A stretch of DNA of 64,000 nt from Candidatus Omnitrophota bacterium (GTDB taxonomy: Bacteria > Hinthialibacterota > Hinthialibacteria > Hinthialibacterales > Hinthialibacteraceae): NCBI GenBank assembly GCA_013177805.1, contig JABLXU010000008.1, positions 33,239 through 97,238 of the forward strand, in the 5' to 3' direction. The position numbers and the translations under genes were made by a program. Below the pieces are notes generated by a model. That model searched no databases. It worked only from the letters and a program-made list of their open reading frames with translations, and had not been told where the DNA came from. How positions within the stretch are numbered: the first letter of the stretch is position 1; each line of letters opens with the position of its first letter. This document shows positions 1-64,000 of this stretch, piece after piece.

Positions 1-58
1 TGTGATCCTGTTTTCTCCGCCCATTCGGTTTTGCTTGCATGCCAATACAATATTTCGC

Positions 59-1144
59 ATGGCGAAAATCATTTACTACATATCGGGACATGGTTTCGGC
101 CACGCCACCCGGGCGATCGAGGTGATCAATCATCTCCCCCCCTCGGTGGAGGTGGAAATCGTGACCTCGGTTCCCGAGTGGCTTTTCAAAAAATCGGTAT
201 ACCGCTCTTATCGGTACCTTGAGATGCGGCACGATCCTGGGATCATCCAACAGGATGCATTACGCCAGGATGTGGACCGCACCTTGGAATGCTGGACGCG
301 GCTGCTCGAGAAGTATCCCGCGATGGCCCGGGCGGAGGCGGTGCGGATTCAGAACGGGGAAGCGCGCCTGACCGTGGGGGATGTCTCCCCATTTGCCATC
401 GCCGTGGCGCAAGCGGCCGGAATTCCTGCGGTCATCACGGCCAATTTCACATGGGATTGGATCTTCACCGCGTTTCTAGAGTCGCGGCCGGAATTTCAGA
501 AAATCATTGACTCCATTGCGGCTTATTACCGGGAGGCCCGGTTGTTGCTTCGCACACCCTTGGCCGGAGACCTCTCCGTGTTTCCAACCATTCAGGATGT
601 TCCCCTTATCGTGCGGCGTTCTCATCTGAGCCGGGAGGCAGCGCGGGAGCACTTTAGAATCCCTCCGGATGCCCGGGTGGTGCTGATCTCCTTCGGCGGG
701 ATGGGGTTGCGGGGACTCCAGTCCGGCCATTTGGCCCGCTATGCGGACATCACCTTTCTTGTCTTTGATCCGGACCTTTCTGGCCCTGGCAATGTGCGGC
801 TGTTGGACGCGCAAACCGTATATCATCCCGACGCGGTGCGGGCCGCCGATCTCGTCTTGGCCAAGCTGGGTTATGGAATCGTGACCGAGTGCATTGCGCA
901 CCGGGTTCCCATCGCCCACCCCCCCCGTGCCGATTTTCCCGAGCACGAGGTTTTGGAGCAGGAGACCCGCCGTCATGTTCCCTTGTATCCCATTTCCGAA
1001 TCAGACTTCTTCTCGGGCCGGTGGGATTTTATGTATGATGTATTTAAGGATCATATGAATTTGTGTCTATCTCCGGAACATGAATCGACGTTTCTGGACG
1101 GGGGCCGGGCGGCGGCGGATTGTCTCTTGGAATTAATAAAATAA
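59..1144 (+). CDS. GT-B fold glycosyltransferase (MurG/UDP-glycosyltransferase-like)
   Basis: Track ORF 2..1144. The ATG at 59 gives MAKIIYYISGHGFGHATRAIEV, the Gly-rich N-terminal loop typical of GT-B enzymes. The frame is open to the window edge, so an upstream start cannot be excluded. Confidence 0.6.
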   Translation: MAKIIYYISGHGFGHATRAIEVINHLPPSVEVEIVTSVPEWLFKKSVYRSYRYLEMRHDPGIIQQDALRQDVDRTLECWTRLLEKYPAMARAEAVRIQNGEARLTVGDVSPFAIAVAQAAGIPAVITANFTWDWIFTAFLESRPEFQKIIDSIAAYYREARLLLRTPLAGDLSVFPTIQDVPLIVRRSHLSREAAREHFRIPPDARVVLISFGGMGLRGLQSGHLARYADITFLVFDPDLSGPGNVRLLDAQTVYHPDAVRAADLVLAKLGYGIVTECIAHRVPIAHPPRADFPEHEVLEQETRRHVPLYPISESDFFSGRWDFMYDVFKDHMNLCLSPEHESTFLDGGRAAADCLLELIK

Positions 1145-1426
1145 TAAATTTTGAATCAAAATTTTGCAAATATTTTCCGTATGCAATTCTTTCGTTTGGA
1201 GAGCAGGCTGGGCAAAGTGGTCCACGACCGTTTACCCGGGTTGCGGGTGTCCTTTGGGAATTCCCCGAGGGGGTGGAAGGCTTTTTGGGGCCCTTGACCG
1301 GGGCGAAAGATGTGACAAAAATATGCAGTTGCTTTCTTGATTTCCAGCCGTTGGACATCCCGCGGGCTTTTTTTATGTTTGCATGATCAGCAAACCTCGC
1401 ACCGAAAGGTTTTGAAGGATAGGCGT

Positions 1427-2476
1427 ATGCCCTTGAAGTCACTGGGTTCCATCATTTTGGCGGCGGGAGATGGCAAGCGGCTCCGTTCCAATTTTCCGAA
1501 GGCGTTGCACCGGATCTGCGGCCGGCCTATGATCGAACACATCCTGCGCACCATCGACGGGCTGGTGGATTACAAGCAGGCGGTGGTGGTCGGTTTTGCC
1601 CACGAAATGGTGAAGGAAGCCCTCAAGGATTTCAATGTCGATTTCGCCTTGCAAGAGAAACGCCTGGGGACCGGCCATGCCGTCATGATGACGAAGCCGT
1701 TGTTTGAGAATTTCGACGGCGACATCCTTATATTGGTGGGGGATGCGCCGCTTCTCTCCCGGGGGACCATCGATAAGTTGATCGAACGGCACCGCCATCA
1801 GGATGCCTCGGCGACTGTGCTGACCACCCGGATGAAAAAACCGGCGGGCTACGGCCGGATCCTGCGCCATCAGGACCATACCGTCATGTCCATCGTGGAG
1901 GACAAGGACGCCAATATCTACGAAAAGAAGATTAATGAAGTCAATACAGGGACCTACGTATTCGACAGCCGGGATTTGTTCAAGGCCCTCGAAAACATCA
2001 AACCGAACAACGAACAGGGCGAATATTATTTGACCGATGTGATTCAAATCATGGTTTCGGAGAAGAAACGGGTGGAGGCTTATGTGACCAAAGATCCTTC
2101 CGAAACCATGGGGATCAATGACCGGGTCCAATTCGCGAAGGCCGAGCGGATTATGCGCGACCGGATTCTGGAGCGGCTGATGTTATCCGGTGTGACCATT
2201 GTGGATCCTTCCAGTACATTCATTGACGACAGCGTGGAGATCGGGATCGACACCATCATTGAGCCCAACACCTGTATTTACGGCCGCACCGTCATCGGCA
2301 CGGGATGCGTGATCGGTCCGTTGACTCAGATCTATGATTCAGAAATCGGCGAACGGACACATATCAACAGTTCGTATCTGAGGGGATGCACCATCCCGCC
2401 GGGCATGAGCATCGGCCCTTTTGCCAATCTGCAGCATGGCGAAATTGTTTACGCGCGCGCCAAAAAAGCCCAATAA
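1427..2476 (+). CDS. glmU: GlmU-like N-acetylglucosamine-1-phosphate uridyltransferase (short C-terminal beta-helix)
   Basis: Track ORF 1337..2476. The ATG at 1427 gives MPLKSLGSIILAAGDGKRL. GlmU-type motifs are LAAGDGKRL, RLGTGHAV and QGEYYLTDV, followed by hexapeptide-like repeats (IGIDTIIEPNTCIYGRTVIGTGCVIG). Confidence 0.75.
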   Translation: MPLKSLGSIILAAGDGKRLRSNFPKALHRICGRPMIEHILRTIDGLVDYKQAVVVGFAHEMVKEALKDFNVDFALQEKRLGTGHAVMMTKPLFENFDGDILILVGDAPLLSRGTIDKLIERHRHQDASATVLTTRMKKPAGYGRILRHQDHTVMSIVEDKDANIYEKKINEVNTGTYVFDSRDLFKALENIKPNNEQGEYYLTDVIQIMVSEKKRVEAYVTKDPSETMGINDRVQFAKAERIMRDRILERLMLSGVTIVDPSSTFIDDSVEIGIDTIIEPNTCIYGRTVIGTGCVIGPLTQIYDSEIGERTHINSSYLRGCTIPPGMSIGPFANLQHGEIVYARAKKAQ

Positions 2477-2524
2477 GCCGCGAAGCATCATACGCATGGC
2501 AATACAACCGTTTGGAGAATTACG

Positions 2525-3175
2525 ATGAAACTTGTGGATATTCAATTGGAAAAACGCAGCGCCGTGGGCAAGGGAGCGGCCCGCTCCGCCCGGCGGGTAG
2601 GGAAAATCCCCGGGATTTTATACGGCGAGAAGAAAGAGGCCATTCCGATTTCCGTGGATCGCCGGATCTTGGAAAAAACCTTCAAAGCCAGTGGGGAAGG
2701 CGAGAATGTCCTGGTCAATGTGGTGATGGAAGGGGAAGAGGACAAAACTCTGGCTTTGGTCCGGGAAGCCCAGCATCATCCCGTAACCGGGACGGTGATC
2801 CATTGTGACTTCCTGCGGGTTTCGGCCGACCGGCCCATTATCACCACCGTGCCGGTGCATACCACAGGTTCCGCCAAAGGGGTGCGGGAAGGTGGAATTC
2901 TGGAACTCATGCTCCGCGATATCCAAATCCAATGTTTGCCGCTGGATATTCCTGACCATCTGGAAGTGGATGTCTCCCACTTAGGGATCGGCCATGCCCT
3001 TCACGTTTCCGACTTGCCCAAGGACCCGCGGTATACCATTCTGACCGCTCCTGAACTGGCCCTGGTCGTCGTGGCGGCGCCCAAGATCGAAGTGGCGCAC
3101 GCGGCGCAGGTGATGGCCGAAGAAGGAGAAGCCAAGGAAGGCGAGGCCGAAGGCGCCGGCGAAAAGGCGGAGTGA
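2525..3175 (+). CDS. rplY: 50S ribosomal protein L25/general stress protein Ctc
   Basis: N-terminus MKLVDIQLEKRSAVGKGAARSARRVGKIPGILYG is the L25/Ctc signature. GGAGA lies upstream of the ATG. Position before pth is classic. The C-terminal tail is acidic and E/A/G-rich. Confidence 0.9.
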   Translation: MKLVDIQLEKRSAVGKGAARSARRVGKIPGILYGEKKEAIPISVDRRILEKTFKASGEGENVLVNVVMEGEEDKTLALVREAQHHPVTGTVIHCDFLRVSADRPIITTVPVHTTGSAKGVREGGILELMLRDIQIQCLPLDIPDHLEVDVSHLGIGHALHVSDLPKDPRYTILTAPELALVVVAAPKIEVAHAAQVMAEEGEAKEGEAEGAGEKAE

Positions 3176-3187
3176 TAACCGGGGTTC

Positions 3188-3745
3188 ATGGTGTGGTGCA
3201 TTCTGGGATTGGGCAACCCGGGGGAAGCCTATCGATCGACCCGCCACAACGTGGGATTTGATTTGATCGACCTACTATCCGCGCGGTGGAATATTCCGGT
3301 CACGATCCAGGGGCCTTCCTTTCTGTTCGGGTCGGGAGATTGGAAAGATACGCCGGTCTTATTGGTGAAGCCGATGACCTTCATGAACCGCTCGGGCGTG
3401 GCGTACAGCCGCCTCCTGAAAGATCCCGCCATCACCCGCGAGAAAACCCTGGTAGTGCTGGATGATTTCAACCTGCCTCTCGGCAAGATCCGGATCCGGC
3501 GGAAGGGAAGCGACGGGGGGCATAACGGATTGCGTTCGATCCTGGAAGCGGCGGGGACGGACGAAATCGCCCGCTTGCGTTTGGGCCTTGGGGGAGCGGA
3601 CGAAGATTGGGTCGAATTCGTGCTGCAGCCATTTTCCGCCAAGGAACGGGAAGTGATGGATGAGGCGTTGCACCGCGCGGCCCAGGCGGTGGAGATCATC
3701 ATCACGGAAGATATCGAAAAGGCCATGAATCAGTTTAACCGTTGA
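3188..3745 (+). CDS. pth: peptidyl-tRNA hydrolase
   Basis: GLGNPGEAYRSTRHNVGF and FMNRSG motifs; 185 aa; immediately follows ctc. Confidence 0.92.
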   Translation: MVWCILGLGNPGEAYRSTRHNVGFDLIDLLSARWNIPVTIQGPSFLFGSGDWKDTPVLLVKPMTFMNRSGVAYSRLLKDPAITREKTLVVLDDFNLPLGKIRIRRKGSDGGHNGLRSILEAAGTDEIARLRLGLGGADEDWVEFVLQPFSAKEREVMDEALHRAAQAVEIIITEDIEKAMNQFNR

Positions 3746-3892
3746 CCCGTCATAAACCGCCGGCAGAAAATTTTCGGATGCGGGTAGCGAACGCTCCCGG
3801 GAAATCGTAATAGGAACACACGTAATCAGATGAAATGCCGAGAGGAGTTCTCCTCTCGAAATAATTAAATATTCTACAACCAAGGAGACATC

Positions 3893-5932
3893 ATGGAACT
3901 CATCATTTCGGCTCTGGCCGCGATCGCGGCATTGGTGTTTGTGTGGATTTTATCGAAGGATGTTCTCGCGCACAGTCCCGGGAATGAGAAAATGCAAGAA
4001 ATTTCCCACCTGATTCAAATCGGTGCGCGCGCGTTTTTGAAACGCGAATACATGTGGGTTTCTGGATTTGTGGTGGTCATCGCCATATTATTTTCGATCG
4101 GACCCCGTTTGATGTCCTCCAGCATTCCTTTGGGATGGCCTACCGCTCTGGCTTTCATGTTTGGAGCGGCGATGTCGGCGCTGGCGGGCTATATCGGCAT
4201 GTCCATTGCCACCCGGGCCAACGGCCGGACCACTCAGGCCGCTCAGGATCATGGCCTGAAAGGGGCGTTGGGGGTAGCCGTATCCGGCGGGGCGGTCATG
4301 GGACTGTCGGTAGTGGGCTTGGGACTTCTGGGCCTGGTGCTCGTGCAATATATCGCGAAAGGAGACAGCGTGATCGTCAACGGGTACGCGATGGGCGCCA
4401 GCCTGATGGCGCTCTTCGCGCGCAGCGGGGGCGGCATCTATACGAAGGGCGCGGACATGGGCGCTGATCTGGTCGGCAAGGTGGAAGCGGGTATTCCCGA
4501 AGACGATCCGCGCAACCCGGCGGTGATTGCCGACAACGTGGGCGACAACGTAGGTGACGTGGCCGGCCTGGGCGCGGACCTGTTCGAATCGTATGTCGAG
4601 GCCATCATTGCCGCCCTGGCCATCGCTGTGGCCTGCAATGCCGCCATGAACGTGGAAAGTTCCGCCCTGACCGTGATTCCCTTTGCCGTGGCGGCTGTTG
4701 GGATTCTCTGTTCCATCGCCGGTGTGTTTTACGTGAGGCAGTTCGGTTCCAATAATCCGCAAGGCGCCTTGATGGGAGGCACGTACATCAGCGCCATCGC
4801 CACCATCGTGGTGAGCGGCATCGTGATTTATTTCATTGGCGAAGAATGGCACCGCGGGGGGGATACATACAACCGGATGGCGCCCTTTTACACCACGGTC
4901 ATCGGTGTGCTCTCGGGAATCGTCATCGGATTCATGAGCGAGTATTACACCTCCTCGAAATACAAGCCGGTCCGCCGCTTGGCGGAAAATTCGCAAAGCG
5001 GTCCCGCCATCACGGTGACCGATGGCACCGCGTTGGGGATGGAAAGCACCGCCATTCCTGTTATTGTCTTGGCGGTATCCGTGATTTTTGCCTTCTGGCT
5101 GGGTGGATTTTATGGCGTGGCCATGGCCGCTTTGGGCATGCTCGCCACGACCGGCATGGTGGTGACGGTGGATTCGTATGGACCGATCGCTGATAACGCC
5201 GGCGGAATCGCCGAAATGGCGGGACTCGATCCCAGTGTCCGCAAAATCACAGACAACCTGGATGCCGTCGGCAATACCACCGCCGCCATCGGCAAGGGAT
5301 TCGCCATTGGTTCGGCGGCTTATGCGGCCATCGGTTTGATCTCCGCTTTTCTGGTTTCCGCTAACCTGAGTGAAGCGAAGGTGTCGTTGATCAATGTACA
5401 CGTGATCGCCGGGCTGATGATTGGCGGCATGCTCCCTTACTTCTTTTCCGCGCAGCTATTCCGTGCGGTCTCCAAAGCCGCCTTTCGGATGATCGAGGAA
5501 GTTCGCCGCCAGTTCCGGGAGATTCCCGGCTTGATGGACGGAACCGGCAAGCCCGATTCGGCCCGGTGTGTCGATATCAGCACCCAGGGCGCGATCAACG
5601 GGATGCTGCTCCCGGGAACCATTGCCATCCTGGTTCCTCCCATCGTGGGCTTTAGCCTGGGGCCGGAAACGTTGGCCGGCGTTTTGTTGGGAACGTTGGT
5701 GACGGGTCTTTTGGTGGGGATTCAGGCGGCCAACAGCGGCGGTGCGATGGATAACGCCAAGAAATACATTGAAGAAGGCCATTTCGGCGGCAAGGGATCG
5801 GAGACCCACAAAGCGGCTGTGGTGGGCGACACCGTGGGCGATCCCTTGAAAGACACTGTGGGACCCTCCATCAACATCCTGATCAAGTTGATGGCCGTCA
5901 TTTCGCTGGTATTGGCGCCATTGATGGTGTAA
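3893..5932 (+). CDS. hppA: membrane-bound proton/sodium-translocating pyrophosphatase
   Basis: 679-aa polytopic protein with GADLVGKVEAGIPEDDPRNPAVIADNVGDNVGD and DTVGDPLKDT motifs. AAGGAG RBS at 3882-3887. Confidence 0.95.
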   Translation: MELIISALAAIAALVFVWILSKDVLAHSPGNEKMQEISHLIQIGARAFLKREYMWVSGFVVVIAILFSIGPRLMSSSIPLGWPTALAFMFGAAMSALAGYIGMSIATRANGRTTQAAQDHGLKGALGVAVSGGAVMGLSVVGLGLLGLVLVQYIAKGDSVIVNGYAMGASLMALFARSGGGIYTKGADMGADLVGKVEAGIPEDDPRNPAVIADNVGDNVGDVAGLGADLFESYVEAIIAALAIAVACNAAMNVESSALTVIPFAVAAVGILCSIAGVFYVRQFGSNNPQGALMGGTYISAIATIVVSGIVIYFIGEEWHRGGDTYNRMAPFYTTVIGVLSGIVIGFMSEYYTSSKYKPVRRLAENSQSGPAITVTDGTALGMESTAIPVIVLAVSVIFAFWLGGFYGVAMAALGMLATTGMVVTVDSYGPIADNAGGIAEMAGLDPSVRKITDNLDAVGNTTAAIGKGFAIGSAAYAAIGLISAFLVSANLSEAKVSLINVHVIAGLMIGGMLPYFFSAQLFRAVSKAAFRMIEEVRRQFREIPGLMDGTGKPDSARCVDISTQGAINGMLLPGTIAILVPPIVGFSLGPETLAGVLLGTLVTGLLVGIQAANSGGAMDNAKKYIEEGHFGGKGSETHKAAVVGDTVGDPLKDTVGPSINILIKLMAVISLVLAPLMV

Positions 5933-6352
5933 TAAAGGTAAACTCTCTTTCTCACTATGTGTTCTTTGGGAGAGGAGTTTGGTGGAAGTTCGGTCATTCC
6001 AGGGCATAGATCTTCACTCATCTCCTCTCCCGGAGACATAATCATCACCCGGCCACAACCGGCCGCCGCTGGCGCGGAAGATATCGGCGCTACGTTGAAG
6101 CCAGTTTTGAGCAAATTAATGAAGAATCCCCGTATGAGAAAAGGAATGTTTTCATTATATTTCATAAAAGATGTCATTTGAAAATGAAAATCCTGTTGTT
6201 TATCCCTTGATAAGAGTTCATCAGGAAAGTTAAATATACGCTTGGTTATCAACAGGCCTGGTTTTTCGGTCCGGGCCTTCCCCTGTGTCCGCATGGGGGA
6301 TCATCCTGTCCATACCTGCGTGGTATGGACCAAAGACCGCGGGAGGTATTTC

Positions 6353-6895
6353 ATGGCAGCATCATTGTACGAGTTGCTTTACATTGTTGACTCATCCTTG
6401 GATGAATCCGTGGTGCAACGCTTGTCGTCCGAAGTGCGGAACACCATCCTGGAAGCCGGGGGGGAAATCCACAAGGAGTCCAACTGGGGGACTCGGCAGT
6501 TGGCTTATCCGCTGAAAAAGAAAACGCATGGCATGTACATCAACCTGGAATTCACCGCCCCGGAGACTACTCCGGCCAAAATCCAGGAACTGATCAAGAC
6601 GCGGATGGGGATCTTACGGGAATTGATTCTCAAGGTACCCAAAGCCAAACTGGAGCAGGAAAAGCAAGACGAACTGAAGAAACAGAAGGAATTGGAAGCC
6701 GCCCGGAAGGCCCGCGAAGAAGAGGCGGCCGCGGAAGCGCAACGCAAAGCGACGGAGGAAGCCGCCGCCGAGGCCGCGGAGGCCGGTAAAGGTGAGGAGA
6801 GTTCCCAACCGGCCGAGCCAGCCGCCGAGGTATCCGATCCCCTAACCGAACCGGTTGAAGATTCGGCAGAGCCGGAAGACAATGAAACCCGCTGA
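6353..6895 (+). CDS. rpsF: 30S ribosomal protein S6 with long acidic C-terminal tail
   Basis: The ATG at 6353 within track ORF 6242..6895 gives MAASLYELLYIVDSSL...NWGTRQLAYPLKKKTHGMYINLEF (S6 core). An E/A/K-rich tail of about 85 aa follows. The rpsF-ssb-rpsR gene order supports the call. Confidence 0.9.
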   Translation: MAASLYELLYIVDSSLDESVVQRLSSEVRNTILEAGGEIHKESNWGTRQLAYPLKKKTHGMYINLEFTAPETTPAKIQELIKTRMGILRELILKVPKAKLEQEKQDELKKQKELEAARKAREEEAAAEAQRKATEEAAAEAAEAGKGEESSQPAEPAAEVSDPLTEPVEDSAEPEDNETR

Positions 6896-6903
6896 GTGAC
6901 ATC

Positions 6904-7347
6904 ATGATCAACCGAGTGATCCTCATCGGCCGCCTGGTGGCGGATCCGGAAATGCGGTACACGCAGAGCGGCATTCCTGTGGTACGAATGCGGTTGGCCG
7001 TGGACCGCCGGTTCAAAAATGCCAGTGGGGAGCGGGAGACCGATTTCATCAACCTCACGGCCTGGCGGAAGCAAGCGGAGTTGGTGGGACAATACATGAA
7101 AAAAGGCCGCTTGATCGCCGTGGAAGGTTCACTCCAGGTGAATAAATTTCAAACCAAAGAAGGCGAAAACCGCGTAACATACGAAGTGGTTGTTGATAAC
7201 ATTCAATTTTTGGACCGCGGCCCGGCGGGGCGTCCGGAGGAGGGTGGATATCCTCCCCCTTCCGACGAGAACGCGCCACCGCCTTCGGGAGAAGATTTTA
7301 TTCCCGATATCACGCCCGATATCAACGACAACGATTTACCCTTCTAA
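6904..7347 (+). CDS. ssb: single-stranded DNA-binding protein
   Basis: MINRVILIGRLVADPEMRYTQSGIPV OB-fold N-terminus, a Pro/Gly-rich linker and a C-terminal acidic tip ending DDLPF. Confidence 0.92.
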   Translation: MINRVILIGRLVADPEMRYTQSGIPVVRMRLAVDRRFKNASGERETDFINLTAWRKQAELVGQYMKKGRLIAVEGSLQVNKFQTKEGENRVTYEVVVDNIQFLDRGPAGRPEEGGYPPPSDENAPPPSGEDFIPDITPDINDNDLPF

Positions 7348-7371
7348 TCGAAACAGGAGTCATGAAATCTC

Positions 7372-7827
7372 ATGAATGAAAATATGTCCAATCTTGAAAC
7401 AAGCAGCCGTCCTCAAAGCCCTGCCTCAACCGAAGCTCCCCGGCCCCGCGGCGGGCGTCCTGCGTACCGGGGAAGCGGAGAGTCCATGCGCCATACGGAA
7501 GAGCCGTCCGGTGATGACCGGGGAGGCGGCCGGGGCGGATACGGGGGGCGGCCGGGAGCGGGTGGTCCGGCTGGGAGGGGCCGGACTAGTCCGGCAGGCG
7601 CGCCGCAACGCCGCCGGTTCCCCCGCCGCAAGGTCTGCCGGTTCTGTGTGGATCATGTCCATTACATTGATTTCAAGAATTACCGGCTTTTGCGGGAATT
7701 TTTAACGGAGCGGGGTAAAATCATGCCACGCCGTATCACCGGCACGTGCGCGTTTCACCAACGCATGTTGACCACCGCGATCAAACGCGCCCGGACGATG
7801 GCCTTGATCTCGTTCGTTCACCGGTAA
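7372..7827 (+). CDS. rpsR: 30S ribosomal protein S18 with Arg/Gly-rich N-terminal extension
   Basis: The C-terminal half [65 protein letters not shown] is the S18 core. No in-frame ATG/GTG/TTG lies closer to the core than the Met of MRHTEE, so an extension of at least about 40 aa is forced. Confidence 0.85.
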
Positions 7828-7872
7828 TCGTGGAAATGGAAATGAAGGGAACTCACTGAGGAGTGATCGATT

Positions 7873-8142
7873 ATGCCCAATCATAAATCGACGGAAAAAA
7901 GTTTGCGGAAAAGCGTGAAATTACGCCAACGTAATGTGTCGGCCAAATCCCGGATCCGTACCCTGATCAAGAAAGTCCGGTTCTCCGTGGAGCAGAAGAA
8001 TTTGGACGCGTCCCGGGAAATGCTCCGCCAAGCGGTATCGGCTTTGGACACCGCGGCCAAGAAGCACATCATCCACCCGCGCAACGCCTCGCGGCGGAAA
8101 GCCCGGCTCATGCGCTTGGTGGACCGTGCGGCCGCCCAATAA
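7873..8142 (+). CDS. rpsT: 30S ribosomal protein S20
   Basis: MPNHKSTEKSLRKSVKLRQRNVSAKSRIRT is the S20 signature; 89 aa; GAGGAG RBS upstream. Confidence 0.9.
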   Translation: MPNHKSTEKSLRKSVKLRQRNVSAKSRIRTLIKKVRFSVEQKNLDASREMLRQAVSALDTAAKKHIIHPRNASRRKARLMRLVDRAAAQ

Positions 8143-8166
8143 CCAGGACTTGATGAACCTTCCATT

Positions 8167-8199
8167 CCCCCGTGAAGTGTCACGCGGGGGATTTTTTTT
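8167..8199 (+). terminator. rho-independent terminator after rpsT
   Basis: CCCCCGTG aagtgt CACGCGGGGG stem (one bulge), followed by A + T8 at 8191-8199. Confidence 0.6.
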
Positions 8200-8240
8200 A
8201 CCGGATAAGCACGGCAACGTGTTTCATTCAGGAAGCCGTC

Positions 8241-8942
8241 ATGGTTGATTTCCGCCCGGCCGCCGCCATCGTCCTCACCGCAGGCCGCAGCACCCGGATG
8301 GGGGGTCGCGAAAACAAGGTGTTGCATCCGCTGGGAGACCGGCCCGTGCTCGCGTACAGCCTGGCCGTCTTTCAAGCATGCCGGTCCATCGACTATGTGG
8401 TGATCGTGGGCCGGGAGGAAGAGAGGGCGGTTTTGGAATCCACGGCGCGGATGTATTGCCCCAAAGCCGAAGGGCATTTTGCGGTGGGGGGCGTGGAACG
8501 CTTCGACTCGGTGCGCAACGGTCTGGAAGCATGCGCGGCGTTTCATCCAGAAGCCGTTCTGATTCACGACGCGGCCCGGCCTTTCGTGCGGGAACGGTTC
8601 ATTATCTCCTCTCTCAACGCGTTGGAGACTTACCCTGGTGCCGTGGTGGGTGTGCCGCTGAAGGACACGCTGAAGGAAATCCGCCCCGATGCCACAGTCA
8701 TCCGCACGCACGAGCGCAGCCGGTTCTGGCTCTCGCAAACACCACAAACCTTCCGGTATCCGGACATCCTCAACGCCTGCCGCGCTTATACCCCGCCTCC
8801 TTACCCCACCGACGACGGGGCCGTGCTCGAGTGGGCGGGCGGGACGGTGGCGATGGTGGAAGGATCGTATCTGAACATCAAACTCACCACTCCAGAAGAT
8901 TGGATTCTAGCCGAAGCCATCCGGAAAATCCCATTCGATTGA
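8241..8942 (+). CDS. ispD: 2-C-methyl-D-erythritol 4-phosphate cytidylyltransferase
   Basis: The ATG at 8241 in track ORF 8172..8942 gives AAIVLTAGRSTRMGG...NKVLHPLGDRPVL, the IspD P-loop-like motif. It is directly followed by ispE. Confidence 0.88.
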   Translation: MVDFRPAAAIVLTAGRSTRMGGRENKVLHPLGDRPVLAYSLAVFQACRSIDYVVIVGREEERAVLESTARMYCPKAEGHFAVGGVERFDSVRNGLEACAAFHPEAVLIHDAARPFVRERFIISSLNALETYPGAVVGVPLKDTLKEIRPDATVIRTHERSRFWLSQTPQTFRYPDILNACRAYTPPPYPTDDGAVLEWAGGTVAMVEGSYLNIKLTTPEDWILAEAIRKIPFD

Positions 8943-8943
8943 A

Positions 8944-9843
8944 ATGGAATCCATTATCGCACCGGAAAATCCGATGATTGTGGAGATGCTATCCCCTGCA
9001 AAGATCAATTTGTTCCTGGATATCGCCGGCCTCCGCGAAGATGGCTACCACCGGCTCACGCTGGTCAACGCTAAGGTCTCTCTGCAGGACCGGATCGCAT
9101 GCCGGCTGATCCCTCCTCCCGAGATCCAATTGACCGCCAATGGTCTACCTATCCCGTTGGATTCATCCAACACCGCGCACCATGCCGCCCGGCGGTTTCG
9201 GGATTTGTATGGCCTGCCCCTGGGTGTGCGGATTCACATCGAGAAACAAATCCCCCAGGGGGCCGGGCTGGGCGGAGGCAGCAGCAACGCCGCCGCTGTC
9301 CTCACCGCCTTGAACCAGCTCACCGGAAATCAGGTGCCGATTGAAACGTTGCGGGAATGTGGGGCCCGGATCGGAGCGGACGTCCCTTTTTTCCTGTATG
9401 AGGGGTGCTGCTTGTGCGAGGGAATCGGCGAACAGGTTACGCCCCTTCCGGTTTCTAGCCCGGAAGGCGAATCCCCTCTGCGTGTAGTGCTTTGCCACCC
9501 GGACGAGCATGTATCGACACCCCGGGCGTACGCATTATGGGACCAAGCCGGGAATCCCCCCCATGCATCTCCCCAACCATTGATCCAGGCGCTGAAAAAC
9601 CAGAACTGGGAACGGGTGCCCGGTTGTTTGTTCAACGCGTTCGAATCGGTGATTTTCGCCAATTACCCTGTCATCCAACAGGCGTATGAAGTTTTTCGAA
9701 ACATTTCACCCACGCCCCCCCGGCTGACCGGTTCTGGTTCCAACCTCTACAGCTTGCATACCCGGCGCGAAGAAGCGATAGAGGTGGCGAATGGGTTGGA
9801 ACAACAAGGGTTGCGTGCCACGGTGTGTGATTTGATCTTGTGA
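8944..9843 (+). CDS. ispE: 4-diphosphocytidyl-2-C-methyl-D-erythritol kinase
   Basis: SPAKINLFLDI and IPQGAGLGGGSSNAAAVL (GHMP kinase motif). The start may instead be the Met at 8974. Confidence 0.88.
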   Translation: MESIIAPENPMIVEMLSPAKINLFLDIAGLREDGYHRLTLVNAKVSLQDRIACRLIPPPEIQLTANGLPIPLDSSNTAHHAARRFRDLYGLPLGVRIHIEKQIPQGAGLGGGSSNAAAVLTALNQLTGNQVPIETLRECGARIGADVPFFLYEGCCLCEGIGEQVTPLPVSSPEGESPLRVVLCHPDEHVSTPRAYALWDQAGNPPHASPQPLIQALKNQNWERVPGCLFNAFESVIFANYPVIQQAYEVFRNISPTPPRLTGSGSNLYSLHTRREEAIEVANGLEQQGLRATVCDLIL

Positions 9844-10076
9844 GCGGGGGTTTTGGAACAATCCCATCCTTGCCTTTTACTCGATCTTTGGGAGAGGACT
9901 CTTGATGAGGGGAAAACACGCGTACTCATTCGGCGATTCCTGGGTTTCAATTTAAGGGAGAAAACTGTTTTCCTTGATATATAATATTAAAATTTTAATA
10001 ATAAAATATATTTGTGGAAAAAAATGGGGGAATAATCGTTTCCCCCATCTTGATGATCCTTACAGCCATGCCGGTC

Positions 10077-10697
10077 TCAAGGACCGATTTGGAGAATGTC
10101 CCCTGTGCTCGAGGTGCCATTGGACGGTTGATACATCAGGTCAGCCAATGCGTATTGGCCTTTGCGGATGCCGGCTCTCCGATAGTCGTTGAGACGCGCG
10201 CCCGTGTATTCCAACTCGTTCAACGCACCCTGCTTGAAGCCCAGACCATCCGCGCTGTCCGGTCCCCAGCTGGTCATGATGTAATAGCTCTGACCGTCCG
10301 ATCCGTACCCATACCCATATTCCGTCCCGTCACCGCGGAATGGATCGAAGGGAACGGATGTGATATAGGCCACCGGGGTGGTAAGATACAACCGGCGGGC
10401 GGTACGGCTGGTCCCGATCATGATGTGGGCGACGTTAATCATCGCAGTTTCCCCGTCGATATTGCGGTACTGACGGTTGACTAACGTGCGGTCGGAGTTC
10501 ATGGGAGGATATTGGTTGTTGTCGATAAAGAACGACTCCAACGCGTTTTTCAAACTCCGGATTTCCGATTCCGCCCGCGCGACTTTAGCCCGCACCTGGG
10601 CGTTCAGAAAGTTCGGCACGGCGATGGCCGCCAAAATCCCGATGATGGCCACAACGATCAACAGCTCGATCAGCGTGAATCCTTGCAGTCTCTTCAT
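10077..10697 (-). CDS. prepilin-type N-terminal cleavage/methylation domain protein (pseudopilin/GspG-like)
   Basis: The ATG at 10697 gives MKRLQGFTLIELLIVVAIIGILAAIAVPNFLNAQ, the canonical class III signal with G|F cleavage. The track ORF extends 4 codons further to a GTG at 10709. No pilus or T2SS genes are adjacent. Confidence 0.8.
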   Translation of the reverse strand: MKRLQGFTLIELLIVVAIIGILAAIAVPNFLNAQVRAKVARAESEIRSLKNALESFFIDNNQYPPMNSDRTLVNRQYRNIDGETAMINVAHIMIGTSRTARRLYLTTPVAYITSVPFDPFRGDGTEYGYGYGSDGQSYYIMTSWGPDSADGLGFKQGALNELEYTGARLNDYRRAGIRKGQYALADLMYQPSNGTSSTGDILQIGP

Positions 10698-11152
10698 CCT
10701 TTTCACCACCTTTCTTTTTTGGTATTTGGGATGCTACGCCCCGTCTCATACGGGGTCCGCTCCTGATTCCGGTTTTTAATAAATGAAAAAAGGATCAATA
10801 AAACCGGGTATGATAAGCCCGAAATCCGAAGCATGGCGCAGCGAGACCCGCAAGGCCCACGCTACTTCGCAGCACACATCTCAAGATGAGTTACATGTAC
10901 CATGGAATGGTTTCCCTTGTCAAGGAAGGCAATCCAAAAAAAACTTTGGATTTTTCTCACCCAACCTTGTCTCACGCCTGAGAGGTCTTGCGCTTAAGAG
11001 AAACTTATCAACCGGGAGTCATGCCCAGAATTAACCCCCTGGGCAATTATTCTGAGGCCCATTGAAGGGGTGCTCCGTGGAAAAAAAGTTGGAGGGTGAA
11101 ACGTGATCCGGGAAAACATTATCCAGGGAATTGGTTGAGTTAGCAATGGTTA

Positions 11153-11185
11153 CCCTCATCCCGGCCTTCTCCCAAGGGAGAGGAG
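11153..11185 (-). repeat. GC-rich palindromic intergenic repeat, copy J
   Basis: ccctcatcccggccttctcccaagggagaggag. Its reverse complement matches the family core TTCCCTCTCCC-N3/4-GGGAGAGGG-CCNGGGTGAGGG. Confidence 0.6.
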
Positions 11186-11314
11186 ATTTTGGGGGCGGTT
11201 TTCATTGATCATTTGGAAAGTTGCGAACCAGTGATCCGAAAAAAAAGTCCCTATTTGCTGGATGAGCCGAAATATCTCTATTTGGTCTATTCGAAATACC
11301 GTTGCGAAACCGGT

Positions 11315-11605
11315 TTAACGCGCTGGGCCCGGGAATTTTCCGTTCAGCCGGTACACGAACACCAAAATCTCCGCCACCGCTTTATACAATTCGGGGGGGA
11401 TCACCCGGCCCCGGTCCACGGCGCTCAACACTTCCACCAAGTCCGGATCCTGGTACAGCGGTATCCGGTACTGTTTCGCGATTTCCAGGATTTTGTCCGC
11501 CAGAATCCCCGCGCCCTTCGCCACCAGCACGGGCGCCGGATCTTCTGCGGGCCGATAGCGCAAAGCGACAGCCTTCTTTCTGCGGTCAATCTTCGATTTT
11601 TTCAT
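11315..11605 (-). CDS. stand-alone FlhB C-terminal domain homologue (EscU/YscU/HrcU family, YlqH-like)
   Basis: 96 aa: AVALRYRPAEDPAPVLVAKGAGILADKILEIAKQYRIPLYQDPDLVEVLSAVDRGRVIPPELYKAVAEILVFVY matches the post-cleavage FlhB/YscU cytoplasmic domain pattern. Confidence 0.75.
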   Translation of the reverse strand: MKKSKIDRRKKAVALRYRPAEDPAPVLVAKGAGILADKILEIAKQYRIPLYQDPDLVEVLSAVDRGRVIPPELYKAVAEILVFVYRLNGKFPGPAR

Positions 11606-11805
11606 GGCCGATTATTTAAGCAGAAAAACCGGCCGGTATCCAATGAGAAAGGGGAGACCCATTCGGGGAGTAGGAGAAAAAATAAGGTACATCACGATTT
11701 CGCTCTTCCGGCGCTCGGCACTCCGGGCTGGACGATACTCCAGAATGGCTACAGGATTCAAATGATTCTCGAAGGGGTTTACATGCTTCTTCGTTGCATT
11801 CCCGC

Positions 11806-13665
11806 TCAAAACCGGTCCCACTCCTCCACCTGGGTGAATTCCCGGAGGTGGATGTTGGAAATAATCACATCGTCTCCGATCCACGGTTCGAGGTCGTAGT
11901 AGTACACCGGTTCATCGTTCCATAGCAGGTGAATTTCCGTCAACCAGGCGCCGTTATGAATGGTCAAACTGAGCCGGTTGTCAATCTCCTCCTGGCCGGA
12001 ATGAATGGAAATAGTCAGAACCTCACCGGTCAGTTCGGTCTCGAACCCCAAGGCCAGGCGATTACGCCAAAAATCCCCATAGGAATTCAGATCCATGACC
12101 ACTATATCGCCGGGCAGACTGTCCAACAGCCTTTCTTGCGCGGTCAACTTAATGATTTTGGAAGGATGAATCAGCAAGACGGTCGGCGCATAATTGTCCG
12201 CGTTGCGGGCGATGACATCCTGCCAGATGGCCAATGCCTCTTCGTAGCTCAGCTCGTTAAAATCGTCTCCATAGACATCCGAAATGGTCATGGGCAGTTC
12301 AATTACATTGGAACGCGGGGAATTGGTGGATTTGTCATAAAAGGTGAAATGGGGGAAGTTGGTTAAAATGTCATTCGCGCTTTGGGAGGAATCATAGAGG
12401 TATCCCAATTCACTGAGCGCGTTGATGAGATATTTGTTGATCAGCAAATGCCCGCTGCGGAACGAGGTGATGGGATATCCCGTATCGGCTTCGAGAATAT
12501 GTTTGGAGACCTCGCACTCGCCGTAAACCGTGGCGCCTACGGATTTCATATTGGCATCGTAAACCGGGTGATAATTTTCCGGAGTGTTGCCGGGCGCGCC
12601 ATATTCAATCTGATGAAAATCCTTGAAATGGCCGACGGAATGACTGCCTAACACAGCGCCATAGCGGGGCAGTTGCTTGACCAATTCGGCCGTCTCCGAA
12701 GTGTAATAGGCTTTATAAAAGGAATCGGTGATATACCGGGTGGTGATGAAATATGTCGCGCGGATATTCCGCTGTTGTTCCATCCGGACGAAATAGAGCA
12801 TGTTTTGCATGGAGGTCATCGCGTCGATATCGTGCGTTAAGATGAGCGACGCCCGGCTTTGGTGCGGGCTGGTGTGTTTGCGGACTGTGTAAGGGATGTA
12901 TTGCTCCGCCAGCGAAAGCAAAAAAAAGATGAAGGCGTCCGTGCCCGGTTCAAATCCGTTTGAATAGATCCGGTTCGCCCCCAGGTCATTGTTCAATAGA
13001 TTCCGCGAGATTAAATCGCTGACCGAAAAGCCCAGGGCCACGGCCTGGCCTTGGCCGAACGGGCACAGCGTCACGGCCGCGGATTGGTCTTCGAATACCG
13101 CCAAGGCCGCCGCGCCCTGCAAATCATACGACTGAGTCATCAGGCCTTCGGGATATTTCTCCGGATTGCTCAGACGGATGACAATCTCCTGGGGATCGTT
13201 GAGCCATCGGCCCATTGCGGGAAAGTTCGACACGAGCCATGTCAGCTGGCTGTGGTCTCTCGCCTGGGTGTAGCCGCGGATGCCAAACATGGGATGGAAA
13301 AAATCATCCCGGATTTTGGGCGCGACCAGTACGCCGCCCTCCCAGACATATTCCGCCAACTTGTTCTTCTCCAACACGGTCAAACTGCTGGTATACACGG
13401 TCGAGGTGATCATGACCATTTCACATTCGCAGGCAGTATCCACATGATCGGTCACTACGTAGGGAACGCCGGCGACTTGCATTGCGTGCTCCAGTGAAAA
13501 CACATTCGCCTGGGATTCGTTGTTGCGTTGGGTAAAGTCCAAAATCGCCACTTTCCGCAACATGATTTCGGGGATAATCGGATTCTGGCACCATCCCATC
13601 CCGGGAAGACTGACCATCAACAAAAAACAGGGAAGAGTCCATTTCGTTGCCGTACGATCATTCAT
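11806..13665 (-). CDS. secreted polysaccharide deacetylase-like (CE4-type) multidomain protein
   Basis: N-terminal signal peptide (WTLPCFLLMVSLPGMGWC). The central region has LILTHDIDAMT ... GSHSVGHFKDF, a metal-binding-like His/Asp pattern of NodB/CE4-related deacetylases. The flanking domains are unassigned. Confidence 0.55.
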   Translation of the reverse strand: MNDRTATKWTLPCFLLMVSLPGMGWCQNPIIPEIMLRKVAILDFTQRNNESQANVFSLEHAMQVAGVPYVVTDHVDTACECEMVMITSTVYTSSLTVLEKNKLAEYVWEGGVLVAPKIRDDFFHPMFGIRGYTQARDHSQLTWLVSNFPAMGRWLNDPQEIVIRLSNPEKYPEGLMTQSYDLQGAAALAVFEDQSAAVTLCPFGQGQAVALGFSVSDLISRNLLNNDLGANRIYSNGFEPGTDAFIFFLLSLAEQYIPYTVRKHTSPHQSRASLILTHDIDAMTSMQNMLYFVRMEQQRNIRATYFITTRYITDSFYKAYYTSETAELVKQLPRYGAVLGSHSVGHFKDFHQIEYGAPGNTPENYHPVYDANMKSVGATVYGECEVSKHILEADTGYPITSFRSGHLLINKYLINALSELGYLYDSSQSANDILTNFPHFTFYDKSTNSPRSNVIELPMTISDVYGDDFNELSYEEALAIWQDVIARNADNYAPTVLLIHPSKIIKLTAQERLLDSLPGDIVVMDLNSYGDFWRNRLALGFETELTGEVLTISIHSGQEEIDNRLSLTIHNGAWLTEIHLLWNDEPVYYYDLEPWIGDDVIISNIHLREFTQVEEWDRF

Positions 13666-13761
13666 TTTCGCCCTGCCTTCCTAATTTTTAATCTTCTGCA
13701 ACAATTTGCTCGATTACAAAGAAGAAATGAATCTCGCCTTTTCAAGGCGGCCTTCAACCTG

Positions 13762-13796
13762 CCCCTCTCCCCGGGGAATAGGGAATTGGTTCCCTT
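13762..13796 (+). repeat. GC-rich palindromic intergenic repeat, degenerate copy A (AGGGAA-loop-TTCCCT subtype)
   Basis: cccctctccccggggaatagggaattggttccctt. It shares CCCTCTCCCC-GGG and the AGGGAA/TTCCCT hairpin with copies G and H. Confidence 0.4.
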
Positions 13797-14132
13797 AGTC
13801 CCGGCTTTATCCCCGGACGGATATCCTGGATTATTTAAAAACGAAGTCGGCGCTGGCACGGCCCTCCCGGCTATGTGGAACTTTTTTATGACGACCAGCC
13901 AGGGAACAAGGGATGTCCAACTCAAGAATTATCTTCGGCCTTGGCAAAGGGAAAATTAAATTTATCAATAGGGGAGGCCTCGGGCGCAGCCAAACCATCC
14001 GCCGCCCGGTTCGCCGCCGTCTACGTCCTGCTTGGTGGTCAGGCCGTTCTTCCAGGTGGATTGGGGGGACACCCTCAGAGTGGAAGCGAATTTTCATGAG
14101 GGAGGTTTGCCGGAAGAATTGCGTTGCGGGGG

Positions 14133-16007
14133 TCATTTTACTCCCACATCCTCCGGCCTGCTCTCCTGGACGGCGAGGATGTCTTCATCGATACCGGGAA
14201 AATCCGGCATCCAACGGCGGGTGTCCTCGAAGTGGCGGATGGCATCCTCGAAACGGTTATCCTGCAAGGCCATGATTCCCAATTGATAATGTGCCTCGGC
14301 GGCTTGGGGATTATCTTGAATGATCGCCTTCAGGAGGGTGCGCGCTTTGTCCTTTTGACCGGCCATCTGGAAAACACGGGCTAGCTGGATGTGGATAAGA
14401 TGGCTTTGGGGGGAGAGTTCCAGCGCCTTCTGGGTATACTGGACGGCTTCGTCCCAGCGCTCCAGTTGGGAATAGGCGATGCCCAGGTTGAAATACGAAG
14501 TGGGATTGTTGGGATCCTCGAAGATCGCTTCCTTGAAAATGTCGATCGCTTGGGGGGTGAATCCCTTCGCCATCGCGGCGAGTCCCTGGTCGTTGCGAAG
14601 ATATACACTGATTTTCGACTTGGGATCCGGCAGGGGGGTGTTCGGTCCCAAGGTTCCCGGAACCACCCCCCCGGCGGCGTATCCCAGCGCGTGAAGCACT
14701 TCCATGCGGTCCGGGGTGATGAGCTGGGAGGCCATGTGGGTTTTCGATTGAGCCAACGCGATTAAGCGGGTTTCCAGGGTATCTTGCATCTCCCGCAGGG
14801 GAGCGGTGGCGGTATTTAGCAGATTGATCCGCTCGCCGGGATCTGTGGCCAACTGATAGAGTTCCGGTTGCGGAGCATGGATATATTTCCATTCCCTATC
14901 CCGCAAGGCGTACAGCGGGCTCCAGTTATAGGTCAGGGGATACATGGTTTCCAGCGTGACTTGCCGGGGCCGGATGGGCGCGTTGTCCAGCAACCAGGGT
15001 GCCAGGCTGATCCCGTTGGTTTCGGCGGGACCCAGGCCGCAGAGATCGGCCAAGGTTGGAAACACGTCCTCGAGGCTGGCGCTTTGTCCGCACCGGATGC
15101 CGATTTGGCGGACTTCCTGCCGGGGCAGCTTGACGATCAAGGGCACTCGGACCGCCTCCTCGTACAAAAACAGGCCGTGGGTGTGTTCCTGGTGATCCCC
15201 CAAACCCTCGCCATGATCCCCCACTACCACGATCAGCAAGTTGTCGTAGAGGTTTTTCGATTTCAAATAGCCGATCAGTTGGCCCAGGCAGTGGTCCACG
15301 TAGGCGATTTCTCCGGCGTAGAGGTCGTGGCGGTATTCTTCGTCAAAGGGGGGAGGCGGATTGTACAACATATGCGGGTCGAAGAAATGCGCGAATAGAA
15401 AGAATGGCTGGGCCTGGCCGGCCTCCAGCCAGGTTTCCAGCCAGCCGGTCGCCGAGTCCACCACCCGCGCGGCTTTGCGTTCCACGACAGGCTGGAACGA
15501 TTCGTAATCTTCCCGCGCGAAGCGGTCGTCGAACCACGCGAAGCCCTGGCCGAGTCCGGACCGGCGCGACAATACGATCGAACCGATGACTCCCGCCGTG
15601 GCATAGCCCGATTCCGCGAACAATTCCGCCAGGGTAAGCGCGTTGTCGTTCAGCAGGTAATTGAAGTTATCCCGCACGCCGTGCTGGATGGGATGCAGGC
15701 CGGTCAGCAGGGTGGCATGGGCGGGCATGGTGAGGGGCACGGGCGTGACCGCGTCGGCGAACCATATGCCGTCCTGAGCCAGTGCCGCCAAAACGGGGGT
15801 TTTGGCCTTATCATCCCCGTAAGGCTGCACATAATCCGCCCGGCAGGTATCGATGCTGACGAGCAGCACGTTTTTTCCGGTAAATACAGAGTTGGTTTTT
15901 TCCTTGCCGGAACAGGCGGAAATCACCGCTACCAAGGCGGACAGAACCGCCGCTTGCCACCATGGACTTAACGCCCTGGGGAACATAACCTTTGTTTTCC
16001 TTCCCAT
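14133..16007 (-). CDS. sulfatase-like (alkaline phosphatase superfamily) enzyme with C-terminal TPR repeats
   Basis: Signal/TM N-terminus. VLLVSIDTCRADYVQPYG metal/nucleophile motif and GDHGEGLGDH motif. The C-terminal roughly 170 aa are TPR-like (AIDIFKEAI..., YFNLGIAYSQLERWDEAVQYTQKALEL). Confidence 0.8.
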   Translation of the reverse strand: MGRKTKVMFPRALSPWWQAAVLSALVAVISACSGKEKTNSVFTGKNVLLVSIDTCRADYVQPYGDDKAKTPVLAALAQDGIWFADAVTPVPLTMPAHATLLTGLHPIQHGVRDNFNYLLNDNALTLAELFAESGYATAGVIGSIVLSRRSGLGQGFAWFDDRFAREDYESFQPVVERKAARVVDSATGWLETWLEAGQAQPFFLFAHFFDPHMLYNPPPPFDEEYRHDLYAGEIAYVDHCLGQLIGYLKSKNLYDNLLIVVVGDHGEGLGDHQEHTHGLFLYEEAVRVPLIVKLPRQEVRQIGIRCGQSASLEDVFPTLADLCGLGPAETNGISLAPWLLDNAPIRPRQVTLETMYPLTYNWSPLYALRDREWKYIHAPQPELYQLATDPGERINLLNTATAPLREMQDTLETRLIALAQSKTHMASQLITPDRMEVLHALGYAAGGVVPGTLGPNTPLPDPKSKISVYLRNDQGLAAMAKGFTPQAIDIFKEAIFEDPNNPTSYFNLGIAYSQLERWDEAVQYTQKALELSPQSHLIHIQLARVFQMAGQKDKARTLLKAIIQDNPQAAEAHYQLGIMALQDNRFEDAIRHFEDTRRWMPDFPGIDEDILAVQESRPEDVGVK

Positions 16008-16078
16008 TCCAGGCTACCGTATAATCTCATACAAGGGAAAGTATAAACGGAATCCACGATCGACAAAGGAACAGAGGA

Positions 16079-17665
16079 ATGAAGTTATTCTACTACCGCA
16101 GCACGCCCCTTTTCATTGGCCTGTGGCTGGTCTGCATGGGGTTGCTTCACCGGGAAGTGACCAGCCAGTCTTTTTTGGCCAAGGATGCGCTCATCGATAT
16201 TAACGACGGTGCCCTGATCATGCGGCAAGACTACCTGGGATTGTACTTGGCCAATAAAAAGGTCGGCTATTCCCGTTTCGTGCTGAAGGAAGACAACGAG
16301 GAATCGATCGTCCAACAACCCGGCAAGCATCTGCTCTTCCAATCCGACATGTATATCCAGATCGAGGCCATGGGCATGCCGGTGACCATCAAAATGCGCC
16401 AGATGGGCGAAGTCAACGAAGACCTCACGATGCGCGCCTTTAATTTCTCGTACGAGGCCAGCGGCCAGACCCTCTCGCGCTTGATCATTGCCGAAAAAGA
16501 CGGCCTGCACATTACCACCAAATCGGGTCAGAGTTCGACCGAGGAAATCATCCCCTCCGCCTCTCCGGTGTACAACATGGAGATGATTCACCTGCTTCTC
16601 GCCCGGCAGGGGCTGGAAACCGGGCGGCAAAACGTTTTCCCGGTTTTCGATCCGACCTTGATGTCGCTGGTCACGGTCAACACCACGGTGGAAGAACGCG
16701 AAACCCTCACCCTGCCCAGCGGAGAGAAAGTGGAAACCTTCAAAATCGATACCAACTTGAAGGGCTTGCGTTCCACTTCTTGGATCGATGCCAACGGCAA
16801 CGTGTATAAAGAGGTCAGCCCGGTCGCGGGCATCACCTTCACCGCGCTCCGGGAATCCAAGGAGGACGCGGTCAACATGGATTTTGTACCCGAGGAGATC
16901 CAGAATCAGCCCCCCGTGGACGCCGGCCGCGACCTCATCATGGCCTCGCGCATCCTCATCGAGCCGCCCATCACCAGCCCGGAAGACGTGCGATTCATGA
17001 AGTTCAAACTGTCCGGCGCCACTCGGGACGAAATCCCCTTGGATGACGGATTCCAAACGTTCGTACGCGAGGAGAATGGAGCCTTGATCCTCCAGACCCG
17101 CTCGCTCGACTATGCGGCGGTCCGGGCGGCCGCGGCGCCGGAAAAACCGCCTTACGCCAATCCGGCGGACGCGGCCTTGGAACCGTACTTGAAACCCGAT
17201 TCCTTAGTGCAAAGCGAGGATTCCCGGATCCGCGAAAAAGCGTTGGAAATCACGCGCCAGGCCGCCACGCGGTGGGAGGCCGCCGAAGCCATCGCCACGT
17301 GGTTGTATACGGAAATCAAGAAGGAAATCCGCGTGACCATCCCCTCCGCGCTCGAGATTCTTTCTTCCATGAAGGGGGACTGCAACGAGCATTCCACCCT
17401 CTTCACCGCCCTGGCCCGCTCGATCGGCATTCCCACCAAAATCTGCGCCGGCTTGGTCTTTCAGGATGACGGATTCTATTACCATGCTTGGAATGAGGTT
17501 TTCATAGGCGGCCAATGGTATCCCATCGACTCGACTCTCAACCGCATCGAAATGGATGCCGCGCATATCAAACTGGCCGAAGGTTCGCTGGAGGCACAGA
17601 CCGACATTGTCGGCATGATCGGCACCCTCAAGGTGGAAATCCTCGATTTGGAATACAAGGAATAG
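16079..17665 (+). CDS. transglutaminase-like cysteine protease superfamily protein
   Basis: C-terminal core GDCNEHSTLFTALARSIGIPTKICAGLVF...YYHAWNEVFIGGQWYPIDSTL carries the Cys-His-Asp transglutaminase-core pattern. The N-terminus is hydrophobic. Confidence 0.8.
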   Translation: MKLFYYRSTPLFIGLWLVCMGLLHREVTSQSFLAKDALIDINDGALIMRQDYLGLYLANKKVGYSRFVLKEDNEESIVQQPGKHLLFQSDMYIQIEAMGMPVTIKMRQMGEVNEDLTMRAFNFSYEASGQTLSRLIIAEKDGLHITTKSGQSSTEEIIPSASPVYNMEMIHLLLARQGLETGRQNVFPVFDPTLMSLVTVNTTVEERETLTLPSGEKVETFKIDTNLKGLRSTSWIDANGNVYKEVSPVAGITFTALRESKEDAVNMDFVPEEIQNQPPVDAGRDLIMASRILIEPPITSPEDVRFMKFKLSGATRDEIPLDDGFQTFVREENGALILQTRSLDYAAVRAAAAPEKPPYANPADAALEPYLKPDSLVQSEDSRIREKALEITRQAATRWEAAEAIATWLYTEIKKEIRVTIPSALEILSSMKGDCNEHSTLFTALARSIGIPTKICAGLVFQDDGFYYHAWNEVFIGGQWYPIDSTLNRIEMDAAHIKLAEGSLEAQTDIVGMIGTLKVEILDLEYKE

Positions 17666-18510
17666 GGGGGTGGATTGTCAGGAATCGCAACCTTTCGACC
17701 CCCTGAGTCCCAAGCCCGCAGAAGTACCAAGTCCGCAAACGGAAGGGCGTGGTTCCCGCCGGGCCACAGGGAATCCGTTGCCGATGGATGATGGGACGGC
17801 TCACCTGGAGGTCTGGAAGTTCGACTCCGGACTATGCCTCCTTAGACTCTTATCCAGCGTGCGAATCGGATGAATCAGGGAAATAGAATGGTTTTAGGGA
17901 GTTATGGGGGGTGAGGAGGAGCCGCCGGTTCGGCGTTGGGGGGAAGCGACTCCTCCTCGGGGGTGCGTATTTAGTATCAAATAAGTTACCGACATCACCC
18001 TCCCTCCAGCGGTTTCAATGAATCCAGCCGGTCGGGGGTTATGGCGATATCTTGGATAAATAGTAAGCCGATTTTTTCCGTGGTCAATGGGGATTCCGAA
18101 AAGGAATCCTTGTGACAATCCCAAGAATCAAACCTGCATCACAGATAACTCCTACTAATGAATACAGTGTAGCATACGGCTTGAAAAAAGAGAATAGCGA
18201 AACTCATGCTATACAGAATTTTTATGGTTCAAACGGGCCGGGGAGGTTGAAAATCTGCGATAAATAAGGCTTTTCTCGCTTATTTCCCCCCTCCGCCTTT
18301 CCGGAGGTCCTCTCGGATACCGGCGGCATCCGGACCGGAAGCCCAGACGTGTCCAGGATTCCCGGCGGAATGAATAATTTTGAGGCATTTTTCCCAAACC
18401 CTATTGCACGAACAGCAATGTCATTTCGCGGGAAAGGGGATTGGAAAAATGGGATTCGCCGGGTTAAAATGACTGCTGCAATTTGATGACCGTTGTGATT
18501 TGCTCGGTTT

Positions 18511-18579
18511 CTGTGAAAGAAGAGTTTTCGCTCTTTCAGAGCAATCCTCACCTTGCCCCTCGCCCAGAGGGAGAGAGGA
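18511..18579 (-). repeat. GC-rich palindromic intergenic repeat, copy B (extended form)
   Basis: Core cctcaccttgcccctcgcccagagggagagagga (18546-18579), preceded by hairpin TGAAAGA-N-TCTTTCA. The extended part aligns with copy D. Confidence 0.65.
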
Positions 18580-18675
18580 TTTTGAGAAGGGTTTTTCGTC
18601 GATCATTTCGAAGAGATGCGAACCTGGAGTCTGAAAAAGGTACGCACTTGCCGGATGAGCCATGTAATGCCCGTT

Positions 18676-19320
18676 CTACAAACCGTGTTGCTGAATGAGA
18701 CCACGGCTGTTCAATCCGTTGGAAGGTTGGTATTCCAGCCATAAAATCACGTTGTTGCCCACCACCTCATAGGGATTTTCGGTCCCGTTGGGGCCGATGG
18801 TTGAGACCATCCAGCGGGCCGGCTCGGGATGATCCTCGCTGTTCCAAAACCACGTGGGGGGGGAGCCGGTGGTTTTGACAAAGTAATCCCAATTGTAATA
18901 CCAATAGCCATGGAATTTGGAGAAAGGGCTGTAGAGTGAACCAGCGGCGATGTAGGCCACGGGCGTGGTCAGGTATTTGAGCACAGACAAATGGGTGGGA
19001 CGGATGATGATCGAGGTGCCATCATTCAAGGGGTAAGGAGGAATGTCGTTGTGGTCCACCCGGTAGGTGACGATTGAATTGTAGATGGAACGAATATCGG
19101 CTTGGCTGCGTGCCACCTTGGCCTTGATCTGGGCATTTAAAAAATTGGGCAGGACAATGAGGGCGAGAATTCCGATGATCGCCACGACCACCAACAATTC
19201 GATCAAAGTAAAAGACGATTTTTCGCCCACTTTGTGCTCCCGCCCATGATCCGGCCTCGTTCCCATTCTACTAATCATAGTGTAACGTCTATTGGACATC
19301 AACTCAATTTGGAATGACAA
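18676..19320 (-). CDS. prepilin-type N-terminal domain protein (pseudopilin-like), atypical cleavage site
   Basis: ...GEKSSFTLIELLVVVAIIGILALIVLPNFLNAQIKAK. The hydrophobic class III helix is present, but Ser rather than Gly precedes the Phe. The true start is uncertain (Met codons at 19320, 19299, 19278, 19266). Confidence 0.7.
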   Translation of the reverse strand: MSFQIELMSNRRYTMISRMGTRPDHGREHKVGEKSSFTLIELLVVVAIIGILALIVLPNFLNAQIKAKVARSQADIRSIYNSIVTYRVDHNDIPPYPLNDGTSIIIRPTHLSVLKYLTTPVAYIAAGSLYSPFSKFHGYWYYNWDYFVKTTGSPPTWFWNSEDHPEPARWMVSTIGPNGTENPYEVVGNNVILWLEYQPSNGLNSRGLIQQHGL

Positions 19321-19372
19321 CTTGTTACATCTCGGCTACATTAAGCCAACAGGTTTTTGATTAAATGTACGC

Positions 19373-20752
19373 ATGCCACCCAATTTTTTCCGTGGGAGAT
19401 TACTCATGATTGCTTTTCAATCGCTGATTTTGTTGATTTTAGGTATGGTATGGCTCATGCCGTCTGCTGCTCATTCGGAAATTGTTTTGGAGTGGGGCCC
19501 CATCTTGGGCACGGGACTGCGTTCCTGCACCCTCGCTTGCGGAGACCTCAATGGCGATGGCAGTCCTGATTTGGTCACCGCCAATATCTACAGCCATTCA
19601 CTTACTATCGCCTACAACGACGGCCGTGGTAATTTTAAGGAAATCAAGGAGATCCCGCTGGACCAGGGACGCAAGCACCCCGTGGCGGTGGCCATTGGAG
19701 ATCTGGACGGCACAGGGAATCTGGATATGGCCGCCGCTTTTGTCCAAAACCTGGACCGGAACTCCTTGGGCACTCCGGCGGAATCCGGCATTATCTTTTT
19801 CTTTGCCGACGAGGTGGAAGAATTTATCCAGATCTACCAACCCATCGCCGGCATTCCCTCTTCAGTGAAAATTGTGGACCTGGATGGTGACGGGGATAAC
19901 GATCTCCTGGTGGGCAACAATGGCGAATTGGGTATTGATCCCGTCAGCGGAAGGATCATCCAAAGCGAGGCCGGGTTGTATTACTATCAAAACCGGGGAC
20001 GTGGACTTTTTTCCGCTGGATCGCCCCGCTACACCGAGGGCAGCCTGGTCAACTTTCTGCCCTTTGATTACAACCAGGATGGCCGCATGGACGTCGTCGG
20101 GATCAACCAGGGAACCACCGATTTCGACGCGAATTTCAATTTCATTTTTGTGGACATGAATCTTTCGATCTTCACGGGAGGCGAGACCGGCTTGGGCGAA
20201 ATCAATCCCCAGTATATCAATTTCTTCCCGTGGGATCTGGACCGGGGGGATGTGACCGGGGATGGAGTCGACGACCTGGCTGTCAGCAATATCGGCGATA
20301 TCTACCAGTTGACCAGTTTCTTGGGAACGAACGCGTCCATCAATTTATTCGAAAACCGCTCAACCCGTTTCACCCCGTGGAAATCGATCCCCATGACGGG
20401 AGTGACCTATGCCGTGCTGGTGGATGATTTCGACCTGGACGGCGATGTGGACATCATTGCCACTGTGCAAGAAATTGTAAATGTGGGCGGCGCGGCCCGC
20501 CTGGACCCGTTTTTGCGTGTGTTCGAAAACGATGGACAAGGCGAATTCACCCAGACCGCTTCCTTGCCGTTGGAGGAAGAACCCCGCTACGCCGTGAAAG
20601 GCGACTTTGACCAGGACGGCGATACGGATCTGGCGGTACTGTGTGTAATTATCGATACCGCCGGGGCGGCCAACGCCCTCAATGGACGGATTTACGTTTT
20701 CTACAACCAAGCTATCCAATCCTCATTGGCCTCCGGCTGGGAGTTGTACTAG
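19373..20752 (+). CDS. FG-GAP/VCBS repeat protein (secreted)
   Basis: Repeated GDLNGDGSPDLVTAN, GDLDGTGNLDMAAA, VDLDGDGDNDLLVGN, GDVTGDGVDDLAVSN, DDFDLDGDVDIIAT and GDFDQDGDTDLAVL motifs. A signal peptide follows the alternative start at 19406. Confidence 0.8.
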   Translation: MPPNFFRGRLLMIAFQSLILLILGMVWLMPSAAHSEIVLEWGPILGTGLRSCTLACGDLNGDGSPDLVTANIYSHSLTIAYNDGRGNFKEIKEIPLDQGRKHPVAVAIGDLDGTGNLDMAAAFVQNLDRNSLGTPAESGIIFFFADEVEEFIQIYQPIAGIPSSVKIVDLDGDGDNDLLVGNNGELGIDPVSGRIIQSEAGLYYYQNRGRGLFSAGSPRYTEGSLVNFLPFDYNQDGRMDVVGINQGTTDFDANFNFIFVDMNLSIFTGGETGLGEINPQYINFFPWDLDRGDVTGDGVDDLAVSNIGDIYQLTSFLGTNASINLFENRSTRFTPWKSIPMTGVTYAVLVDDFDLDGDVDIIATVQEIVNVGGAARLDPFLRVFENDGQGEFTQTASLPLEEEPRYAVKGDFDQDGDTDLAVLCVIIDTAGAANALNGRIYVFYNQAIQSSLASGWELY

Positions 20753-21056
20753 CCGGACGATCTTTGAATATTTTTTAAATTTCGCTTATTTTATGAATAG
20801 AATTCGATCAATCATGACTATAATGGTAAACTAATTAGGTACTGTACGAAATGGGATTGCCGGTTATGAATCAATTGAAATAAAATAAAAATTTCAAAAA
20901 TTTCATCTGGACCTCTTGCTTTACTCGTACCATAATTTAACATAAGTACCACATTATATTTATCTTAAGTTTTAATTATTGATCCTCCCACCGTTTTTCC
21001 CTCTCCGATGGGTATCACCTCCTGCTGCAAATCAGGCTTGTGCATACGATTAATTG

Positions 21057-21084
21057 TTGACTTAATCACTAAATTTAGTATAAT
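21057..21084 (+). promoter_or_regulatory. near-consensus sigma70-type promoter for the orphan gene
   Basis: TTGACT (21057-21062), 16-nt spacer, TATAAT (21079-21084). It sits in an AT-rich tract 86 nt upstream of the ATG at 21170. GAAGGAGG RBS at 21149-21156. Confidence 0.5.
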
Positions 21085-21169
21085 CTATATAAAATAGGGA
21101 TGAGAAGATGACTAACTCAGTCACCTTTTGAGCCCCCAGGTTCAAATAGAAGGAGGCCAGAGTTGATTC

Positions 21170-22846
21170 ATGGCAAAGACAAGTGCAGCGTCAACATCCT
21201 CATTTCCCCTCACTTTTGGCCTGGACATCACGCCGTGGGAAAATTGGGTATCGGTTTTCCGGAAAGTCTTAGAAACCATTGCGTCCCAACCCAATAGAAC
21301 GTATCTTCAATCCAAAACCAGCGTACATGAGTATTTTGAGCAAAATCCCCTGGCTTTTCACCAGCCGATCGCTCATGACGAAGACGCGAAGGCCGTTCTG
21401 GACACCGTTTTCCGGGCGGAGGAAAGCCTGATCCGGGAGAATCCCCGCCAGGAGGAGTTATACCGGCGGGTGGGCCGCCATGTCCGGGAGCACATGGCCG
21501 GTCTGCTGTTGCGGGAGCATTTGTCCTACCTCCAAGGGGTTCTGGAGCGCAACCGGGAAGGCGCGGTCGAATTGGCTCAGCGGCTGAATGTGCTCGACCG
21601 TTTTGAAGGGAAGAAATCCCTCGAGCGGTTCCGGAAAAAAATCAGTTTGTACCATGAGGTGGGATCGTTTGTCCATGCGGCGGAATTGACTCTGTCCACG
21701 GTCAAGGTCAAAGCCCGCTCGAGCGCGCGCGCCCAGAGGGGAAACTTGTGGCCGGTGGACCGCCGCGGGAAATACGAATTTTTGGAAAACCTGGCGGACC
21801 AGGGCAAGGTGGTGCCTCCCTTCACCGAAGCCGATCTGGAGTTTCTGGTCAGCCAGTCAAGCCTGGAGATGTTGCATAAAAAAACCGAGTTGTTGCTGGA
21901 GGAACTCAACTTCGTTGAACCCAACCGTCTCAAGGCCAACTACTCCCGCCTGCGGGATCATCTGATCCGTTCCAAACAACGCAAGACCGATTTCGAACGC
22001 CGCCGCGAGTTGTTGCTCAAATTGGGCGCGACCGTGCAGCAGGTGGATTATATCTCCGCCCGGGCCACCTACCAGACCATGAAGAATTTGTTGAAGCTGG
22101 CGAACGGGAAGCTGGCGATATCGGATCTCATGGGCGGCAAGCGCACTATCCGGAAATTGCTGCGGCGGCGGGGCAAGGCGCAGAGCCGGGCCGAAATCCA
22201 GATCACGCAATATCTGATCAAGGAAGAAGGCATCGACCGCCAAGTGGCCGAAGCGTATGCCCGCACCCGGAAAAACCACTCGCTGGCCCATCTGAAACAA
22301 ACCGTGCAATTCTTGAAGGAGAATTACGAGCGGTTTTACCGGAATCATTGGGGATTTCCTATCCAGAAAAACGTGTTGCGGCGGGCCTTGGAACTGGGGC
22401 TTTCGCGGCAAAAACTGAGCAAACGGGCGTTGTCCGCCAAGGATTTCATCAACGACTTGCGCCGTTCGCTGGCTCTTGAAGAGGCGTTGGTGGTCAAAGA
22501 GCAAAGCAACCTCACGCCGGACGCCCGGCGGCAGGCGCTCACCCCTTTCAAAGAAGTGTTGGATTACGAAACTGACACCTTTACGCGGAAGCAGTTGTAT
22601 TTTATTTATGAACAATTCTGCCGTTACGGCCTTTGTATCCCCAAGGACAAGTTGAAGCAAATCTGCATGCAGAATAGTGATTTATTCCCTTCCCCCCGGA
22701 AAGTTCAGGACGCGTTGGAAATACTCAATGGCGCCTACCGGGCCATCGGTCAGCTCGGCGAACAGCTCTGCGTTCTGCCCGACTATCTGCGCCTGCCGGC
22801 CGATAAGGATCAAAACGGGGTGTATCCCAACCCCATCAGCAAATAA
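21170..22846 (+). CDS. hypothetical protein (558 aa, basic, predicted all-helical, no recognised domain)
   Basis: Long ORF with a strong RBS, a consensus promoter and its own terminator. Composition is rich in K/R/E/L. I recognise no family motif. Confidence 0.7.
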   Translation: MAKTSAASTSSFPLTFGLDITPWENWVSVFRKVLETIASQPNRTYLQSKTSVHEYFEQNPLAFHQPIAHDEDAKAVLDTVFRAEESLIRENPRQEELYRRVGRHVREHMAGLLLREHLSYLQGVLERNREGAVELAQRLNVLDRFEGKKSLERFRKKISLYHEVGSFVHAAELTLSTVKVKARSSARAQRGNLWPVDRRGKYEFLENLADQGKVVPPFTEADLEFLVSQSSLEMLHKKTELLLEELNFVEPNRLKANYSRLRDHLIRSKQRKTDFERRRELLLKLGATVQQVDYISARATYQTMKNLLKLANGKLAISDLMGGKRTIRKLLRRRGKAQSRAEIQITQYLIKEEGIDRQVAEAYARTRKNHSLAHLKQTVQFLKENYERFYRNHWGFPIQKNVLRRALELGLSRQKLSKRALSAKDFINDLRRSLALEEALVVKEQSNLTPDARRQALTPFKEVLDYETDTFTRKQLYFIYEQFCRYGLCIPKDKLKQICMQNSDLFPSPRKVQDALEILNGAYRAIGQLGEQLCVLPDYLRLPADKDQNGVYPNPISK

Positions 22847-22884
22847 TCAGCCAATAATACGTTAAGCCCTCTACTTTCCTCCAT

Positions 22885-22919
22885 CTCCCGGAGTCACGTG
22901 TGATTCTGGGAGTTTTTTT
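22885..22919 (+). terminator. rho-independent terminator after the orphan gene
   Basis: CTCCCGGA (22885-22892) pairs with TCTGGGAG (22905-22912), with one G-U pair and a 12-nt loop. T7 follows at 22913-22919. Confidence 0.6.
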
Positions 22920-23024
22920 GAGATTTTTCGGGTGGCGGATCGGCCTTTCATCCCTTTTCCCTCCTCCATCCGGCATTACAATCAGGCCAAGACACTCACC
23001 CTGGCCGGATCGAAGGGACTGCTC

Positions 23025-24491
23025 ATGCCGCTGGATGCGTATGAACCCACATTGTTTGAACTGGATCACGGCGGGCCGGGACGCCCCTGGTTTCCCGCGT
23101 CCGCTCCGGACGACACGCCGGTCGAGACCTGGATCCCCGCGGAGAGTCTCGCGCCGGCCGCACCTTTGTTGCCGGATGTTAGCGAGCCGGAGGTGATCCG
23201 CCATTTCACCCGTTTATCGCGGCGGAATTTTTCCATCGACAGCGGTTTTTATCCCTTGGGATCGTGCACCATGAAGTACAATCCCAAAATCTGCGACGCG
23301 ATGGCGCAATTGCCGGGTTTCGCGGATATCCATCCCGAATCGCCGGCCGCGTTGGTGCAAGGGACATTGCGCGTGGCGTATGGGCTGCAGGAAGATCTCG
23401 CGCAGTTGACCGGCATGGACCGTGTGACCCTTAATCCCTGCGCGGGGGCGCATGGTGAGCTGTGCGGCATCCTGATGATCCGGGCGTACCATGAAGACCG
23501 GAACGACCGCCGCTCCATCGTGCTGGTGCCCGATTCCGCCCATGGGACCAATCCGGCCACGGCGGCGATGGCGGGGTACCAGACCGTCGATCTTCCTTCG
23601 GCGGAGGACGGCCGGGTGAACCTGGACGAGTTGAAACGCCACCTGAATTCCAATGTCGCCGCCTTGATGCTGACCAATCCCAACACGCTGGGCTTGTTCG
23701 AGAAGGACATTCTCGAAATCGCCCGGTTGGTGCATGAAGCGGGCGCGCTATTGTATTACGACGGAGCCAATCTCAACGCCATCGCTGGCATCGTCCGTCC
23801 CGGGGACATGGGCTTCGACGTGGTGCACATCAACCTGCACAAGACCTTCTCCACGCCTCATGGGGGAGGGGGGCCGGGCAGCGGCCCCGTGGGCGTGCGG
23901 GAGCATCTCGCGCCCTATCTGCCGGTACCGCTGATCCACAAACAGGACGGCCGCTATGTCATCATCAACGAATCGCCGAAGAGCATCGGCCGGTTATCCA
24001 CTTTCTTTGGCAACGTGGGGATTTACCTGCGCGCGTATGCCTACCTGCGGCTGCACGGCCTTGAGGGCATCCGGCAAAACAGTGTCAACGCCGTGCTCAA
24101 CGCTCGGTATCTGCAGCAGCGGCTCCGGGATTTGATCCCGCCCGCGAAAAACGGCGAGTGCATGCACGAATTTGTTCTCACCCTAAAAGACCATGAGCGG
24201 TTCGGCCGCTTGAACGCCATGGTCCTGGCCAAGAACCTGATCGACCGCGGATTTCACGCCCCCACCGTGTATTTCCCCCTTATTGTGAAAGAAGCCCTCA
24301 TGTTTGAACCTACCGAAACCGAGTCCAAGCGCACCTTGGACGCCTTCGCGGACGCCGTCGCGGAAATTCTGCGGGAGTATCAGGAAAATCCAGAGAAGGT
24401 TTTGCACGCGCCGTACACCACGCCCGTCCGCAAACTGGACGAGGTCACCGCCGCCCGCCAGCCGGATCTTGTCTTCCCCCTCCCGAAATGA
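23025..24491 (+). CDS. gcvPB: glycine dehydrogenase (decarboxylating) subunit 2
   Basis: The ATG at 23025 in track ORF 22932..24491. Motifs are SEPEVIRHFTRLSRRNFSIDSGFYPLGSCTMKYNPK and the PLP-lysine region VHINLHKTFSTPHGGGGPG. No gcvPA, gcvH or gcvT is adjacent. Confidence 0.9.
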   Translation: MPLDAYEPTLFELDHGGPGRPWFPASAPDDTPVETWIPAESLAPAAPLLPDVSEPEVIRHFTRLSRRNFSIDSGFYPLGSCTMKYNPKICDAMAQLPGFADIHPESPAALVQGTLRVAYGLQEDLAQLTGMDRVTLNPCAGAHGELCGILMIRAYHEDRNDRRSIVLVPDSAHGTNPATAAMAGYQTVDLPSAEDGRVNLDELKRHLNSNVAALMLTNPNTLGLFEKDILEIARLVHEAGALLYYDGANLNAIAGIVRPGDMGFDVVHINLHKTFSTPHGGGGPGSGPVGVREHLAPYLPVPLIHKQDGRYVIINESPKSIGRLSTFFGNVGIYLRAYAYLRLHGLEGIRQNSVNAVLNARYLQQRLRDLIPPAKNGECMHEFVLTLKDHERFGRLNAMVLAKNLIDRGFHAPTVYFPLIVKEALMFEPTETESKRTLDAFADAVAEILREYQENPEKVLHAPYTTPVRKLDEVTAARQPDLVFPLPK

Positions 24492-24625
24492 TAGAAACAA
24501 AAAGGATTGCATGCGTCTAAACGAAATGTCGTTGAGTCAGGACGGTTTGAGTGAAGCGTAATTCCCCATGGTTAACCTGTTTTTCATCAAGAACGTCTTG
24601 GCGCACAATAGGGGGGTCTTTTCTG

Positions 24626-24662
24626 CCCCCTCTCCCCCCGGGAGAGGGCCGGGGTAAGGGAA
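24626..24662 (+). repeat. GC-rich palindromic intergenic repeat, copy C
   Basis: ccccctctccccccgggagagggccggggtaagggaa. Confidence 0.65.
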
Positions 24663-24780
24663 ATTAGAACCAAAGGCCTGACATTGCTTCCTCGTCGGTG
24701 GGAAGATACTAACATCGGAAATGCAGGGTTTTTTAAAATATATAAAATAATATTGAAGTCCATCATAACGGGAGGAAATC

Positions 24781-26295
24781 ATGATCATGCGCGTACTCGG
24801 TGTGAGCCTGATGCTATTGGCAGTGGGGGCGTTTTCGGCCGCGGGGCAGGACGCCACGATCAAGATTGATATTGAACGAACCATCGGCGCGATCGATCCC
24901 ATGATCTATGGGGGATTCATCGAGCACATGGGGCGCTGCATTTACGGAGGCATCTACGATCCGGGCAATCCGCTTTCGGACGAAGACGGGTTCCGGAAGG
25001 ACACGCTCCAGGCGGTGCGGGATCTCCAAATGCCCATCATCCGCTGGCCGGGGGGCAATTTTTCGTCTGGTTACCACTGGATGGACGGCATCGGCCCCCG
25101 GGAGAAGCGCCCCGCCCGCGTGGAGCTGGCCTGGGGAAGCGTGGAGAGCAACCAGATCGGCACCGATGAATACCTTGCCTGGTGCCGCAAAGTGGGGACG
25201 GAGCCGTATATTTGCGTCAACCTGGGGACCGGCAGTTGGGAAGAGGCCCGCGCGTGGGTGGAGTACTGCAACCGCCCCAAGGGGACCTATTACGCCGACC
25301 TGCGCGTCCAAAACGGCCATGAGGAGCCCTATGGCGTGAAATATTGGGGGTTGGGCAATGAAATCGACGGCCCCTGGCAGATGGGGTATAAAAACGCCGA
25401 AGATTACTCCAAATTCGCCCTCGAGGCGGCCAAACTCATGAAGTGGATGGACAACAAAATCCAGCTCATTGCCTCCGGCTCCAGCCACTTCGGCGCGGAC
25501 TGGATGGAATGGAACCGCACGGTGCTGGAAACGTTGCGGGATCAGATCGATTTCATCTCGCTGCACACCTACGTCGGCAGCCGCGGGAATTACCTTGAAT
25601 TCATGGCGCAACCGGTGAACGTGGACCGGCGCATTGAGCGCACCGCCGCGCTGATCGAAGAAACCCGCCTGCGTCACAATATCCAGAAGCCGATTTACAT
25701 CGCCTTCGACGAATACAACGTCTGGCACCGCGCCAACGCGCAGTTTGAGGTACCCTACGTGTTCGAGGACGCGCTGGTGGTGGCTGGATTCCTCAACTCT
25801 TTTGTCCGCCATGCCGATTCGGTCAAAATGGCCAACATGGCCCAGGTGGTCAACGTGCTGGCGCCCATCCATGTCGAAGAGCGGGGCTTGTATCTCCACA
25901 CCATATATTTTGCCTTGCAGCTCTTCGCGCGGCATTGCCATGGAAACGCCTTGGATATTTTCGTGAAATCGCCCACCTTCGACGCGGCGGGATTCAAGGG
26001 CGTGCCTTATCTCGATGTCAGCGCCGCCTACGATCCAGCGAAAAAACAACTCGTCATCGCGGCCGTCAACCGCCATCCGGAGCAAGCCCTCAGTACCCGG
26101 ATTGTCAATCAAACCGGCGCATTGAAGGATCAGGCCAAGGTGTATGAACTTTTCCATGAGGATCTGAAAGCCGCCAATTCGTTCGATGGCGCGCCGGTTC
26201 AACCCGTGGAGAAAACCACATCCTGCCAGGCGGACGGCCTGACCTATACCTTCCCGCCCCACTCGTTTTCCCTGATCGTGGCGGAAGTGGAATGA
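24781..26295 (+). CDS. alpha-L-arabinofuranosidase, GH51-like, with signal peptide
   Basis: IYGGFIEHMGRCIYGGIYDPGNP, RWPGGNFSSGYHW, WGLGNEIDGPWQMG (acid/base Glu) and IAFDEYNVWH (nucleophile Glu) motifs. GGGAGG RBS upstream. Confidence 0.88.
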   Translation: MIMRVLGVSLMLLAVGAFSAAGQDATIKIDIERTIGAIDPMIYGGFIEHMGRCIYGGIYDPGNPLSDEDGFRKDTLQAVRDLQMPIIRWPGGNFSSGYHWMDGIGPREKRPARVELAWGSVESNQIGTDEYLAWCRKVGTEPYICVNLGTGSWEEARAWVEYCNRPKGTYYADLRVQNGHEEPYGVKYWGLGNEIDGPWQMGYKNAEDYSKFALEAAKLMKWMDNKIQLIASGSSHFGADWMEWNRTVLETLRDQIDFISLHTYVGSRGNYLEFMAQPVNVDRRIERTAALIEETRLRHNIQKPIYIAFDEYNVWHRANAQFEVPYVFEDALVVAGFLNSFVRHADSVKMANMAQVVNVLAPIHVEERGLYLHTIYFALQLFARHCHGNALDIFVKSPTFDAAGFKGVPYLDVSAAYDPAKKQLVIAAVNRHPEQALSTRIVNQTGALKDQAKVYELFHEDLKAANSFDGAPVQPVEKTTSCQADGLTYTFPPHSFSLIVAEVE

Positions 26296-26340
26296 AATTA
26301 TGTAAAATATCCAGTGAAAATATCCGGGCAAGGATCCGGC

Positions 26341-26447
26341 ATGATCGATCCCCAGATGCAGGACAAGGTGGTGCTTGTCACCGGAGCCAATCCGGGTATG
26401 GGAAAGCCGTGATACCCATCGGCCGAGAACGAGGCAGCGTCTTGACT
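26341..26447 (+). pseudogene. relic 5' fragment of a short-chain dehydrogenase/reductase gene
   Basis: Bases 26341-26412 read MIDPQMQDKVVLVTGANPGMGKP-stop, giving the SDR Rossmann motif TGxxxGxG. In the adjacent frame the sequence continues GKAVIPIGRERGS, resembling the next SDR helix. No further SDR sequence follows. Confidence 0.4.
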
Positions 26448-27191
26448 ATGGAGACTCTGTGCCTGTTCGGTTTGCCCATTCACAATGCCACTCTTCCGGA
26501 AGCGTTGGCGTGGATCCTGTACGCGCCGCCGCCCCCGCCAGGAATTAAGCTTTATTTCGTCAACGCGCATTGCGTGAACGTGATGCATTCGGACCGTGCC
26601 TACCGCGAGGCCTTGCTGCGGGCCGACGGCCTTTTCGCGGACGGCACCGGCATGCGGTGGGCGGCGCGGGCGCTGGGGCACCGGTTGCGGGACAATGTGA
26701 ACGGCACCGACCTCTTTCCGCTCCTCTGCCGGGCATTGCTTGGTAGCGGTCTCCGGATTTTTCTCCTGGGGGGTGAACCGGGCATCGCGGAGCGAATGCG
26801 GGACCGGATCGGGGCGCAATATCCAGGGCTGAACATATGCGGGACACATCACGGATTTTTCCTCCCTGATGAAAACGATCAGATCATTCAACTGATCCAG
26901 GATGTGAAAACCGATTTGCTGCTCGTGGCCATGGGTGTCCCGCGGCAGGAACTCTGGCTGGACCGGCATCTGGAACAAACCGGCGCGCGGGTTGGCCTTG
27001 GCGTGGGCGGCTTGTTCAATTTCTATTCGGGAGCCGTTCCCCGCGCCCCGGTATGGATGCGCCGCGCGGGTTTGGAGTGGCTACACCGGTTGTACCAGGA
27101 ACCCGGGCGGTTGTGGAAGCGGTACCTCATCGGAAATGGGTGGTTTTTGTGGCGGTTGGCGGGAGAATGGATGAAGCAGCGGATGTCATAA
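26448..27191 (+). CDS. WecG/TagA/CpsF family (GT26) glycosyltransferase
   Basis: The ATG at 26448 in track ORF 26292..27191 gives METLCLFGLPIHNATL. Family motifs are YFVNAHCVNV, ADGLFADGTGMRWAA, NGTDLFPLLC and MGVPRQELWL. Confidence 0.85.
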   Translation: METLCLFGLPIHNATLPEALAWILYAPPPPPGIKLYFVNAHCVNVMHSDRAYREALLRADGLFADGTGMRWAARALGHRLRDNVNGTDLFPLLCRALLGSGLRIFLLGGEPGIAERMRDRIGAQYPGLNICGTHHGFFLPDENDQIIQLIQDVKTDLLLVAMGVPRQELWLDRHLEQTGARVGLGVGGLFNFYSGAVPRAPVWMRRAGLEWLHRLYQEPGRLWKRYLIGNGWFLWRLAGEWMKQRMS

Positions 27192-27310
27192 AGGATTGCT
27201 TTCACCCTGAGTCTTTCCTGCCAGGATAGGGGATTTAAGATTAATGGTACTTGCCAGCCGAATGACAAGCACACGCGGATATCACGGTAATGCAACAATG
27301 TTGCCGCTTG

Positions 27311-27382
27311 CAGAGAAAGAAGATGCGTTTCACTCTTTCAGGGCCACCCTCACCCTGCCCTCGCCCAGAGGGGGAGAGGGAA
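27311..27382 (-). repeat. GC-rich palindromic intergenic repeat, copy D (extended form)
   Basis: Core ccctcaccctgccctcgcccagagggggagagggaa (27347-27382), preceded by hairpin GAAAGA-N-TCTTTC. It lies between 10-bp direct repeats GGTACTTGCC at 27246-27255 and 27470-27479. Confidence 0.65.
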
Positions 27383-27548
27383 AGTGAAGCGTTCTCATCC
27401 ATACTCAGGCCACGAATTAAGCTCTGAGGTCGTTTTGCATTCGAGTGAAGTGATATACGAAAACATGCCGGTACTTGCCGATGGACTCCCGTGAGTTTAA
27501 ATGGACAAGGAGATGGGTAATGTTTTTTAGAAAACAAGGTTGTCGAGC

Positions 27549-29051
27549 ATGTTGGACTCATCGCGCGAGCCGGCAGAAGGAGACAGACTGATTCAGTTGG
27601 AGGGAGTAGACGTGGCCGCCGGCGGCCGCATCTTGCTCCACGATATTACATGGTGTTTGCGCGCGAAAGAAAATTGGGGGATTTTTGGAGGCAACGGGGC
27701 CGGGAAATCCACGTTCTTGCGTCTCGTGCGCGGGGAAATCTGGCCGGTTCCCGGCCGGGGCCGGCGTCTCTACGCGTGGAACGGCGCCCCGCAGGAAAGC
27801 CCCGTCGGGATCCGTGAAAACATCGGATACGTCTCCTCCGAACTGCACGACCTTTATCAACGACAGGAATGGGATATGCCCTGCCCCGACGCGGTAGGGA
27901 CGGGTTTTTTCGATACACCGTGGCTGTATTCGCCCCTTACCTCTCAGCAACGTCAGGCGGTGAAGGAGATCTTCCAGGAATTGGGGATCGAGGATTTGTA
28001 TAATAGGCGGATCGGGGAATTGTCACGGGGTGAAGGGCGGAAAATCCTGATTGCCCGCGCGTTGGTGGCCCGTCCCCGCTTGTTACTTTTGGATGAATGT
28101 TGCGGTGGAGTGGATGTCCACACGCGCCGCTCCCTGCTGGATTTGATCGCTCAAATCGCCGCGCGTGGCACGCAAATCCTGTACGCCAGCCACCGGGCCG
28201 ATGAGATCCCGCCGGTGCTGACTCACGCGTTGTACCTGAAACAGGGACGGATTCAAAGCCAAGGGCCACGGCGGGTGGATGATCATTGCCACACGCCGGC
28301 TCATTCAATGATCCCTCGCCAGCCGGAAACGGGGCACGAAAAATCGGATCCGCCAATCAATGGGGAGTTTTTGATTGAGATTCACAACGCTTCGGTATGG
28401 CTGGATGGGAAGAAAGTCCTGCATGATCTCTGCTGGCGGATGCGGCCGGATGAAAACTGGCTGATCCGGGGTCCGAACGGTTCGGGGAAGTCAACGTTGC
28501 TGCGCCTGATCGCGGGGGAGGTGTGGCCCGCGCACGGCGGCGCGGTGTACCGGTTCCAATCCCGCGGCCTGCTTTCCAGGGAGGAAATCGGACGGCGCAC
28601 CGGGGTGGTCTCGCCGGTGTTGCAGGCTACCTATGGATACAATCTCACTGTGTTGGGAATGGTCTTGTCCGGTTTGTCTTCCTCCATCGGCTTGTATCAA
28701 GAAGTGACGGAGAAAGACCAGGCCAAGGCGGAAGAATGGCTGAGGATTCTGGGGATTTCCCACCTCGCCTCGCGGTTGTTTCGCGGCCTGTCGTATGGGG
28801 AGCAGCGGAAAACGCTGCTGGCGCGGGCCATGATCCATGATCCCGCCCTGCTGTTGCTGGACGAGCCTTGCGACGGTTTGGACGCGGAATCACGGGCGGA
28901 ATTCTTGCGCGCACTCGACCGTCTGGCGCGAGAACGGACCCGGATCGTGTTGGTCACGCATCACCCGGAGGACCAGATCCCCGCCATCACCCATATTTTG
29001 GAAATAGATCAAGGCCGGACCGCCGCCGTGATCCCGGTCCCCGCCGGATGA
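27549..29051 (+). CDS. tandem-ATPase ABC protein without membrane domain (ModF-like)
   Basis: Two ABC modules. The first has GGNGAGKSTFLRL / LSRGEGRKILIARAL / LLLLDE. The second has GPNGSGKSTLLRL / LSYGEQRKTLLARAM / LLLLDEP. The track ORF starts at a TTG at 27540; the ATG at 27549 is preferred. Confidence 0.8.
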   Translation: MLDSSREPAEGDRLIQLEGVDVAAGGRILLHDITWCLRAKENWGIFGGNGAGKSTFLRLVRGEIWPVPGRGRRLYAWNGAPQESPVGIRENIGYVSSELHDLYQRQEWDMPCPDAVGTGFFDTPWLYSPLTSQQRQAVKEIFQELGIEDLYNRRIGELSRGEGRKILIARALVARPRLLLLDECCGGVDVHTRRSLLDLIAQIAARGTQILYASHRADEIPPVLTHALYLKQGRIQSQGPRRVDDHCHTPAHSMIPRQPETGHEKSDPPINGEFLIEIHNASVWLDGKKVLHDLCWRMRPDENWLIRGPNGSGKSTLLRLIAGEVWPAHGGAVYRFQSRGLLSREEIGRRTGVVSPVLQATYGYNLTVLGMVLSGLSSSIGLYQEVTEKDQAKAEEWLRILGISHLASRLFRGLSYGEQRKTLLARAMIHDPALLLLDEPCDGLDAESRAEFLRALDRLARERTRIVLVTHHPEDQIPAITHILEIDQGRTAAVIPVPAG

Positions 29052-29186
29052 TCCCGCCGCGGCGGGATTCAACAGCGGCGTCCGCGCGCTTTTTCGAGGC
29101 TGCACATCCGGCTACAATCTCCTATATCCAACCTAGGTAATTTGAGGCCATCAGCGGGATTCAGGGAAGACAGGATTCAATTAAAA

Positions 29187-29366
29187 ATGACACAATGGCT
29201 AGCCATTGGATCGGTTTTAGGACTTCTAGCGGTTACCCTGGCGGGGGTGGTATGGTTTTCATCCACCAACAAACGGCCTCGGCGCAAACAGTATCCCGTG
29301 CCGGAGCAAGGCTGGTCCAACACCGCGATCCGTAAGCAGGGGAAAGCGGGCAAAGGAATACGGTAA
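29187..29366 (+). CDS. possible small single-pass membrane protein
   Basis: MTQWLAIGSVLGLLAVTLAGVVWFSS followed by a basic tail. No clear RBS, so this is weakly supported. Confidence 0.2.
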   Translation: MTQWLAIGSVLGLLAVTLAGVVWFSSTNKRPRRKQYPVPEQGWSNTAIRKQGKAGKGIR

Positions 29367-29384
29367 AAGCCAAAGGATATCACC

Positions 29385-29828
29385 ATGCGTTTTTCAAAAA
29401 CCACGGATTACGCGCTCCGGATCATGGTGGCGCTCGCGCTCAGTCCGGAAGAACGGTTGAGTTTGCATACCTTGGCCAGCCGGGAACAAATCCCACGGAA
29501 GTTTCTTGAGCACGTGGTGCGCAGCCTCAAGGAAGCGAACTTGGTGCAAAGCACTCCCGGTCCCAAAGGGGGATACCAACTTAGCCTGCCCGCCACACTG
29601 ATCACCGTGGCACAGATCATCCAAGCCATCCAAGGCCCCCTGCTGCCCGGAGACCGGTTGGATCCCGATTCCAAGCCGAATCACCTCAAGGAGCCGATCA
29701 AACGTCTGCAGATGGTAGTCAACGATGTGCGCGCTTTCGCCCGCCAGCGATTGGAAGCGTTGACCTTGGCCGATCTCGCCGAAGTGCGCGAGACGGGTGT
29801 CCATGAGATGTTAATGTATTATATTTAG
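29385..29828 (+). CDS. Rrf2 family transcriptional regulator (no cysteines)
   Basis: MRFSKTTDYALRIMVALA...IPRKFLEHVVRSLKEANLVQSTPGPKGGYQL is a winged-HTH Rrf2 signature. The protein contains no Cys, so no Fe-S ligands. Confidence 0.85.
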   Translation: MRFSKTTDYALRIMVALALSPEERLSLHTLASREQIPRKFLEHVVRSLKEANLVQSTPGPKGGYQLSLPATLITVAQIIQAIQGPLLPGDRLDPDSKPNHLKEPIKRLQMVVNDVRAFARQRLEALTLADLAEVRETGVHEMLMYYI

Positions 29829-29869
29829 AATCTTTCTTGATCATTTAAAACGTTTTTTGCTGATTCATC

Positions 29870-30412
29870 ATGGAATTTTGGAAAATCATGGTCATTGCCT
29901 TGGCTTTAGGAGGGGATGCGTTTTCCGTGGCGTTGGGGATCGGTTCCAAACCCCGGTTCAGTGGGCAGGCGTTCCGGCTGGGATTTCATTTCGGGTTGTT
30001 TCAAACTTTCATGCCGCTGATCGGGTGGGGAATCGGGTGGACCATGTTGAGTTGGGTTCAGGCATGGGACCATTGGATCGCGTCGGGCATGGTGGGAGCC
30101 GTAGCGGTTCACGCGCTCGTGGAGGCTTTGCGTACTGATGAGAAAGAAACCACGACCGATTATTCGCGGGGCTGGTATCTCATTTCCCTCTCCGTGGCCA
30201 CCAGCATCGACGCCCTGGCGGTGGGATTCGCGTTTGGGGTGTTGAATATCCCACCCTGGACTCCCAGTATCATCATCGGCATTACGGCGGGAGTCATGAC
30301 CCTCAGCGGCTTGTTTTTAGGCCGGTGGCTGCGGAGTTGTTTCGGCAAGGCGGTGCAAGTCCTGGGGGGGATTCTCCTCCTTTTCATTGCGTTCAAGTTG
30401 ACACAGATTTAG
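29870..30412 (+). CDS. mntP: manganese efflux pump MntP family protein
   Basis: 180-aa polytopic protein with duplicated GGDAFSVALG / SIDALAVGFAFG motifs typical of MntP (DUF204). Confidence 0.85.
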   Translation: MEFWKIMVIALALGGDAFSVALGIGSKPRFSGQAFRLGFHFGLFQTFMPLIGWGIGWTMLSWVQAWDHWIASGMVGAVAVHALVEALRTDEKETTTDYSRGWYLISLSVATSIDALAVGFAFGVLNIPPWTPSIIIGITAGVMTLSGLFLGRWLRSCFGKAVQVLGGILLLFIAFKLTQI

Positions 30413-30429
30413 AGCCGGGTGATGGATTC

Positions 30430-31971
30430 TCACGGATTTTCCAGCCGCAGGCGGGGATCGGCCAGGTCCAGCCGGTACATGATCTGGTTGTAATCATAGC
30501 GCGGCGTGGCCGATGGGGCGTTCGAGAAGGCGCGCGAGTAGGTTCCTTCGAAGTAGATCAACCGTCCCCCATCCTCATCAAAGAAAGGATGGTGCACGGG
30601 ATTGTAGAACGTGTATTGATCATGGGTGACGATCTTGCGGACGCGCCGCCAGGGGCCGGTGGGTGTGTCCGCTTCCGAGTACCAGACTTCGCCTAAAAAG
30701 GACGATTTCCCGCCCATTTGCACGCCGATGAGAATCCACCGCTTCCGGTACGCGTTCCAATAGACGGAACCGGAATGGATGGCCACCGGCTCGCCGGATT
30801 CCACGTCGCGGGGCAGGAAATGCGCCTCTTCCGGCTTGAGCAAGCCGTGTTGGATCAATTCTTGTTCTTCCTTGGCTTCGACGGGATCGGTGTTCTTCTT
30901 CCAACCGTATATCGGGCGGCCTTGCGCGTCGCGTTCCAGCACGGAATTCCGGCTCCGGAAGGTTTCCCCAGGGGCAAGGCAGGAGAAGGCCTCGTAGGCG
31001 TTGGGATCGGCGAGGCTCTCAAGATCCGCCCGCGCGCGCACGACGGGGTAGGCGATCATATAGTAAACATATTGATCTTCGGTGTCAGGAGACCGCATTG
31101 CATGTCCCCGGGGCAGCCGCCATTGGTTCGCGAGATCGATCTCCAGCCATTTATCGAAGGTCTGGGTATCGTCATTGAACCGGACCAATCCTTGCCCCAG
31201 CACATCACCTAACTTTCGAAGGTGGGAATACCGGGCCACCATGCGTTCCTGCCCGCTCTCGTCATTCAGGACCGTCACCCCGTCGATCCAGATCAAGCCC
31301 TCGTTCACGATCGGGCACAACGGGCGGCAGAATCCGTCTTCGTTGACGAAATAGTTCAGATCGATCCCTTGGGAGGGAGGCAAACCGCCCTTGGCCACCA
31401 GTTCGGAGGTGGCACCTGACATGCGGAAATTGCCCAAGGGATACGAGGCGCGGTTCGTATCACCCCAGAACCAATAGATCCGTCCCCGGTACAGGGCGGG
31501 CAGCACAGAATCCTGCCCCAGGACGCCGCCGTTGAGCACCGGTTCGCGGAGGGGGACCGGCGCGCCGGTCAAGACACTGTCGCGGTAGATTCCCTGTCCC
31601 GTGATGCGGTACAGGCGTTCGGCGATGTTTTGGCGTTGAATATGGACCGTGGCGCTGCCGCCGGGTTTAGTCTGGAGCCGCACGCCAGCCATGCCGAAAC
31701 CGTCTTTTTGGATTTCGTAACCATGGCTGCGGACATGGAAAAACACGGTCTGGTCCATGAGTCCCGGTTCGTAGAATGCCACAATGCCGTTGCTGTCGGT
31801 CACGTAGAGGATGTTGTTCACGGTCTCCAGCTCTACCAGGGGTACGCCTCGGCCGGTTTGCTCGTCGATCACCCGGATTTGGAAATAGGGGGAAGCCTTC
31901 TCTTGACCAAAGCCGGAAAGAGGAGTGAGCAACGCGAACACGATTCCAGCCTGGATGATCCATTGGTTCAT
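30430..31971 (-). CDS. secreted hypothetical protein (N-terminal carboxypeptidase-regulatory-like beta-sandwich, large unassigned C-terminal domain)
   Basis: The ATG at 31971 gives the signal peptide MNQWIIQAGIVFALLTPLSGFG. It is followed by FQIRVIDEQTGRGVPLVELETVNNILYVTDSNGIVAF. The remainder is not recognised by me. The track ORF extends to 32055. Confidence 0.65.
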   Translation of the reverse strand: MNQWIIQAGIVFALLTPLSGFGQEKASPYFQIRVIDEQTGRGVPLVELETVNNILYVTDSNGIVAFYEPGLMDQTVFFHVRSHGYEIQKDGFGMAGVRLQTKPGGSATVHIQRQNIAERLYRITGQGIYRDSVLTGAPVPLREPVLNGGVLGQDSVLPALYRGRIYWFWGDTNRASYPLGNFRMSGATSELVAKGGLPPSQGIDLNYFVNEDGFCRPLCPIVNEGLIWIDGVTVLNDESGQERMVARYSHLRKLGDVLGQGLVRFNDDTQTFDKWLEIDLANQWRLPRGHAMRSPDTEDQYVYYMIAYPVVRARADLESLADPNAYEAFSCLAPGETFRSRNSVLERDAQGRPIYGWKKNTDPVEAKEEQELIQHGLLKPEEAHFLPRDVESGEPVAIHSGSVYWNAYRKRWILIGVQMGGKSSFLGEVWYSEADTPTGPWRRVRKIVTHDQYTFYNPVHHPFFDEDGGRLIYFEGTYSRAFSNAPSATPRYDYNQIMYRLDLADPRLRLENP

Positions 31972-32229
31972 TGGCAATATCTCCCATTCGGACAACAGCC
32001 ATTCCGTGAAGTCTGGTAAGAGGATTGACAAACAGACCCTATCTTCAATCTTCAACCTATCTTATTAATTCAGTAATACGTAATTAATAATAATTTTTAA
32101 AAAGAAACAGCCTACGGAAGAACAGTGGATGATCCATCCGGGATCTTTATCCGCCCGGCCCTTAATCCGGTCAGAAAATTTCCGGAAGATATAAAACCGT
32201 TTGGAGTTCCCGGCGTTACATCCCATAAC

Positions 32230-32859
32230 ATGCAAAATACGGTCATGGAACCAATCACGGAAGAGAGCAAGGATCTGCCGGCCTGTTCGGATGAAGAGGT
32301 GATGCAGCGCTACGCCCGGGGCGAGGCGGAAGCCTTCGAGGAATTATTTCAGCGGCATAAACAATCGGTGTACGCGTTTATCCGGTTGTTCCTGACCGCA
32401 TCGGACCAGGTGGATGATGTGTTTCAGACCGTCTTTTTCCGCCTGATCCGGAACCGGGGACGCTATCAGCCTACGGCCAAGTTCACGACCTGGCTATTCA
32501 CTCTGACCCGGTCGGCCTGCATCGACGCCATGCGCCAAAAGAAAAGCGCGGAAATCATCCTGTTGTTTCCCGGCCGGGAGGACGGTTCCGAAGTGCCGGG
32601 GATCCACGATTTCCCCAGCCCGGACCGGTCCCCGCGGGAGGCGAGTTACCTGAGCGAGGTACGGGAGGCCATCGACGAGGTGATTCAATCGTTACCCATG
32701 GCGCAGCGGGAAGTTTTGCTACTGCGGGAAAAGACTGATTTGACTTTTGAAGAAATCGGCCGGGTGCTGGGTTGCCCAGCCAACACGGTGAAAAGCCGGA
32801 TGCATTACGCGTTGCTCGCGCTGCGGCGCGGGCTCAAGGAAAGAGGGATCGAAGGATGA
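32230..32859 (+). CDS. ECF-type RNA polymerase sigma-70 family factor
   Basis: Region 2 (EAFEELFQRHKQSVYAFIRLFL...DDVFQTVFFRLI) and region 4 HTH (LPMAQREVLLLREKTDLTFEEIGRVLGCPANTVKSRMHYAL). The start at 32230 or 32245 is preferred over the GTG at 32125. Confidence 0.85.
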   Translation: MQNTVMEPITEESKDLPACSDEEVMQRYARGEAEAFEELFQRHKQSVYAFIRLFLTASDQVDDVFQTVFFRLIRNRGRYQPTAKFTTWLFTLTRSACIDAMRQKKSAEIILLFPGREDGSEVPGIHDFPSPDRSPREASYLSEVREAIDEVIQSLPMAQREVLLLREKTDLTFEEIGRVLGCPANTVKSRMHYALLALRRGLKERGIEG

Positions 32860-34547
32860 TGCGATGCAAAACGGCGCGCGCGTTGATGATGGAACGGCTG
32901 TATGAACCGCCGGTTCCGGAGGAAGCCGCCCAGCTGGAGATCCACCTGGCAGCGTGCCCCACTTGCGCGGCGGAATGGGACGAGGTGCAACGCGCGCATG
33001 CTATCTTGAGAAAATTTCAAGATCCGGCCGTGCCCCTCTGGCTGGAGAGGAAAGTGACTGCCGCATCGAGGGCGGATTCCACTCTCGGGATAGGGATTCC
33101 GGAGCGGCGGGTCCGTGTGCGCCTGTGGATGAAACTGGCGGCGGCGGCCTCGTTCTTGTTGCTGCTGGCCGGGGTGTATCCCTATACCTGGCAGAATTCC
33201 GTTTCCCTTCGGCCTCCCATCCAGAAAGAGGCGGTTCCCGAGCGAGCGGCAGCGGGGATTGCGCTTTCTCCCGCCGTAGATCTTCCCGCCGCGCCGCCAA
33301 TCGCGATGGAACCACTCCCGGAAGCTCCCGCGCCGGCCGATCCGCCTGCGCTGGGGGTGACAACGAGGCGGAGGGCTGGTCTGGCGTCTCCCACCGATGC
33401 CGAAACGCTGGCGGCGGGACGCCCGGTCCGGGCCTTCCAGGCTCAGCCCGAAGCGAAACTGGCAGCGAAACCGGAGGAAGCGGACGGGAATCAAAAAGCC
33501 GAAGAGTTGTTCCGCACCGGATTGAAGCTCTACAACACCGCGTTCACCAAAATCGGAGAGGATCAGAAGACATTGCTGAAAAGCGCCATCGTGATGCTGG
33601 AGGATGTAGAGAAGCAACATTCCGGTGAGACTTATTGGATCGCGCTGGCGTTGATCCTTATCGCCGATTCGTACCGCGCGCTGGGCGACACAGAGACCGC
33701 GGCCCGGACGTATCAGCGGATGATCGAGCGTTTTCCGGATCAAGAAACTTATTGCCGGCAGGCGCGGGAGTCACTGGTTAAGTTATGGCTCAACCGTTCG
33801 GAGACCGTGCAACAGGCCGAAAACGAATTGGATGTGTACGCGGCCAAGTATCCGGGCAGCCTGGAGTTCGCGCGGCTGGCGATGGCGTTTTGCGAGATTA
33901 CGCGGCGGGAGCATCCGGACCGGGCCATGGCCTGGTGCCGGCGGGTGATGGAGCAGTTTCCGGACCAGCATCCCGAGCGGCAGAAAGCCTCGCGGATGCT
34001 GGCACTAGTTGAAAATCCCTTACGGGACACGTTCTACATCGAATCCTGGTGGCTGATGGGGCCGTTGCCGGCAGAGACGTTGCCTGAAGAAGGGGAGGGA
34101 TTCCGTCTTGCCTCCTGGCTCAAGCCGCTGCGGAAGCCCCTAACGAGTCCACGGTACGAATTGCGGCGGGAACGGGGAATGGAGATCGATCTGGAGAAAG
34201 AATTCAAGAACACCGTGGCCCCGGCGAGCGCCTTCGCGCGGACCTATCTCCACAGCGCCACGGACGCGGAAATCTTTCTGCAAACCGGCTTCAGTGACGG
34301 CATCCGGATCTGGTGCAACAACGCTCCCGTGTGGGGCCAAATCACGCATCAGGATTACCAGAAAGACCAATACGCGGTGATGCTGCCCCTCAAGGCGGGA
34401 TGGAACGAAATCCTGATCAAAACCTACCACTTGCGTCCGGAAGCGGCCTGGAAGTTCAGCGCGATTCCCACCGGCTTGGATGGACATCTGTTGCCGGAGT
34501 TGAAGGTTGATCCAGGCAAGGGCGGCGCGATCAGCTTGAGCGAATGA
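32856..34547 (+). CDS. anti-sigma factor (zf-HC2), single-pass membrane, with extracytoplasmic TPR-like and beta-rich C-terminal domains
   Basis: The ATG at 32856 overlaps the sigma stop (ATGA). HLAACPTCAAEWDE is the zinc-finger motif. TM segment LWMKLAAAASFLLLLAGVYPY. A Pro/Ala-rich linker is followed by helical repeats and a C-terminal FLQTGFSDGIRIWCNNAPVWG jelly-roll-like segment. Confidence 0.75.
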   Translation: MMRCKTARALMMERLYEPPVPEEAAQLEIHLAACPTCAAEWDEVQRAHAILRKFQDPAVPLWLERKVTAASRADSTLGIGIPERRVRVRLWMKLAAAASFLLLLAGVYPYTWQNSVSLRPPIQKEAVPERAAAGIALSPAVDLPAAPPIAMEPLPEAPAPADPPALGVTTRRRAGLASPTDAETLAAGRPVRAFQAQPEAKLAAKPEEADGNQKAEELFRTGLKLYNTAFTKIGEDQKTLLKSAIVMLEDVEKQHSGETYWIALALILIADSYRALGDTETAARTYQRMIERFPDQETYCRQARESLVKLWLNRSETVQQAENELDVYAAKYPGSLEFARLAMAFCEITRREHPDRAMAWCRRVMEQFPDQHPERQKASRMLALVENPLRDTFYIESWWLMGPLPAETLPEEGEGFRLASWLKPLRKPLTSPRYELRRERGMEIDLEKEFKNTVAPASAFARTYLHSATDAEIFLQTGFSDGIRIWCNNAPVWGQITHQDYQKDQYAVMLPLKAGWNEILIKTYHLRPEAAWKFSAIPTGLDGHLLPELKVDPGKGGAISLSE

Positions 34548-34706
34548 ATCATCTTCGGGGAGATGGAAAAAGTAGATATTCCTTAATCCGTATGATGAAC
34601 CTTTTAGACTGCGATGGATGAACAATCCTTGAGCGCCAAAGGCGCGGAAGAAACTAGCCCAGGGCGTTGCCCTGGGATGAGTCCAACAACAATCCCTCCT
34701 TTTCAT

Positions 34707-34743
34707 TTCCCTCTCCCTCTGGGAGAGGGGCTGGGTGAGGGAA
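34707..34743 (+). repeat. GC-rich palindromic intergenic repeat, copy E
   Basis: ttccctctccctctgggagaggggctgggtgagggaa. Confidence 0.65.
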
Positions 34744-34843
34744 GCCCTGAAAGGGCGGAAGAATCAATATTCTGTGGATCCTGCGTGATGTGATCGGTGT
34801 GAAGAGGTTTAAGGCTGTTCCTAATACGCGATTCGAGGTTGTC

Positions 34844-37800
34844 ATGATGAAATCGTTACCGGTATGGATTTTGTGGTTCGCCGTATTGGCGCCAGGGGCG
34901 GGCCATGCCGAAATCACGCTGGACAAGGACCAAATCCAGACAGAGCGGACGGCGGAGTCACTTCTCATCACGCTTCCCCTGCGGTATTCAGCGGAAATCC
35001 AAGCCATGGGAGACCTGGTGGTGACCTTGCTGGACGACGGCTACCGGCCGCTGGCGCGGATGGAGAAAAAACTGGTGCTGTTTCCCGGCGGTCAAGCGGA
35101 GCAGGTGGCGTTGCCGATCGAGTCCGGGAGTGCGGAAATCGACACGTGCCGGGTGCGGATCGACCTGATGGGCCATACCTGGCTGAAGCGGCTGGGCAGG
35201 ACCCACCAAACGCAAGACGTCCATGTGATCGGCCAGCCGCAATGGCATAGCGGGAGTCAGGCGGCTTTGCGGGTGGTGGTGACCCGTGCTCCGGGCAACG
35301 AACCGGTAGCGGGGGCGGCCATCACCGCGCGGTGTCTTCCCGTCCAAGGCGGCGAGGCGGTCACGCTGGCGGAAGCGGTTTCGGACGAGCGGGGCAACGC
35401 GGACATCCAGTTCGCGGTGCCGGAGACGCTGGAAGGCAGCCGGACGCTGGCGGTGACGATCGAATCGGCCTACGGAAAGGACGAAGTGAGCTCAGGAGTG
35501 CAGATCGTCCCTGGTACCCGTATTTTCCTCACGACGGACAAGCCGGTTTATCAACCGGGGCAGTTGATTCACATCCGGGCGCTGGCCGTCAACCAGGCAG
35601 CGGGCGTTCCCTTGGCGGAGAAGCCGGTAACGCTGGAAGTTTACGACGGCAAAGGCAACAAGGTCTTCAAGGAGACCAAAACCACCTCTGAATTCGGCAT
35701 CGTGGCGGCCGATTTTCAGCTGGCGGACGACGTCAACCAGGGCGAATACCGCTTCAAAGCCATCCTGGACAATGAAGTCACCGAGAAGACCGCGCAGGTG
35801 TATGAATACGTGCTGCCCAAGTTCCGGGTGGCGGTGCACACGGAACGAACCTTCTACGCGCCGGGCGAATCCGTGAAGGGGGGCGTGGAAGCACGGTACT
35901 TTTTCGGCAAGCCGGTGGCGGGAGCGAACGTGAAGATCACCGCCAATTGCTTCGACGTGGGATTCAACGAATTCGAAACGGTAAACATCCAGACCGATGA
36001 AGAGGGGCGCGGCGAGTTTTCGTTCACCATCCCGGATAAACTTGTGGGCCAGCCGCTGTTCAAGGGCGATACGATCGTGCAGCTCGACGTGCGGGTGCGG
36101 GACAGCGCCGATCACGAGGAACAGAAGATCCATACATTTCCCGTGGCGGTGGATCCCATCCAGGTAGACGCGATCCCCGAAAGCGGCCGGTTGGTCCCCG
36201 GGGTGGAGAATGAAATTTTCCTGGTGGCCTCGCATCCCGACGGCAGCGTGGCCCAGCCGAAGCTGCGGGTGGATTCACGGTTCCTGCCCAAATCCGTGGA
36301 ATTGCAGTGTGATGAGAACGGCATCGCGTCTGTGATGCTTATTCCCCAACCCGTGGAATCCACTCCCGGCGCTCCGTTGACGCAAAACGTGGCCCTCCCG
36401 CGGCCCGATATGCCGGTGTTGACCATCACGGCGGAAGAAGACGGCCGGCGGGCGGTACTGGTCAAGGATTTAGAGACGGAGAGCGCGGCGGAAAGCCTGC
36501 TGTTGCGGGTGGACAAGGGCGTCTATACGGTGGGGCAGGCCATGAATCTCACCGTGCTTTCGCCAGCGTTTCAAAGGGAAACGGTATTTCTGGACATCAT
36601 CAAAAACGGGCAGACCGTGCTCACTAAAACCCTTCCGTTGAAAGACGGCCGCGCCGCGCTGGCCGTCCCCTTGGACAATGCGCTCGCGGGAACGCTGGCG
36701 TTGAGTGCCTACGTCATCCGGCCGGATGGCAACCTGGTGCGGGACACGCGGCAGGTGGTGGTGCTGCGCAGCGACGACCTCCGGATCGAAATTACCTCCG
36801 ACCAGGAGCAATACGAGCCGGGGCAGCCGGCGCGGCTGCGGGTGGCGGTGCGGAGCGGAGCGGGCGAACCGGTGCGGGCGGCGATGAGCTTGCACATCGT
36901 GGATGAAAGCGTGTACAGCCTGAGCGAGAAGGAGCCGGGCCTGGCCAAGGTGTTCTTCGCCATCGAGAAGGAACTGCTGCAGCCCAAGGTGGAAATCCAC
37001 GGTTACGCGCTGGACAAGGTGGTGCGGCTGTCAGCGGTGGAATACGAGAAGAACGCCAATCTGTCCAAGGCGCTGCTCTCCAAACTGGACGCGCGCTCTG
37101 CCTACGCCCTCAACATCTTCACGGGCAGCACGAAAATCAAACAGGCCCGGCAGGAGGTGTACAACCTGCAGAATTACCTGCGGCAAACCTCCCTGCCCAT
37201 GAACACGCCGGAACAGGACGTGGACGAGCTGCTCCTCTCGCTGAACCTGCCGCCGGACGCGGTAAAGACAGTGGATCCCTGGGGCGTTCCCTACCGGGTG
37301 GATTTCCGGGACCGGCGGGTCGCCGTCGCCAGCGCGGGGCCGGACGGGAAGTTCAATACCAGCGATGACATCCAAGGCCCGGCTGAGTATTTCCAGATCA
37401 TGGCCGTGAATGGACAGGCAGACACGCGGTGGTATTTCGCGAATGGGGAACGCAGGGTGGAGAGAGAAATGGATACCATCCAACCTCCGTCGCTGCAGGG
37501 GGGAGACGAAGATCAGGATAGGGTGGAAAGTGAAACGTCTTATTACATTTACGCCGTGCCGAACGTGCCGGTGGACCGTTACGGGGGGACGGGACTCAAT
37601 TTCCGGCGATTAGGCGAATCCGGGGCACGAGGCCGCGCCGTTGTGGACAAGAGAGGAGCTTTCGTGGATGGAATCCAGCAGCCGGAGATTATCGTGGGCG
37701 CGCCCATGAAATTGGGCATGTCCTTGAGGCGAGATCTGATGGCGGAGGTCGAAGCGCGAGCCAAAATGGCTGTCCCGCCTCCCATGGCCGCGCCTCCCGG

Positions 37801-40441
37801 GGGGATGGGCGGCCTGGGTGAGGGAATGGGCCTGCGAATGGCGGGCGGTTACGGGATGATGGCCGCGCCGGAAGAGGCCCCCGCCGGAGCGATGCCAATG
37901 GATATAAAGGAAACGCAATCCCTGGCGTTTCCCGCTGTTGAAAAATTCAACCAGCCAGACCTCGCCGGAGCGGAGTTAAGGAAACTGGCAAGGCAGGAGG
38001 ACAGCGGGATTTTGATTGGAGATAACGTTAAGACTATCTCAACCGGTCAGAAGGGGGAATCATTCGGTTTCCAAAACGAACTTCTGGTTCCCGATCCCTT
38101 GTCGTTGATCGATGTCGATCGAGCCGTGGCTTTGGGAGAGGAGGAAATCCGGCCGCTGGCGGTGAATGGCGAAGTGGATGAGATCCAACTGCGGGAAGAG
38201 ATGCTGGAGCAGGATAATGAATCCAATCCGCTAAAGCACGAAATCCGGGAAGAAATCGCCAAGGTCACGGCCTTGGAGCAAAAGATGACAACTCTTCCGC
38301 CCGCGTCGCCCGAGAGCGTTCAACGGAAGATCGCGAAAGACAAGCCGGTGCGGGTGCGCCGCTATTTCCCCGAGACGCTGTTCTACACACCCGAATTGAT
38401 CACCGACGACCAAGGGCTGGCGATGCTGAATCTGCCCATGGCCGATTCGATCACTACCTGGCGGATGTCGGCGATGGCCAACGCGAAAAACGGGGCGGTG
38501 GGCGATTCCACGGCGGCGCTGAAGGTGTTCAAGCCCTTCTTCGTGGATCTGGATCTGCCGGTGGCGTTGATCCAAAACGACGAAGTGACCATCCCCGTGG
38601 CGGTGTACAACTACCTGCCGGTCGAGCAGACCGTATCGGTGGAGCTGGAGCGCGCCCCGTGGTTCGATCTGCTGGAAGGCGCGTACGAACGCCGCGTGAG
38701 CGTGGCGGCCAACGAAGTGACCTCGGTGTCGTACCGCATCCGCGCCACCCGGTTGGGGAAGAATCCACTGACAGTATACGCCTGGGGAACCGAGGACCGC
38801 GACGCCACGGGGCGGGACATCGAGGTGCGGCCCAATGGCGAGGTGCGGTACATCACCTTCAACGGGCGGCTGGACAACGGCGTGAAGCACACGGTGGCGT
38901 TTCCCGAAGGCCGGGTGCCGGGCGCGGATAAATTGTTCGTGAAGATTTATCCCGGCATCTTCAGCCAGGTCGTCGAAGGCTTGGACACGATCCTGCAAAT
39001 GCCCAACGGGTGTTTTGAGCAGACCAGCTCGACCACCTATCCCAACGTGCTGGCGCTGGATTACATGAAGCAAACCGGCAGTATCACGCCGGAAATCGAG
39101 ATGAAGGCGCGCGAGTATATCAACCTGGGCTACCAGCGGCTGCTGACGTTCGAGATCCCCGGCGGTGGTTTCCAGGTGTTCGGCAATCCCCCGGCCACGC
39201 GCGTGTTGACCGCCTACGGGCTGATGGAATTCGCCGACATGAACGAGGTGTACCCGGTGGATGAGAACCTCATCCCCCGTACGGCGAGATGGCTGTTGGA
39301 ACAGAGGCAGCCGGATGGGACCTGGGACCCGGACGAAAACTACGCACATGCCGAGATGTGGCGAAGCATCCAGGGCAATCCGCTCCTGACCACGGCCTAC
39401 GTGGCGCTGGCGCTCAGCCGGACGGACGCGCGATCCGAGCTCGGACCCACCACGCAATACCTATTGGAGCACGCCGGAGACGCGGCAGACGCCTACACGC
39501 TGGGGATTCTGTGCAACGCCCTGCAAGCCCTCGTCCCCGAAGACGGGACCACCCGCGCGTGCGTGGAGCGGCTGGTGAACCTGGGTGACATCCAGGGCAA
39601 CGAAATGCACTGGGCGGCCGAGGCAAGCATGAGCTTCGCACGGGGCAACCATGCCTCGGTGGAAGCCACGGCCTGGGCGGCCATGGCACTGATTCAGGAC
39701 GGGCGGTTCAACACCGAGGCGGGCAAGGCGCTCAACTGGCTCATTCAGCAAAAAGATCCCCAGGGCACCTGGGGCACCACGCACGGGACAGTGCTGGCCC
39801 TCAAGGCGATGGTCCTCTCCCTCAAACAGGCGACGCGGGAAGTCAACGCCATGGTCCTGGCGCGGGTGAACGGGCAGGACGCGGCGCGCGTGACGGTCAC
39901 GCCGGAGGACGCGGACCTGTTCCGGCAGATCGATTTGAGCCCCTACGTTACAGGGAATGAACAAACCATCGAAATCGACCTGGAAGGCGAGGGCAGTCTG
40001 CTCTACCAGGTGGTGGGCAAGTACTTCGCTCCGTGGAGCGAAGCGAAGGCCGCGGCCGCGCCGTTCGATATCAAAGTGGATTACGACCGGAAGGAACTGC
40101 GGCGCAACGACACGGTGACCTGCCGGATCCACGCGAAGAACCAGCGGCCGGAACGGGTGGAGATGGTGATGATCGACGTGGGCATCCCGCCCGGATTCCG
40201 AGTGGAGCGTCCCGCTCTGGACGAGTACGTGGACCAAAAAACCATCGCCCGCTACACCCTGACCGCCCGGCAACTGTTGATCTACCTGGAATCGATGGAG
40301 GGTGAGGAAATCCTCGATCTCGAGATTCCCATGAAGGCGACGCTGCCCATGACGGCCAAGGCCCCGGAAGCGGTGATTTACGAATATTACAATCCAGAGC
40401 AGAAACAGGCCGCTCCGCCGAGTGAGTTGGAAGTGAAATAA
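34844..40441 (+). CDS. bacterial alpha-2-macroglobulin family protein with thioester and greatly expanded bait-side segment
   Basis: Signal peptide MMKSLPVWILWFAVLAPGAGHA. MG-domain motifs (TDKPVYQPGQLIHIRA, IVDESVYSL), RRYFPETLFYTPE, SITTWRMSA, thioester NGCFEQTSSTTYPN and a TED/receptor-like C-terminus. 1865 aa counted from the ATG at 34844. Confidence 0.9.
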   Translation: MMKSLPVWILWFAVLAPGAGHAEITLDKDQIQTERTAESLLITLPLRYSAEIQAMGDLVVTLLDDGYRPLARMEKKLVLFPGGQAEQVALPIESGSAEIDTCRVRIDLMGHTWLKRLGRTHQTQDVHVIGQPQWHSGSQAALRVVVTRAPGNEPVAGAAITARCLPVQGGEAVTLAEAVSDERGNADIQFAVPETLEGSRTLAVTIESAYGKDEVSSGVQIVPGTRIFLTTDKPVYQPGQLIHIRALAVNQAAGVPLAEKPVTLEVYDGKGNKVFKETKTTSEFGIVAADFQLADDVNQGEYRFKAILDNEVTEKTAQVYEYVLPKFRVAVHTERTFYAPGESVKGGVEARYFFGKPVAGANVKITANCFDVGFNEFETVNIQTDEEGRGEFSFTIPDKLVGQPLFKGDTIVQLDVRVRDSADHEEQKIHTFPVAVDPIQVDAIPESGRLVPGVENEIFLVASHPDGSVAQPKLRVDSRFLPKSVELQCDENGIASVMLIPQPVESTPGAPLTQNVALPRPDMPVLTITAEEDGRRAVLVKDLETESAAESLLLRVDKGVYTVGQAMNLTVLSPAFQRETVFLDIIKNGQTVLTKTLPLKDGRAALAVPLDNALAGTLALSAYVIRPDGNLVRDTRQVVVLRSDDLRIEITSDQEQYEPGQPARLRVAVRSGAGEPVRAAMSLHIVDESVYSLSEKEPGLAKVFFAIEKELLQPKVEIHGYALDKVVRLSAVEYEKNANLSKALLSKLDARSAYALNIFTGSTKIKQARQEVYNLQNYLRQTSLPMNTPEQDVDELLLSLNLPPDAVKTVDPWGVPYRVDFRDRRVAVASAGPDGKFNTSDDIQGPAEYFQIMAVNGQADTRWYFANGERRVEREMDTIQPPSLQGGDEDQDRVESETSYYIYAVPNVPVDRYGGTGLNFRRLGESGARGRAVVDKRGAFVDGIQQPEIIVGAPMKLGMSLRRDLMAEVEARAKMAVPPPMAAPPGGMGGLGEGMGLRMAGGYGMMAAPEEAPAGAMPMDIKETQSLAFPAVEKFNQPDLAGAELRKLARQEDSGILIGDNVKTISTGQKGESFGFQNELLVPDPLSLIDVDRAVALGEEEIRPLAVNGEVDEIQLREEMLEQDNESNPLKHEIREEIAKVTALEQKMTTLPPASPESVQRKIAKDKPVRVRRYFPETLFYTPELITDDQGLAMLNLPMADSITTWRMSAMANAKNGAVGDSTAALKVFKPFFVDLDLPVALIQNDEVTIPVAVYNYLPVEQTVSVELERAPWFDLLEGAYERRVSVAANEVTSVSYRIRATRLGKNPLTVYAWGTEDRDATGRDIEVRPNGEVRYITFNGRLDNGVKHTVAFPEGRVPGADKLFVKIYPGIFSQVVEGLDTILQMPNGCFEQTSSTTYPNVLALDYMKQTGSITPEIEMKAREYINLGYQRLLTFEIPGGGFQVFGNPPATRVLTAYGLMEFADMNEVYPVDENLIPRTARWLLEQRQPDGTWDPDENYAHAEMWRSIQGNPLLTTAYVALALSRTDARSELGPTTQYLLEHAGDAADAYTLGILCNALQALVPEDGTTRACVERLVNLGDIQGNEMHWAAEASMSFARGNHASVEATAWAAMALIQDGRFNTEAGKALNWLIQQKDPQGTWGTTHGTVLALKAMVLSLKQATREVNAMVLARVNGQDAARVTVTPEDADLFRQIDLSPYVTGNEQTIEIDLEGEGSLLYQVVGKYFAPWSEAKAAAAPFDIKVDYDRKELRRNDTVTCRIHAKNQRPERVEMVMIDVGIPPGFRVERPALDEYVDQKTIARYTLTARQLLIYLESMEGEEILDLEIPMKATLPMTAKAPEAVIYEYYNPEQKQAAPPSELEVK
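39011..39022 (+). other. CxEQ thioester motif codons (CFEQ) of the alpha-2-macroglobulin
   Basis: tgt ttt gag cag, in frame with the 34844 ORF. Confidence 0.8.
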
Positions 40442-40574
40442 GAGCATCAAAAGGAGTAAGGCAAACCGGGAGGTCGTACCTCCAGTTGAGCCGTTATAAA
40501 ATCCATCGGATTTGGATTACAAAGCCCAATGCAGGGTGGGCTCAAAGCGCGGCGTAACCCACCAAAGTAACTTC

Positions 40575-40609
40575 TTCCCTCTCCCCGGGAGAGGGCCAGG
40601 GTGAGGGAA
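40575..40609 (+). repeat. GC-rich palindromic intergenic repeat, copy F
   Basis: ttccctctccccgggagagggccagggtgagggaa. Confidence 0.65.
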
Positions 40610-40629
40610 AACCTTTGAAAAACCAAAAA

Positions 40630-40669
40630 CGCCCGAAGAGGTCTAAAATCTCTCCGGGCGCTTTTTTTT
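40630..40669 (+). terminator. rho-independent terminator after the alpha-2-macroglobulin gene
   Basis: CGCCCGAAGAG ... CTCTCCGGGCG stem (one mismatch), followed by C + T8 at 40661-40669. The A-run on the 5' side allows weak bidirectional use. Confidence 0.6.
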
Positions 40670-40688
40670 AATTTAAATCCGGGTCGAA

Positions 40689-41024
40689 TTACCGGGGGGC
40701 GGTGTTGTATTGGGGCTGTTGCTGGGTCGTGGACGTATACCCGCGCACCGAGCCCTGGGCCGCGCCCTGATTGTAGCCTTCCTGATATCCTTGCTGCCGG
40801 GCGTTGGCTTTCTCGCGCTGGTATTGGTCGTTAATCAACGCGCCGCCCAGCGCGCCCACACCCGCACCGATCAAGGTCCCTTCGGTGTCACCGCCGATGA
40901 GTTGCCCCGCGATCGCACCGGCGGCGCCGCCCCACATGGCCCCTTCCTGGGCCGGGGAGGTATAGCAGCCGGCCGCGAAGACCGCCACTCCGGTCATGAT
41001 GGCTAGTAATTGGAATCGCTTCAT
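40689..41024 (-). CDS. small glycine-zipper lipoprotein
   Basis: Lipobox-like signal MKRFQLLAIMTGVAVFAAGC, then GGAAGAIAGQLIGGDTEGTLIGAGVGALGGALI (glycine zipper) and a Q/Y-rich tail. Confidence 0.7.
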   Translation of the reverse strand: MKRFQLLAIMTGVAVFAAGCYTSPAQEGAMWGGAAGAIAGQLIGGDTEGTLIGAGVGALGGALINDQYQREKANARQQGYQEGYNQGAAQGSVRGYTSTTQQQPQYNTAPR

Positions 41025-41260
41025 GATGGTCCGCTCCTTTCATTCAAGGCGCTCTTCGCCTTCTTGTTTACAGATCCGCTTCGAAGAATGATTCTGACTT
41101 TAGTATCGGATGATAGAAGGGAATGGCTAATTTTTTTTTTCATTCGCTGATTTCCTACTTCTTATTGTATCGTAAGGGAAGCCATTCTCCAATTCATTGC
41201 GGGTGGTTTTTCAGGGAAAGCAGAGGCAGGAGAACGGCATGGCGTGCCCGGCCGCCGGGA

Positions 41261-42127
41261 TCAACCGCCCACTTGCCGGCGGGCGGCCCGGAGGGTATTG
41301 CATAGCAGCATCGCGATGGTCATGGGACCAGGGCCGCCGGGCGAAGGGCTAAGACATCCCGCCACTTCCATTACTTCCCCGGTGTCTACATCGCCGACCT
41401 GTTTGATTTTCCCGTTCTCTTCCTCGAAACTGATGCCGACGTCGATAACCGCCGCGCCCGGTTTGACCCAGGAGCCGCGGATCATTTTTTTCTGGCCGGT
41501 AGCGGCGATCAGGATATCCGCGCTCCGGCAGACGGCGGGCAAATCGCGGGTGCGGGAGTGGCAGAGGGTGACCGTAGCGTGTTCACGCAGCAACAGCTGG
41601 GCGAGTGGTTTCCCCACGATGTTGCTGCGCCCCACGATCACGGCTTGTTGGCCCAGGATGGGCACTTGCGCGTCCTTCAGGATTTCCATCACACCGAGCG
41701 GGGTGCACGGGACCAGACCCTCCAGGCCCATGGAGAGATAACCCACGTTGAGGGGGTGAAAGCCGTCCACATCCTTGGCGGGCAGCACCCGTTCCTGCAC
41801 GGCGAGGGCGTTGATCTGGGGAGGGACGGGCAGCTGCACGAGGATGCCGTGGACACGGGGATCCGCGTTCAGCCGGTCTACCAGCGCGAACAATTCCTCC
41901 TGGGTGACGGCCGCGGGAAGAACGTGTTGGAACGAGTTCATGCCGGCTTCCACGCAGGCTTTGCTCTTGTTGCGGACATACACCTGGGAGGCAGGATTCT
42001 CCCCCGCGAGAATGACCGCCAACCCCGGTTGAACCGAGGTCTGTTGAACGAAACGGGCGACTTCTTCCTTCAAACGGGTGCGGATGGATTGGGCCAACGC
42101 CTTACCGTCCAAAAGCCGTGCAGTCAT
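41261..42127 (-). CDS. folD: bifunctional methylenetetrahydrofolate dehydrogenase/cyclohydrolase
   Basis: The ATG at 42127 gives [16 protein letters not shown]. Further motifs are [27 protein letters not shown] and [14 protein letters not shown]. Confidence 0.9.
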
Positions 42128-42470
42128 GGTTCTCTCTTTTTTTATCCAATGGAATTTTGCATGGAATGAACACCAGCCGGGCAAAGAAATCACCCGCCGG
42201 GCCTGGGGGACACTGTACCATAGTCCTTGCCATCATCAACTCCCATCTGGAAACGGTCTTTCAGGCAATAGGTGGTCTTCTCGCACCCGGTCCTGTAGTT
42301 GAAATGGAACACGAATTAGGCTATAAATGAAGAATAGATATTTATAGAAGATGGGAGCCGTGTGGATTGAGTTTTAGTTGTCGAAAGATTATTTATATTT
42401 TTCGAGAATCCATGATGAGTGATTGACTAGTCATTCATCATTGAAACTAATTCAATACAGGGGTGAAAAC

Positions 42471-43174
42471 ATGATGAACAAAAAATCCTGCTGGATGATC
42501 GGACTCGTCGTGGGAATGTTGATCGTGGGGTATGCCTGCTCGCCGTCGCCCGCGCCCAAGGAGCCCGCGGCCGAACAACCCGCCGTGGAGGAACCCGCGG
42601 CCGAAGAGCCTGCAGCCGAACAACCTGCCGCTGAGGAACCTGCCGCTGAAGAGCCCGCGGCCGAACAACCTGCGGCCGAGCAGCCTGCGGCCGAGCAGCC
42701 CGCCGCGGAACAACCCGCCGAACCCCAGGTGGAGGAAGCCACCCAGAGCGCCATGGGCGAGATCCAGGTGAACGACTTATTGGCCATGGCGTCGAACCGG
42801 GACGGCAAGGCTTTTTTTTAAATTTTTGGGCGACCTGGTGCGCCCCATGCAAGGAAGAGATGCCCGGCATTGTGAAGTTGTATGAGCAGTATGGCCGGGA
42901 TAAAGCCGATTTCCTGGCGGTGTCGTGCGATGGTTTGACCGGCACCGCCGGGGACGTTCCGGCGGTGATGAAGCAGCTCAACATGACAATGCCCACGCGG
43001 ATTTTGGTTACGGATGACCAAAACGCCGCCATCCGGGCCATTGATGAGGAATGGAGCGGCGCCTTGCCCATGACCCTGGTATACGATGCCCACGGCAAGA
43101 AGGTGCATCGTTTCACCGGCGCTCAGCCCCTGGAAGTGTTTGAAAAAGCCCTCCGGGAAGTCACGGGCGGGTGA
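42471..43174 (+). pseudogene. TlpA/ResA-like thiol-disulfide oxidoreductase lipoprotein split by a frameshift in a T8 run
   Basis: Frame 0 (42471-42821) encodes a signal/lipobox, PAAEQ repeats and ...NRDGKAFF-stop. From 42818 the -1 frame reads [26 protein letters not shown]... (CxxC thioredoxin fold) through 43174. The junction is the T8 at 42812-42819. Confidence 0.7.
42561..42722 (+). repeat. tandem 15-bp (5-aa) repeat array encoding PAAE(Q/E) linker
   Basis: [54 protein letters not shown], about 10 imperfect units of gagccYgcggccgaaca-type 15-mers. Confidence 0.85.
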
Positions 43175-43197
43175 GAGGCAACAGCCGCCGGGTGAAA

Positions 43198-45231
43198 TTA
43201 TGGATTCTGGTTACGGGGCGGGTTGGCTTGAGGTGGATGGAGTTGTTGGATCTGATCGAGATAATGTTGGATTTCCGATGGATCGATCTTGTTTTTAAAA
43301 GGCCTTTTCACGTGGAGCCGCAGCGCATCCTGGAAAAGTTGCTCCGCTGTTTGGAATTCTCCCAAATAAAAGTACGCCCGCCCCGCAAAATACCGGTAAT
43401 CCGGTGAATTAGGATCACTTTCGATCGCTTTTTCCAACCACGCCGCCGCCTCCTGGAGGCAATCCCGTGCCAAGGTAGGAAACCGGATGGCGGTGTGCGT
43501 ACCCACCAGATCTGCCAGCTTCAGGCAACTAATCCCCAGGTTCAACCGGTTGGTGGTGAAATCCTCCTGCAGTTCTTCCAACGCTGTGAAAGCTTCAATG
43601 GCTTGGTGATAATCCATGACCTTGTGATACGCCACGCCCAGATAGAATAGGCTTTCGGGGTGATCCGGAGCGAGGACGCGCGCCTGGTTCAACGCCGTGA
43701 ACGTCTGCTCCAGACGGGAGCGGTTGTACTCCAAGGACTGATTCTCATCCAGTTCGGAGATCCATTTGATGCCACTTTTGATCATGAAATCGCCCACAAA
43801 ATACTGAAGGCCTCCCAGAAACAGGAAAGGGACGAACATCACCGAAACCAGATGAAAGAGACCGCGTCCCCAAGGGGATGGTTCTTTCCTGTCCGCACGC
43901 AACGCCGCGCTCCGGCCCGCGGCGATCCCGGCAAACGACCAGAGAAGAAACGCGGAGGGAGTGAAGCGCAAGGTGACCGTGAAGAGGTTGTGGATAAGGG
44001 CGCCGAGCATGCCGCTCCACAAGCCGAGCAATTCCAGGTTGTCGTGGGAACGGTAGCGGATCAAGGACCGCCAGATATAAACCATCGTGGAAACAACCAA
44101 AGCCAAATAGAGGAATAGGCCGATCGCGCCGGTTTCGGCCAAAATCTCCAGGTACTCGTTGTGGGCGTGTTCGACGAAGAATTCCTGGAAGGGCAGGTGA
44201 AAAGCGAGCTCCTTGGGCCGGAAAGCCGGGAAATAGAGGGGAAAGGTCCCGAGTCCGGTTCCCAACCATGGGTGATTGAGCCAAATAGCGGCGGCTCCCC
44301 GCCAGAAGAAGGGGCGGGTGGCCACCGAAGTGTCTTCTTCCACCTGAGCGAAGCGCAGCACCATGGCCGAGATTTCATCCCAGAGGCCGATGGTCAATCC
44401 CACGCCCAGAAGGGCCATCCCCGCCAGAGCGGCCAGCGCCCCCCGGCGGGTGATCCCCGGGCGGAACAAGACCGGATCCCGCACCCAGTTGACATAAGTG
44501 AGAGAAGCGGCCAGGAGCATTAAGGTGACGGCGGTGGCAACCCAAGCGCCGCGGCTGAAGGAAAAAATGAGGGCGGCCCCTTGCAGGATGGTAACGATGA
44601 AAAAGGCCAGGCGCGCCCACCCGGTCCGCGCCAAGGCCAGGGTTAAGGTCAACGGAAGAAGGGCGGCCAGATATCCCGCCAAGTAGTCGGGATTGCCCAG
44701 GCTGCCGGTTACCCGCCGGATGCCCCCGCCGAAGTCGAAAGTCTTCCAGTCGAGGAAAAACTCGATCTCGTAGGCTTGCAGGATGGCGTAGAGGCTGATC
44801 GCGGCGGAGACGAGGACCGTGGCGTGGAGGAACATCCGGAAGCGGCGCGGACGGGCAGCGAAAAAAAAGGCGGCCGTGGCGAACAGCATGTACGCCACCC
44901 AGCGGAGGAGTTCATGAGCGGAACGGGGATGGCCGGAAACCCCGTACGCGGATGCGACGAGATACGCGCTCAATCCGGCCAGGAGGAAGACAAGGCCTCT
45001 CGGCACGATTTGCGCCGGCGGCCGGGCGTCCCGTGATTCCAGCCGCCACGCGAAGGGAAGCAGGAGCAAAAGCGACGCGGCTGTGGCTTGCAACACGGTT
45101 TCCTTCATCACAATGGTGTGGGTATTGAACGTGGTGAAGACCGTGGGGACCAAGATCACAGGCAATAAAAACAAGCCCTCCTGAAGAAGGGAAACAAACC
45201 GGGTGATTTTATCGGCAATGGAATTACGCAC
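43198..45231 (-). CDS. O-antigen ligase-like (Wzy_C) polytopic membrane protein with C-terminal TPR domain
   Basis: GTG start at 45231. Many TM segments, with FSFSRGAWVATAVTLMLL (O-antigen ligase loop motif). The C-terminal roughly 200 aa are TPR-like (YLGVAYHKVMDYHQAIEAF..., YFAGRAYFYLGEFQTAEQLF). Confidence 0.75.
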   Translation of the reverse strand: MRNSIADKITRFVSLLQEGLFLLPVILVPTVFTTFNTHTIVMKETVLQATAASLLLLLPFAWRLESRDARPPAQIVPRGLVFLLAGLSAYLVASAYGVSGHPRSAHELLRWVAYMLFATAAFFFAARPRRFRMFLHATVLVSAAISLYAILQAYEIEFFLDWKTFDFGGGIRRVTGSLGNPDYLAGYLAALLPLTLTLALARTGWARLAFFIVTILQGAALIFSFSRGAWVATAVTLMLLAASLTYVNWVRDPVLFRPGITRRGALAALAGMALLGVGLTIGLWDEISAMVLRFAQVEEDTSVATRPFFWRGAAAIWLNHPWLGTGLGTFPLYFPAFRPKELAFHLPFQEFFVEHAHNEYLEILAETGAIGLFLYLALVVSTMVYIWRSLIRYRSHDNLELLGLWSGMLGALIHNLFTVTLRFTPSAFLLWSFAGIAAGRSAALRADRKEPSPWGRGLFHLVSVMFVPFLFLGGLQYFVGDFMIKSGIKWISELDENQSLEYNRSRLEQTFTALNQARVLAPDHPESLFYLGVAYHKVMDYHQAIEAFTALEELQEDFTTNRLNLGISCLKLADLVGTHTAIRFPTLARDCLQEAAAWLEKAIESDPNSPDYRYFAGRAYFYLGEFQTAEQLFQDALRLHVKRPFKNKIDPSEIQHYLDQIQQLHPPQANPPRNQNP

Positions 45232-45242
45232 GCCAAAATATC

Positions 45243-46994
45243 CTAGGCAGAGTTTCGGGCAGCCGGAGCCGGAGAAGATGGCTTGGCAACGGGTAAATGA
45301 ATGGCGAAGGTACTGCCCTGACCCGGCGTGCTGTCCACCACGATCCTCCCCCTGTGGCTCTCGACGATATGCTTGACCACCGCCAGGCCCAGGCCGGTGC
45401 CGCCCGTTTCGCGAACCAGCGGATCGTCCACCCGGTGATATTCTTCGAAAATTTTCGCCCGTTGATCGGACGAGACACCGATGCCCTGATCTTTCACTTC
45501 AATAATCACCTCGCCGTTATGGGAATAGGCATTGACCCACACGTTTTTCCCCTCCCCCGAGTATTTCATGGCATTCGAGAGCAGGTTGAAGAGGGCTTGC
45601 CGGAGCGCCTCGCCATCGCACCGGACCGGCGGGAGGGCGGGATCGGCCGAGACGTGGAGATTCAGGCCATGCCGCTCGAAATGATACCGCATGGTTTCGG
45701 CGGTTTCCAGGACCAGGTTGCCGATGGGGCGTTCGGTCAGGGTGTATTGCTGTTTGTTGGCCTCGATGCGGGAGAAGTTGAGGATGTTGTTGATCATCTG
45801 GGCCAGACGTTCGCACTCCTTGGTAAGCGCGCGCAAATATTCCTGGCGTTTTTCCTCGTTTTTAGCGCGGTTGAGTTCCAAGGTTTCCGCGTAGAGGCGG
45901 ATAAGGCCAAGGGGGGTGCGCAGTTCGTGGGAGACCCGGGCCACGAAGTTGGAGCGCATGTCGGAGAGGGCCAGTTCGTGAGCGATGTTGCGCAGGGCGC
46001 TGATCACGGCGGCGATCATGATGACGTTGGCGGCGGCGATGAGGCAGTAATAGACCATTTTCTCATACCGCGCGGACATCATGATGTCTTCGCCGGTTTC
46101 ATCGGAAAAATGAATCTTGTACCAAGGGAACAGGTCGTTGTGAAAGGATTGAGGCAAATGTTTTTTGCTTTCCGCCATTTCCTTCCCGCCCGCCTCCTCG
46201 ATGGTGGCGATCCATTCGCCGGTCAAGTGATCCTCGATGGCAATGGGATAGGTCAGTTCGGCCTCCAGCTTGGCGACTTCCCGCTGCCACATTTCATCGA
46301 GGATGTTTTGGAAGAATTCCCGGTTGATGTATTGGAAATCGACGGTGAATCCAAAGGCCAAGATCGCGTTGCGCGGCGCGTTGTCTTCGGACCCCAACAT
46401 CGGATTCACTAGAGTGAATGAGGCCAGTTCGCGCTGATTGTCGGAGGGATAGAGTTCATCGGGATAACGCAAGTATTCGAAATGAATTTTCTCCGGAGTG
46501 TACGTATCGGGGTCGAGGAGGGCATGGTACGAATCCACCTTAAAATCAATGGCGCTTTTAAGCCGGGTGGCCAGCGCTTCTTTGTACCGGGTGGTACGCA
46601 CCCACTCCGATCCATATTTTCCATTGTCCGGCTTCCGTTCAAAAAAATAGATTTGGCGGTCCGAGCCGTATACGAAGAGGAACGCGGCGGCCGGGAATGA
46701 TTCCTGTAAGTGAATTTCGGCCTCCTCGGGGGGAGGAAAAACGGGAAATAGAGTGTCGATATCCCGCAGAAGGGCATTTTGGAAGGGTTTCTGAATGGTG
46801 TAAGTGAATTTTTCTTCGGTGCGGTTACGGAGGCTGCTAATGGTCATTTCCACCCGTTTTTGGGCGAGTTGTTCATAACGGATGTCGACGCTCCCCACGG
46901 TTTCCAGGCCCAAATAGGTCAACAAGCCCGCCGGGAGCAGGACGGCGAGAGGGGCGGTAATCAGAAAACGGCGGCGCGGAGTAATAAGCGGCAT
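45243..46994 (-). CDS. sensor histidine kinase with large extracytoplasmic domain
   Basis: N-terminal TM, a sensor region of about 300 aa, a second TM, the H-box SHELRTPLGLIRLYAETL, and N/G boxes (LFNLLSNAMKYS, GGTGLGLAVVKHIV). Confidence 0.88.
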   Translation of the reverse strand: MPLITPRRRFLITAPLAVLLPAGLLTYLGLETVGSVDIRYEQLAQKRVEMTISSLRNRTEEKFTYTIQKPFQNALLRDIDTLFPVFPPPEEAEIHLQESFPAAAFLFVYGSDRQIYFFERKPDNGKYGSEWVRTTRYKEALATRLKSAIDFKVDSYHALLDPDTYTPEKIHFEYLRYPDELYPSDNQRELASFTLVNPMLGSEDNAPRNAILAFGFTVDFQYINREFFQNILDEMWQREVAKLEAELTYPIAIEDHLTGEWIATIEEAGGKEMAESKKHLPQSFHNDLFPWYKIHFSDETGEDIMMSARYEKMVYYCLIAAANVIMIAAVISALRNIAHELALSDMRSNFVARVSHELRTPLGLIRLYAETLELNRAKNEEKRQEYLRALTKECERLAQMINNILNFSRIEANKQQYTLTERPIGNLVLETAETMRYHFERHGLNLHVSADPALPPVRCDGEALRQALFNLLSNAMKYSGEGKNVWVNAYSHNGEVIIEVKDQGIGVSSDQRAKIFEEYHRVDDPLVRETGGTGLGLAVVKHIVESHRGRIVVDSTPGQGSTFAIHLPVAKPSSPAPAARNSA

Positions 46995-47144
46995 GGACTT
47001 CCTGGATTCGCTGCGTCAAGCCGGAATTCGCGCCACGCCGGTCTTGCCTTTGACCGCTGCGTTTCGGATTCTCAGAAGATACCGGCGCGGCGTGGACGGG
47101 GCAATCCTTCAATTACAATTAAATTGTACCTCAATTGTACCCCG

Positions 47145-48044
47145 TTATTCGATGTTTTGCACTTGTTCGCGCAGTTGTTCGGTGGCGGCCTTCAGTTCGA
47201 GGGTCAGGCGGGTGATCGCCAGGGAAGAACTTTTGGAACCGATGGTATTGACCTCGCGGAACATCTCCTGGCAGAGGAAATCCAGACGGCGGCCGATGGC
47301 ATCATAGGGGGTGTCGTCTTGGCCGTTGGCGTTCAAGATTTCGCGGAACTGTTGGATATGGCTGTCCAAGCGGGCGGTTTCTTCCTGAATGTCGGATCGG
47401 TCCGTGTAATACGCCACTTCCTGGAGGACGCGGGCGGGGTCCAGTTCCAAGTTTTGGTTCCATTCCGCGATGCGGGAGAGCATTTTATCCCGGTATTCCT
47501 GCAACACGGCGCTCCGGAGGGATTGGATCTGCCGGTTCAATTCCTCCATGCGGTTGAGAATGGATTCCAACTCGCTTTTCAGGCGGGCGCCTTCGTTTTC
47601 CTTCATGGCGAGGAGATCCTGAATCGCCCGGTCCACCAAGTCTTTCAGGCGGTCCCACAACTGGCCGGGATCGATTTCCGGTTCCTCGAGTTCCAAGACG
47701 CCGGCTTGGGTGAGGAGAATTTCAACCCGAGGCTCGAAGGGGAGATCCAGTTCGCTGGCGATGGTCCGGGCGGCCTGAAGATATTGGCGGGCCACATCCA
47801 CTTTGGGTTGAACCATTTCCGAGGAGAACAAGGACCCGGCCACCCGGAGGCTGACTTCCACGCGTCCCCGCCGGATCTGTTTCTTCAGGCGCTCGCGGAC
47901 GGGCATTTCCAGCATAGCGAACAGACGCGGTGAATGGAAATGCACATCATGGTTTTTGTGGTTCAGGGTTTTGATTTCCAGGGTGATCCTGGCGTCATCG
48001 ATCTGTTCGCGATGGCTCGCGTAGCCTGTCATGCTTCGGATCAT
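47145..48044 (-). CDS. yicC: YicC family stress-induced protein
   Basis: MIRSMTGYASHREQ...LEIKTLNHKNHDVHFHSP and the C-terminal DxxEExxRL / INTIGSK motifs typical of YicC. Confidence 0.88.
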   Translation of the reverse strand: MIRSMTGYASHREQIDDARITLEIKTLNHKNHDVHFHSPRLFAMLEMPVRERLKKQIRRGRVEVSLRVAGSLFSSEMVQPKVDVARQYLQAARTIASELDLPFEPRVEILLTQAGVLELEEPEIDPGQLWDRLKDLVDRAIQDLLAMKENEGARLKSELESILNRMEELNRQIQSLRSAVLQEYRDKMLSRIAEWNQNLELDPARVLQEVAYYTDRSDIQEETARLDSHIQQFREILNANGQDDTPYDAIGRRLDFLCQEMFREVNTIGSKSSSLAITRLTLELKAATEQLREQVQNIE

Positions 48045-48194
48045 GCTTGCACCGCCGCCGAGTTGGAGTCCGGGATGATTTTTCGCGCGGCCGCTTGACC
48101 GGCGCGCGGCCGTTTCTTATGGTATCTAAATTCTTATGGTAACTAAATCCCGGCCGGGAAGCAATGATTCAAGCCGAAGATCGGAGGGTATTCA

Positions 48195-49058
48195 ATGACG
48201 CAAGCACGGATCGGCATTATCGGTGGTTCGGGCGTATACGACCTGGAAGGGATCGAGTATTTCAGCGAAATGGACATGGATACGCCGTTCGGCTCTCCCT
48301 CGGACACCTTGCGGCTGGGGCGGTTCGCGGACCGCGAACTGGTCTTTCTGCCCCGGCACGGGCGCGGGCACCAGTTCAATCCATCCCATGTTCCCTACCA
48401 GGCGAACCTGTACGCCATGAAACAGCTGGGCGTGGAGTGGATCGTGGCGGTGAACGCCGTCGGCAGCCTGCGGCTCGAAATGAAGCCGCTCGATTTCGTG
48501 GTTCCCGATCAGCTCATCGACCGCACCAAGAGCCGCCCCAACACGTTTTTCGATCCCATCGCCGTGCACGCTGGCTTTGCTGATCCATTCTGCAATCCGT
48601 TGCGGGACCTGTTGATCGAAGCGGCACGGGAATGCGGAATCCCCGTGCATCCGAAGGGGACGTATGTCTGCATGGAAGGGCCGCTCTTTTCCACCCGGGC
48701 GGAATCGAATCTGTACCGGAGTTGGGGCGCACACCTGATCGGCATGACCGCCCTGCCGGAAGCCAAACTGGCGCGTGAGGCGGAGATCTGTTACGCCATC
48801 GTGGCGGCGGTCACCGATTACGATTGCTGGCATGAGGTGGATGTGGACATCGAGACCGTGATCGAGTATCTCACCAAAAACGCCGCGAATCTCAAGAGCC
48901 TGATCAAAGCGGTGATCCCCAAAATTCCCCGCTCCCGGGACGCTAGCCGCTGCGGCTGCCCGGAAGCGCTGAAAAACGCGGTTCTCACCCGGCCGTCCGA
49001 TTTTCCTGAAGACCGCCGCGAAGCCTTTGAGTTTTTAATCCGGAAATACCGGTCCTGA
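48195..49058 (+). CDS. mtnP: S-methyl-5'-thioadenosine phosphorylase
   Basis: RIGIIGGSGVYDL, FLPRHGRGHQFNPSHVPYQANLYAMKQLGVEWIVAVNAVGSL and EGPLFSTRAES motifs. GGAGGG RBS upstream. Confidence 0.9.
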   Translation: MTQARIGIIGGSGVYDLEGIEYFSEMDMDTPFGSPSDTLRLGRFADRELVFLPRHGRGHQFNPSHVPYQANLYAMKQLGVEWIVAVNAVGSLRLEMKPLDFVVPDQLIDRTKSRPNTFFDPIAVHAGFADPFCNPLRDLLIEAARECGIPVHPKGTYVCMEGPLFSTRAESNLYRSWGAHLIGMTALPEAKLAREAEICYAIVAAVTDYDCWHEVDVDIETVIEYLTKNAANLKSLIKAVIPKIPRSRDASRCGCPEALKNAVLTRPSDFPEDRREAFEFLIRKYRS

Positions 49059-49158
49059 AGGAAGGATGGCCAAGGAGAATGAAACAGGTTTGCCGCTATC
49101 TCACCGCCCGCTGGGAACGATATAGGAACCATTGAATCGTCAGCAGAATCGGTAGCAG

Positions 49159-49192
49159 AAAAACCGCCCCGGGCTTCCGTCCTGGGCGGTTT
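49159..49192. terminator. hairpin between convergent mtnP and gspF/pilC genes (possible bidirectional terminator)
   Basis: ACCGCCC (49163-49169) pairs with GGGCGGT (49184-49190), with A5 on the 5' side and TTT on the 3' side. The U-run is better on the minus-strand transcript. Confidence 0.45.
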
Positions 49193-49261
49193 AGAATTCT
49201 CCGATGGAGATCAAAACTTCTCATGGAAACCCGCTAAGGGTTATAAAGAGAATGCGAGCGC

Positions 49262-50512
49262 TTATTTCTTGCCCATGGCGTCGGAGATACTGAAGATGGG
49301 CAGGTACAAGGCCACGACGACGGTTCCGATGATGCCGCCCAGCACGACGATCAGCAACGGCTCGATCAGTTTCGCCAGCCCGTCCACGGCGTCATCCACC
49401 TCGCGTTCGTAGGCTTCCGCCACCTTGATGAGCATTTTGTCCAACGCCCCGGTTTCCTCCCCGACCGCGATCATGTGCACCACCAGGGGAGGAAAGATGG
49501 AAAAGTTTTTCATCGGCTCTGATACAGTATCTCCGTCGCGGATGGACGCGTGGATGTCCACCATGGCGCGCGCGATCACTTCGTTGCCGGAGGTGTCTTT
49601 GACGATGAGTAACGTCTGAAGAATCGGGACACCGGTGTCCAGCAATGTCCCGAAAGTCCGCGCGAACCGGGCGATGGCCGATTTTTGCAGAATTCCGCCG
49701 AACACGGGCAGCCGCAGCTTGATCCGGTCTAAGATATACCGCCCTTGGCTGGTTTTAGCGGTTAATTTCAACAGCACGACGATTCCCACAATCACCAGGA
49801 GCGGATAATACCAGTAAATTACCAGGTTATCGCTCAAATCCACCAGCTTTTGGGTCAACCACGGCAGTTCCGAGCCCAATCCCGTGAACATGTCGGCGAA
49901 CTTGGGCACCACGAAAATCAAAATAATGGATGTAGCCACGCACGCGATGGTGATAACCACCAGCGGGTACCACATCGCGCCTTTCACCTTCGACCGCACG
50001 GCCTGCGCCTTTTCTTGAAAAAGGGCGAGACGGTCCAAGACCTGCTCCAACGCGCCACCGATCTCCCCTGCTTTGATCATATTCACATACAGGCGGTTGA
50101 AGATTTTGGGATACTTGGCCATGGCCTCCGAAAGCGTGCTGCCTCCTTCGACCGATTCCGTGATGCCGATCACCGCTTCCTTCAGGTTTTTGTCTTCCAC
50201 CTGCTCCTGTAAAATCTGGAGGCTGCGCAACAGAGGCAAGCCCGCGCCAATCAGCGTGGCCAGCTGCCGGGAAAAGGCGGATATATGCTTTAATTTGACT
50301 TTCCCGCGGGAGATGACTTTCTGAATCCCCCGGACGATCGGCAAGTCCATGATATCGACCTGGCCGACATTGGTCCGGGAACGGCTCACCTGGGTGACGT
50401 AATACCCCATACTCCGCAACCGTTCGACGACCGCCTCTTCCCCTGTGGCCTCGATCGATCCCTTGATTTCTCTCCCCCCTTTGTCCAGCGCTTTATACGA
50501 ATATGTAGGCAT
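49262..50512 (-). CDS. type II secretion system F / type IV pilus PilC family platform protein
   Basis: 416 aa: MPTYSYKALDKGGREIKGSIEA, duplicated GspF domains (ISAFSRQLATLIGAGLPLLRSLQIL; IARFARTFGTLLDTGVPILQTL) and three TM blocks. Confidence 0.88.
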   Translation of the reverse strand: MPTYSYKALDKGGREIKGSIEATGEEAVVERLRSMGYYVTQVSRSRTNVGQVDIMDLPIVRGIQKVISRGKVKLKHISAFSRQLATLIGAGLPLLRSLQILQEQVEDKNLKEAVIGITESVEGGSTLSEAMAKYPKIFNRLYVNMIKAGEIGGALEQVLDRLALFQEKAQAVRSKVKGAMWYPLVVITIACVATSIILIFVVPKFADMFTGLGSELPWLTQKLVDLSDNLVIYWYYPLLVIVGIVVLLKLTAKTSQGRYILDRIKLRLPVFGGILQKSAIARFARTFGTLLDTGVPILQTLLIVKDTSGNEVIARAMVDIHASIRDGDTVSEPMKNFSIFPPLVVHMIAVGEETGALDKMLIKVAEAYEREVDDAVDGLAKLIEPLLIVVLGGIIGTVVVALYLPIFSISDAMGKK

Positions 50513-50567
50513 AGGTATGCTCCCGTCCCACCAATAGAACTCAACTCTGAGATTGACTTTATCTAAT

Positions 50568-50595
50568 ATTATAAGAAACCAGGGGGCAACGTCAA
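50568..50595 (-). promoter_or_regulatory. near-consensus sigma70-type promoter for gspF/pilC
   Basis: On the minus strand: TTGACG (50595-50590), 16-nt spacer, TATAAT (50573-50568), about 55 nt upstream of the ATG at 50512. Confidence 0.45.
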
Positions 50596-50881
50596 CGTAG
50601 CGGCGATAAATAGGCAGGAATCATCCAAAATCTCCTAGAAGAGTACGGACAGAAAAGTATGGAATCGAATTTTCCCTAGAGGTTAGAATGAGTCAACCTT
50701 CCGCCTTCCTTTTTCCTAGTAAAATATAAGTATAATGAAATCAAATCGTTATGTTTTGAATCCTTCCCTAATCCATGGCCCACCCCTGGAACCAGGCGCA
50801 GTCTGGCGATTTGCTCTTCAAACATCTCGTTTTCCGATTGACCGGTTTCACGGCACGCAATCTACTCAGCCGGAGGATGGT

Positions 50882-52429
50882 CTATGTCCTTTTTTCGGAA
50901 GGAGCGAGCCGCCCATAAGTCTCGGTCAGATCCCGCAGGCGCTCCCGCATGACGTCCGTCAAACGGTCTGGGGTAAATCGCCATTGCCAATTTCCTCCGG
51001 GATTGCCCGGCAGATTCATGCGGGCTTCACTGCCATCCCCTAGAATGTCTTGCAAAGGAAAAATGACCGTGTCCGCCACCGAACTCATCAGGACGCGGAT
51101 GCAATCCCAGTGAATCTCCCCGCCGGTCGTGTTCAAGTACTTTCGGGCATAGGTCCGTTCTTGTTCGACCTGTTCCGGCGTCCGGGTGCTACCCTCGCCG
51201 GGCGCCGCCTGCCACCACCCCACCGTGGTGTCGTTGTCGTGTGTCCCCGTGTAAGCCACCAGGTTGTGCGTGAAATTGTGCGGCAGATAGGGATTGGCCG
51301 GCCCAGAACCGAACGCGAATTGCAAAATGGCCATGCCCGGAAACTCGAAGTCCAACCGCAACTCTTCCACCTCGGGCGTGATCACGCCCAGGTTCTCGGC
51401 GATAATCTTCAATTCCCCCAAGGCGTTCTGCAGCGCGTTGAACAGCGCCCTGCCCGGCCCCGCCACCCAGCGCCCGTTGACCGCCGTGGATTCCGTGGCC
51501 GGTACTTCCCAATACGATTCAAATCCCCGGAAATGATCCAGCCGGACGATATCGATCAAGCGCAGCGTCTCCTGGAAGCGCGCGATCCACCACTGAAAGC
51601 CCGACTGCTCCAGTTTATCCCAGCGGTAAATGGGATTCCCCCATAACTGGCCGGTCTGACTGAAATAATCCGGCGGCACACCCGCCACCACCAACGGATT
51701 CCCGTGTTCATCGAGATGAAAGATTTCCGGCTGTGCCCAGACATCGGCGCTGTCGTGGGCGACATAAATGGGAATGTCCCCGATGATCGAAATCCCTTTT
51801 TTGTTGCAATATTCCTTCAACTTACGCCACTGTTTGAAAAACAAAAACTGCCAGAACTTGCGCGTGTCGATCTCCACCGACAGCTTCTTTTCCCAATGCG
51901 CGTAGGCGTCTGGCCGACGGCGGGCAATGCCCTCCTCCCATTGGGTCCACACCACGCCGTGGTGGGCTTCTTTCACCGACATGAACACGGCGTAATCGTG
52001 CAGCCACCAGCCGTTGTCCCAGCAAAACGAACGGAACTCATCCTCGAGCGTCGAAGGGGGGTGCGCCCGGAAATATTCGTAAGCCTTTTGCAGAATCGAT
52101 AACTTGTACGAAATCACCTGGCCGTAATCCACGCGGTGAGGATCGAATCCCGGAGCGTTTTCCAGGTCCTTCGGATCGAGCACCTTTTCGTCGATCAAGG
52201 TTTCCAGATTGATCAACAACGGATTTCCGGCAAACGCCGAAAAACACTGGTAGGGTGAATCGCCATACCCGGTTGGTCCCAAGGGAAGGACTTGCCATAA
52301 CCGCTGGCCCGCTCCCGCCAGAAAATCCACAAACCGGTAGGCTTCCGGCCCCAGGTCGCCGATGCCGAATCGTCCTGGCAACGAAGTGGGGTGCAATAAA
52401 ATTCCACTGGCTCTGGAAAATCTCATCAT
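50882..52429 (-). CDS. malQ: 4-alpha-glucanotransferase (amylomaltase, GH77)
   Basis: The ATG at 52429 gives MMRFSRASGILLHPTSLPGRFGIGDLGPEAYRFVDFLAGAGQRLWQVLPLGPTGYGDSPYQCFSAFAGNPLLI. Further motifs are RLDHFRGF and YTGTHDNDT. Confidence 0.9.
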   Translation of the reverse strand: MMRFSRASGILLHPTSLPGRFGIGDLGPEAYRFVDFLAGAGQRLWQVLPLGPTGYGDSPYQCFSAFAGNPLLINLETLIDEKVLDPKDLENAPGFDPHRVDYGQVISYKLSILQKAYEYFRAHPPSTLEDEFRSFCWDNGWWLHDYAVFMSVKEAHHGVVWTQWEEGIARRRPDAYAHWEKKLSVEIDTRKFWQFLFFKQWRKLKEYCNKKGISIIGDIPIYVAHDSADVWAQPEIFHLDEHGNPLVVAGVPPDYFSQTGQLWGNPIYRWDKLEQSGFQWWIARFQETLRLIDIVRLDHFRGFESYWEVPATESTAVNGRWVAGPGRALFNALQNALGELKIIAENLGVITPEVEELRLDFEFPGMAILQFAFGSGPANPYLPHNFTHNLVAYTGTHDNDTTVGWWQAAPGEGSTRTPEQVEQERTYARKYLNTTGGEIHWDCIRVLMSSVADTVIFPLQDILGDGSEARMNLPGNPGGNWQWRFTPDRLTDVMRERLRDLTETYGRLAPSEKRT

Positions 52430-52637
52430 TCGGCGCTCGCATAGATTTATATAATACGATCCCCATCTTATTTCATTTCCCGCCGGGCAATCAAGCAATC
52501 CCGGGGAGTTCAGGGATCGTTCAAGCCGCCCTGAGTGGAAACCTGGGCCATTGCCCTGCCGTGAAGCGGCTTCAAAACTGACTCGAATATAGACAAAGTT
52601 GAAAATTCGACATTTCAGGATTCCATCACCCTATTTT

Positions 52638-52674
52638 GCTCCCGGAGGGAGAGGGAAATGGTAAGCCTTCCCTT
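52638..52674. repeat. GC-rich intergenic repeat, copy G (GGAGGGAGAGGGAA subtype)
   Basis: gctcccggagggagagggaaatggtaagccttccctt. It shares the 14-mer GGAGGGAGAGGGAA and the terminal TTCCCTT with copy H. Confidence 0.55.
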
Positions 52675-52773
52675 CCATGCTCAAACTCGGTATCGAGCAA
52701 AGAGAAAAGACGGGATTCGTGCCAATAGTGAATCTGGATGATACGCATTCCATAATGATCCGTTTGAATCGAA

Positions 52774-54207
52774 TTATTTGAAATCCTTGAGATTGAAATC
52801 ATATTCCCGCAGTTTCCGGTACAATGTCGCCTGACTGATTTGCAGGCCCACGGCCGCCTGCGCGATATTCCCCCGGGTGATCCGCAACGCCTGCTCCACC
52901 GCCTTTTTTTCTAATTCCATCAACGGAATGATGCGGCCATCCGGTAAGATGGGCCCCGGTTCCAGGGACTCGGTTTCCAGAGGCTCGGCCCCGGAGGAGG
53001 AAACGGTAACCTCGATCCGTTCCCGCGGCGTTTTGATCTCCATGGTCCGCACCGCCTCGGGAAGCATGGGGATTTCCAAGATTTTGCCTGTGTGGAGCAA
53101 GACGGCTTGCTGAATGCAATTCTCCAACTCGCGCACGTTTCCCGGCCAGGGATACGACTGCATTGCCCGCAAGGCTCCCGGAGCTATGGCGGTAAAGGCT
53201 TTCCCGTATTCGACGGCGTATTTTTTCAAGAAATGATCCGCCAAGGCTGGCAGATCCTCGATCCGTTCCCGGAGCGGGGGCAGGTGGATGTTCACCACAT
53301 TCAGGCGGTAGTACAGGTCTTCCCGCAAATGCCCCTGGCGGATGGCTTCCTGGGGCGGCCGGTTGGTGGCGGAGAGGATGCGGGTATCCACGTGGATTTT
53401 TTCTTCCCCGCCGACCCGGTTAAAGGAAAAATCCTGCAGAAACCGCAGGATTTTGGCTTGGAGGTTGTACTCCATTTCCCCAATTTCATCCAAGAATAAA
53501 GTGGATTGATGGGCGCGTTCGCAACACCCGGTATACCGCCGGACCGCGCCGGTAAAGGCGCTTTTTTCATGCCCGAAGAGTTCGCTTTCCAGCAACTCCT
53601 TGGGAATGGCGGCACAGTTGACATCCGCCAGTTCGTTGTTCCGGCGGGGAGACAGATTGTGGATAGCGCGCGCCACCAGTTCCTTGCCGGTGCCGCTTTC
53701 TCCGGTAATCAGCACGGGCGCTTTGGTGGGCGCCACGGTTTCGATGATGTGATAGACCACCTGCATGGCCGGACTGCCGCCGATCAGGTCACCCAGCCCC
53801 GCCCGCCGGGTCTTTTCCAGGGTGGTTACTTTTCGTTTGAGGGCATATTGTTGCAGCGCGTTCTTGACCGATACCTTCAACCGGTTGTCTTCCACGGGTT
53901 TGGGGAAAAAATCAAACGCGCCCCGCTGCATTGCCTCGACAACGATTTCAATGCTGCCATGGGCGGTAATCATGATAATCGGCAAATCCGGAACACGTTC
54001 TTGGATTTCCGGGATCAGGTCGATGCCGTTCGCGTCCGGCAGCAAGATGTCCAATAACAAGGTATCGAACTGGGCCTCTTCGAACGCTTGGCGCATCCCG
54101 GCCGCCGTGGCCTCGCCGCGCACCCGGTATCCGCACTTGGTCAGAGTGACTTCCAGCCGTTGCCGGGTGACATCATCGTCGTCGATTATCAGGATGTTGG
54201 GATCCAT
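52774..54207 (-). CDS. sigma-54-dependent response regulator (NtrC family)
   Basis: Receiver domain (ILIIDDDDVTRQ...DTLLLDILLPD). AAA+ domain (GESGTGKELVARAIH, EKSAFTGAV, LFLDEIGEM). C-terminal Fis-type HTH (GNIAQAAVGLQISQATLYRKLREY). Confidence 0.9.
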   Translation of the reverse strand: MDPNILIIDDDDVTRQRLEVTLTKCGYRVRGEATAAGMRQAFEEAQFDTLLLDILLPDANGIDLIPEIQERVPDLPIIMITAHGSIEIVVEAMQRGAFDFFPKPVEDNRLKVSVKNALQQYALKRKVTTLEKTRRAGLGDLIGGSPAMQVVYHIIETVAPTKAPVLITGESGTGKELVARAIHNLSPRRNNELADVNCAAIPKELLESELFGHEKSAFTGAVRRYTGCCERAHQSTLFLDEIGEMEYNLQAKILRFLQDFSFNRVGGEEKIHVDTRILSATNRPPQEAIRQGHLREDLYYRLNVVNIHLPPLRERIEDLPALADHFLKKYAVEYGKAFTAIAPGALRAMQSYPWPGNVRELENCIQQAVLLHTGKILEIPMLPEAVRTMEIKTPRERIEVTVSSSGAEPLETESLEPGPILPDGRIIPLMELEKKAVEQALRITRGNIAQAAVGLQISQATLYRKLREYDFNLKDFK

Positions 54208-54446
54208 CGAAGTCCGGTTATTCTCTCTTTAAGTGAACGAATCAGATACCCTTCCTGCGAGCGGTAAATAATAACTTTTCTCATTATACGCCCATTTGGC
54301 GTTCGGAGAACGTCCGGGATGGATTATGACCGGGAATCTGGGCTGCTCGTTGGTGTTGGTTTCTGGCATCGATCGACATACAATGGGGAACATCTTTCAT
54401 TCAACCTGTCGCATGCCAGTTTCAACGGCGAGGTGAGGTGGGTGGC

Positions 54447-54824
54447 ATGGATCGGACGATATTGATTATCGAAGACCACAGAGACAGCCGCGAAATGCTG
54501 GCCGATGCCCTGGAGTTTTCCGGATACCACGTCTTGCAGGCTCCCGACGGCCCCGAGGGCGAGGAACTGGCGGCACGCCACCAGCCGGATTTGATTCTCC
54601 TCGACATCTCTCTCCCCACCAAGTCCGGCCTGGAGGTGTTGCGATTTCTGCGTAACCAAGAGCCAACCCGCCGGATTCCCGTCATCGCCTTCACGGCCCA
54701 CGCCCGGCCGGAAGATAAACAGCAAGCCATCCAGGCGGGATGCACCGCCTACCTCCCCAAACCGGTGAAGCCCCGGCAAGTGATTCAAGAAATCGCCCGG
54801 TTGTTGAACGAACAGCCGGAATAA
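54447..54824 (+). CDS. single-domain response regulator (CheY-like receiver)
   Basis: MDRTILIIEDHRDSREML...PDLILLDISLPTKSGLEVL...IPVIAFTAHA...YLPKP. The track ORF begins at a GTG at 54438. Confidence 0.85.
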   Translation: MDRTILIIEDHRDSREMLADALEFSGYHVLQAPDGPEGEELAARHQPDLILLDISLPTKSGLEVLRFLRNQEPTRRIPVIAFTAHARPEDKQQAIQAGCTAYLPKPVKPRQVIQEIARLLNEQPE

Positions 54825-54846
54825 ATCCGGTGGATCCGGGACGGGA

Positions 54847-55266
54847 ATGTCATCCAACATGCGTACAGATCTCAAACCTCTTGTTCCGCGGTGGCGCTGG
54901 TGGGTTACGGGGGGGGTAATCGTTTTCTTCGTAATTCTGGTGGTTGAACAGGCTTGGCGCTATCAGTGGATACGCTCGCAAATCGGCGAATACGCCTATT
55001 CATCCCCCTACGCCCTCCGGCAACTGGGGAAGGAAGGCGAGTACATCGGCCAGGTGGTGGACATGCGCTGGAACATCCCGCCGCTCCGCCCCGATGACGT
55101 GAAAGGACTGCAACCCCGCTACCTGATCGCGCGCGAAACCGTGCCTGGCGTAACAGAAGAGCAGTGGTGGTGCGCTTATCTCTTCGTTTTATCTCCGGAA
55201 CCGCCCGCCCAGTACAAGCCCAGCCCTTTCCCCAAGTTGACCCTGCTCCCTCATGCGGTTCAGTGA
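54847..55266 (+). CDS. hypothetical single-pass membrane protein
   Basis: TM segment WWVTGGVIVFFVILVV. It lies 22 nt after the receiver gene. No recognised motif. Confidence 0.45.
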   Translation: MSSNMRTDLKPLVPRWRWWVTGGVIVFFVILVVEQAWRYQWIRSQIGEYAYSSPYALRQLGKEGEYIGQVVDMRWNIPPLRPDDVKGLQPRYLIARETVPGVTEEQWWCAYLFVLSPEPPAQYKPSPFPKLTLLPHAVQ

Positions 55267-55805
55267 CCGGTCACGGTTTCTTCTTCGGTTGGTTTCCCAT
55301 GCCAGGACTGCCAGGCCACCAAGGCCAGAAACCACCCGATGAAATTGAGGGCAATGTCGTTGAGATCCAATACCCGGCCGGGCATAAAGGTTTGAGCCCA
55401 TTCGTCGGCAATGCACACCACCCCGCCAAAAGTCAACGCCAGGGGCAAGTTCCGGGGAAACGCGGCCATGAAGAGCAGGGTGCTGAACAGGAATTGCGGG
55501 ATATGTACCAGTTCCGTGGTCAACAGCATGGTATTCGAGACAATCCAGGTGGATACCGCGATCCCCATCCCCACAGTGACAATTTCGCCCCATGTGGGAT
55601 ACCGGATCCATAACCGCGAGACCACCAGCGCCAGCACGATAATCAGAACCAAGTAAAGAAAGGGGAAAAATAGGCTATTGAACGTGGACCATCCGTGCTT
55701 GCCGATATAGACGCGGATTGCATCGGTAACCAGGGACGCCCCTGTCAGGCAGCCAATGAAATACAGTACGGCCAAAATCAGGAAAATCTTTTCTTTCCTG
55801 GACAC
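55260..55805 (-). CDS. VanZ-like membrane protein
   Basis: Four to five TM segments and the C-terminal motif ADEWAQTFMPGRVLDLNDIALNFIG typical of the VanZ family. GTG start. Confidence 0.6.
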   Translation of the reverse strand: MSRKEKIFLILAVLYFIGCLTGASLVTDAIRVYIGKHGWSTFNSLFFPFLYLVLIIVLALVVSRLWIRYPTWGEIVTVGMGIAVSTWIVSNTMLLTTELVHIPQFLFSTLLFMAAFPRNLPLALTFGGVVCIADEWAQTFMPGRVLDLNDIALNFIGWFLALVAWQSWHGKPTEEETVTGH

Positions 55806-55939
55806 CCCGTCTGCCTCACTCCGTCAACGGATTGGTTCCGCGGTGGATATTGTGATTGAAATCGGGGGATTCCTGAAGATCAAGGACGAGGGAAGAGAGG
55901 GAGGGGGAATGTCCCGGTGTTCCTCAGATCAAAGAAGCA

Positions 55940-56968
55940 TTACGTCCGATACCTATGAAACAGCGCATCGCACAAGCCGCATACCGGCCGTTGGTTGTCA
56001 AAAAATTCTTTTTCTTTCCGAGAACGCCACGCTTCCACGAGAGTCATGCCGGGTGTTCCCAACGCACCGATGGCGTAGTCCCGCAGGTTGCAGCAAGGCG
56101 TAATGGTCCCCTCGACGGTGATGTACACACTGTCGTCCGTCCGCAGGCAAATCCCATCGAAACGCGTGGCCAGGCGCAGGGGGAGGGATTGCTGATTCAG
56201 GGTCCGCACCCTGACGCCTTGTTCCCGGCCCGCGCGCCGCAGCTCCGCGAGCATGGCCTGCTCCCGTTCCCAACTTGGCCGCGGGACGGGATTTTCCGGA
56301 TATGGCTGCATCCGCGCCAGGTGGACGGCGTGGAGAGAATGCTCGGCCGCGAAGTGAATATACCGCCGGACATCCTCCAAGTTCTCTTCCACCACCAGTG
56401 CCTGCAGAATCAACGGCGTTTGGTTCATCAAGTCCTGATCCGCGGCATAATCCACCAGATGGCGGAAGGTCTTGGGCGAGGGCGGATGCAAAATATCCCG
56501 CCATTCCCGGGGGATGTCCTGCCGGTCCGGCCATAAGTCTACCGAGACGGTCACGACTTCGACCTGGAGTTCTTTGATCTGTTCACGCCGCTTTTCGTCC
56601 AGCAAAATCCCGTTGGTAGTGAAGCGGACTGCCGTATCCGGCCAATGTTGGTTGCTAAGGGCGATTATCGCAAAAAAATTGGGATGCAAGAGCGGCTCGC
56701 CCCAGCCGGTCAGTACCAGCCGTTTGGGCGCGGGATTGGTTTGCACCAGATTTTCGAACAGGGGAAGAGGAAAATCGCGCTGGGGGACCGTCCCGTGGGT
56801 ATGCGGGCACATGGCGCATTGCAGGTTGCAGGCGTTGGTGACCTCGATCTGAATTTCTTCCGGATACGCGCTCCGTTTCCGGGCCAGCAGGCGGAAAAAT
56901 TTGGCCGCGTTGTCCAAGGAGGAACGCATGGCATTCACCGGGCTGCCCGGCGGGTCTGGTCCCGCCAT
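55940..56968 (-). CDS. radical SAM protein with Cys-rich SPASM/twitch-like C-terminus
   Basis: IEVTNACNLQCAMCPH (CxxxCxxC). GWGEPLL motif. C-terminal cysteines in TITPCCNLRDYAIG and PVCGLCDALF. An alternative start at 56929 would remove the 34-nt overlap with the upstream gene. Confidence 0.8.
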   Translation of the reverse strand: MAGPDPPGSPVNAMRSSLDNAAKFFRLLARKRSAYPEEIQIEVTNACNLQCAMCPHTHGTVPQRDFPLPLFENLVQTNPAPKRLVLTGWGEPLLHPNFFAIIALSNQHWPDTAVRFTTNGILLDEKRREQIKELQVEVVTVSVDLWPDRQDIPREWRDILHPPSPKTFRHLVDYAADQDLMNQTPLILQALVVEENLEDVRRYIHFAAEHSLHAVHLARMQPYPENPVPRPSWEREQAMLAELRRAGREQGVRVRTLNQQSLPLRLATRFDGICLRTDDSVYITVEGTITPCCNLRDYAIGALGTPGMTLVEAWRSRKEKEFFDNQRPVCGLCDALFHRYRT

Positions 56969-58431
56969 AAGAGGTGGACGAGCACCCGCAGGTCATTGCG
57001 GAGGGAATCCCACGACCGGTACGATTGCAACCGGTACCACATTTGCGATGGACGCAGGTAAAACCGCCGGTAGGCCTGGCGCGTCAGCTGCTGCAGGCGC
57101 TCGTGGCTGAGGTTGGGATACGAGACCATGCTTTTGCCGAAAGGATTGATGGAATCGGCGTCGTCGATCAGCGTTCCGTTTTGTTTTGCCTGGTCATAGA
57201 AGGGTGTCCCCTTGAAAGGTGTGGCCACGGCGAACATCACATGACGCACCTTGAGCCGCTTCAGTTCGCGGAGAGTATGCCGGATGTCCGCTTCGGTCTC
57301 CTCGGCCGATGAACCGAACATGATGTTGATTTTCGGCTCGATCTTGTATTTCTGCAGCAGAGGGACGGCACGGTAGAAGGTTTGCAGGTCCAATTGCTTG
57401 TCGATCAGATCCAACAGCCGCTGCGACAGGGTTTCGATGCCGATGTCCACGCTGATGCAGCCCGCCCGGGCCAGCGCCGCGACGACTTCTTCGTCATCCA
57501 GAAAATCGGGCCGTGAGAGGCATCCCCAGTCGAGTCCCAAATCCTTCACGCCCTCGCAGATCGCCAAGGTACGCTTTTTGGAGGCCAAAAACTGGTCGTC
57601 CATCACCATCAGCGAGGGATACCCGGCTGCCTTCACCGCCTGGAACTCCGCGATTACCCGCTCAGGACCGGCATATACCGCGCGGGGCTTCTTGCCGTGG
57701 CCCGCTGTTTGCCGGAACTCCAACTCGCGCGCGAAACTCACCGAGTTGGGCACGCAATACGAACAGGGGAACGGGCATCCCCGCGAGGCCAGCATGGCGG
57801 CCACCGGCTGGCGGGGAAACTTGGCGTTGAGAAAATGCCGCGACAGCCGCTTCACCGTGGGGTGCTCGTGGAAATCGAACGGCAGGTCCTCGATGGATAA
57901 AAAGTCATGGCCATGGGGGTAGTATTTTTTTTCTTCCCCCTCGTAGAGATGAACCCCCTTTTTCTCGCCGTGCAGCAGGTAGCGCAGCATGTTGTTTTCC
58001 GGCTCGCCCGTGAAGACCAGCACCCGTTCATTATGGGCCAGGCGGCCGGCGGCGTCCAGGTATTCCTGGGGGACGCGGGAGGGTTCGGGACCGTGGATCA
58101 ACACCGGCGCGTCCACGGCTTGTAACAGTTTAGGCAAACAGGCGAGATCGACCGGCTTAGCCAGCACCACCGAATGGAGGATCAACGCCCGGGGCCGCAG
58201 ATCGCGGATCCGATGGAGAAATTCCGCCTCCGAAAGCCGGTCCAGCACGGCGTTGACGATCTCCGATTCCAAGCCATGCTTTTTGAAATAGGAAAGCATA
58301 TAGAAGTTGGCGAGATCGGGCAACGGGTAGAGCATGTAACTGCAACCCGCGAAACGCTCCGGAATATGCCGCGGATCCTTCACGAGTGGTTCGATAAACA
58401 CAAGAAGACCAGATGGTTGGCTCATCAACAC
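56935..58431 (-). CDS. class B (B12-binding-domain-like) radical SAM protein
   Basis: N-terminal Rossmann-like region of about 200 aa, then LASRGCPFPCSYCVPN (CxxxCxxC). The B12-domain GGxH-type motif is degenerate (LIHGPEPSRVPQEYL). Confidence 0.8.
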   Translation of the reverse strand: MLMSQPSGLLVFIEPLVKDPRHIPERFAGCSYMLYPLPDLANFYMLSYFKKHGLESEIVNAVLDRLSEAEFLHRIRDLRPRALILHSVVLAKPVDLACLPKLLQAVDAPVLIHGPEPSRVPQEYLDAAGRLAHNERVLVFTGEPENNMLRYLLHGEKKGVHLYEGEEKKYYPHGHDFLSIEDLPFDFHEHPTVKRLSRHFLNAKFPRQPVAAMLASRGCPFPCSYCVPNSVSFARELEFRQTAGHGKKPRAVYAGPERVIAEFQAVKAAGYPSLMVMDDQFLASKKRTLAICEGVKDLGLDWGCLSRPDFLDDEEVVAALARAGCISVDIGIETLSQRLLDLIDKQLDLQTFYRAVPLLQKYKIEPKINIMFGSSAEETEADIRHTLRELKRLKVRHVMFAVATPFKGTPFYDQAKQNGTLIDDADSINPFGKSMVSYPNLSHERLQQLTRQAYRRFYLRPSQMWYRLQSYRSWDSLRNDLRVLVHLLWRDQTRRAAR

Positions 58432-59918
58432 ACTCCCGTTGCTTTCATTCCGGCCTCGGATTTAGGGGTTTTTTTCATGAATACCGTGCGCGCCAGGGCC
58501 GCCCCGCTTTTCAGCAAACCTGTCACATAGCGGGGCGAGGGATTGCGAAGCACCCGGCCGGTATAGTTCAAGATCGTGCGCGGCCGGAAATAGAACGATC
58601 GCAGAATCTTGCGCTGCCAGTACCGCAGATCGTCCGCTGTCAATCCGTGCGGCACAAACACCGGCGTCAAGAGGTTCATCTTGGTCCAGTCGTCATCGAA
58701 CGTTCCATATTCATGGGCGTATTTGCTTAACGGCGAACCGGGGAACGGAGTCATGCAGGTGACAGTGATATCCGAAAAGGGTACGTCCTGAGTCAACCGG
58801 TAGGTCGCCGCCAGCGTCTCCCGCGTTTCCCGGGGATGTCCGACGATGAAGAATCCCTTGGAGGCGATCCCCGCCCGGCGGGTGTTCTCGATGCCCTCGT
58901 GGATTTGGCTGAGTTTTAACTGCTTGTCCTCGTGGTCCAAAATTTCTTGCGAGCCGCTCTCGATGCCGTAACTGATATGCCAGCACCCCGCCTCTTTCAT
59001 CCGTTTCAGTAAATCCGGCTTGGCGAGATTGACACGGCTGTTGCAGGCCCAGGTCATGTTCAGACCGCGCTGGAGCAGCAGATCGCAAAACCGTTCGACG
59101 TTTTGGCGAAAGACCATGAAGGTATCATCTTCGAAAGTCACGTCGCGGATACCGAACGTTTTATGCAGATAGTCGAACAGGTCCACCATGTATTCGGCCG
59201 AGTGCGTCCGGATCTTCCGCCCGAAGACGCTGGTGTCGCAGAACGAGCACTCGAATGGGCAGCCCCGCGAGCTCACGAACGAGACCGAGGGTACCTGCGC
59301 CACCTTGAAATACCCGGGCGTGTATTTCGCGGGGAAATCCCGCAGCAGGTCCCACGCGGGGTAAGGCAGAGAATCCAGATCCATGAAAGCCCGCCGGGCG
59401 GGTGTTTTGATGAGTTGGCCCGCCCCGTTCCGGCATACGATCCCGCCAATGGATGTAAAATTCCGGCTTCCCTCTTCCAGCGCTTCGAGGATTTCCAAAA
59501 TGGTCTCCTCTCCCTCATGAACCGCCGCCAAGTCGAATTCCGGACAACGCCGCAGGGTTTCTTCAGGAATCGCGGTGGCGTGGGGGCCGCCGATGGCGAT
59601 CACCGTCTCCGGCCAGCAAGCCTTGACCGCGCGCGCCAGCCGTTCCGCCGGAATGGTAGTGAGAGTGGTGGTGGTAAAACCGATGAACGCAGGCGGCGTT
59701 TCCCGCAGCCGTTCCATGACTTCGTTCAAGGTCAGATTTTCCGCCGCCGCGTCGATAACCGCGGCCTTGTACCCTGCTTTCCGGGCGATGGCCGCCAAAA
59801 TCACCGAGGCGAGGCATGGCGTGCAATTGCCAGTCGCCGCCAGAGGGCCGTAGCGTTCTTCCATCGAGACCGGCGGGGTCATGAAAACAGCTAGAGGTTT
59901 GGAGTTGGATACGATCAT
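58425..59918 (-). CDS. class B (B12-binding domain) radical SAM protein
   Basis: The N-terminal domain has VIAIGGPHATAIPEETL, typical of the cobalamin-binding domain in COG1032-type enzymes. It is followed by VSSRGCPFECSFCDTS (CxxxCxxC). Confidence 0.85.
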   Translation of the reverse strand: MIVSNSKPLAVFMTPPVSMEERYGPLAATGNCTPCLASVILAAIARKAGYKAAVIDAAAENLTLNEVMERLRETPPAFIGFTTTTLTTIPAERLARAVKACWPETVIAIGGPHATAIPEETLRRCPEFDLAAVHEGEETILEILEALEEGSRNFTSIGGIVCRNGAGQLIKTPARRAFMDLDSLPYPAWDLLRDFPAKYTPGYFKVAQVPSVSFVSSRGCPFECSFCDTSVFGRKIRTHSAEYMVDLFDYLHKTFGIRDVTFEDDTFMVFRQNVERFCDLLLQRGLNMTWACNSRVNLAKPDLLKRMKEAGCWHISYGIESGSQEILDHEDKQLKLSQIHEGIENTRRAGIASKGFFIVGHPRETRETLAATYRLTQDVPFSDITVTCMTPFPGSPLSKYAHEYGTFDDDWTKMNLLTPVFVPHGLTADDLRYWQRKILRSFYFRPRTILNYTGRVLRNPSPRYVTGLLKSGAALARTVFMKKTPKSEAGMKATGVC

Positions 59919-60070
59919 GATGAATGATTATGAAGGATCCCCGCAGAAAAATCAATATATGACTTGTTTGGTAAAGATTCAAACATGGCTTTTAAGCCGT
60001 AAAACCAGATTGGTAGTGCCGGCAAGGGAATGTTAGTATGATGGTGTGGGAAAAAGTTTTTCAAATTCTT

Positions 60071-60104
60071 GCTGGAGGGAGAGGGAACCGTATATTGTTC
60101 CCTT
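60071..60104. repeat. GC-rich intergenic repeat, copy H (GGAGGGAGAGGGAA subtype)
   Basis: gctggagggagagggaaccgtatattgttccctt. Confidence 0.55.
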
Positions 60105-60309
60105 CAAAGTTTATCTCAAAAATAGAGCAGTGAGAAAGTTCTGCAGCCGAGTACTAACGTTTCCGGATACCGGCACTGAAAAAGTCGAAAACGCTTGGAT
60201 TCAAATCCTACGGGGTTGGAATTCATCATATGATACCGTAGGCTATCGCTTATGCCTACGGCTATTCACATGAATCCCTTTCGGGGTTTGGAGCAAAAAA
60301 AACAACCTG

Positions 60310-61320
60310 ATGCACAATCCACCTTACTCCTTTACTCCCCGGATTTCGTTCATTGTTCCCATGTACAACGCCCGGGAGACAGTCATCGAAACCTTGGAAA
60401 GCATCCTCGCGTTAAAAACCGACGGGGCCTTGGAAATCCTGGTGGTGGATGACGGCTCATCGGATGGTTCGCCCGAGGTCGTGGAGGATTGGCTCGCGAG
60501 GCAGAAGACACAACCGGAACGGGTTGCAATCCGTGTCTTACGAAGACCCCACGGAGGCGAGGCGGTGGCCATAAACGCCGGACTCGAAAAAGCTGCCGCG
60601 CCTTTCATCGCCTGGGTGGAAAGCGACGTGCGTCTGCATCCCGATTGGCTGATCCCGCTGCTCATTGAATTGGAGGATCCCGCCGTGGCCGGGGCGGGAG
60701 GCGTGCTCTATCCCTCGCCCAACGATCCCCCCGTGGCCCGGATATTCGGCTATGAAATCGCGCACAAGATCCGGTCTAACCACGGCGACGCGATTCACAT
60801 CACCAGCGCCAACGCCCTCTACCGGCGTAACATTTTTACACAGCTGGGTCCCTGCCGGGCTGATCTAGGCGAATCGAGTTTCGATTCCGAATACAACCAG
60901 CGGATCCGAGAAGCCGGTTACCGGCTGGTATGCAATCAGCGCGCGCGAGCCTGGCATCACTACAAAGGAAGCTTGTTGGAATGCCTGTGCCGCGCGGCCT
61001 GGTATGGTTTCCGCCGCCCGATGGTCAAGACCCAAGTGCTCTACCCATTCGACCGCGTGATCGGTCTTTTGGTGGCTTCGTCGATGTTGCTGGTCCCGGC
61101 TCTGGCCTTGTGGTGGATTTCACTGGGTTTTTCGCTGGGACTGATCGTGTTCGTTCTGGCGGCGCATGTTGGATATTCGTTCTATTTGTACACCCGTTAC
61201 CGGGATTGTGCCCTGCTCGCGGCCGGGCCGGTGTTTTTATTGCGCAACGTGGTATTCTTGGCGGCGTATTGGGCCGGATGGATCAACAAGCTCCTGGGAA
61301 TGAAGCGTAACCGCCCGTGA
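60310..61320 (+). CDS. family 2 glycosyltransferase with C-terminal membrane segments
   Basis: ISFIVPMYNARETVIETLESIL...ILVVDDGSSDGS (GT-A DxD region), then a hydrophobic C-terminus of 3-4 TM. Confidence 0.85.
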   Translation: MHNPPYSFTPRISFIVPMYNARETVIETLESILALKTDGALEILVVDDGSSDGSPEVVEDWLARQKTQPERVAIRVLRRPHGGEAVAINAGLEKAAAPFIAWVESDVRLHPDWLIPLLIELEDPAVAGAGGVLYPSPNDPPVARIFGYEIAHKIRSNHGDAIHITSANALYRRNIFTQLGPCRADLGESSFDSEYNQRIREAGYRLVCNQRARAWHHYKGSLLECLCRAAWYGFRRPMVKTQVLYPFDRVIGLLVASSMLLVPALALWWISLGFSLGLIVFVLAAHVGYSFYLYTRYRDCALLAAGPVFLLRNVVFLAAYWAGWINKLLGMKRNRP

Positions 61321-62570
61321 ATATCCTGCACGTGGTCCCCTATTTTCCACCCACACGCCGCCACGGGGGAGTGCCCGAGGCGGTCCTGGCGCTGGTCCGC
61401 GCGCAAATCGGACTCGGCCACTCTGTTACAGTGCTCACCAGTGACGCCGGATTGTCCCCGGAAGATTCTCATCCGGAAATCGCCTTGCAGTGGATCAAAC
61501 AAGGCGGTCTCACCGCATTGGGAATCCTGCGGAGGACGCCGGTTCTTTACGTCAGGAACCGCTTTGCCATACTGGCGGAACGGGGGAAATTCTTCACGCC
61601 GCGGCTGACCGCCCCGGAGGTTCTCGCGCGCCTTCCCATGGTTATCGATGCCGCTCATTTTCACGAAGTCCACATTCCCGGATACTGGAGCGCCGCAAGG
61701 GAATTCGCGCGGCGGGGGGCGGTGGTTTGTGTGTCTCCCCACGGGTCGCTGAATCCGCCCACGCACCGCGGTGTCAAGCGGATTTTTCATCGATGCCTGG
61801 ATCCCTGGCTGCGCGCCGGCTGGTTTTCCCAATGCGGTGCGTATTTCGCGCTCGGCCGGGCTGAACGGGAGCAACTGTTGCGCGGTGGGATTCCACCAGA
61901 GAGAATTCACATCCTTCCCCATGGCCTGCCTGAGTGGGAACCTTCCCACTCCATCCCTTTGCCCTTTCCGGTTGAGGCCAATCCAGCCGTGGTGACGTTT
62001 TTGGTCCTGGGACGATTGCACGAATCCAAGGGAGTTGTTCAAGTTTTCAGGGCATTTCAAGCACTTTGGAAGAACAATCGGCGGCCACGCCTGGTCTTTT
62101 GCGGTCCGGATGAAGGCTGCGCCGTATTCATCCGGAATGGGTGCCATCAGCGGGGGATTCCCTTTGAAACAGGCCATATAGGAGCCTCTGCCGGCGTGTA
62201 CATTCTTTCACCCGTGCCCCATGTCAATCTCCCAGCGCTGTTCGTCTTGGCGGATTGGACCATTTGCCCCTCGCCCTATGAAGCCTTTGGATTGGTTCCC
62301 ATCGAATCGTTACATTGGGGCATACCGGTGGTGGCCACAACGGGATACGGATGTTTGGAATACATTCCCCAATCGAGTCCCTTGTTAAAAATTATTCCTC
62401 CCAGTGATCCGGCCGCGCTGCGAACCGCCTTGGAAGAGTGTCTCGTATCCCCGAGAGGGGAGCGCCCCGCATCCGGTTGGAATCCAGGCTTGCCTTCCTG
62501 GCGGGAGGTGGCGGAGCGGGTGGTGGAGGTCTATCAGGGGAGTGTAATGCAGAGATCGGTTGGATATTAA
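61317..62570 (+). CDS. GT-B (GT4-like) glycosyltransferase
   Basis: The GTG start overlaps the preceding stop (GTGA). MNILHVVPYFPPTRRHGGVPEAVLALVRAQIGLGHSVTVLTSD. C-terminal EAFGLVPIESLHWGIPVVAT (E-x7-E-like motif). Confidence 0.85.
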   Translation: MNILHVVPYFPPTRRHGGVPEAVLALVRAQIGLGHSVTVLTSDAGLSPEDSHPEIALQWIKQGGLTALGILRRTPVLYVRNRFAILAERGKFFTPRLTAPEVLARLPMVIDAAHFHEVHIPGYWSAAREFARRGAVVCVSPHGSLNPPTHRGVKRIFHRCLDPWLRAGWFSQCGAYFALGRAEREQLLRGGIPPERIHILPHGLPEWEPSHSIPLPFPVEANPAVVTFLVLGRLHESKGVVQVFRAFQALWKNNRRPRLVFCGPDEGCAVFIRNGCHQRGIPFETGHIGASAGVYILSPVPHVNLPALFVLADWTICPSPYEAFGLVPIESLHWGIPVVATTGYGCLEYIPQSSPLLKIIPPSDPAALRTALEECLVSPRGERPASGWNPGLPSWREVAERVVEVYQGSVMQRSVGY

Positions 62571-62732
62571 TAGATTTTATTGCAGAATATCCCAAAAATT
62601 TGGATGAAAATTGTCAAGTATGGATTTTATCTAGGTTTTTGATATATACTGAAATGGTTCCGCGATGAGTGGATTCCGCGGCAATCAACCGCTCGTTAGA
62701 TTTCTAGAGACATGTACCAAATCTTTTCTCTC

Positions 62733-62768
62733 TTCCTCTCCCTCCGGGAGAGAGCCGGGGTGAGGGAA
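62733..62768 (+). repeat. GC-rich palindromic intergenic repeat, copy I
   Basis: ttcctctccctccgggagagagccggggtgagggaa. Confidence 0.65.
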
Positions 62769-62827
62769 TGTGCCAGGTTTCGGATCATGTTTCTTTTTGT
62801 AATCCATAAGAGCTTCCACAAAACACT

Positions 62828-63583
62828 ATGTCCACTGTGTTGATTATCGTTCCTGTGCATAATGAAGCCCGCCTCCTGCCCGGACTTTTACCGCGCCTCA
62901 AGCGGGAAGCCAAAAAAATCAACGCCCATATCCTGGCGATCAACGATGCCTCGACCGATTCCTCCTTGCGCGTCCTGAACAACCATAAGATCCATACCCT
63001 TTCTCACTCTACCCAACTGGGGTATGGTTCAACCATTCAAACTGGTTACAAATACGCGATGCGTTTCGGGTACGATTACGTGATCCAATTAGATGGCGAC
63101 GGCCAGCACGATCCCCGTTGTCTTTCCGCGTTTCTCCAGGAATTGAAAAAGAAAGAAAGCGATATCATTATCGGGTCGCGGTATCTATCCCCCAATGGGT
63201 ATCCTTTCCCGCCGTTGGGGCCGCTGTACTATGGCACGGTGGTGCGCCGCATCGGCATTCACCTGTTCCGGTGGGTGCTGCTTGTTCTGAGTTTCCGCTG
63301 GATCACGGATCCCACCAGCGGGTATATCGGCTTTAACCGCGACGCTCTGCGTTTTGTTTGCGGGAAGAGCTTTCCCTTTGACTATCCGGACGCCGACGCC
63401 ATCCTCACCTTTCTTAAAAACGGCCTGCGGGTCAAGGAAATTCCGGTATACATGTACCCGGTCCAGAAAGATCATGCCTTGCACCGCGGCTGCGGCCCGA
63501 TCTGGTATGTGATCAAAGTATTCATCTCACTCTTTATCGCCTTCATCCGCCGAAGGGAGAATAATCACGATGAACGGAGCTGA
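62828..63583 (+). CDS. family 2 glycosyltransferase (polyprenol-phosphate sugar synthase-like)
   Basis: VLIIVPVHNEARLLPGLL...INDASTDSS...VIQLDGDGQHDP, as in DPM1/GtrB-like GT2 enzymes. Confidence 0.85.
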   Translation: MSTVLIIVPVHNEARLLPGLLPRLKREAKKINAHILAINDASTDSSLRVLNNHKIHTLSHSTQLGYGSTIQTGYKYAMRFGYDYVIQLDGDGQHDPRCLSAFLQELKKKESDIIIGSRYLSPNGYPFPPLGPLYYGTVVRRIGIHLFRWVLLVLSFRWITDPTSGYIGFNRDALRFVCGKSFPFDYPDADAILTFLKNGLRVKEIPVYMYPVQKDHALHRGCGPIWYVIKVFISLFIAFIRRRENNHDERS

Positions 63584-64000
63584 AATCCCCGCCAATCAGA
63601 AAGTTTTCATTATCATCACCGGATTGGTGTTGCTGTGCATCGTGATCGAATTGGTCCGCCGCCGCAAAATGCTTGAGCAGTATTCCGCGCTCTGGATTCT
63701 CATCGGTGTGCTTTCTGTCATCTTTGTGTGGCTGTATCCCTTGGTGGAATGGATCACGGCGTTGATCGGCGCGGGCTGGACCACCTCGACCATTTTGTTC
63801 GGCGCGACGCTGGCGCTGTTGTTGCTTAACCTGCAGATCTGCGTGAAAATTTCCGAGTTCCAGTACAATATCAAGGACATTGTCCAGGAACTGGCCATGC
63901 TGGCTGACCAAGTGCAAAAAATGCAGGAAAATGCCGGGAGGCGGAACCGTAACACACCGGTTTCCGGAACGACTCATGCTTCCGGCGATCCGGATACGCC
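63570..64000 (+). CDS. DUF2304-like small membrane protein (3' end outside window)
   Basis: Not in the ORF track because no stop is reached. The ATG at 63570 overlaps the GT2 3' end and reads MNGAEIPANQKVFIIITGLVLLCIVIELVRRRKMLEQYSALWILIGVLSVIFVW... This is the R-K-L-x-E-x-Y-(A/S)-L-x-W pattern I associate with the DUF2304 partners of GT2 genes. Confidence 0.6.
   Translation, partial: MNGAEIPANQKVFIIITGLVLLCIVIELVRRRKMLEQYSALWILIGVLSVIFVWLYPLVEWITALIGAGWTTSTILFGATLALLLLNLQICVKISEFQYNIKDIVQELAMLADQVQKMQENAGRRNRNTPVSGTTHASGDPDT

Follow-up and report, generated by a model that had tools for sequence, protein, structure and literature searches.

We asked what the GC-rich palindromic repeat is that recurs between genes across a 64,000-nucleotide stretch of a Candidatus Omnitrophota genome (the window, hereafter), and whether its placement reflects a role in RNA, as the original prediction supposed, a role in DNA, or the spread and decay of a repeat. 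An HMM was built from the seven canonical copies, whose coordinates and strands all proved correct, and the window and genome were scanned with nhmmer. The scan detected nine copies in the window, beside one truncated copy, and 581 in the 5.58-Mb genome. The core consensus is CCCTCTCCC-N3-GGGAGAGGG-N3-GGGTGAGGG, within a unit of ~37 nt that reads (TT)CCCTCTCCC-N3-GGGAGAGGG-N3-GGGTGAGGG(AA), and we agree with the earlier view that block 1 is able to pair with either G block. The copies and associated features of the window are as follows.

11146..11194, minus strand: copy J (canonical coordinates 11153-11185), three-block core with module U1 upstream in element orientation; nhmmer and sequence
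13727..13789, minus strand: copy A, degenerate, with block 3 decayed and a D1-like hairpin; nhmmer and reverse-complement sequence
18523..18587, minus strand: copy B (canonical 18546-18579), U1 module, core and D1 hairpin (GCTCTGAAAGAGCG); sequence and nhmmer
20994..21013, no strand: half-site candidate, a block-1-like run only; sequence, no nhmmer match
24618..24667, plus strand: copy C (canonical 24626-24662), block 3 reading GGGTAAGGG; sequence and nhmmer
27322..27388, minus strand: copy D (canonical 27347-27382), core and D1 hairpin; sequence and nhmmer
34632..34676, minus strand: Acido-Lenti-1-like hairpin module adjoining copy E; Rfam RF01687, 44.1 bits
34698..34762, plus strand: copy E (canonical 34707-34743), core and D1 hairpin (GCCCTGAAAGGGCG); sequence and nhmmer
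40573..40618, plus strand: copy F (canonical 40575-40609), first loop of 1 nt only; sequence and nhmmer
40631..40669, plus strand: terminator-like hairpin and T-run 3' of copy F, context and not repeat; sequence and fold
52605..52665, minus strand: copy G, decayed, with block 2 eroded; nhmmer and sequence
60071..60104, minus strand: copy H, truncated, keeping only GGAGGGAGAGGGAA and a small hairpin; sequence, undetected by the HMM
62723..62769, plus strand: copy I (canonical 62733-62768); sequence and nhmmer

Copies A, G and H had been set apart as a subtype, a division that we abandon: A and G are degenerate ordinary minus-strand copies and H is a truncated one. Nor do we count the half-site among the members. 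The four spurious GEG-type open reading frames attributed to the repeat all exist, reading LPLGEGQGE, SPSGRGQGEGG, PLPEGEGNE and PLPGGEGAE.

The claim of a dispersed GC-rich family was confirmed by every control. The two-block core gave no match over 100 shuffles, the three-block pattern gave none in 2 Mb of order-3 Markov sequence, compared with 193 in the genome at up to one mismatch per block (the relaxed set), and a backwards control pattern gave none in the 41 genomes scanned. A motif made of simple purine and pyrimidine runs, in a metagenome bin of 93 contigs whose contamination is estimated at 5.2%, might be taken for a chance product of GC-rich low-complexity spacers or of mis-assembly. 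However, this reading is effectively refuted by the controls, and the same copies are found in independent same-species assemblies (99.5% identity) as well as at orthologous sites of another species, leaving an artefact next to no probability.

Judged by its sequence, the repeat is a motif already known from E. coli as BoxC / PIT / TM_ECO, an intergenic repeat of 35 nt prone to form hairpins, triplexes and G-quadruplexes (Holder 2015, NAR 43:10126, PMC4666352; Kaplan 2016, PMC5100583; earlier sources, cited in Holder et al. 2015, are Bergler 1992, Bachellier, and Hoyne and Maher 2000, 2002). The published pattern, 5'-CCCTCNCCC-N3-6-GGGNGAGGG-N3-GGGNGAGGG-3' with one mismatch tolerated (PMC4666352), has 83 exact matches in the genome (the strict set), and the relaxed set was defined by the same pattern. 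In the window, copy E fits it exactly and copies C, I, J, B and D fit within a few mismatches. The E. coli sequences in Table 1 of PMC4666352 are near-identical to the repeat, and copy F matches unannotated DNA in 5420 of 5426 E. coli genomes at 82 to 95% identity over at least 80% of 43 nt. The two families share the three blocks and their spacing, the A in block 2 and the T in block 3, the loop-2 variants CCG and TTA, a dispersed, intergenic distribution that is patchy among close relatives, inverted pairs, and rearranged spacers around some copies. The same sequences were described as HPG1/HPG2, a G-quadruplex-hairpin-duplex switch of E. coli (Kaplan et al. 2016, NAR 44:9083, PMC5100583), in which G3-N3-G3-N3-G3-N3-G3 follows a 5' C-rich partner; here GGG-AGA-GGG-CCA-GGG-TGA-GGG follows CCCTCTCCC, giving four G3 tracts with 3-nt loops. 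HPG1/HPG2 elements, too, are all intergenic, lie mostly between tandem genes and include opposite-strand pairs.

As a piece of biology this identification is ordinary, the motif being a known one of unknown function; what may interest specialists is its spread across more than 15 phyla, an orientation that follows strand composition, and the Acido-Lenti-1 hairpin as a mosaic module. The exact 33-nt motif, with its asymmetry of A in block 2 and T in block 3, turned up in genomes whose labels span more than 15 phyla, far exceeding the proteobacterial range of the 2015 survey. That survey reported 262 genomes of Proteobacteria, none with more than 143 copies (PMC4666352), whereas the genome analyzed here carries 83 strict copies and its congener G001 carries 462. 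The host also differs, being an uncultured anaerobic-digester lineage whose gene content suggests the PVC group. The phylum spread and the polarity toward the C-rich strand described below appear in neither Holder 2015 nor Kaplan 2016.

The repeat is strongly confined to spacers. Although genes cover 81% of the genome, 548 of the 581 HMM copies (94%) lie outside gene calls and 33 inside; all nine window copies lie between gene calls, upholding the claim that none overlaps a coding sequence. Copy-bearing spacers are long, with a median of 374 nt compared with 144 nt for spacers lacking the repeat; among spacers of 100 nt or more, 22% contain a copy.

Presence among relatives is patchy (20 of 41 carry the motif), and strict copy number differs fivefold between this genome and G001 and ranges from 0 to 462 within one family, where 10 of 19 members are without the motif, several of them 94 to 99% complete. 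Each genome has its own master variant: in this genome (G000) loop 1 is TCT with flanks ATT..AA, while in G010 loop 1 is GCC or CAC, loop 2 is CTA or TTA, and the flanks are GTC..GGAATTTCAAAA. Conservation is uniform along the element, with loop and tract positions equal, and changes are mostly one-sided (305 + 391 C>T or G>A) versus 46 compensated. Unlike in E. coli, the core is fused to D1, GTAG-type and Acido-Lenti-1-like hairpins and to a terminal-inverted-repeat unit, and copies form arrays with periods of 150 and about 181 nt. Module D1 occurs on 97 copies, D2 on 70 and U1 on 51. A further module of these mosaics, by its behavior in this genome, is the hairpin that Rfam lists as "Acido-Lenti-1 sRNA", with 39 of its 56 genomic occurrences within 120 nt of a core copy; the one by copy E belongs to a composite repeat of ~130 nt (34629-34760) that has many copies in G001, where the 117-nt unit 18546-18662 around copy B is likewise multicopy at ~82% identity. 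Inverted pairs 100 to 300 nt apart in this genome comprise 13 minus-plus and 2 plus-minus pairs with unrelated intervening spacers, and G020 has clear inverted pairs of A-type (TTA-loop) and B-type (CCG-loop) copies at a fixed spacing of 171 nt; A-type/B-type inverted pairing is also known from E. coli (PMC4666352).

Such features recall REP/BIME/REPIN elements mobilized by RAYT (Y1) transposases, which likewise are palindromic, extragenic and ~35 nt long, number in the hundreds, cluster as mosaics, occur as inverted doublets and differ in variant from genome to genome. The core has three blocks rather than two, though, and no GTAG-type 5' tetranucleotide, GTAG being present only in the separate D2 module. 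Across the 41 genomes the presence of Y1_Tnp does not follow that of the motif (G022 has 169 copies and no Y1 gene, G021 has 13 Y1 genes and no copy), and in this genome the only clear Y1 gene, G000:C89, has another repeat on its flanks. We therefore do not place the repeat among RAYT-dependent REP/REPIN elements. Likeness to MITEs is confined to one subfamily, which sits within a unit of ~215 bp bearing 22-bp terminal inverted repeats (GGCTCATCCGGCAAGTGCGTAC), and to the G020 pairs, whose fixed spacing resembles units ending in the motif itself. In contrast to MITEs, 343 of the 581 copies have none of the six flank modules screened, and neither a target-site duplication nor a cognate transposase was found; no multi-copy open reading frame lies between inverted copies.

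We consider it probable that the repeat is a lineage-specific expansion of BoxC / PIT / TM_ECO (HPG1/HPG2), amplified and then decaying in spacers, with orientation set mainly at the DNA level. Amplification would have proceeded inside each genome from its own master variant, the repeat would be tolerated in spacers only and would combine with other modules into mosaics and arrays, and decay would follow by GC-to-AT transitions. The amplification may be active and "selfish", although no transposase or other mobilizing gene was found for the repeat and Y1/RAYT genes do not track it, both of which count against such an account. The original prediction had named a compositional artefact and a decaying mobile element as the two readings to fall back on should an RNA role fail; the first is discarded, and a decaying mobile or amplified element is favored.

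Comparison with G001 shows both turnover and retention. Among the nine copy-bearing spacers of the window, five are rearranged in the congener: copy J lies within a stretch of ~310 nt absent from the orthologous spacer, for example, and the copy-G spacer is not alignable. The truncated copy H corresponds to an insertion of ~97 nt in G001 that includes a full CCCTCACCC-TGA-TCCTCTCCC-AGA-GGGAGAGGG element. The other four copies are kept at orthologous sites (C, E, F and I), within spacers that are 81 to 97% identical versus a gene average of 83%. The whole copy-E spacer (34548-34789) is 97% identical, compared with 82 to 87% for its flanking genes, the copy-I spacer is 92% identical, and the spacers of E, F and I are all more conserved than neighboring genes. 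This retention could reflect constraint, and therefore function, at some loci.

Retention is one of several observations that would suit a functional DNA element, that is, a duplex/hairpin/triplex/G-quadruplex switch or a conserved protein's binding site, kept by selection for regulation, nucleoid organization, replication or recombination. The A of block 2 and the T of block 3 are nearly invariant (79 to 80 of 82 copies in this genome, 57 to 58 of 58 in G010), a constancy across phyla that neutral drift alone would not readily explain. An identical motif in so many phyla, the inverted A/B pairing shared by E. coli and G020, the polarized orientation, and the ion-dependent switch between G-quadruplex and hairpin observed in vitro for HPG1/HPG2 (PMC5100583) point the same way. 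Selection for such a role is at odds, however, with the absence of the motif from half a family, a patchiness that Salmonella and E. coli repeat (PMC4666352), with the range of copy number in that family and the decayed state of most copies, and with the rearranged window spacers. In E. coli no link between the elements and gene function or distance emerged, and DMS footprinting in vivo showed no sign of a triplex (PMC4666352). A regulatory switch was proposed for HPG1/HPG2, whereas G tracts here are conserved no more than loop bases and so provide no G-quadruplex-specific signal. Altogether, we regard a selected DNA element as unlikely, and amplification followed by decay as the better account.

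The original prediction hinted at an RNA-level role because the window copies lay mostly in the sense orientation. Within the window this pattern stands, with eight of nine copies sense to the flanking or nearest gene and copy D the only one antisense to its flanking genes, but it fails genome-wide. When orientation was tabulated, the 330 tandem spacers gave 198 sense to 132 antisense copies, a weak bias of about 60:40 (33:25 for strict copies), most of which is accounted for by local GC skew. Copies in convergent spacers do not favor the nearer gene (38:51), and divergent spacers are not significantly depleted, with densities per kb of 0.45 in divergent, 0.54 in convergent and 0.57 in tandem spacers (hand chi-square ~4.9, df 2, p ~0.09). 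A search for compensatory changes in the stems yielded no excess over register controls (co-change odds ratios of 1.4 to 1.9 versus 1.1 to 1.6), and RNA fold z-scores of the repeat alone, from −0.1 to −1.8, were not significant.

With intrinsic (Rho-independent) terminators and 3'-UTR stabilizer hairpins the repeat shares a GC-rich hairpin, here of 9 bp, located in spacers 3' of genes. In contrast to such hairpins, both orientations of the repeat are common, divergent spacers are populated, and no T-run or U-tract follows the repeat hairpin, the 3' flank consensus being AA..CCTG. Between 24000 and 41500, no copy of the window was picked up by a terminator scan, and in E. coli the elements showed neither promoter nor terminator activity (Hoyne and Maher 2002, as cited in PMC4666352). 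We thus rejected the repeat as an intrinsic terminator. A sense-transcribed hairpin, or alternative hairpins, serving as a 3'-UTR stabilizer, processing site or protein-binding site would still gain from the residual sense bias beyond skew (gene-strand coefficient 0.39, CI 0.11-0.68), from the well-conserved spacers of E, F and I, and from copy F, which is located between the stop codon of a 1883-aa gene and the terminator-like hairpin, itself conserved in G001, and should therefore be in a 3' UTR. Against these, the bias is slight, covariation does not exceed controls, skew governs orientation more than genes do, and purine-motif triplexes do not form in RNA (PMC4666352). We consider the proposed RNA-level role improbable, more so than selection on a DNA element.

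Orientation in this lineage tracks DNA strand composition more than gene direction. The C-G-G strand of the element lies on the locally C-rich strand in ~70% of copies, or 157 of 218 once declustered (block-bootstrap CI 0.62-0.78). This fraction grows with skew, from ~50% at |skew| below 0.01 to 72 to 81% above 0.06, and it holds within gene-orientation strata. Tests that account for clustering weaken the result, with p=0.033 in a 50-kb block sign test and a nonsignificant 21:12 at the contig level. In G010, 49 of 70 copies lie on the C-rich strand (p=0.001), and G020 shows a nonsignificant trend in the same direction (22:14). The polarity is absent in E. coli K-12, where our replichore tally of Table 1 in PMC4666352 gives 10 opposite and 13 same; its dependence on composition can be demonstrated here because hundreds of copies are available.

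The rRNA, rpoC and rpsF/rplY loci are on the G-rich strand, and we infer that the C-rich strand is the lagging strand and hence the leading-strand template. GC skew in these draft genomes flips at a scale of ~100 kb, so that reading skew as replication direction is itself inferential. Isolated single-stranded E. coli motif forms a stable intrastrand triplex by CD and NMR (PMC4666352), and the repeat, with block sequences identical to those measured, would be expected to do the same. Three folds would be open to its single strand: a hairpin of 9 bp, an intrastrand triplex of the purine-motif type in which block 1 and block 2 form the duplex and block 3 lies on it, or a G-quadruplex of four tracts. 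The preference of the C-G-G strand for the C-rich strand may have arisen mainly at the DNA level, the structure-prone strand being gained less, or lost more through its structure, where lagging-strand synthesis leaves it single-stranded as template; REP-like elements share this polarity, as expected from processes acting on single-stranded DNA at the fork. More speculatively, replication may shape the pan-bacterial BoxC/TM motif in vivo and keep the structure-prone C-G-G strand off the lagging-strand template, either because a triplex or G-quadruplex folding there leads to loss of the copy or because the motif is copied, by a mechanism common to many phyla, via a single-stranded intermediate at the fork. 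We hold this extension only tentatively and think it somewhat doubtful; if true, it would provide, for a motif that has awaited a function since the 1990s, the first trace within genomes of non-B DNA formation or of a route of mobilization.

For annotation, copies should be masked as BoxC-type repeats, being a source of spurious "GEG" reading frames. BoxC-type copies probably break assemblies as well: G008, a fragmented relative, has many strict copies no more than ~120 nt from the end of a contig.

The seven canonical copies of the original prediction (C, E, F, and I on the plus strand; J, B, and D on the minus strand) lie exactly where, and on the strand on which, they had been placed when checked against the sequence. 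The core typically consists of a C-rich block 1 followed by G-rich blocks 2 and 3, separated by 3-nt loops, and we refer to the strand read in this order as the C-G-G strand. The core pattern had no match in 100 dinucleotide-preserving shuffles, and the three-block pattern, with one mismatch allowed per block, had 193 matches in the genome versus zero in 2 Mb of simulated order-3 Markov DNA. In a repeat search of the window, the plus-strand copies formed one family (D2 of that search), to which the minus-strand copies were joined by inverted-repeat matches reaching past the 35 nt first described. A genome-wide profile scan had been proposed as a check, and a hidden Markov model (HMM) started from these seven copies, with one round of iteration, returned 581 matches in the 5.58-Mb, 93-contig genome, nine of them in the window. 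The unit of repetition is a ~37-nt core with TT...AA flanks, where similarity between copies mostly stops sharply. A separate subtype (copies A, G, and H) had also been described, but A and G are decayed ordinary minus-strand copies and H is a truncated one; at the site of H, the orthologous spacer of G001, a congener of another species, carries a ~97-nt insertion holding a full CCCTCACCC-TGA-TCCTCTCCC-AGA-GGGAGAGGG element. The half-site suggested at 20994 was unsupported, and the four spurious open reading frames (ORFs) ascribed to the repeat are present and encode GEG-type peptides.

The window consensus, CCCTCTCCC-TCT-GGGAGAGGG-CCA-GGGTGAGGG, fits the Escherichia coli element TM_ECO, including the A of block 2 and the T of block 3. 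TM_ECO, earlier named BoxC and later PIT, is defined as 5'-CCCTCNCCC-N3-6-GGGNGAGGG-N3-GGGNGAGGG-3' (Holder et al. 2015, PMC4666352). Exact matches to the published pattern occur at 83 sites in the genome, and alignments of copy F were obtained in 5420 of 5426 complete E. coli genomes (82 to 95% identity), in unannotated DNA every time. An Rfam search returned no family for the motif itself, its sole match being a neighboring Acido-Lenti-1 hairpin. We conclude that the repeat was observed correctly and belongs to a known family, here in a new host. In vitro, the E. coli motif forms a stable triplex as a single strand (PMC4666352), while Kaplan et al. (2016, PMC5100583) interpreted these sequences as a quadruplex, G3-N3-G3-N3-G3-N3-G3, that competes with a hairpin, and saw an ion-dependent switch in vitro between G4 and the other fold. 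Given these published readings, the two alternative hairpins of the original prediction, whose pairing options do exist, become one of three views, alongside triplex and G4, of a single known motif. In E. coli, dimethyl sulfate (DMS) footprinting in vivo gave no triplex signal, earlier tests found neither promoter nor terminator activity, no link to gene function emerged, and motif-bearing loci were rearranged more often among strains (PMC4666352).

A search for the exact motif in ~186,000 species genomes listed at least 110 stretches. Going by record titles, the matches listed include Planctomycetota, Verrucomicrobiota, Chloroflexota, Acidobacteriota, Cyanobacteria, Myxococcota, Desulfobacterota, Nitrospirota, Omnitrophota, Elusimicrobiota, Calditrichota, Bacteroidota/Rhodothermota, Actinomycetota, Binatota, and many Pseudomonadota, although single matches in metagenome bins could be contamination. 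The range listed goes well beyond that of the 2015 survey, with its 262 proteobacterial genomes (PMC4666352). Closed genomes with many copies of the motif include those of Enterobacter asburiae LF7a and Microcystis aeruginosa NIES-843 (PMC4666352).

Closer to the host, 20 of 41 relatives carry the motif, as do 9 of the 19 in the same family, and several genomes that are 94 to 99% complete have zero copies. Copy number ranges from 0 to 462, with 83 in the host genome (G000) and 462 in its congener G001. The dominant variant, flanks included, is peculiar to each genome, as in the following examples:

G000, the genome containing the window: loop 1 TCT; flanks ATT..AA
G010, a relative in another genus: loop 1 GCC or CAC, loop 2 CTA or TTA; flanks GTC..GGAATTTCAAAA
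G008, a further relative: block 1 CCCTCGCCC, loop ACC

In G020, a relative in another family, copies form inverted pairs in which a copy with loop 2 TTA/GTA always accompanies one with loop 2 CCG at a fixed start-to-start spacing of 171 nt, for example:

C1:20557-20760: inverted pair
C2:232248-232451: inverted pair

This inverted pairing of two variants matches the A+B pairing of E. coli, though in a very distant lineage (PMC4666352). The patchy presence, the range of copy numbers, the variants particular to each genome, and the G020 pairs point to within-genome amplification.

A RAYT/REP system was considered as the vehicle and rejected. The host does encode one clear Y1 (IS200/RAYT-like) transposase:

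G000:C89:141185-142050: Y1 transposase gene, ~149 aa

However, this gene is flanked by a different repeat, since on both sides stand direct copies of a segment of ~140 nt that contains three small hairpins (CCCAGGGTTTTAACCCTCGG, CCAGGGTTGAAACCCTGGGC, and GGCCCCTTGAAAGGGGCGC), including an Acido-Lenti-1-like one; the segment may be the cognate REP of the Y1 gene. Furthermore, Y1 and the motif are unrelated in their distribution across the 41 relatives: one genome (G022) carries 169 copies but lacks Y1 genes, and another (G021) carries 13 Y1 genes but lacks the motif. Among 47 inverted pairs of copies 0.6 to 3.5 kb apart, none delimits an autonomous element with motif termini. The ORFs they enclose are ordinary paralogous genes, none in more than five copies, namely those for prepilin-type N-methyl proteins and Gfo/Idh/MocA-like oxidoreductases (sequences read by eye). 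Separately, the 5' end of a prepilin-type N-methyl gene in the window (10077-10709, minus strand; matching segment, 10558-10686) has dozens of matches in G001 at 80 to 93% DNA identity, which represent a very large paralogous family with the conserved N terminus FTLIELLIVVAIIGILAAIAVPNF. Large families of this kind are typical of PVC-group bacteria.

Six flank modules were screened; 343 of the 581 copies have none of them and the remainder carry one or more. Three of the modules are as follows:

D1: 97 copies; small hairpin GCCCTGAAAGGGCG, then ~45 nt
D2: 70 copies; TTTTTGTAGGGGCGGACCTTGGTGTCCGCCC, GTAG plus hairpin, REP type
U1: 51 copies

Together, U1, the core, and module D2 make up a ~215-bp unit between 22-bp inverted repeats, GGCTCATCCGGCAAGTGCGTAC and GTACGCACTTCCCGGATGAACC. 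From its sequence architecture, this U1/core/GTAG-hairpin composite looks like a MITE; examples occur genome-wide and in the window:

18588-18662: composite at copy B
11195-11260: composite at copy J

Cores also alternate with a hairpin matching Acido-Lenti-1, in arrays that repeat every 150 nt (contig C39) or ~181 nt (C36). Hairpins of this type (GCCCAGGG-loop-CCCTGGGC) number 56 in the genome at an E value of ≤1e-3, of which two exceed the gathering score, and 39 of the 56 lie within 120 nt of a BoxC-type core, partly in tandem arrays of 150 to 181 nt. Their sites include the following:

window 34632-34676, minus strand: Acido-Lenti-1-like hairpin
G000:C36:16879-18656: Acido-Lenti-1-like hairpins
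G000:C23:10142-11165: Acido-Lenti-1-like hairpins
G000:C68: Acido-Lenti-1-like hairpins

In this genome, the Acido-Lenti-1 hairpin behaves as a repeat module, not a single sRNA gene, and the genome holds BIME-like mosaics of several such modules. Another dispersed family is probably represented at 60199-60286 of the window, a stretch interpreted earlier as a structured leader whose hairpins exclude one another; G001 contains ≥10 copies of this stretch at 75 to 78% identity.

Gene calls from a self-trained periodic Markov model (3641 genes, 81% of the genome, conservative) contain 33 of the 581 copies. Spacers with a copy have a median length of 374 nt, versus 144 nt without, and 22% of spacers of at least 100 nt hold one. 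Densities differ little by spacer type (chi-square, ~4.9; 2 degrees of freedom; p ~0.09 by hand calculation):

Divergent spacers: 107 copies in 240 kb, 0.45 per kb
Convergent spacers: 89 copies in 165 kb, 0.54 per kb
Tandem spacers: 330 copies in 578 kb, 0.57 per kb

This similarity indicates that the element is not specific to gene 3' ends. The sense orientation that the original prediction noted for six of the seven canonical copies applies to eight of nine copies in the window, a proportion unrepresentative of the genome, where tandem spacers hold 198 sense and 132 antisense copies (p = 3e-4; 33:25 among exact matches to the published pattern). In convergent spacers, a bias toward the nearer gene is absent (38:51).

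With copies and flanks masked, copy orientation was set against local GC skew. In G000, the C-G-G strand is the locally C-rich strand for 66% of copies, and for 72% (157/218) at one copy per kb. This fraction climbs with skew, from ~50% at |skew| <0.01 to 72 to 81% above 0.06, and the polarity holds in plain, D1, D2, and U1 copies. Genes show almost no alignment with skew (51 to 54% co-oriented). In tandem spacers, sense copies account for 37.5% when the genes are on the G-rich strand versus 74.5% when they are on the C-rich strand, and a logistic model of 252 declustered tandem spacers gave -0.247 per 1% skew (bootstrap confidence interval [CI], -0.34 to -0.17) with a gene-strand term of 0.39 (CI, 0.11 to 0.68). 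The strata and the model indicate that orientation comes mainly from strand composition, with gene sense contributing a smaller remaining bias. The polarity is weaker once clustering is accounted for: the block-bootstrap confidence interval of the C-rich-strand fraction is 0.62 to 0.78, a sign test on 50-kb blocks gives 41:23 (p = 0.033), and the count by contig is 21:12, not significant. Copies oriented opposite to and with the skew in other genomes were as follows:

G010 (another genus, 8 contigs): 49:21, p = 0.001; 24:6 at |skew| ≥0.06
G020 (another family): 22:14, same direction, not significant
E. coli K-12: 10:13, replichore tally of PMC4666352 Table 1

By locus, a majority is opposite to the skew at 27 loci of G010 and with it at 11 (hand count). 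The positions assumed for the K-12 tally were ~3.92 Mb for oriC and ~1.6 Mb for the terminus.

Leading- versus lagging-strand placement is absent from both E. coli studies (PMC4666352, PMC5100583). In G000, the rRNA operon, rpoC, and the rpsF/rplY region are on the G-rich strand, and the S10 operon locus is neutral. The G-rich strand is usually the leading strand, and the position of these marker loci fits that assignment. Since skew in G000 and G010 reaches ±10 to 14% and its sign flips about every 100 kb, even on Mb-size G010 contigs, we infer rather than observe a link to replication. If skew does mark replication, the structure-prone C-G-G strand would preferentially be the template of the leading strand and would be less exposed as single-stranded DNA. 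This is the direction predicted if folding of the lagging-strand template causes loss of copies, or if copying uses the complementary strand there.

The sense bias of ~60% that is left after skew control is compatible with the RNA-level role put forward in the original prediction. However, folding the repeat as RNA gave no advantage over shuffles (z, -0.1 to -1.8), and on the 3' side AA leads into variable sequence, where a T-run never occurs. In 384 distinct full cores, changes on one side alone (305 + 391, predominantly C>T or G>A) greatly exceed the 46 compensated ones, and co-change odds ratios were 1.38 for block 1:block 2 and 1.90 for block 1:block 3, versus 1.07 to 1.61 in parallel-register and slid controls. 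The proposed check for covarying stems in genome-wide copies thus found nothing above the register controls in these cores, for stem, triplex, or G4. Conservation is similar at all block positions (80 to 94%), with G tracts no better conserved than the intervening A or T bases; this evenness fits copies drifting from a master sequence, not selection on one fold. An RNA-level role is the weaker reading. Most likely, a short repeat has undergone amplification followed by decay, with single strands folding to a hairpin, triplex, or G4, and DNA-level processes would shape the sites and orientations in which copies persist.

Comparison with G001 (mean gene identity, 83%) shows both retention and turnover. 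Copies C, E, F, and I are retained at orthologous sites, in spacers of 81%, 97%, 94%, and 92% identity, respectively, while eight alignable copy-free spacers average 77%. Five others are not retained: A, B, D, and G lie in unalignable spacers, and J falls within a ~310-nt indel. In these small numbers, copy-bearing spacers are either unusually conserved, which argues for constraint at some loci, or rearranged, which agrees with the published "instability." At the strain level, no gain or loss of copies was seen in ten contigs with an identical hppA product and 98.7 to 100% identity to the window, and the strain contigs keep copies J and A. In two contigs (L017 and L018; 98.7 to 99.1% identity), synteny ends near window position 10855, ~300 nt before J, and a TPP-enzyme gene follows in place of the window's genes, a strain-level rearrangement. 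Protein look-ups for two other flanking proteins returned no strain-level contigs; the NCBI assemblies with the hppA locus are GCA_029551245.1, GCA_046128215.1, GCA_035361715.1, and GCA_035372085.1. The organism occurs in anaerobic digesters, with samples that include JGI 3300009658 and 3300010338 and ENA ERZ27257413. One spacer of the window, before a gene of 1883 aa (34530-34800), is 93 to 100% identical to G001, compared with 82 to 87% for its flanking genes. All of its changes lie in hairpin and triplex loops, among them an inversion of GTT to AAC that affects the loop of the Acido-Lenti-1-like hairpin (~34666-34668).

Follow-up and report, generated by a model that had tools for sequence, protein, structure and literature searches.

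The gene studied here lies on the forward strand of a 64,000-nucleotide stretch of Candidatus Omnitrophota DNA (the window), at positions 34844..40441, as a single open reading frame of 1865 codons plus a stop, whose product starts with MMKSL. This product is 100% identical to NPU96547.1 (database protein P0124), labelled "hypothetical protein" in GenBank. Upstream, on the same strand, are an ECF-type sigma factor gene (32125..32859; Pfam Sigma70_r2, Sigma70_r4 and Sigma70_r4_2; these are ORF limits and the true start is probably internal) and an anti-sigma factor gene (32856..34547; Pfam zf-HC2 and TPR, supported by sequence and hydropathy), the ATG of the second overlapping the stop codon of the first by 4 nt. 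The anti-sigma factor comprises a zf-HC2 N-domain, one transmembrane segment (~118-136 of the ORF translation) and a periplasmic part made of a Pro/Ala linker, a TPR region and a beta-rich C-terminal portion. A 296-nt spacer, 97% identical to the one at a related locus (L001), separates it from the A2M gene and carries an Acido-Lenti-1 RNA motif (RF01687) on the minus strand (34632..34676; 44.1 bits for a gathering score of 37, E 9e-9), also found in L001 (47.2 bits). A sigma-70 promoter scan of this spacer found none, and its terminator-like hairpins are on the minus strand only. On the other side, a gene for a small glycine-zipper protein (40689..41024, minus strand; Pfam Gly-zipper_Omp) converges with the A2M gene; a homologue occupies the equivalent position in locus L005. 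In L001 tblastn matches fall farther downstream, and in L012 they fall close to where the gene ends. Another neighbour encodes FolD.

The N-terminus, MMKSLPVWILWFAVLAPGAGHA, reads as a signal peptide (34844..34909), kept in the relative P0003, and lacks the lipobox Cys (MMKSLPVWILWFAVLAPGAGHA-E). Pfam identifies MG2 (1.2e-26), MG3, MG4, A2M_BRD and A2M (1.4e-23). The A2M_BRD match (36503..36922, residues 554-693) corresponds to the MG5/MG6a beta-sandwich, with HIVDESVYSL at its end and AF2 pLDDT values of 87-97 on its beta strands. The chain re-enters MG6b/MG7 at 38348..38647 (VRVRRYFPETLF…), as located by the Pfam A2M match at residues 1178-1268, the alignment to human A2M and AF2. Around the segment in between, AF2 predicts MG-type beta-sandwiches on both sides, and the Foldseek matches are A2M, C3 and C5. 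The thioester domain follows (38960..39811; TED_complement, E 6.8e-47) with an intact CFEQ motif at 39011-39022, GCFEQ being present in all loci whose gene extends to that region, and then a receptor-binding/MG8-type C-terminal domain (40157..40408; A2M_recep, residues 1772-1855, E 5.6e-12). The protein is a secreted, eukaryote-like thioester A2M, in agreement with a preliminary description of the same DNA that had read it as an A2M whose thioester motif (CxEQ) is intact. It would be a secreted or periplasmic, probably monomeric, protease trap.

An enlarged segment within MG6

The preliminary description had counted 489 codons from the start of HIVDESVYSL (nt 36893) to the start of RYFPETLFY (nt 38360) and had placed extra sequence at the bait position. 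Both positions and the count were reproduced, as were 37274-37372, 37766-37903 and 39011-39022 for the motifs that it had noted. In an alignment to human A2M (PDB 6tav), residue 693 is opposite human 607 and residue 1169 opposite human 729, which leaves ~121 residues for the corresponding human segment, versus the 475 residues that separate MG6a (…HIVDESVYSL) from MG6b (VRVRRYFPETLF) in the window protein. By this alignment, the bait segment is inserted within MG6, between VDxSV… and …R-x-YFPET, at the same point as the human bait, as had been proposed, and is ~4 times as long because a GspG-like domain and ~250 residues predicted to be disordered sit at the bait position.

Pfam has no match in residues 694-1177, between A2M_BRD and A2M. 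Searched alone against Pfam and NCBIfam, the insert gave only a sub-threshold T2SSG match and, GspG apart, nothing in Pfam, NCBIfam or the PDB matches the extra sequence; when homologues of the insert were sought by word indexing, only a single partial relative came up. The insert region is GC-typical.

That the long span might come from a chimeric join, a missed frameshift, an annotation artefact or additional MG domains is a reading to which we attach negligible probability. GenBank holds an identical protein, and the same layout is found in at least seven other near-identical alleles that were assembled independently, as well as in over 20 diverged relatives; all indels are in-frame. Extra canonical MG domains were considered and rejected: no MG-type Pfam match falls in the insert, for which AF2 gives helices, a small alpha/beta domain and coil, with no MG-type beta-sandwich. 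Independent assemblies and domain analysis refute this reading altogether; on the two points that the preliminary description had named as refuting, the insert is not filled by canonical MG domains and does not stem from a chimeric join.

A GspG-like domain in the bait segment

The insert begins with a conserved helical part (36923..37123, residues 694-760) that is 77-100% identical across the clade, with a dN/dS of 0.04 for residues 684-760; modelled in isolation, it is predicted helical with low to moderate pLDDT. A globular domain resembling the major pseudopilin of type II secretion systems (T2SS), GspG, comes next, without the pilin N-terminus (37124..37390, residues 761-849; AF2 pLDDT 82-96). 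It contains the DPWGVPYRVDF…SDDI motif at 37274-37372, which the preliminary description had called pseudopilin-like and which turns out to be truly of GspG type. A profile built from 48 family bait regions matches PDB structures of GspG/PulG/XcpT (chains 29jd, 3g20, 1t92, 5wda and 2kep) with E-values of 7.6e-8 to 1.6e-5, and 32 of the 48 members match PF08334, the segment of the window protein alone staying below the Pfam threshold (14.9 bits for a gathering score of 21). The top Foldseek match of the modelled domain is EHEC GspG (3G20), with a probability of 0.99 and an E-value of only 0.012.

The stretch AGPDGKFNTSDDI aligns with GPDG…DDI of GspG. Calcium is coordinated in OutG/PulG at positions D117, T/S122 and D124/D125 (PMC13081927), to which D834, T839, D841 and D842 correspond in the window protein; in the 48 family sequences, conservation of D834, D841 and D842 is 90% or higher. 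These residues suggest that the domain may bind calcium.

There is no G-F-T-L-x-E-type prepilin motif in the whole protein and no hydrophobic pilin helix in the insert, where 19-residue hydropathy peaks at 1.07. In ten ORFs tested, spanning roughly 27.5-47.0 kb of the window, T2SS Pfam families are absent, and no transglycosylase/transpeptidase match indicative of pbpC (PBP1c) was obtained. Without the pilin N-terminal helix the domain would be unable to polymerise and, embedded as it is in another protein, it would not assemble a pseudopilus. A functional pseudopilin was rejected on these grounds: no prepilin site, no hydrophobic helix, an embedded domain and no T2SS neighbours. With a dN/dS of 0.11 relative to an 84%-identical orthologue, the domain is under strong purifying selection; it looks like a structural component of the bait-region domain, and the decoy role that had been raised for it found no support.

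A hypervariable stretch and a conserved return path

Residues 850-1098 (37391..38137), the proposed enlarged bait, form a hypervariable, clade-specific stretch. Most of it is predicted to be disordered (AF2 pLDDT below 50 across most of 867-1104), it cannot be aligned among clade members, and Gly, Arg and acidic residues are abundant in it. Compared with the 84%-identical orthologue, dN/dS reaches 0.78-0.84 in the variable parts versus 0.04-0.16 in the flanks. When region 846-1168 was compared exhaustively by phmmer with 1.84 billion representative proteins, there were 0 matches, which is what one would expect of disordered sequence that evolves fast, and no hidden known domain is therefore detected by sequence. 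The variable part is not of low complexity throughout: it has aromatic-rich patches, which may fold or bind a partner. A dN/dS near 0.8 fits relaxed constraint and diversifying selection equally well, and so does not by itself point to selection for multi-specificity.

Within this stretch lies a Met/Gly/Pro/Ala low-complexity tract (MAVPPP…AMPMD; 37766..37903, residues 975-1020), in which the four residues make up 80% of 46 positions, compared with ~25% of the remaining protein, and Met alone 19.6%. Its length differs among alleles more than 97% identical, which differ in the tract by GM/GL units, and it shows 26 variable columns per 100 aa versus 2.5 elsewhere; it is largely deleted in the 84%-identical orthologue. 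At the DNA level, Tandem Repeats Finder detected no tandem repeat there.

The chain then passes through a clade-conserved PLxVNGxxD motif and a long acidic helix (38138..38290, residues 1099-1149; acidic stretch at 38138-38263). The P and L of PLxVNG are invariant in 20 clade sequences, dN/dS is 0.15 for motif plus helix, and the helix (1113-1149) has AF2 pLDDT values of 74-83. A profile of this element gave nothing significant against the PDB.

Bacterial relatives and gene context

The homologues collected delineate a large, so far undescribed bacterial A2M family, whose hallmarks are the GspG-like domain and a linker rich in Met, Gly and Ala. It is present in at least 539 species-level genomes from many phyla, including Armatimonadota, Acidobacteriota, WOR-3, Hydrogenedentota, KSB3, Poribacteria and others. 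The bait spans 198-290 residues in the broad family (typically ~245), 350-602 in the close clade and ~320-355 in its sister group. Certain Acidobacteriota loci escape detection by the RxxFPET motif, and so does the P0024-28 group, which has RSYFPEL/M; in the P0024-28 group the span was taken from the thioester offset instead. Linker length scatters between 177 and 445 aa in the expanded clade, versus ~74 aa in the typical family version, and enrichment in Met, Gly and Ala is family-wide (Met 6.8% versus 1.9%).

On these comparisons, the helices, the GspG-like domain and a short (~74-aa) M/G/A-rich linker appear ancestral to the family, and the linker expansion is seen only in the Hinthialibacterota-type lineage (span 320-602), which would have lengthened the linker and added the PLxVNG motif and helix. 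The lineage-specific part amounts to ~200-350 further residues, most of them predicted disordered and almost neutral, the remainder being that element. The survey of bait lengths thus upholds the enlargement put forward in the preliminary description (320-602 versus ~245), whereas the GspG-like domain and the Met/Gly tract, taken there as exceptional, are family-wide.

The expansion goes together with a change in gene context. The order sigma, anti-sigma, A2M occurs in each of the ten expanded-bait loci for which context was available, and is absent from all ~70 broad-family loci; an anti-sigma homologue was found upstream of A2M in L001, L004, L005, L007, L009, L010, L012, L013 and L087. In a different branch of the family (in core similarity, the window protein ranks only 97th of 121), the relative P0075 joins in a single ORF a zf-HC2 anti-sigma domain, a transmembrane segment and a full thioester A2M. 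Its gene lies directly downstream of an ECF sigma gene, and its bait is also enlarged (~359-382 residues), with a clear (GGM)n run within its linker. The fusion occurs once, on a single metagenomic contig: a search with the P0075 N-terminus and a HxxxCxxC scan of 120 homologues found no further anti-sigma::A2M fusion. A2M expression, or signalling downstream of it, is probably tied to the upstream ECF sigma/anti-sigma pair.

Discussion

We favour, with somewhat better than even confidence, a thioester trap whose MG6 carries a four-part, enlarged and putatively promiscuous bait-region domain. The strongly conserved helices would form its first part. The GspG-like domain would most likely be a rigid structural piece, docked on the MG/TED body, and the ~250 mostly predicted disordered, almost neutral residues that follow would be the exposed bait. 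The conserved PLxVNG motif and acidic helix would lead the chain back into MG6b. A cut at any point of the disordered stretch would disconnect MG6a from MG6b, releasing the strained native conformation and exposing the CFEQ thioester, which could then capture the attacking protease covalently. With the longer third part and the fourth, the target offered to foreign proteases would be far larger and also more promiscuous; a multi-specific bait is plausible.

The same expansion could instead be a neutral by-product of slippage and drift with no gain in specificity, the protein working like its relatives with spans of ~245. The dN/dS of ~0.8 in the variable parts, the polymorphism of GM/GL units, the scatter of linker lengths across the clade and the lack of detectable homologues of the region are all consistent with this, and we hold it to be a possible, if less probable, explanation. 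It fits poorly with a whole deep lineage, with core identities down to ~50%, keeping at least 177 extra-long linker residues despite bacterial deletion bias, with the rise, together with the expansion, of a conserved clade-specific element (PLxVNG and helix), and with the accompanying change in gene context. That context invites another reading, in which the A2M serves the adjacent ECF system as its periplasmic sensing arm: attack on the bait would cause a conformational change or release fragments, read by the TPR/beta domain of the anti-sigma factor, and thereby turn sigma on, with the long disordered segment or the PLxVNG helix as interaction or signal element. The A2M would have been recruited as an extracytoplasmic danger sensor, read directly in the P0075 fusion, that turns on a defence regulon. 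The fixed gene order and the P0075 fusion, with its enlarged bait behind an ECF sigma gene, argue for such a role, but adjacency may mean merely that sigma drives A2M transcription, a spacer with hairpins separates the two genes, the fusion is a singleton, and the correlation comes from only two independent lineages; we consider it unlikely.

As for the Met/Gly-rich tract, its Met content, the family-wide Met enrichment of the linker and the analogy with Met-rich loops of copper-handling proteins could suggest a Cu(I)-binding or redox-sensing segment rather than bait. We judge this highly improbable given the lack of conserved MxxM or His spacing, the variation in tract length among alleles and its near loss in the 84%-identical orthologue, its location at the exact bait position, and neighbours among which no copper genes were seen.

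Bacterial A2Ms known so far fall into two proteobacterial types with short baits; the family described here would represent a third, eukaryote-like and widespread type, whose bait-region domain captured a type II secretion pseudopilin fold. Our literature searches returned no paper linking macroglobulins with pseudopilins, GspG, ECF or anti-sigma factors. The family provides a natural series of bait lengths for probing how the breadth of an inhibitor depends on the size and disorder of its bait, and a testable connection between protease trapping and envelope-stress signalling. If true, the sensing role would give bacteria a counterpart to the 'cleavage equals alarm' signalling of complement.

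Comparison with known systems

The best sequence matches to the window A2M are human A2M, A2ML1 and CD109 (E 3e-64 to 4e-59), and eukaryotic A2Ms share with it the Pfam order MG2-MG3-A2M_BRD-A2M-TED-A2M_recep, the thioester in the TED and a bait domain in MG6. Eukaryotic bait regions are hypervariable, so that fast bait evolution is also common to both, and the thioester motif is CGEQ in eukaryotes versus CFEQ here. The window protein differs from them in being bacterial, in its plain signal peptide, and in the GspG-like domain and ~250 predicted disordered residues of its bait. Its bait-region domain, at 475 aa compared with ~121 in human A2M, exceeds the 66-126 aa given for eukaryotes (PMC12939704).

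Among bacterial proteins, E. coli ECAM/YfhM and Salmonella A2M (type-1; PDB 4u48 and 5a42) are also thioester A2Ms, monomeric 'snap-trap' inhibitors thought to guard the envelope against foreign proteases. Salmonella A2M is far more distant from the window protein than human A2M is (E 2e-15 versus 3e-64). The type-1 lipobox is not found in the window A2M, bMG5 and bMG10 reach 15 bits on it, below cut-offs of ~26, and no type-1 pbpC partner was seen among its neighbours. The bait region of ECAM, unlike that of the window protein, is short. According to a review (PMC12939704), the bait-region domains of bacteria are smaller than those of eukaryotes, a statement that the GspG-bearing family contradicts. 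Type-2 A2Ms (YfaS/MagD) have no thioester and belong to a multigene mag-type operon, whereas the window A2M has a thioester and a different context.

With GspG/PulG/XcpT (PF08334), the inserted domain shares the signature DPWG-x-Y…S-x-GPDG…T-x-DDI and the correspondence of calcium-ligand positions given above; unlike GspG, it has no prepilin cleavage/methylation motif, no hydrophobic alpha1-N helix and no adjoining T2SS genes. The C-terminal tails of GroEL are flexible (GGM)n repeats, to which the (GGM)n linker of P0075 is alike in composition alone, one serving a chaperonin cavity and the other a protease bait. Complement C3, C4 and C5 likewise carry a small, independently folded domain in an MG6 insertion, beside the activating cleavage site. 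Theirs is the helical ANATO domain, which Pfam does not match on the insert at E up to 10, and nothing points to release of the GspG-like domain as a fragment in the manner of C3/C4/C5. The alpha/beta GspG-like domain would be a new case of a domain captured at this MG6 site, where complement has its anaphylatoxins.

Gene and domain layout of the A2M protein

A single long ORF on the + strand (34790–40441) holds the whole region, and its ATG at 34844 gives a 1865-aa product identical to P0124 (NPU96547.1), along a gene of uniform GC content. The N-terminus (MMKSLPVWILWFAVLAPGAGHA|E) is plain and signal peptide-like, without a lipobox Cys. Every landmark of the preliminary description was recovered at the position it had given: HIVDESVYSL at 36893 and RYFPETLFY at 38360, spaced by 489 codons, the DPWG…SDDI motif (37274–37372), the MAVPPP…AMPMD tract (37766–37903), an acidic stretch (38138–38263) and the intact thioester CFEQ (39011–39022). 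A Pfam scan of the whole protein identified MG2 (residues 226–308), MG3, MG4, A2M_BRD (residues 554–693), A2M (1178–1268), TED_complement (1373–1656, E 6.8e-47) and A2M_recep (1772–1855), and no domain over residues 694–1177. Searched alone, the insert between the two halves of MG6 gave no Pfam or NCBIfam match apart from a sub-threshold T2SSG (E 0.028).

We modeled residues 540–1290 with AF2 from 85 aligned sequences. Confident MG beta-sandwiches are found up to residue 687 and from residue 1180; between them lie helices (688–759, pLDDT 41–61), a small and confident alpha/beta domain (760–849, pLDDT 82–96), a weak hairpin (850–866), a region mostly below pLDDT 50 (867–1104, block values 30–55) and a long helix (1113–1149, pLDDT 74–83). 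With this model, Foldseek matches only A2M, C3 and C5, via the MG parts. Extra MG domains as the content of the insert are thus ruled out, as it has no MG-type Pfam match and the modeled MG sandwiches are confined to the flanks.

An assembly artefact is likewise ruled out. Two close homologues, P0002 (97% identical) and P0003 (84% identical), have the same layout, as do ~20 more relatives of 1750–1991 aa labelled Omnitrophota, Hinthialibacter or “bacterium”, with a VDES→RxxFPET span of 350–602 residues in all of these. The 90%-identity cluster of P0002 includes full-length sequences from seven or more other assemblies, and length differences among relatives are in-frame without exception.

A GspG-like domain in the insert

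The pseudopilin-like motif noticed in the preliminary description proved to belong to a real GspG-like domain. Using an alignment of the first 205 residues past MG6a from 48 homologues, we found that PF08334 (T2SSG) is matched individually by 32 of them at E < 0.01 (best E 4.5e-9), and that the 48-sequence profile matches solved GspG-type pseudopilins (29jd; EHEC GspG, 3g20; PulG, 1t92 and 5wda; XcpT, 2kep) with E 7.6e-8 to 1.6e-5, over profile positions ~81–166, essentially the entire soluble pseudopilin domain. An AF2 model of the segment (mean pLDDT 75.8; 84–98 across the domain) has 3G20 as its top Foldseek match (E 0.012, probability 0.99, 23% identity), with the type IV pilin PilA1 far behind. 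The Ca2+ ligands of OutG/PulG are D117, T/S122 and D125 (possibly D124), together with two backbone carbonyls (PMC13081927). The stretch A-G-P-D834-G-K-F-N-T839-S-D841-D842-I keeps every one of these ligand side chains, with conservation of 90% or more across the family at D834, D841 and D842 in the 48-sequence alignment. Since neither a prepilin cleavage motif nor a hydrophobic helix was found anywhere in the insert, the domain is predicted to be a “headless” pseudopilin fold, unable to polymerise. Note that automated annotation had already caught it, as several relatives carry a precomputed PF08334 match and NCBI lists one as a “type II secretion system protein GspG”; our literature search found no paper that connects macroglobulins with pseudopilins.

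Evolution and family spread of the bait

We compared the gene with its 84%-identical orthologue in locus L001. Constraint is strong on the MG flanks (identity 88–93%, dN/dS 0.16 and 0.12), on the conserved helices 684–760 (97%, 0.04) and on the GspG-like domain (91%, 0.11), and weak on residues 846–974 (~50%, 0.78) and 1021–1095 (~53%, 0.84). The variable part is unalignable among relatives below ~65% overall identity, and an exhaustive phmmer search with residues 846–1168 against 1.84 billion representative proteins returned nothing at E ≤ 0.001. Among alleles >97% identical, the Met/Gly tract (37766–37903) has 26 variable columns per 100 residues versus 2.5 elsewhere; in-frame GL/GM units are gained and lost (P0002, P0129–P0134), the tract is mostly deleted in the 84%-identical orthologue, and TRF detects no DNA tandem repeat there. 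Before re-entry to MG6b, the clade shares a conserved element of its own, the motif (G)PLxVNGxxDxxQL with a helix after it. This part has 62% identity and dN/dS 0.15, all 20 sequences compared keep the P and the L of the motif, and a PDB search gave no relative.

The two most conserved peptides of the BRD, used to scan a single genome for each GTDB species, gave at least 599 candidate stretches, at least 539 of them confirmed as relatives. The best 80 of these include Hinthialibacterota/“Omnitrophota”, Armatimonadota (including Chthonomonas calidirosea), Acidobacteriota, WOR-3, Hydrogenedentota, Poribacteria, KSB3, Stahlbacteria, Cloacimonetes, Myxococcota, Planctomycetota and others; among the matches listed, GCFEQ is present in every locus whose gene extends that far. 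Poribacteria-type P0029, P0031, P0035 and P0036 (~1830 aa, span ~245) have an extra N-terminal DUF4159 (PF13709) before the A2M body. Over the 117 database homologues measured, the span is 198–290 residues in the short-bait broad family (92 of 117) and 350–602 in the clade of the window protein, with a sister group (P0024–28) at ~320–355; among the species-genome matches listed and measured, it exceeds 390 only in L006–L012 and is 212–290 in the rest. The linker from the DDI of the GspG-like domain to MG6b measures 41–114 residues (median 74) in the broad family and 177–445 (median 280) in the clade. As Met (6.8%, versus 1.9% outside the linker), Gly (13.6% versus 7.2%) and Ala (17.4% versus 9.7%) are already over-represented in the linker of the broad family, the Met/Gly/Pro/Ala tract is, judged by composition, an ancestral feature of the family's bait and not a peculiarity of the window protein.

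Genomic context

Directly upstream of the A2M gene lie genes for an ECF-type sigma factor (32125–32859, +) and, overlapping it by 4 nt, an anti-sigma factor (32856–34547, +) composed of a zf-HC2 domain, one TM segment, a periplasmic Pro/Ala linker, a TPR region and a beta-rich C-terminus. This C-terminal third (33900–34547; …IFLQTGFSDGIRIWCNNAPVWG…) has no Pfam match and may serve to bind a ligand or another protein. The same-strand order sigma, anti-sigma, A2M occurs in every expanded-bait locus with context available (L001/L006, L004/L008, L005, L007, L009, L010, L012, L013) and in the sister-group locus L087, and in none of the ~70 broad-family loci examined. In P0075 (L086, 6001–11379), preceded immediately by an ECF sigma gene (5256–5864), a single ORF encodes a zf-HC2 anti-sigma domain (3–37) and a TM segment ahead of an entire thioester A2M that matches T2SSG (E 1.3e-7). 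P0075 and the window protein sit on different branches of the family, the latter ranking 97th of 121 in core similarity, and the bait of P0075 is likewise enlarged (359–382 residues) and contains an explicit (GGM)n run. A search for further anti-sigma::A2M fusions, covering 120 homologues, found none besides P0075.

A small glycine-zipper gene (Gly-zipper_Omp/YMGG; 40689–41024, −) runs toward the A2M gene in convergent orientation. L005 has a homologue in the same place; tblastn places matches another ~2 kb downstream in L001/L006 and close to the end of the gene in L012. The anti-sigma and A2M genes are separated by 296 nt (34548–34843). This spacer is 97% identical to its L001 counterpart, neighboring genes having dS 0.3–0.6, and its predicted fold is more stable than those of shuffled sequences (z = −3.2). 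The only Rfam match of the window at gathering level falls here, Acido-Lenti-1 (RF01687; 34632–34676, −, 44.1 bits), also present in L001 (47.2 bits), with the 3-nt loop of the first hairpin reverse-complemented between the two (GTT versus AAC). The spacer also has one copy (34709–34729) of a REP-like GC-rich palindrome, CCCTCTCCC-N3-GGGAGAGGG and variants, whose four other sites in the window (18557–18577, 24628–24648, 27358–27378 and 62734–62754) are likewise intergenic; 7 matches were counted, both strands of palindromic sites included, versus 0 expected.

Discussion

The domain anatomy of the window protein is firmly established. For the roles of its parts, the simplest interpretation is a protease trap of the thioester type with a BRD in two halves. 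The conserved helices and the GspG-like domain, with its conserved Ca-ligand residues, would form a structural half; the exposed, disordered and fast-evolving half would be the actual bait, much lengthened in the Hinthialibacterota-type lineage. This reading is based on the position of the insert, its predicted disorder, the intact thioester, and a hypervariability that resembles that of eukaryotic bait regions. It retains the enlarged bait proposed in the preliminary description and abandons the “decoy” suggested for the pseudopilin motif, which is unsupported because the GspG-like domain is conserved and family-wide.

Why the bait became so long is a separate question. The dN/dS of ~0.8 in the variable parts of the linker may reflect extra length selected for breadth or merely tolerated. 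Pure drift, although in keeping with this ratio, seems to us rather unlikely, as the long bait persists across a deep clade, the conserved PLxVNG helix was acquired together with the expansion, and the sigma/anti-sigma context is coupled to it. That same context, independently echoed by the P0075 fusion, invites the boldest reading, in which the A2M would be a protease sensor feeding an ECF switch; with P0075 the one fusion behind it, we hold this to be quite improbable. Beyond the trap itself, the interest of the system lies in a previously undescribed A2M family with GspG in the bait, in an extreme disordered bait, and in a possible tie of A2M to ECF signaling.

Among known systems, human A2M, CD109 and A2ML1 are the nearest with a solved structure (E 3e-64 to 4e-59), whereas Salmonella A2M reaches only E 2e-15 and the bacterial bMG Pfam models stay below cut-offs; by these similarities, the window protein is a eukaryote-like A2M, not of the ECAM/YfhM or YfaS/MagD type. 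According to a 2026 review (PMC12939704), BRDs are 66–126 residues long, bacterial ones being smaller than eukaryotic ones. In the alignment with human A2M, residues 693 and 1169 correspond to human 607 and 729, so that the insert fills exactly the bait-region slot, with 475 unmatched residues in place of the ~121 of human A2M.
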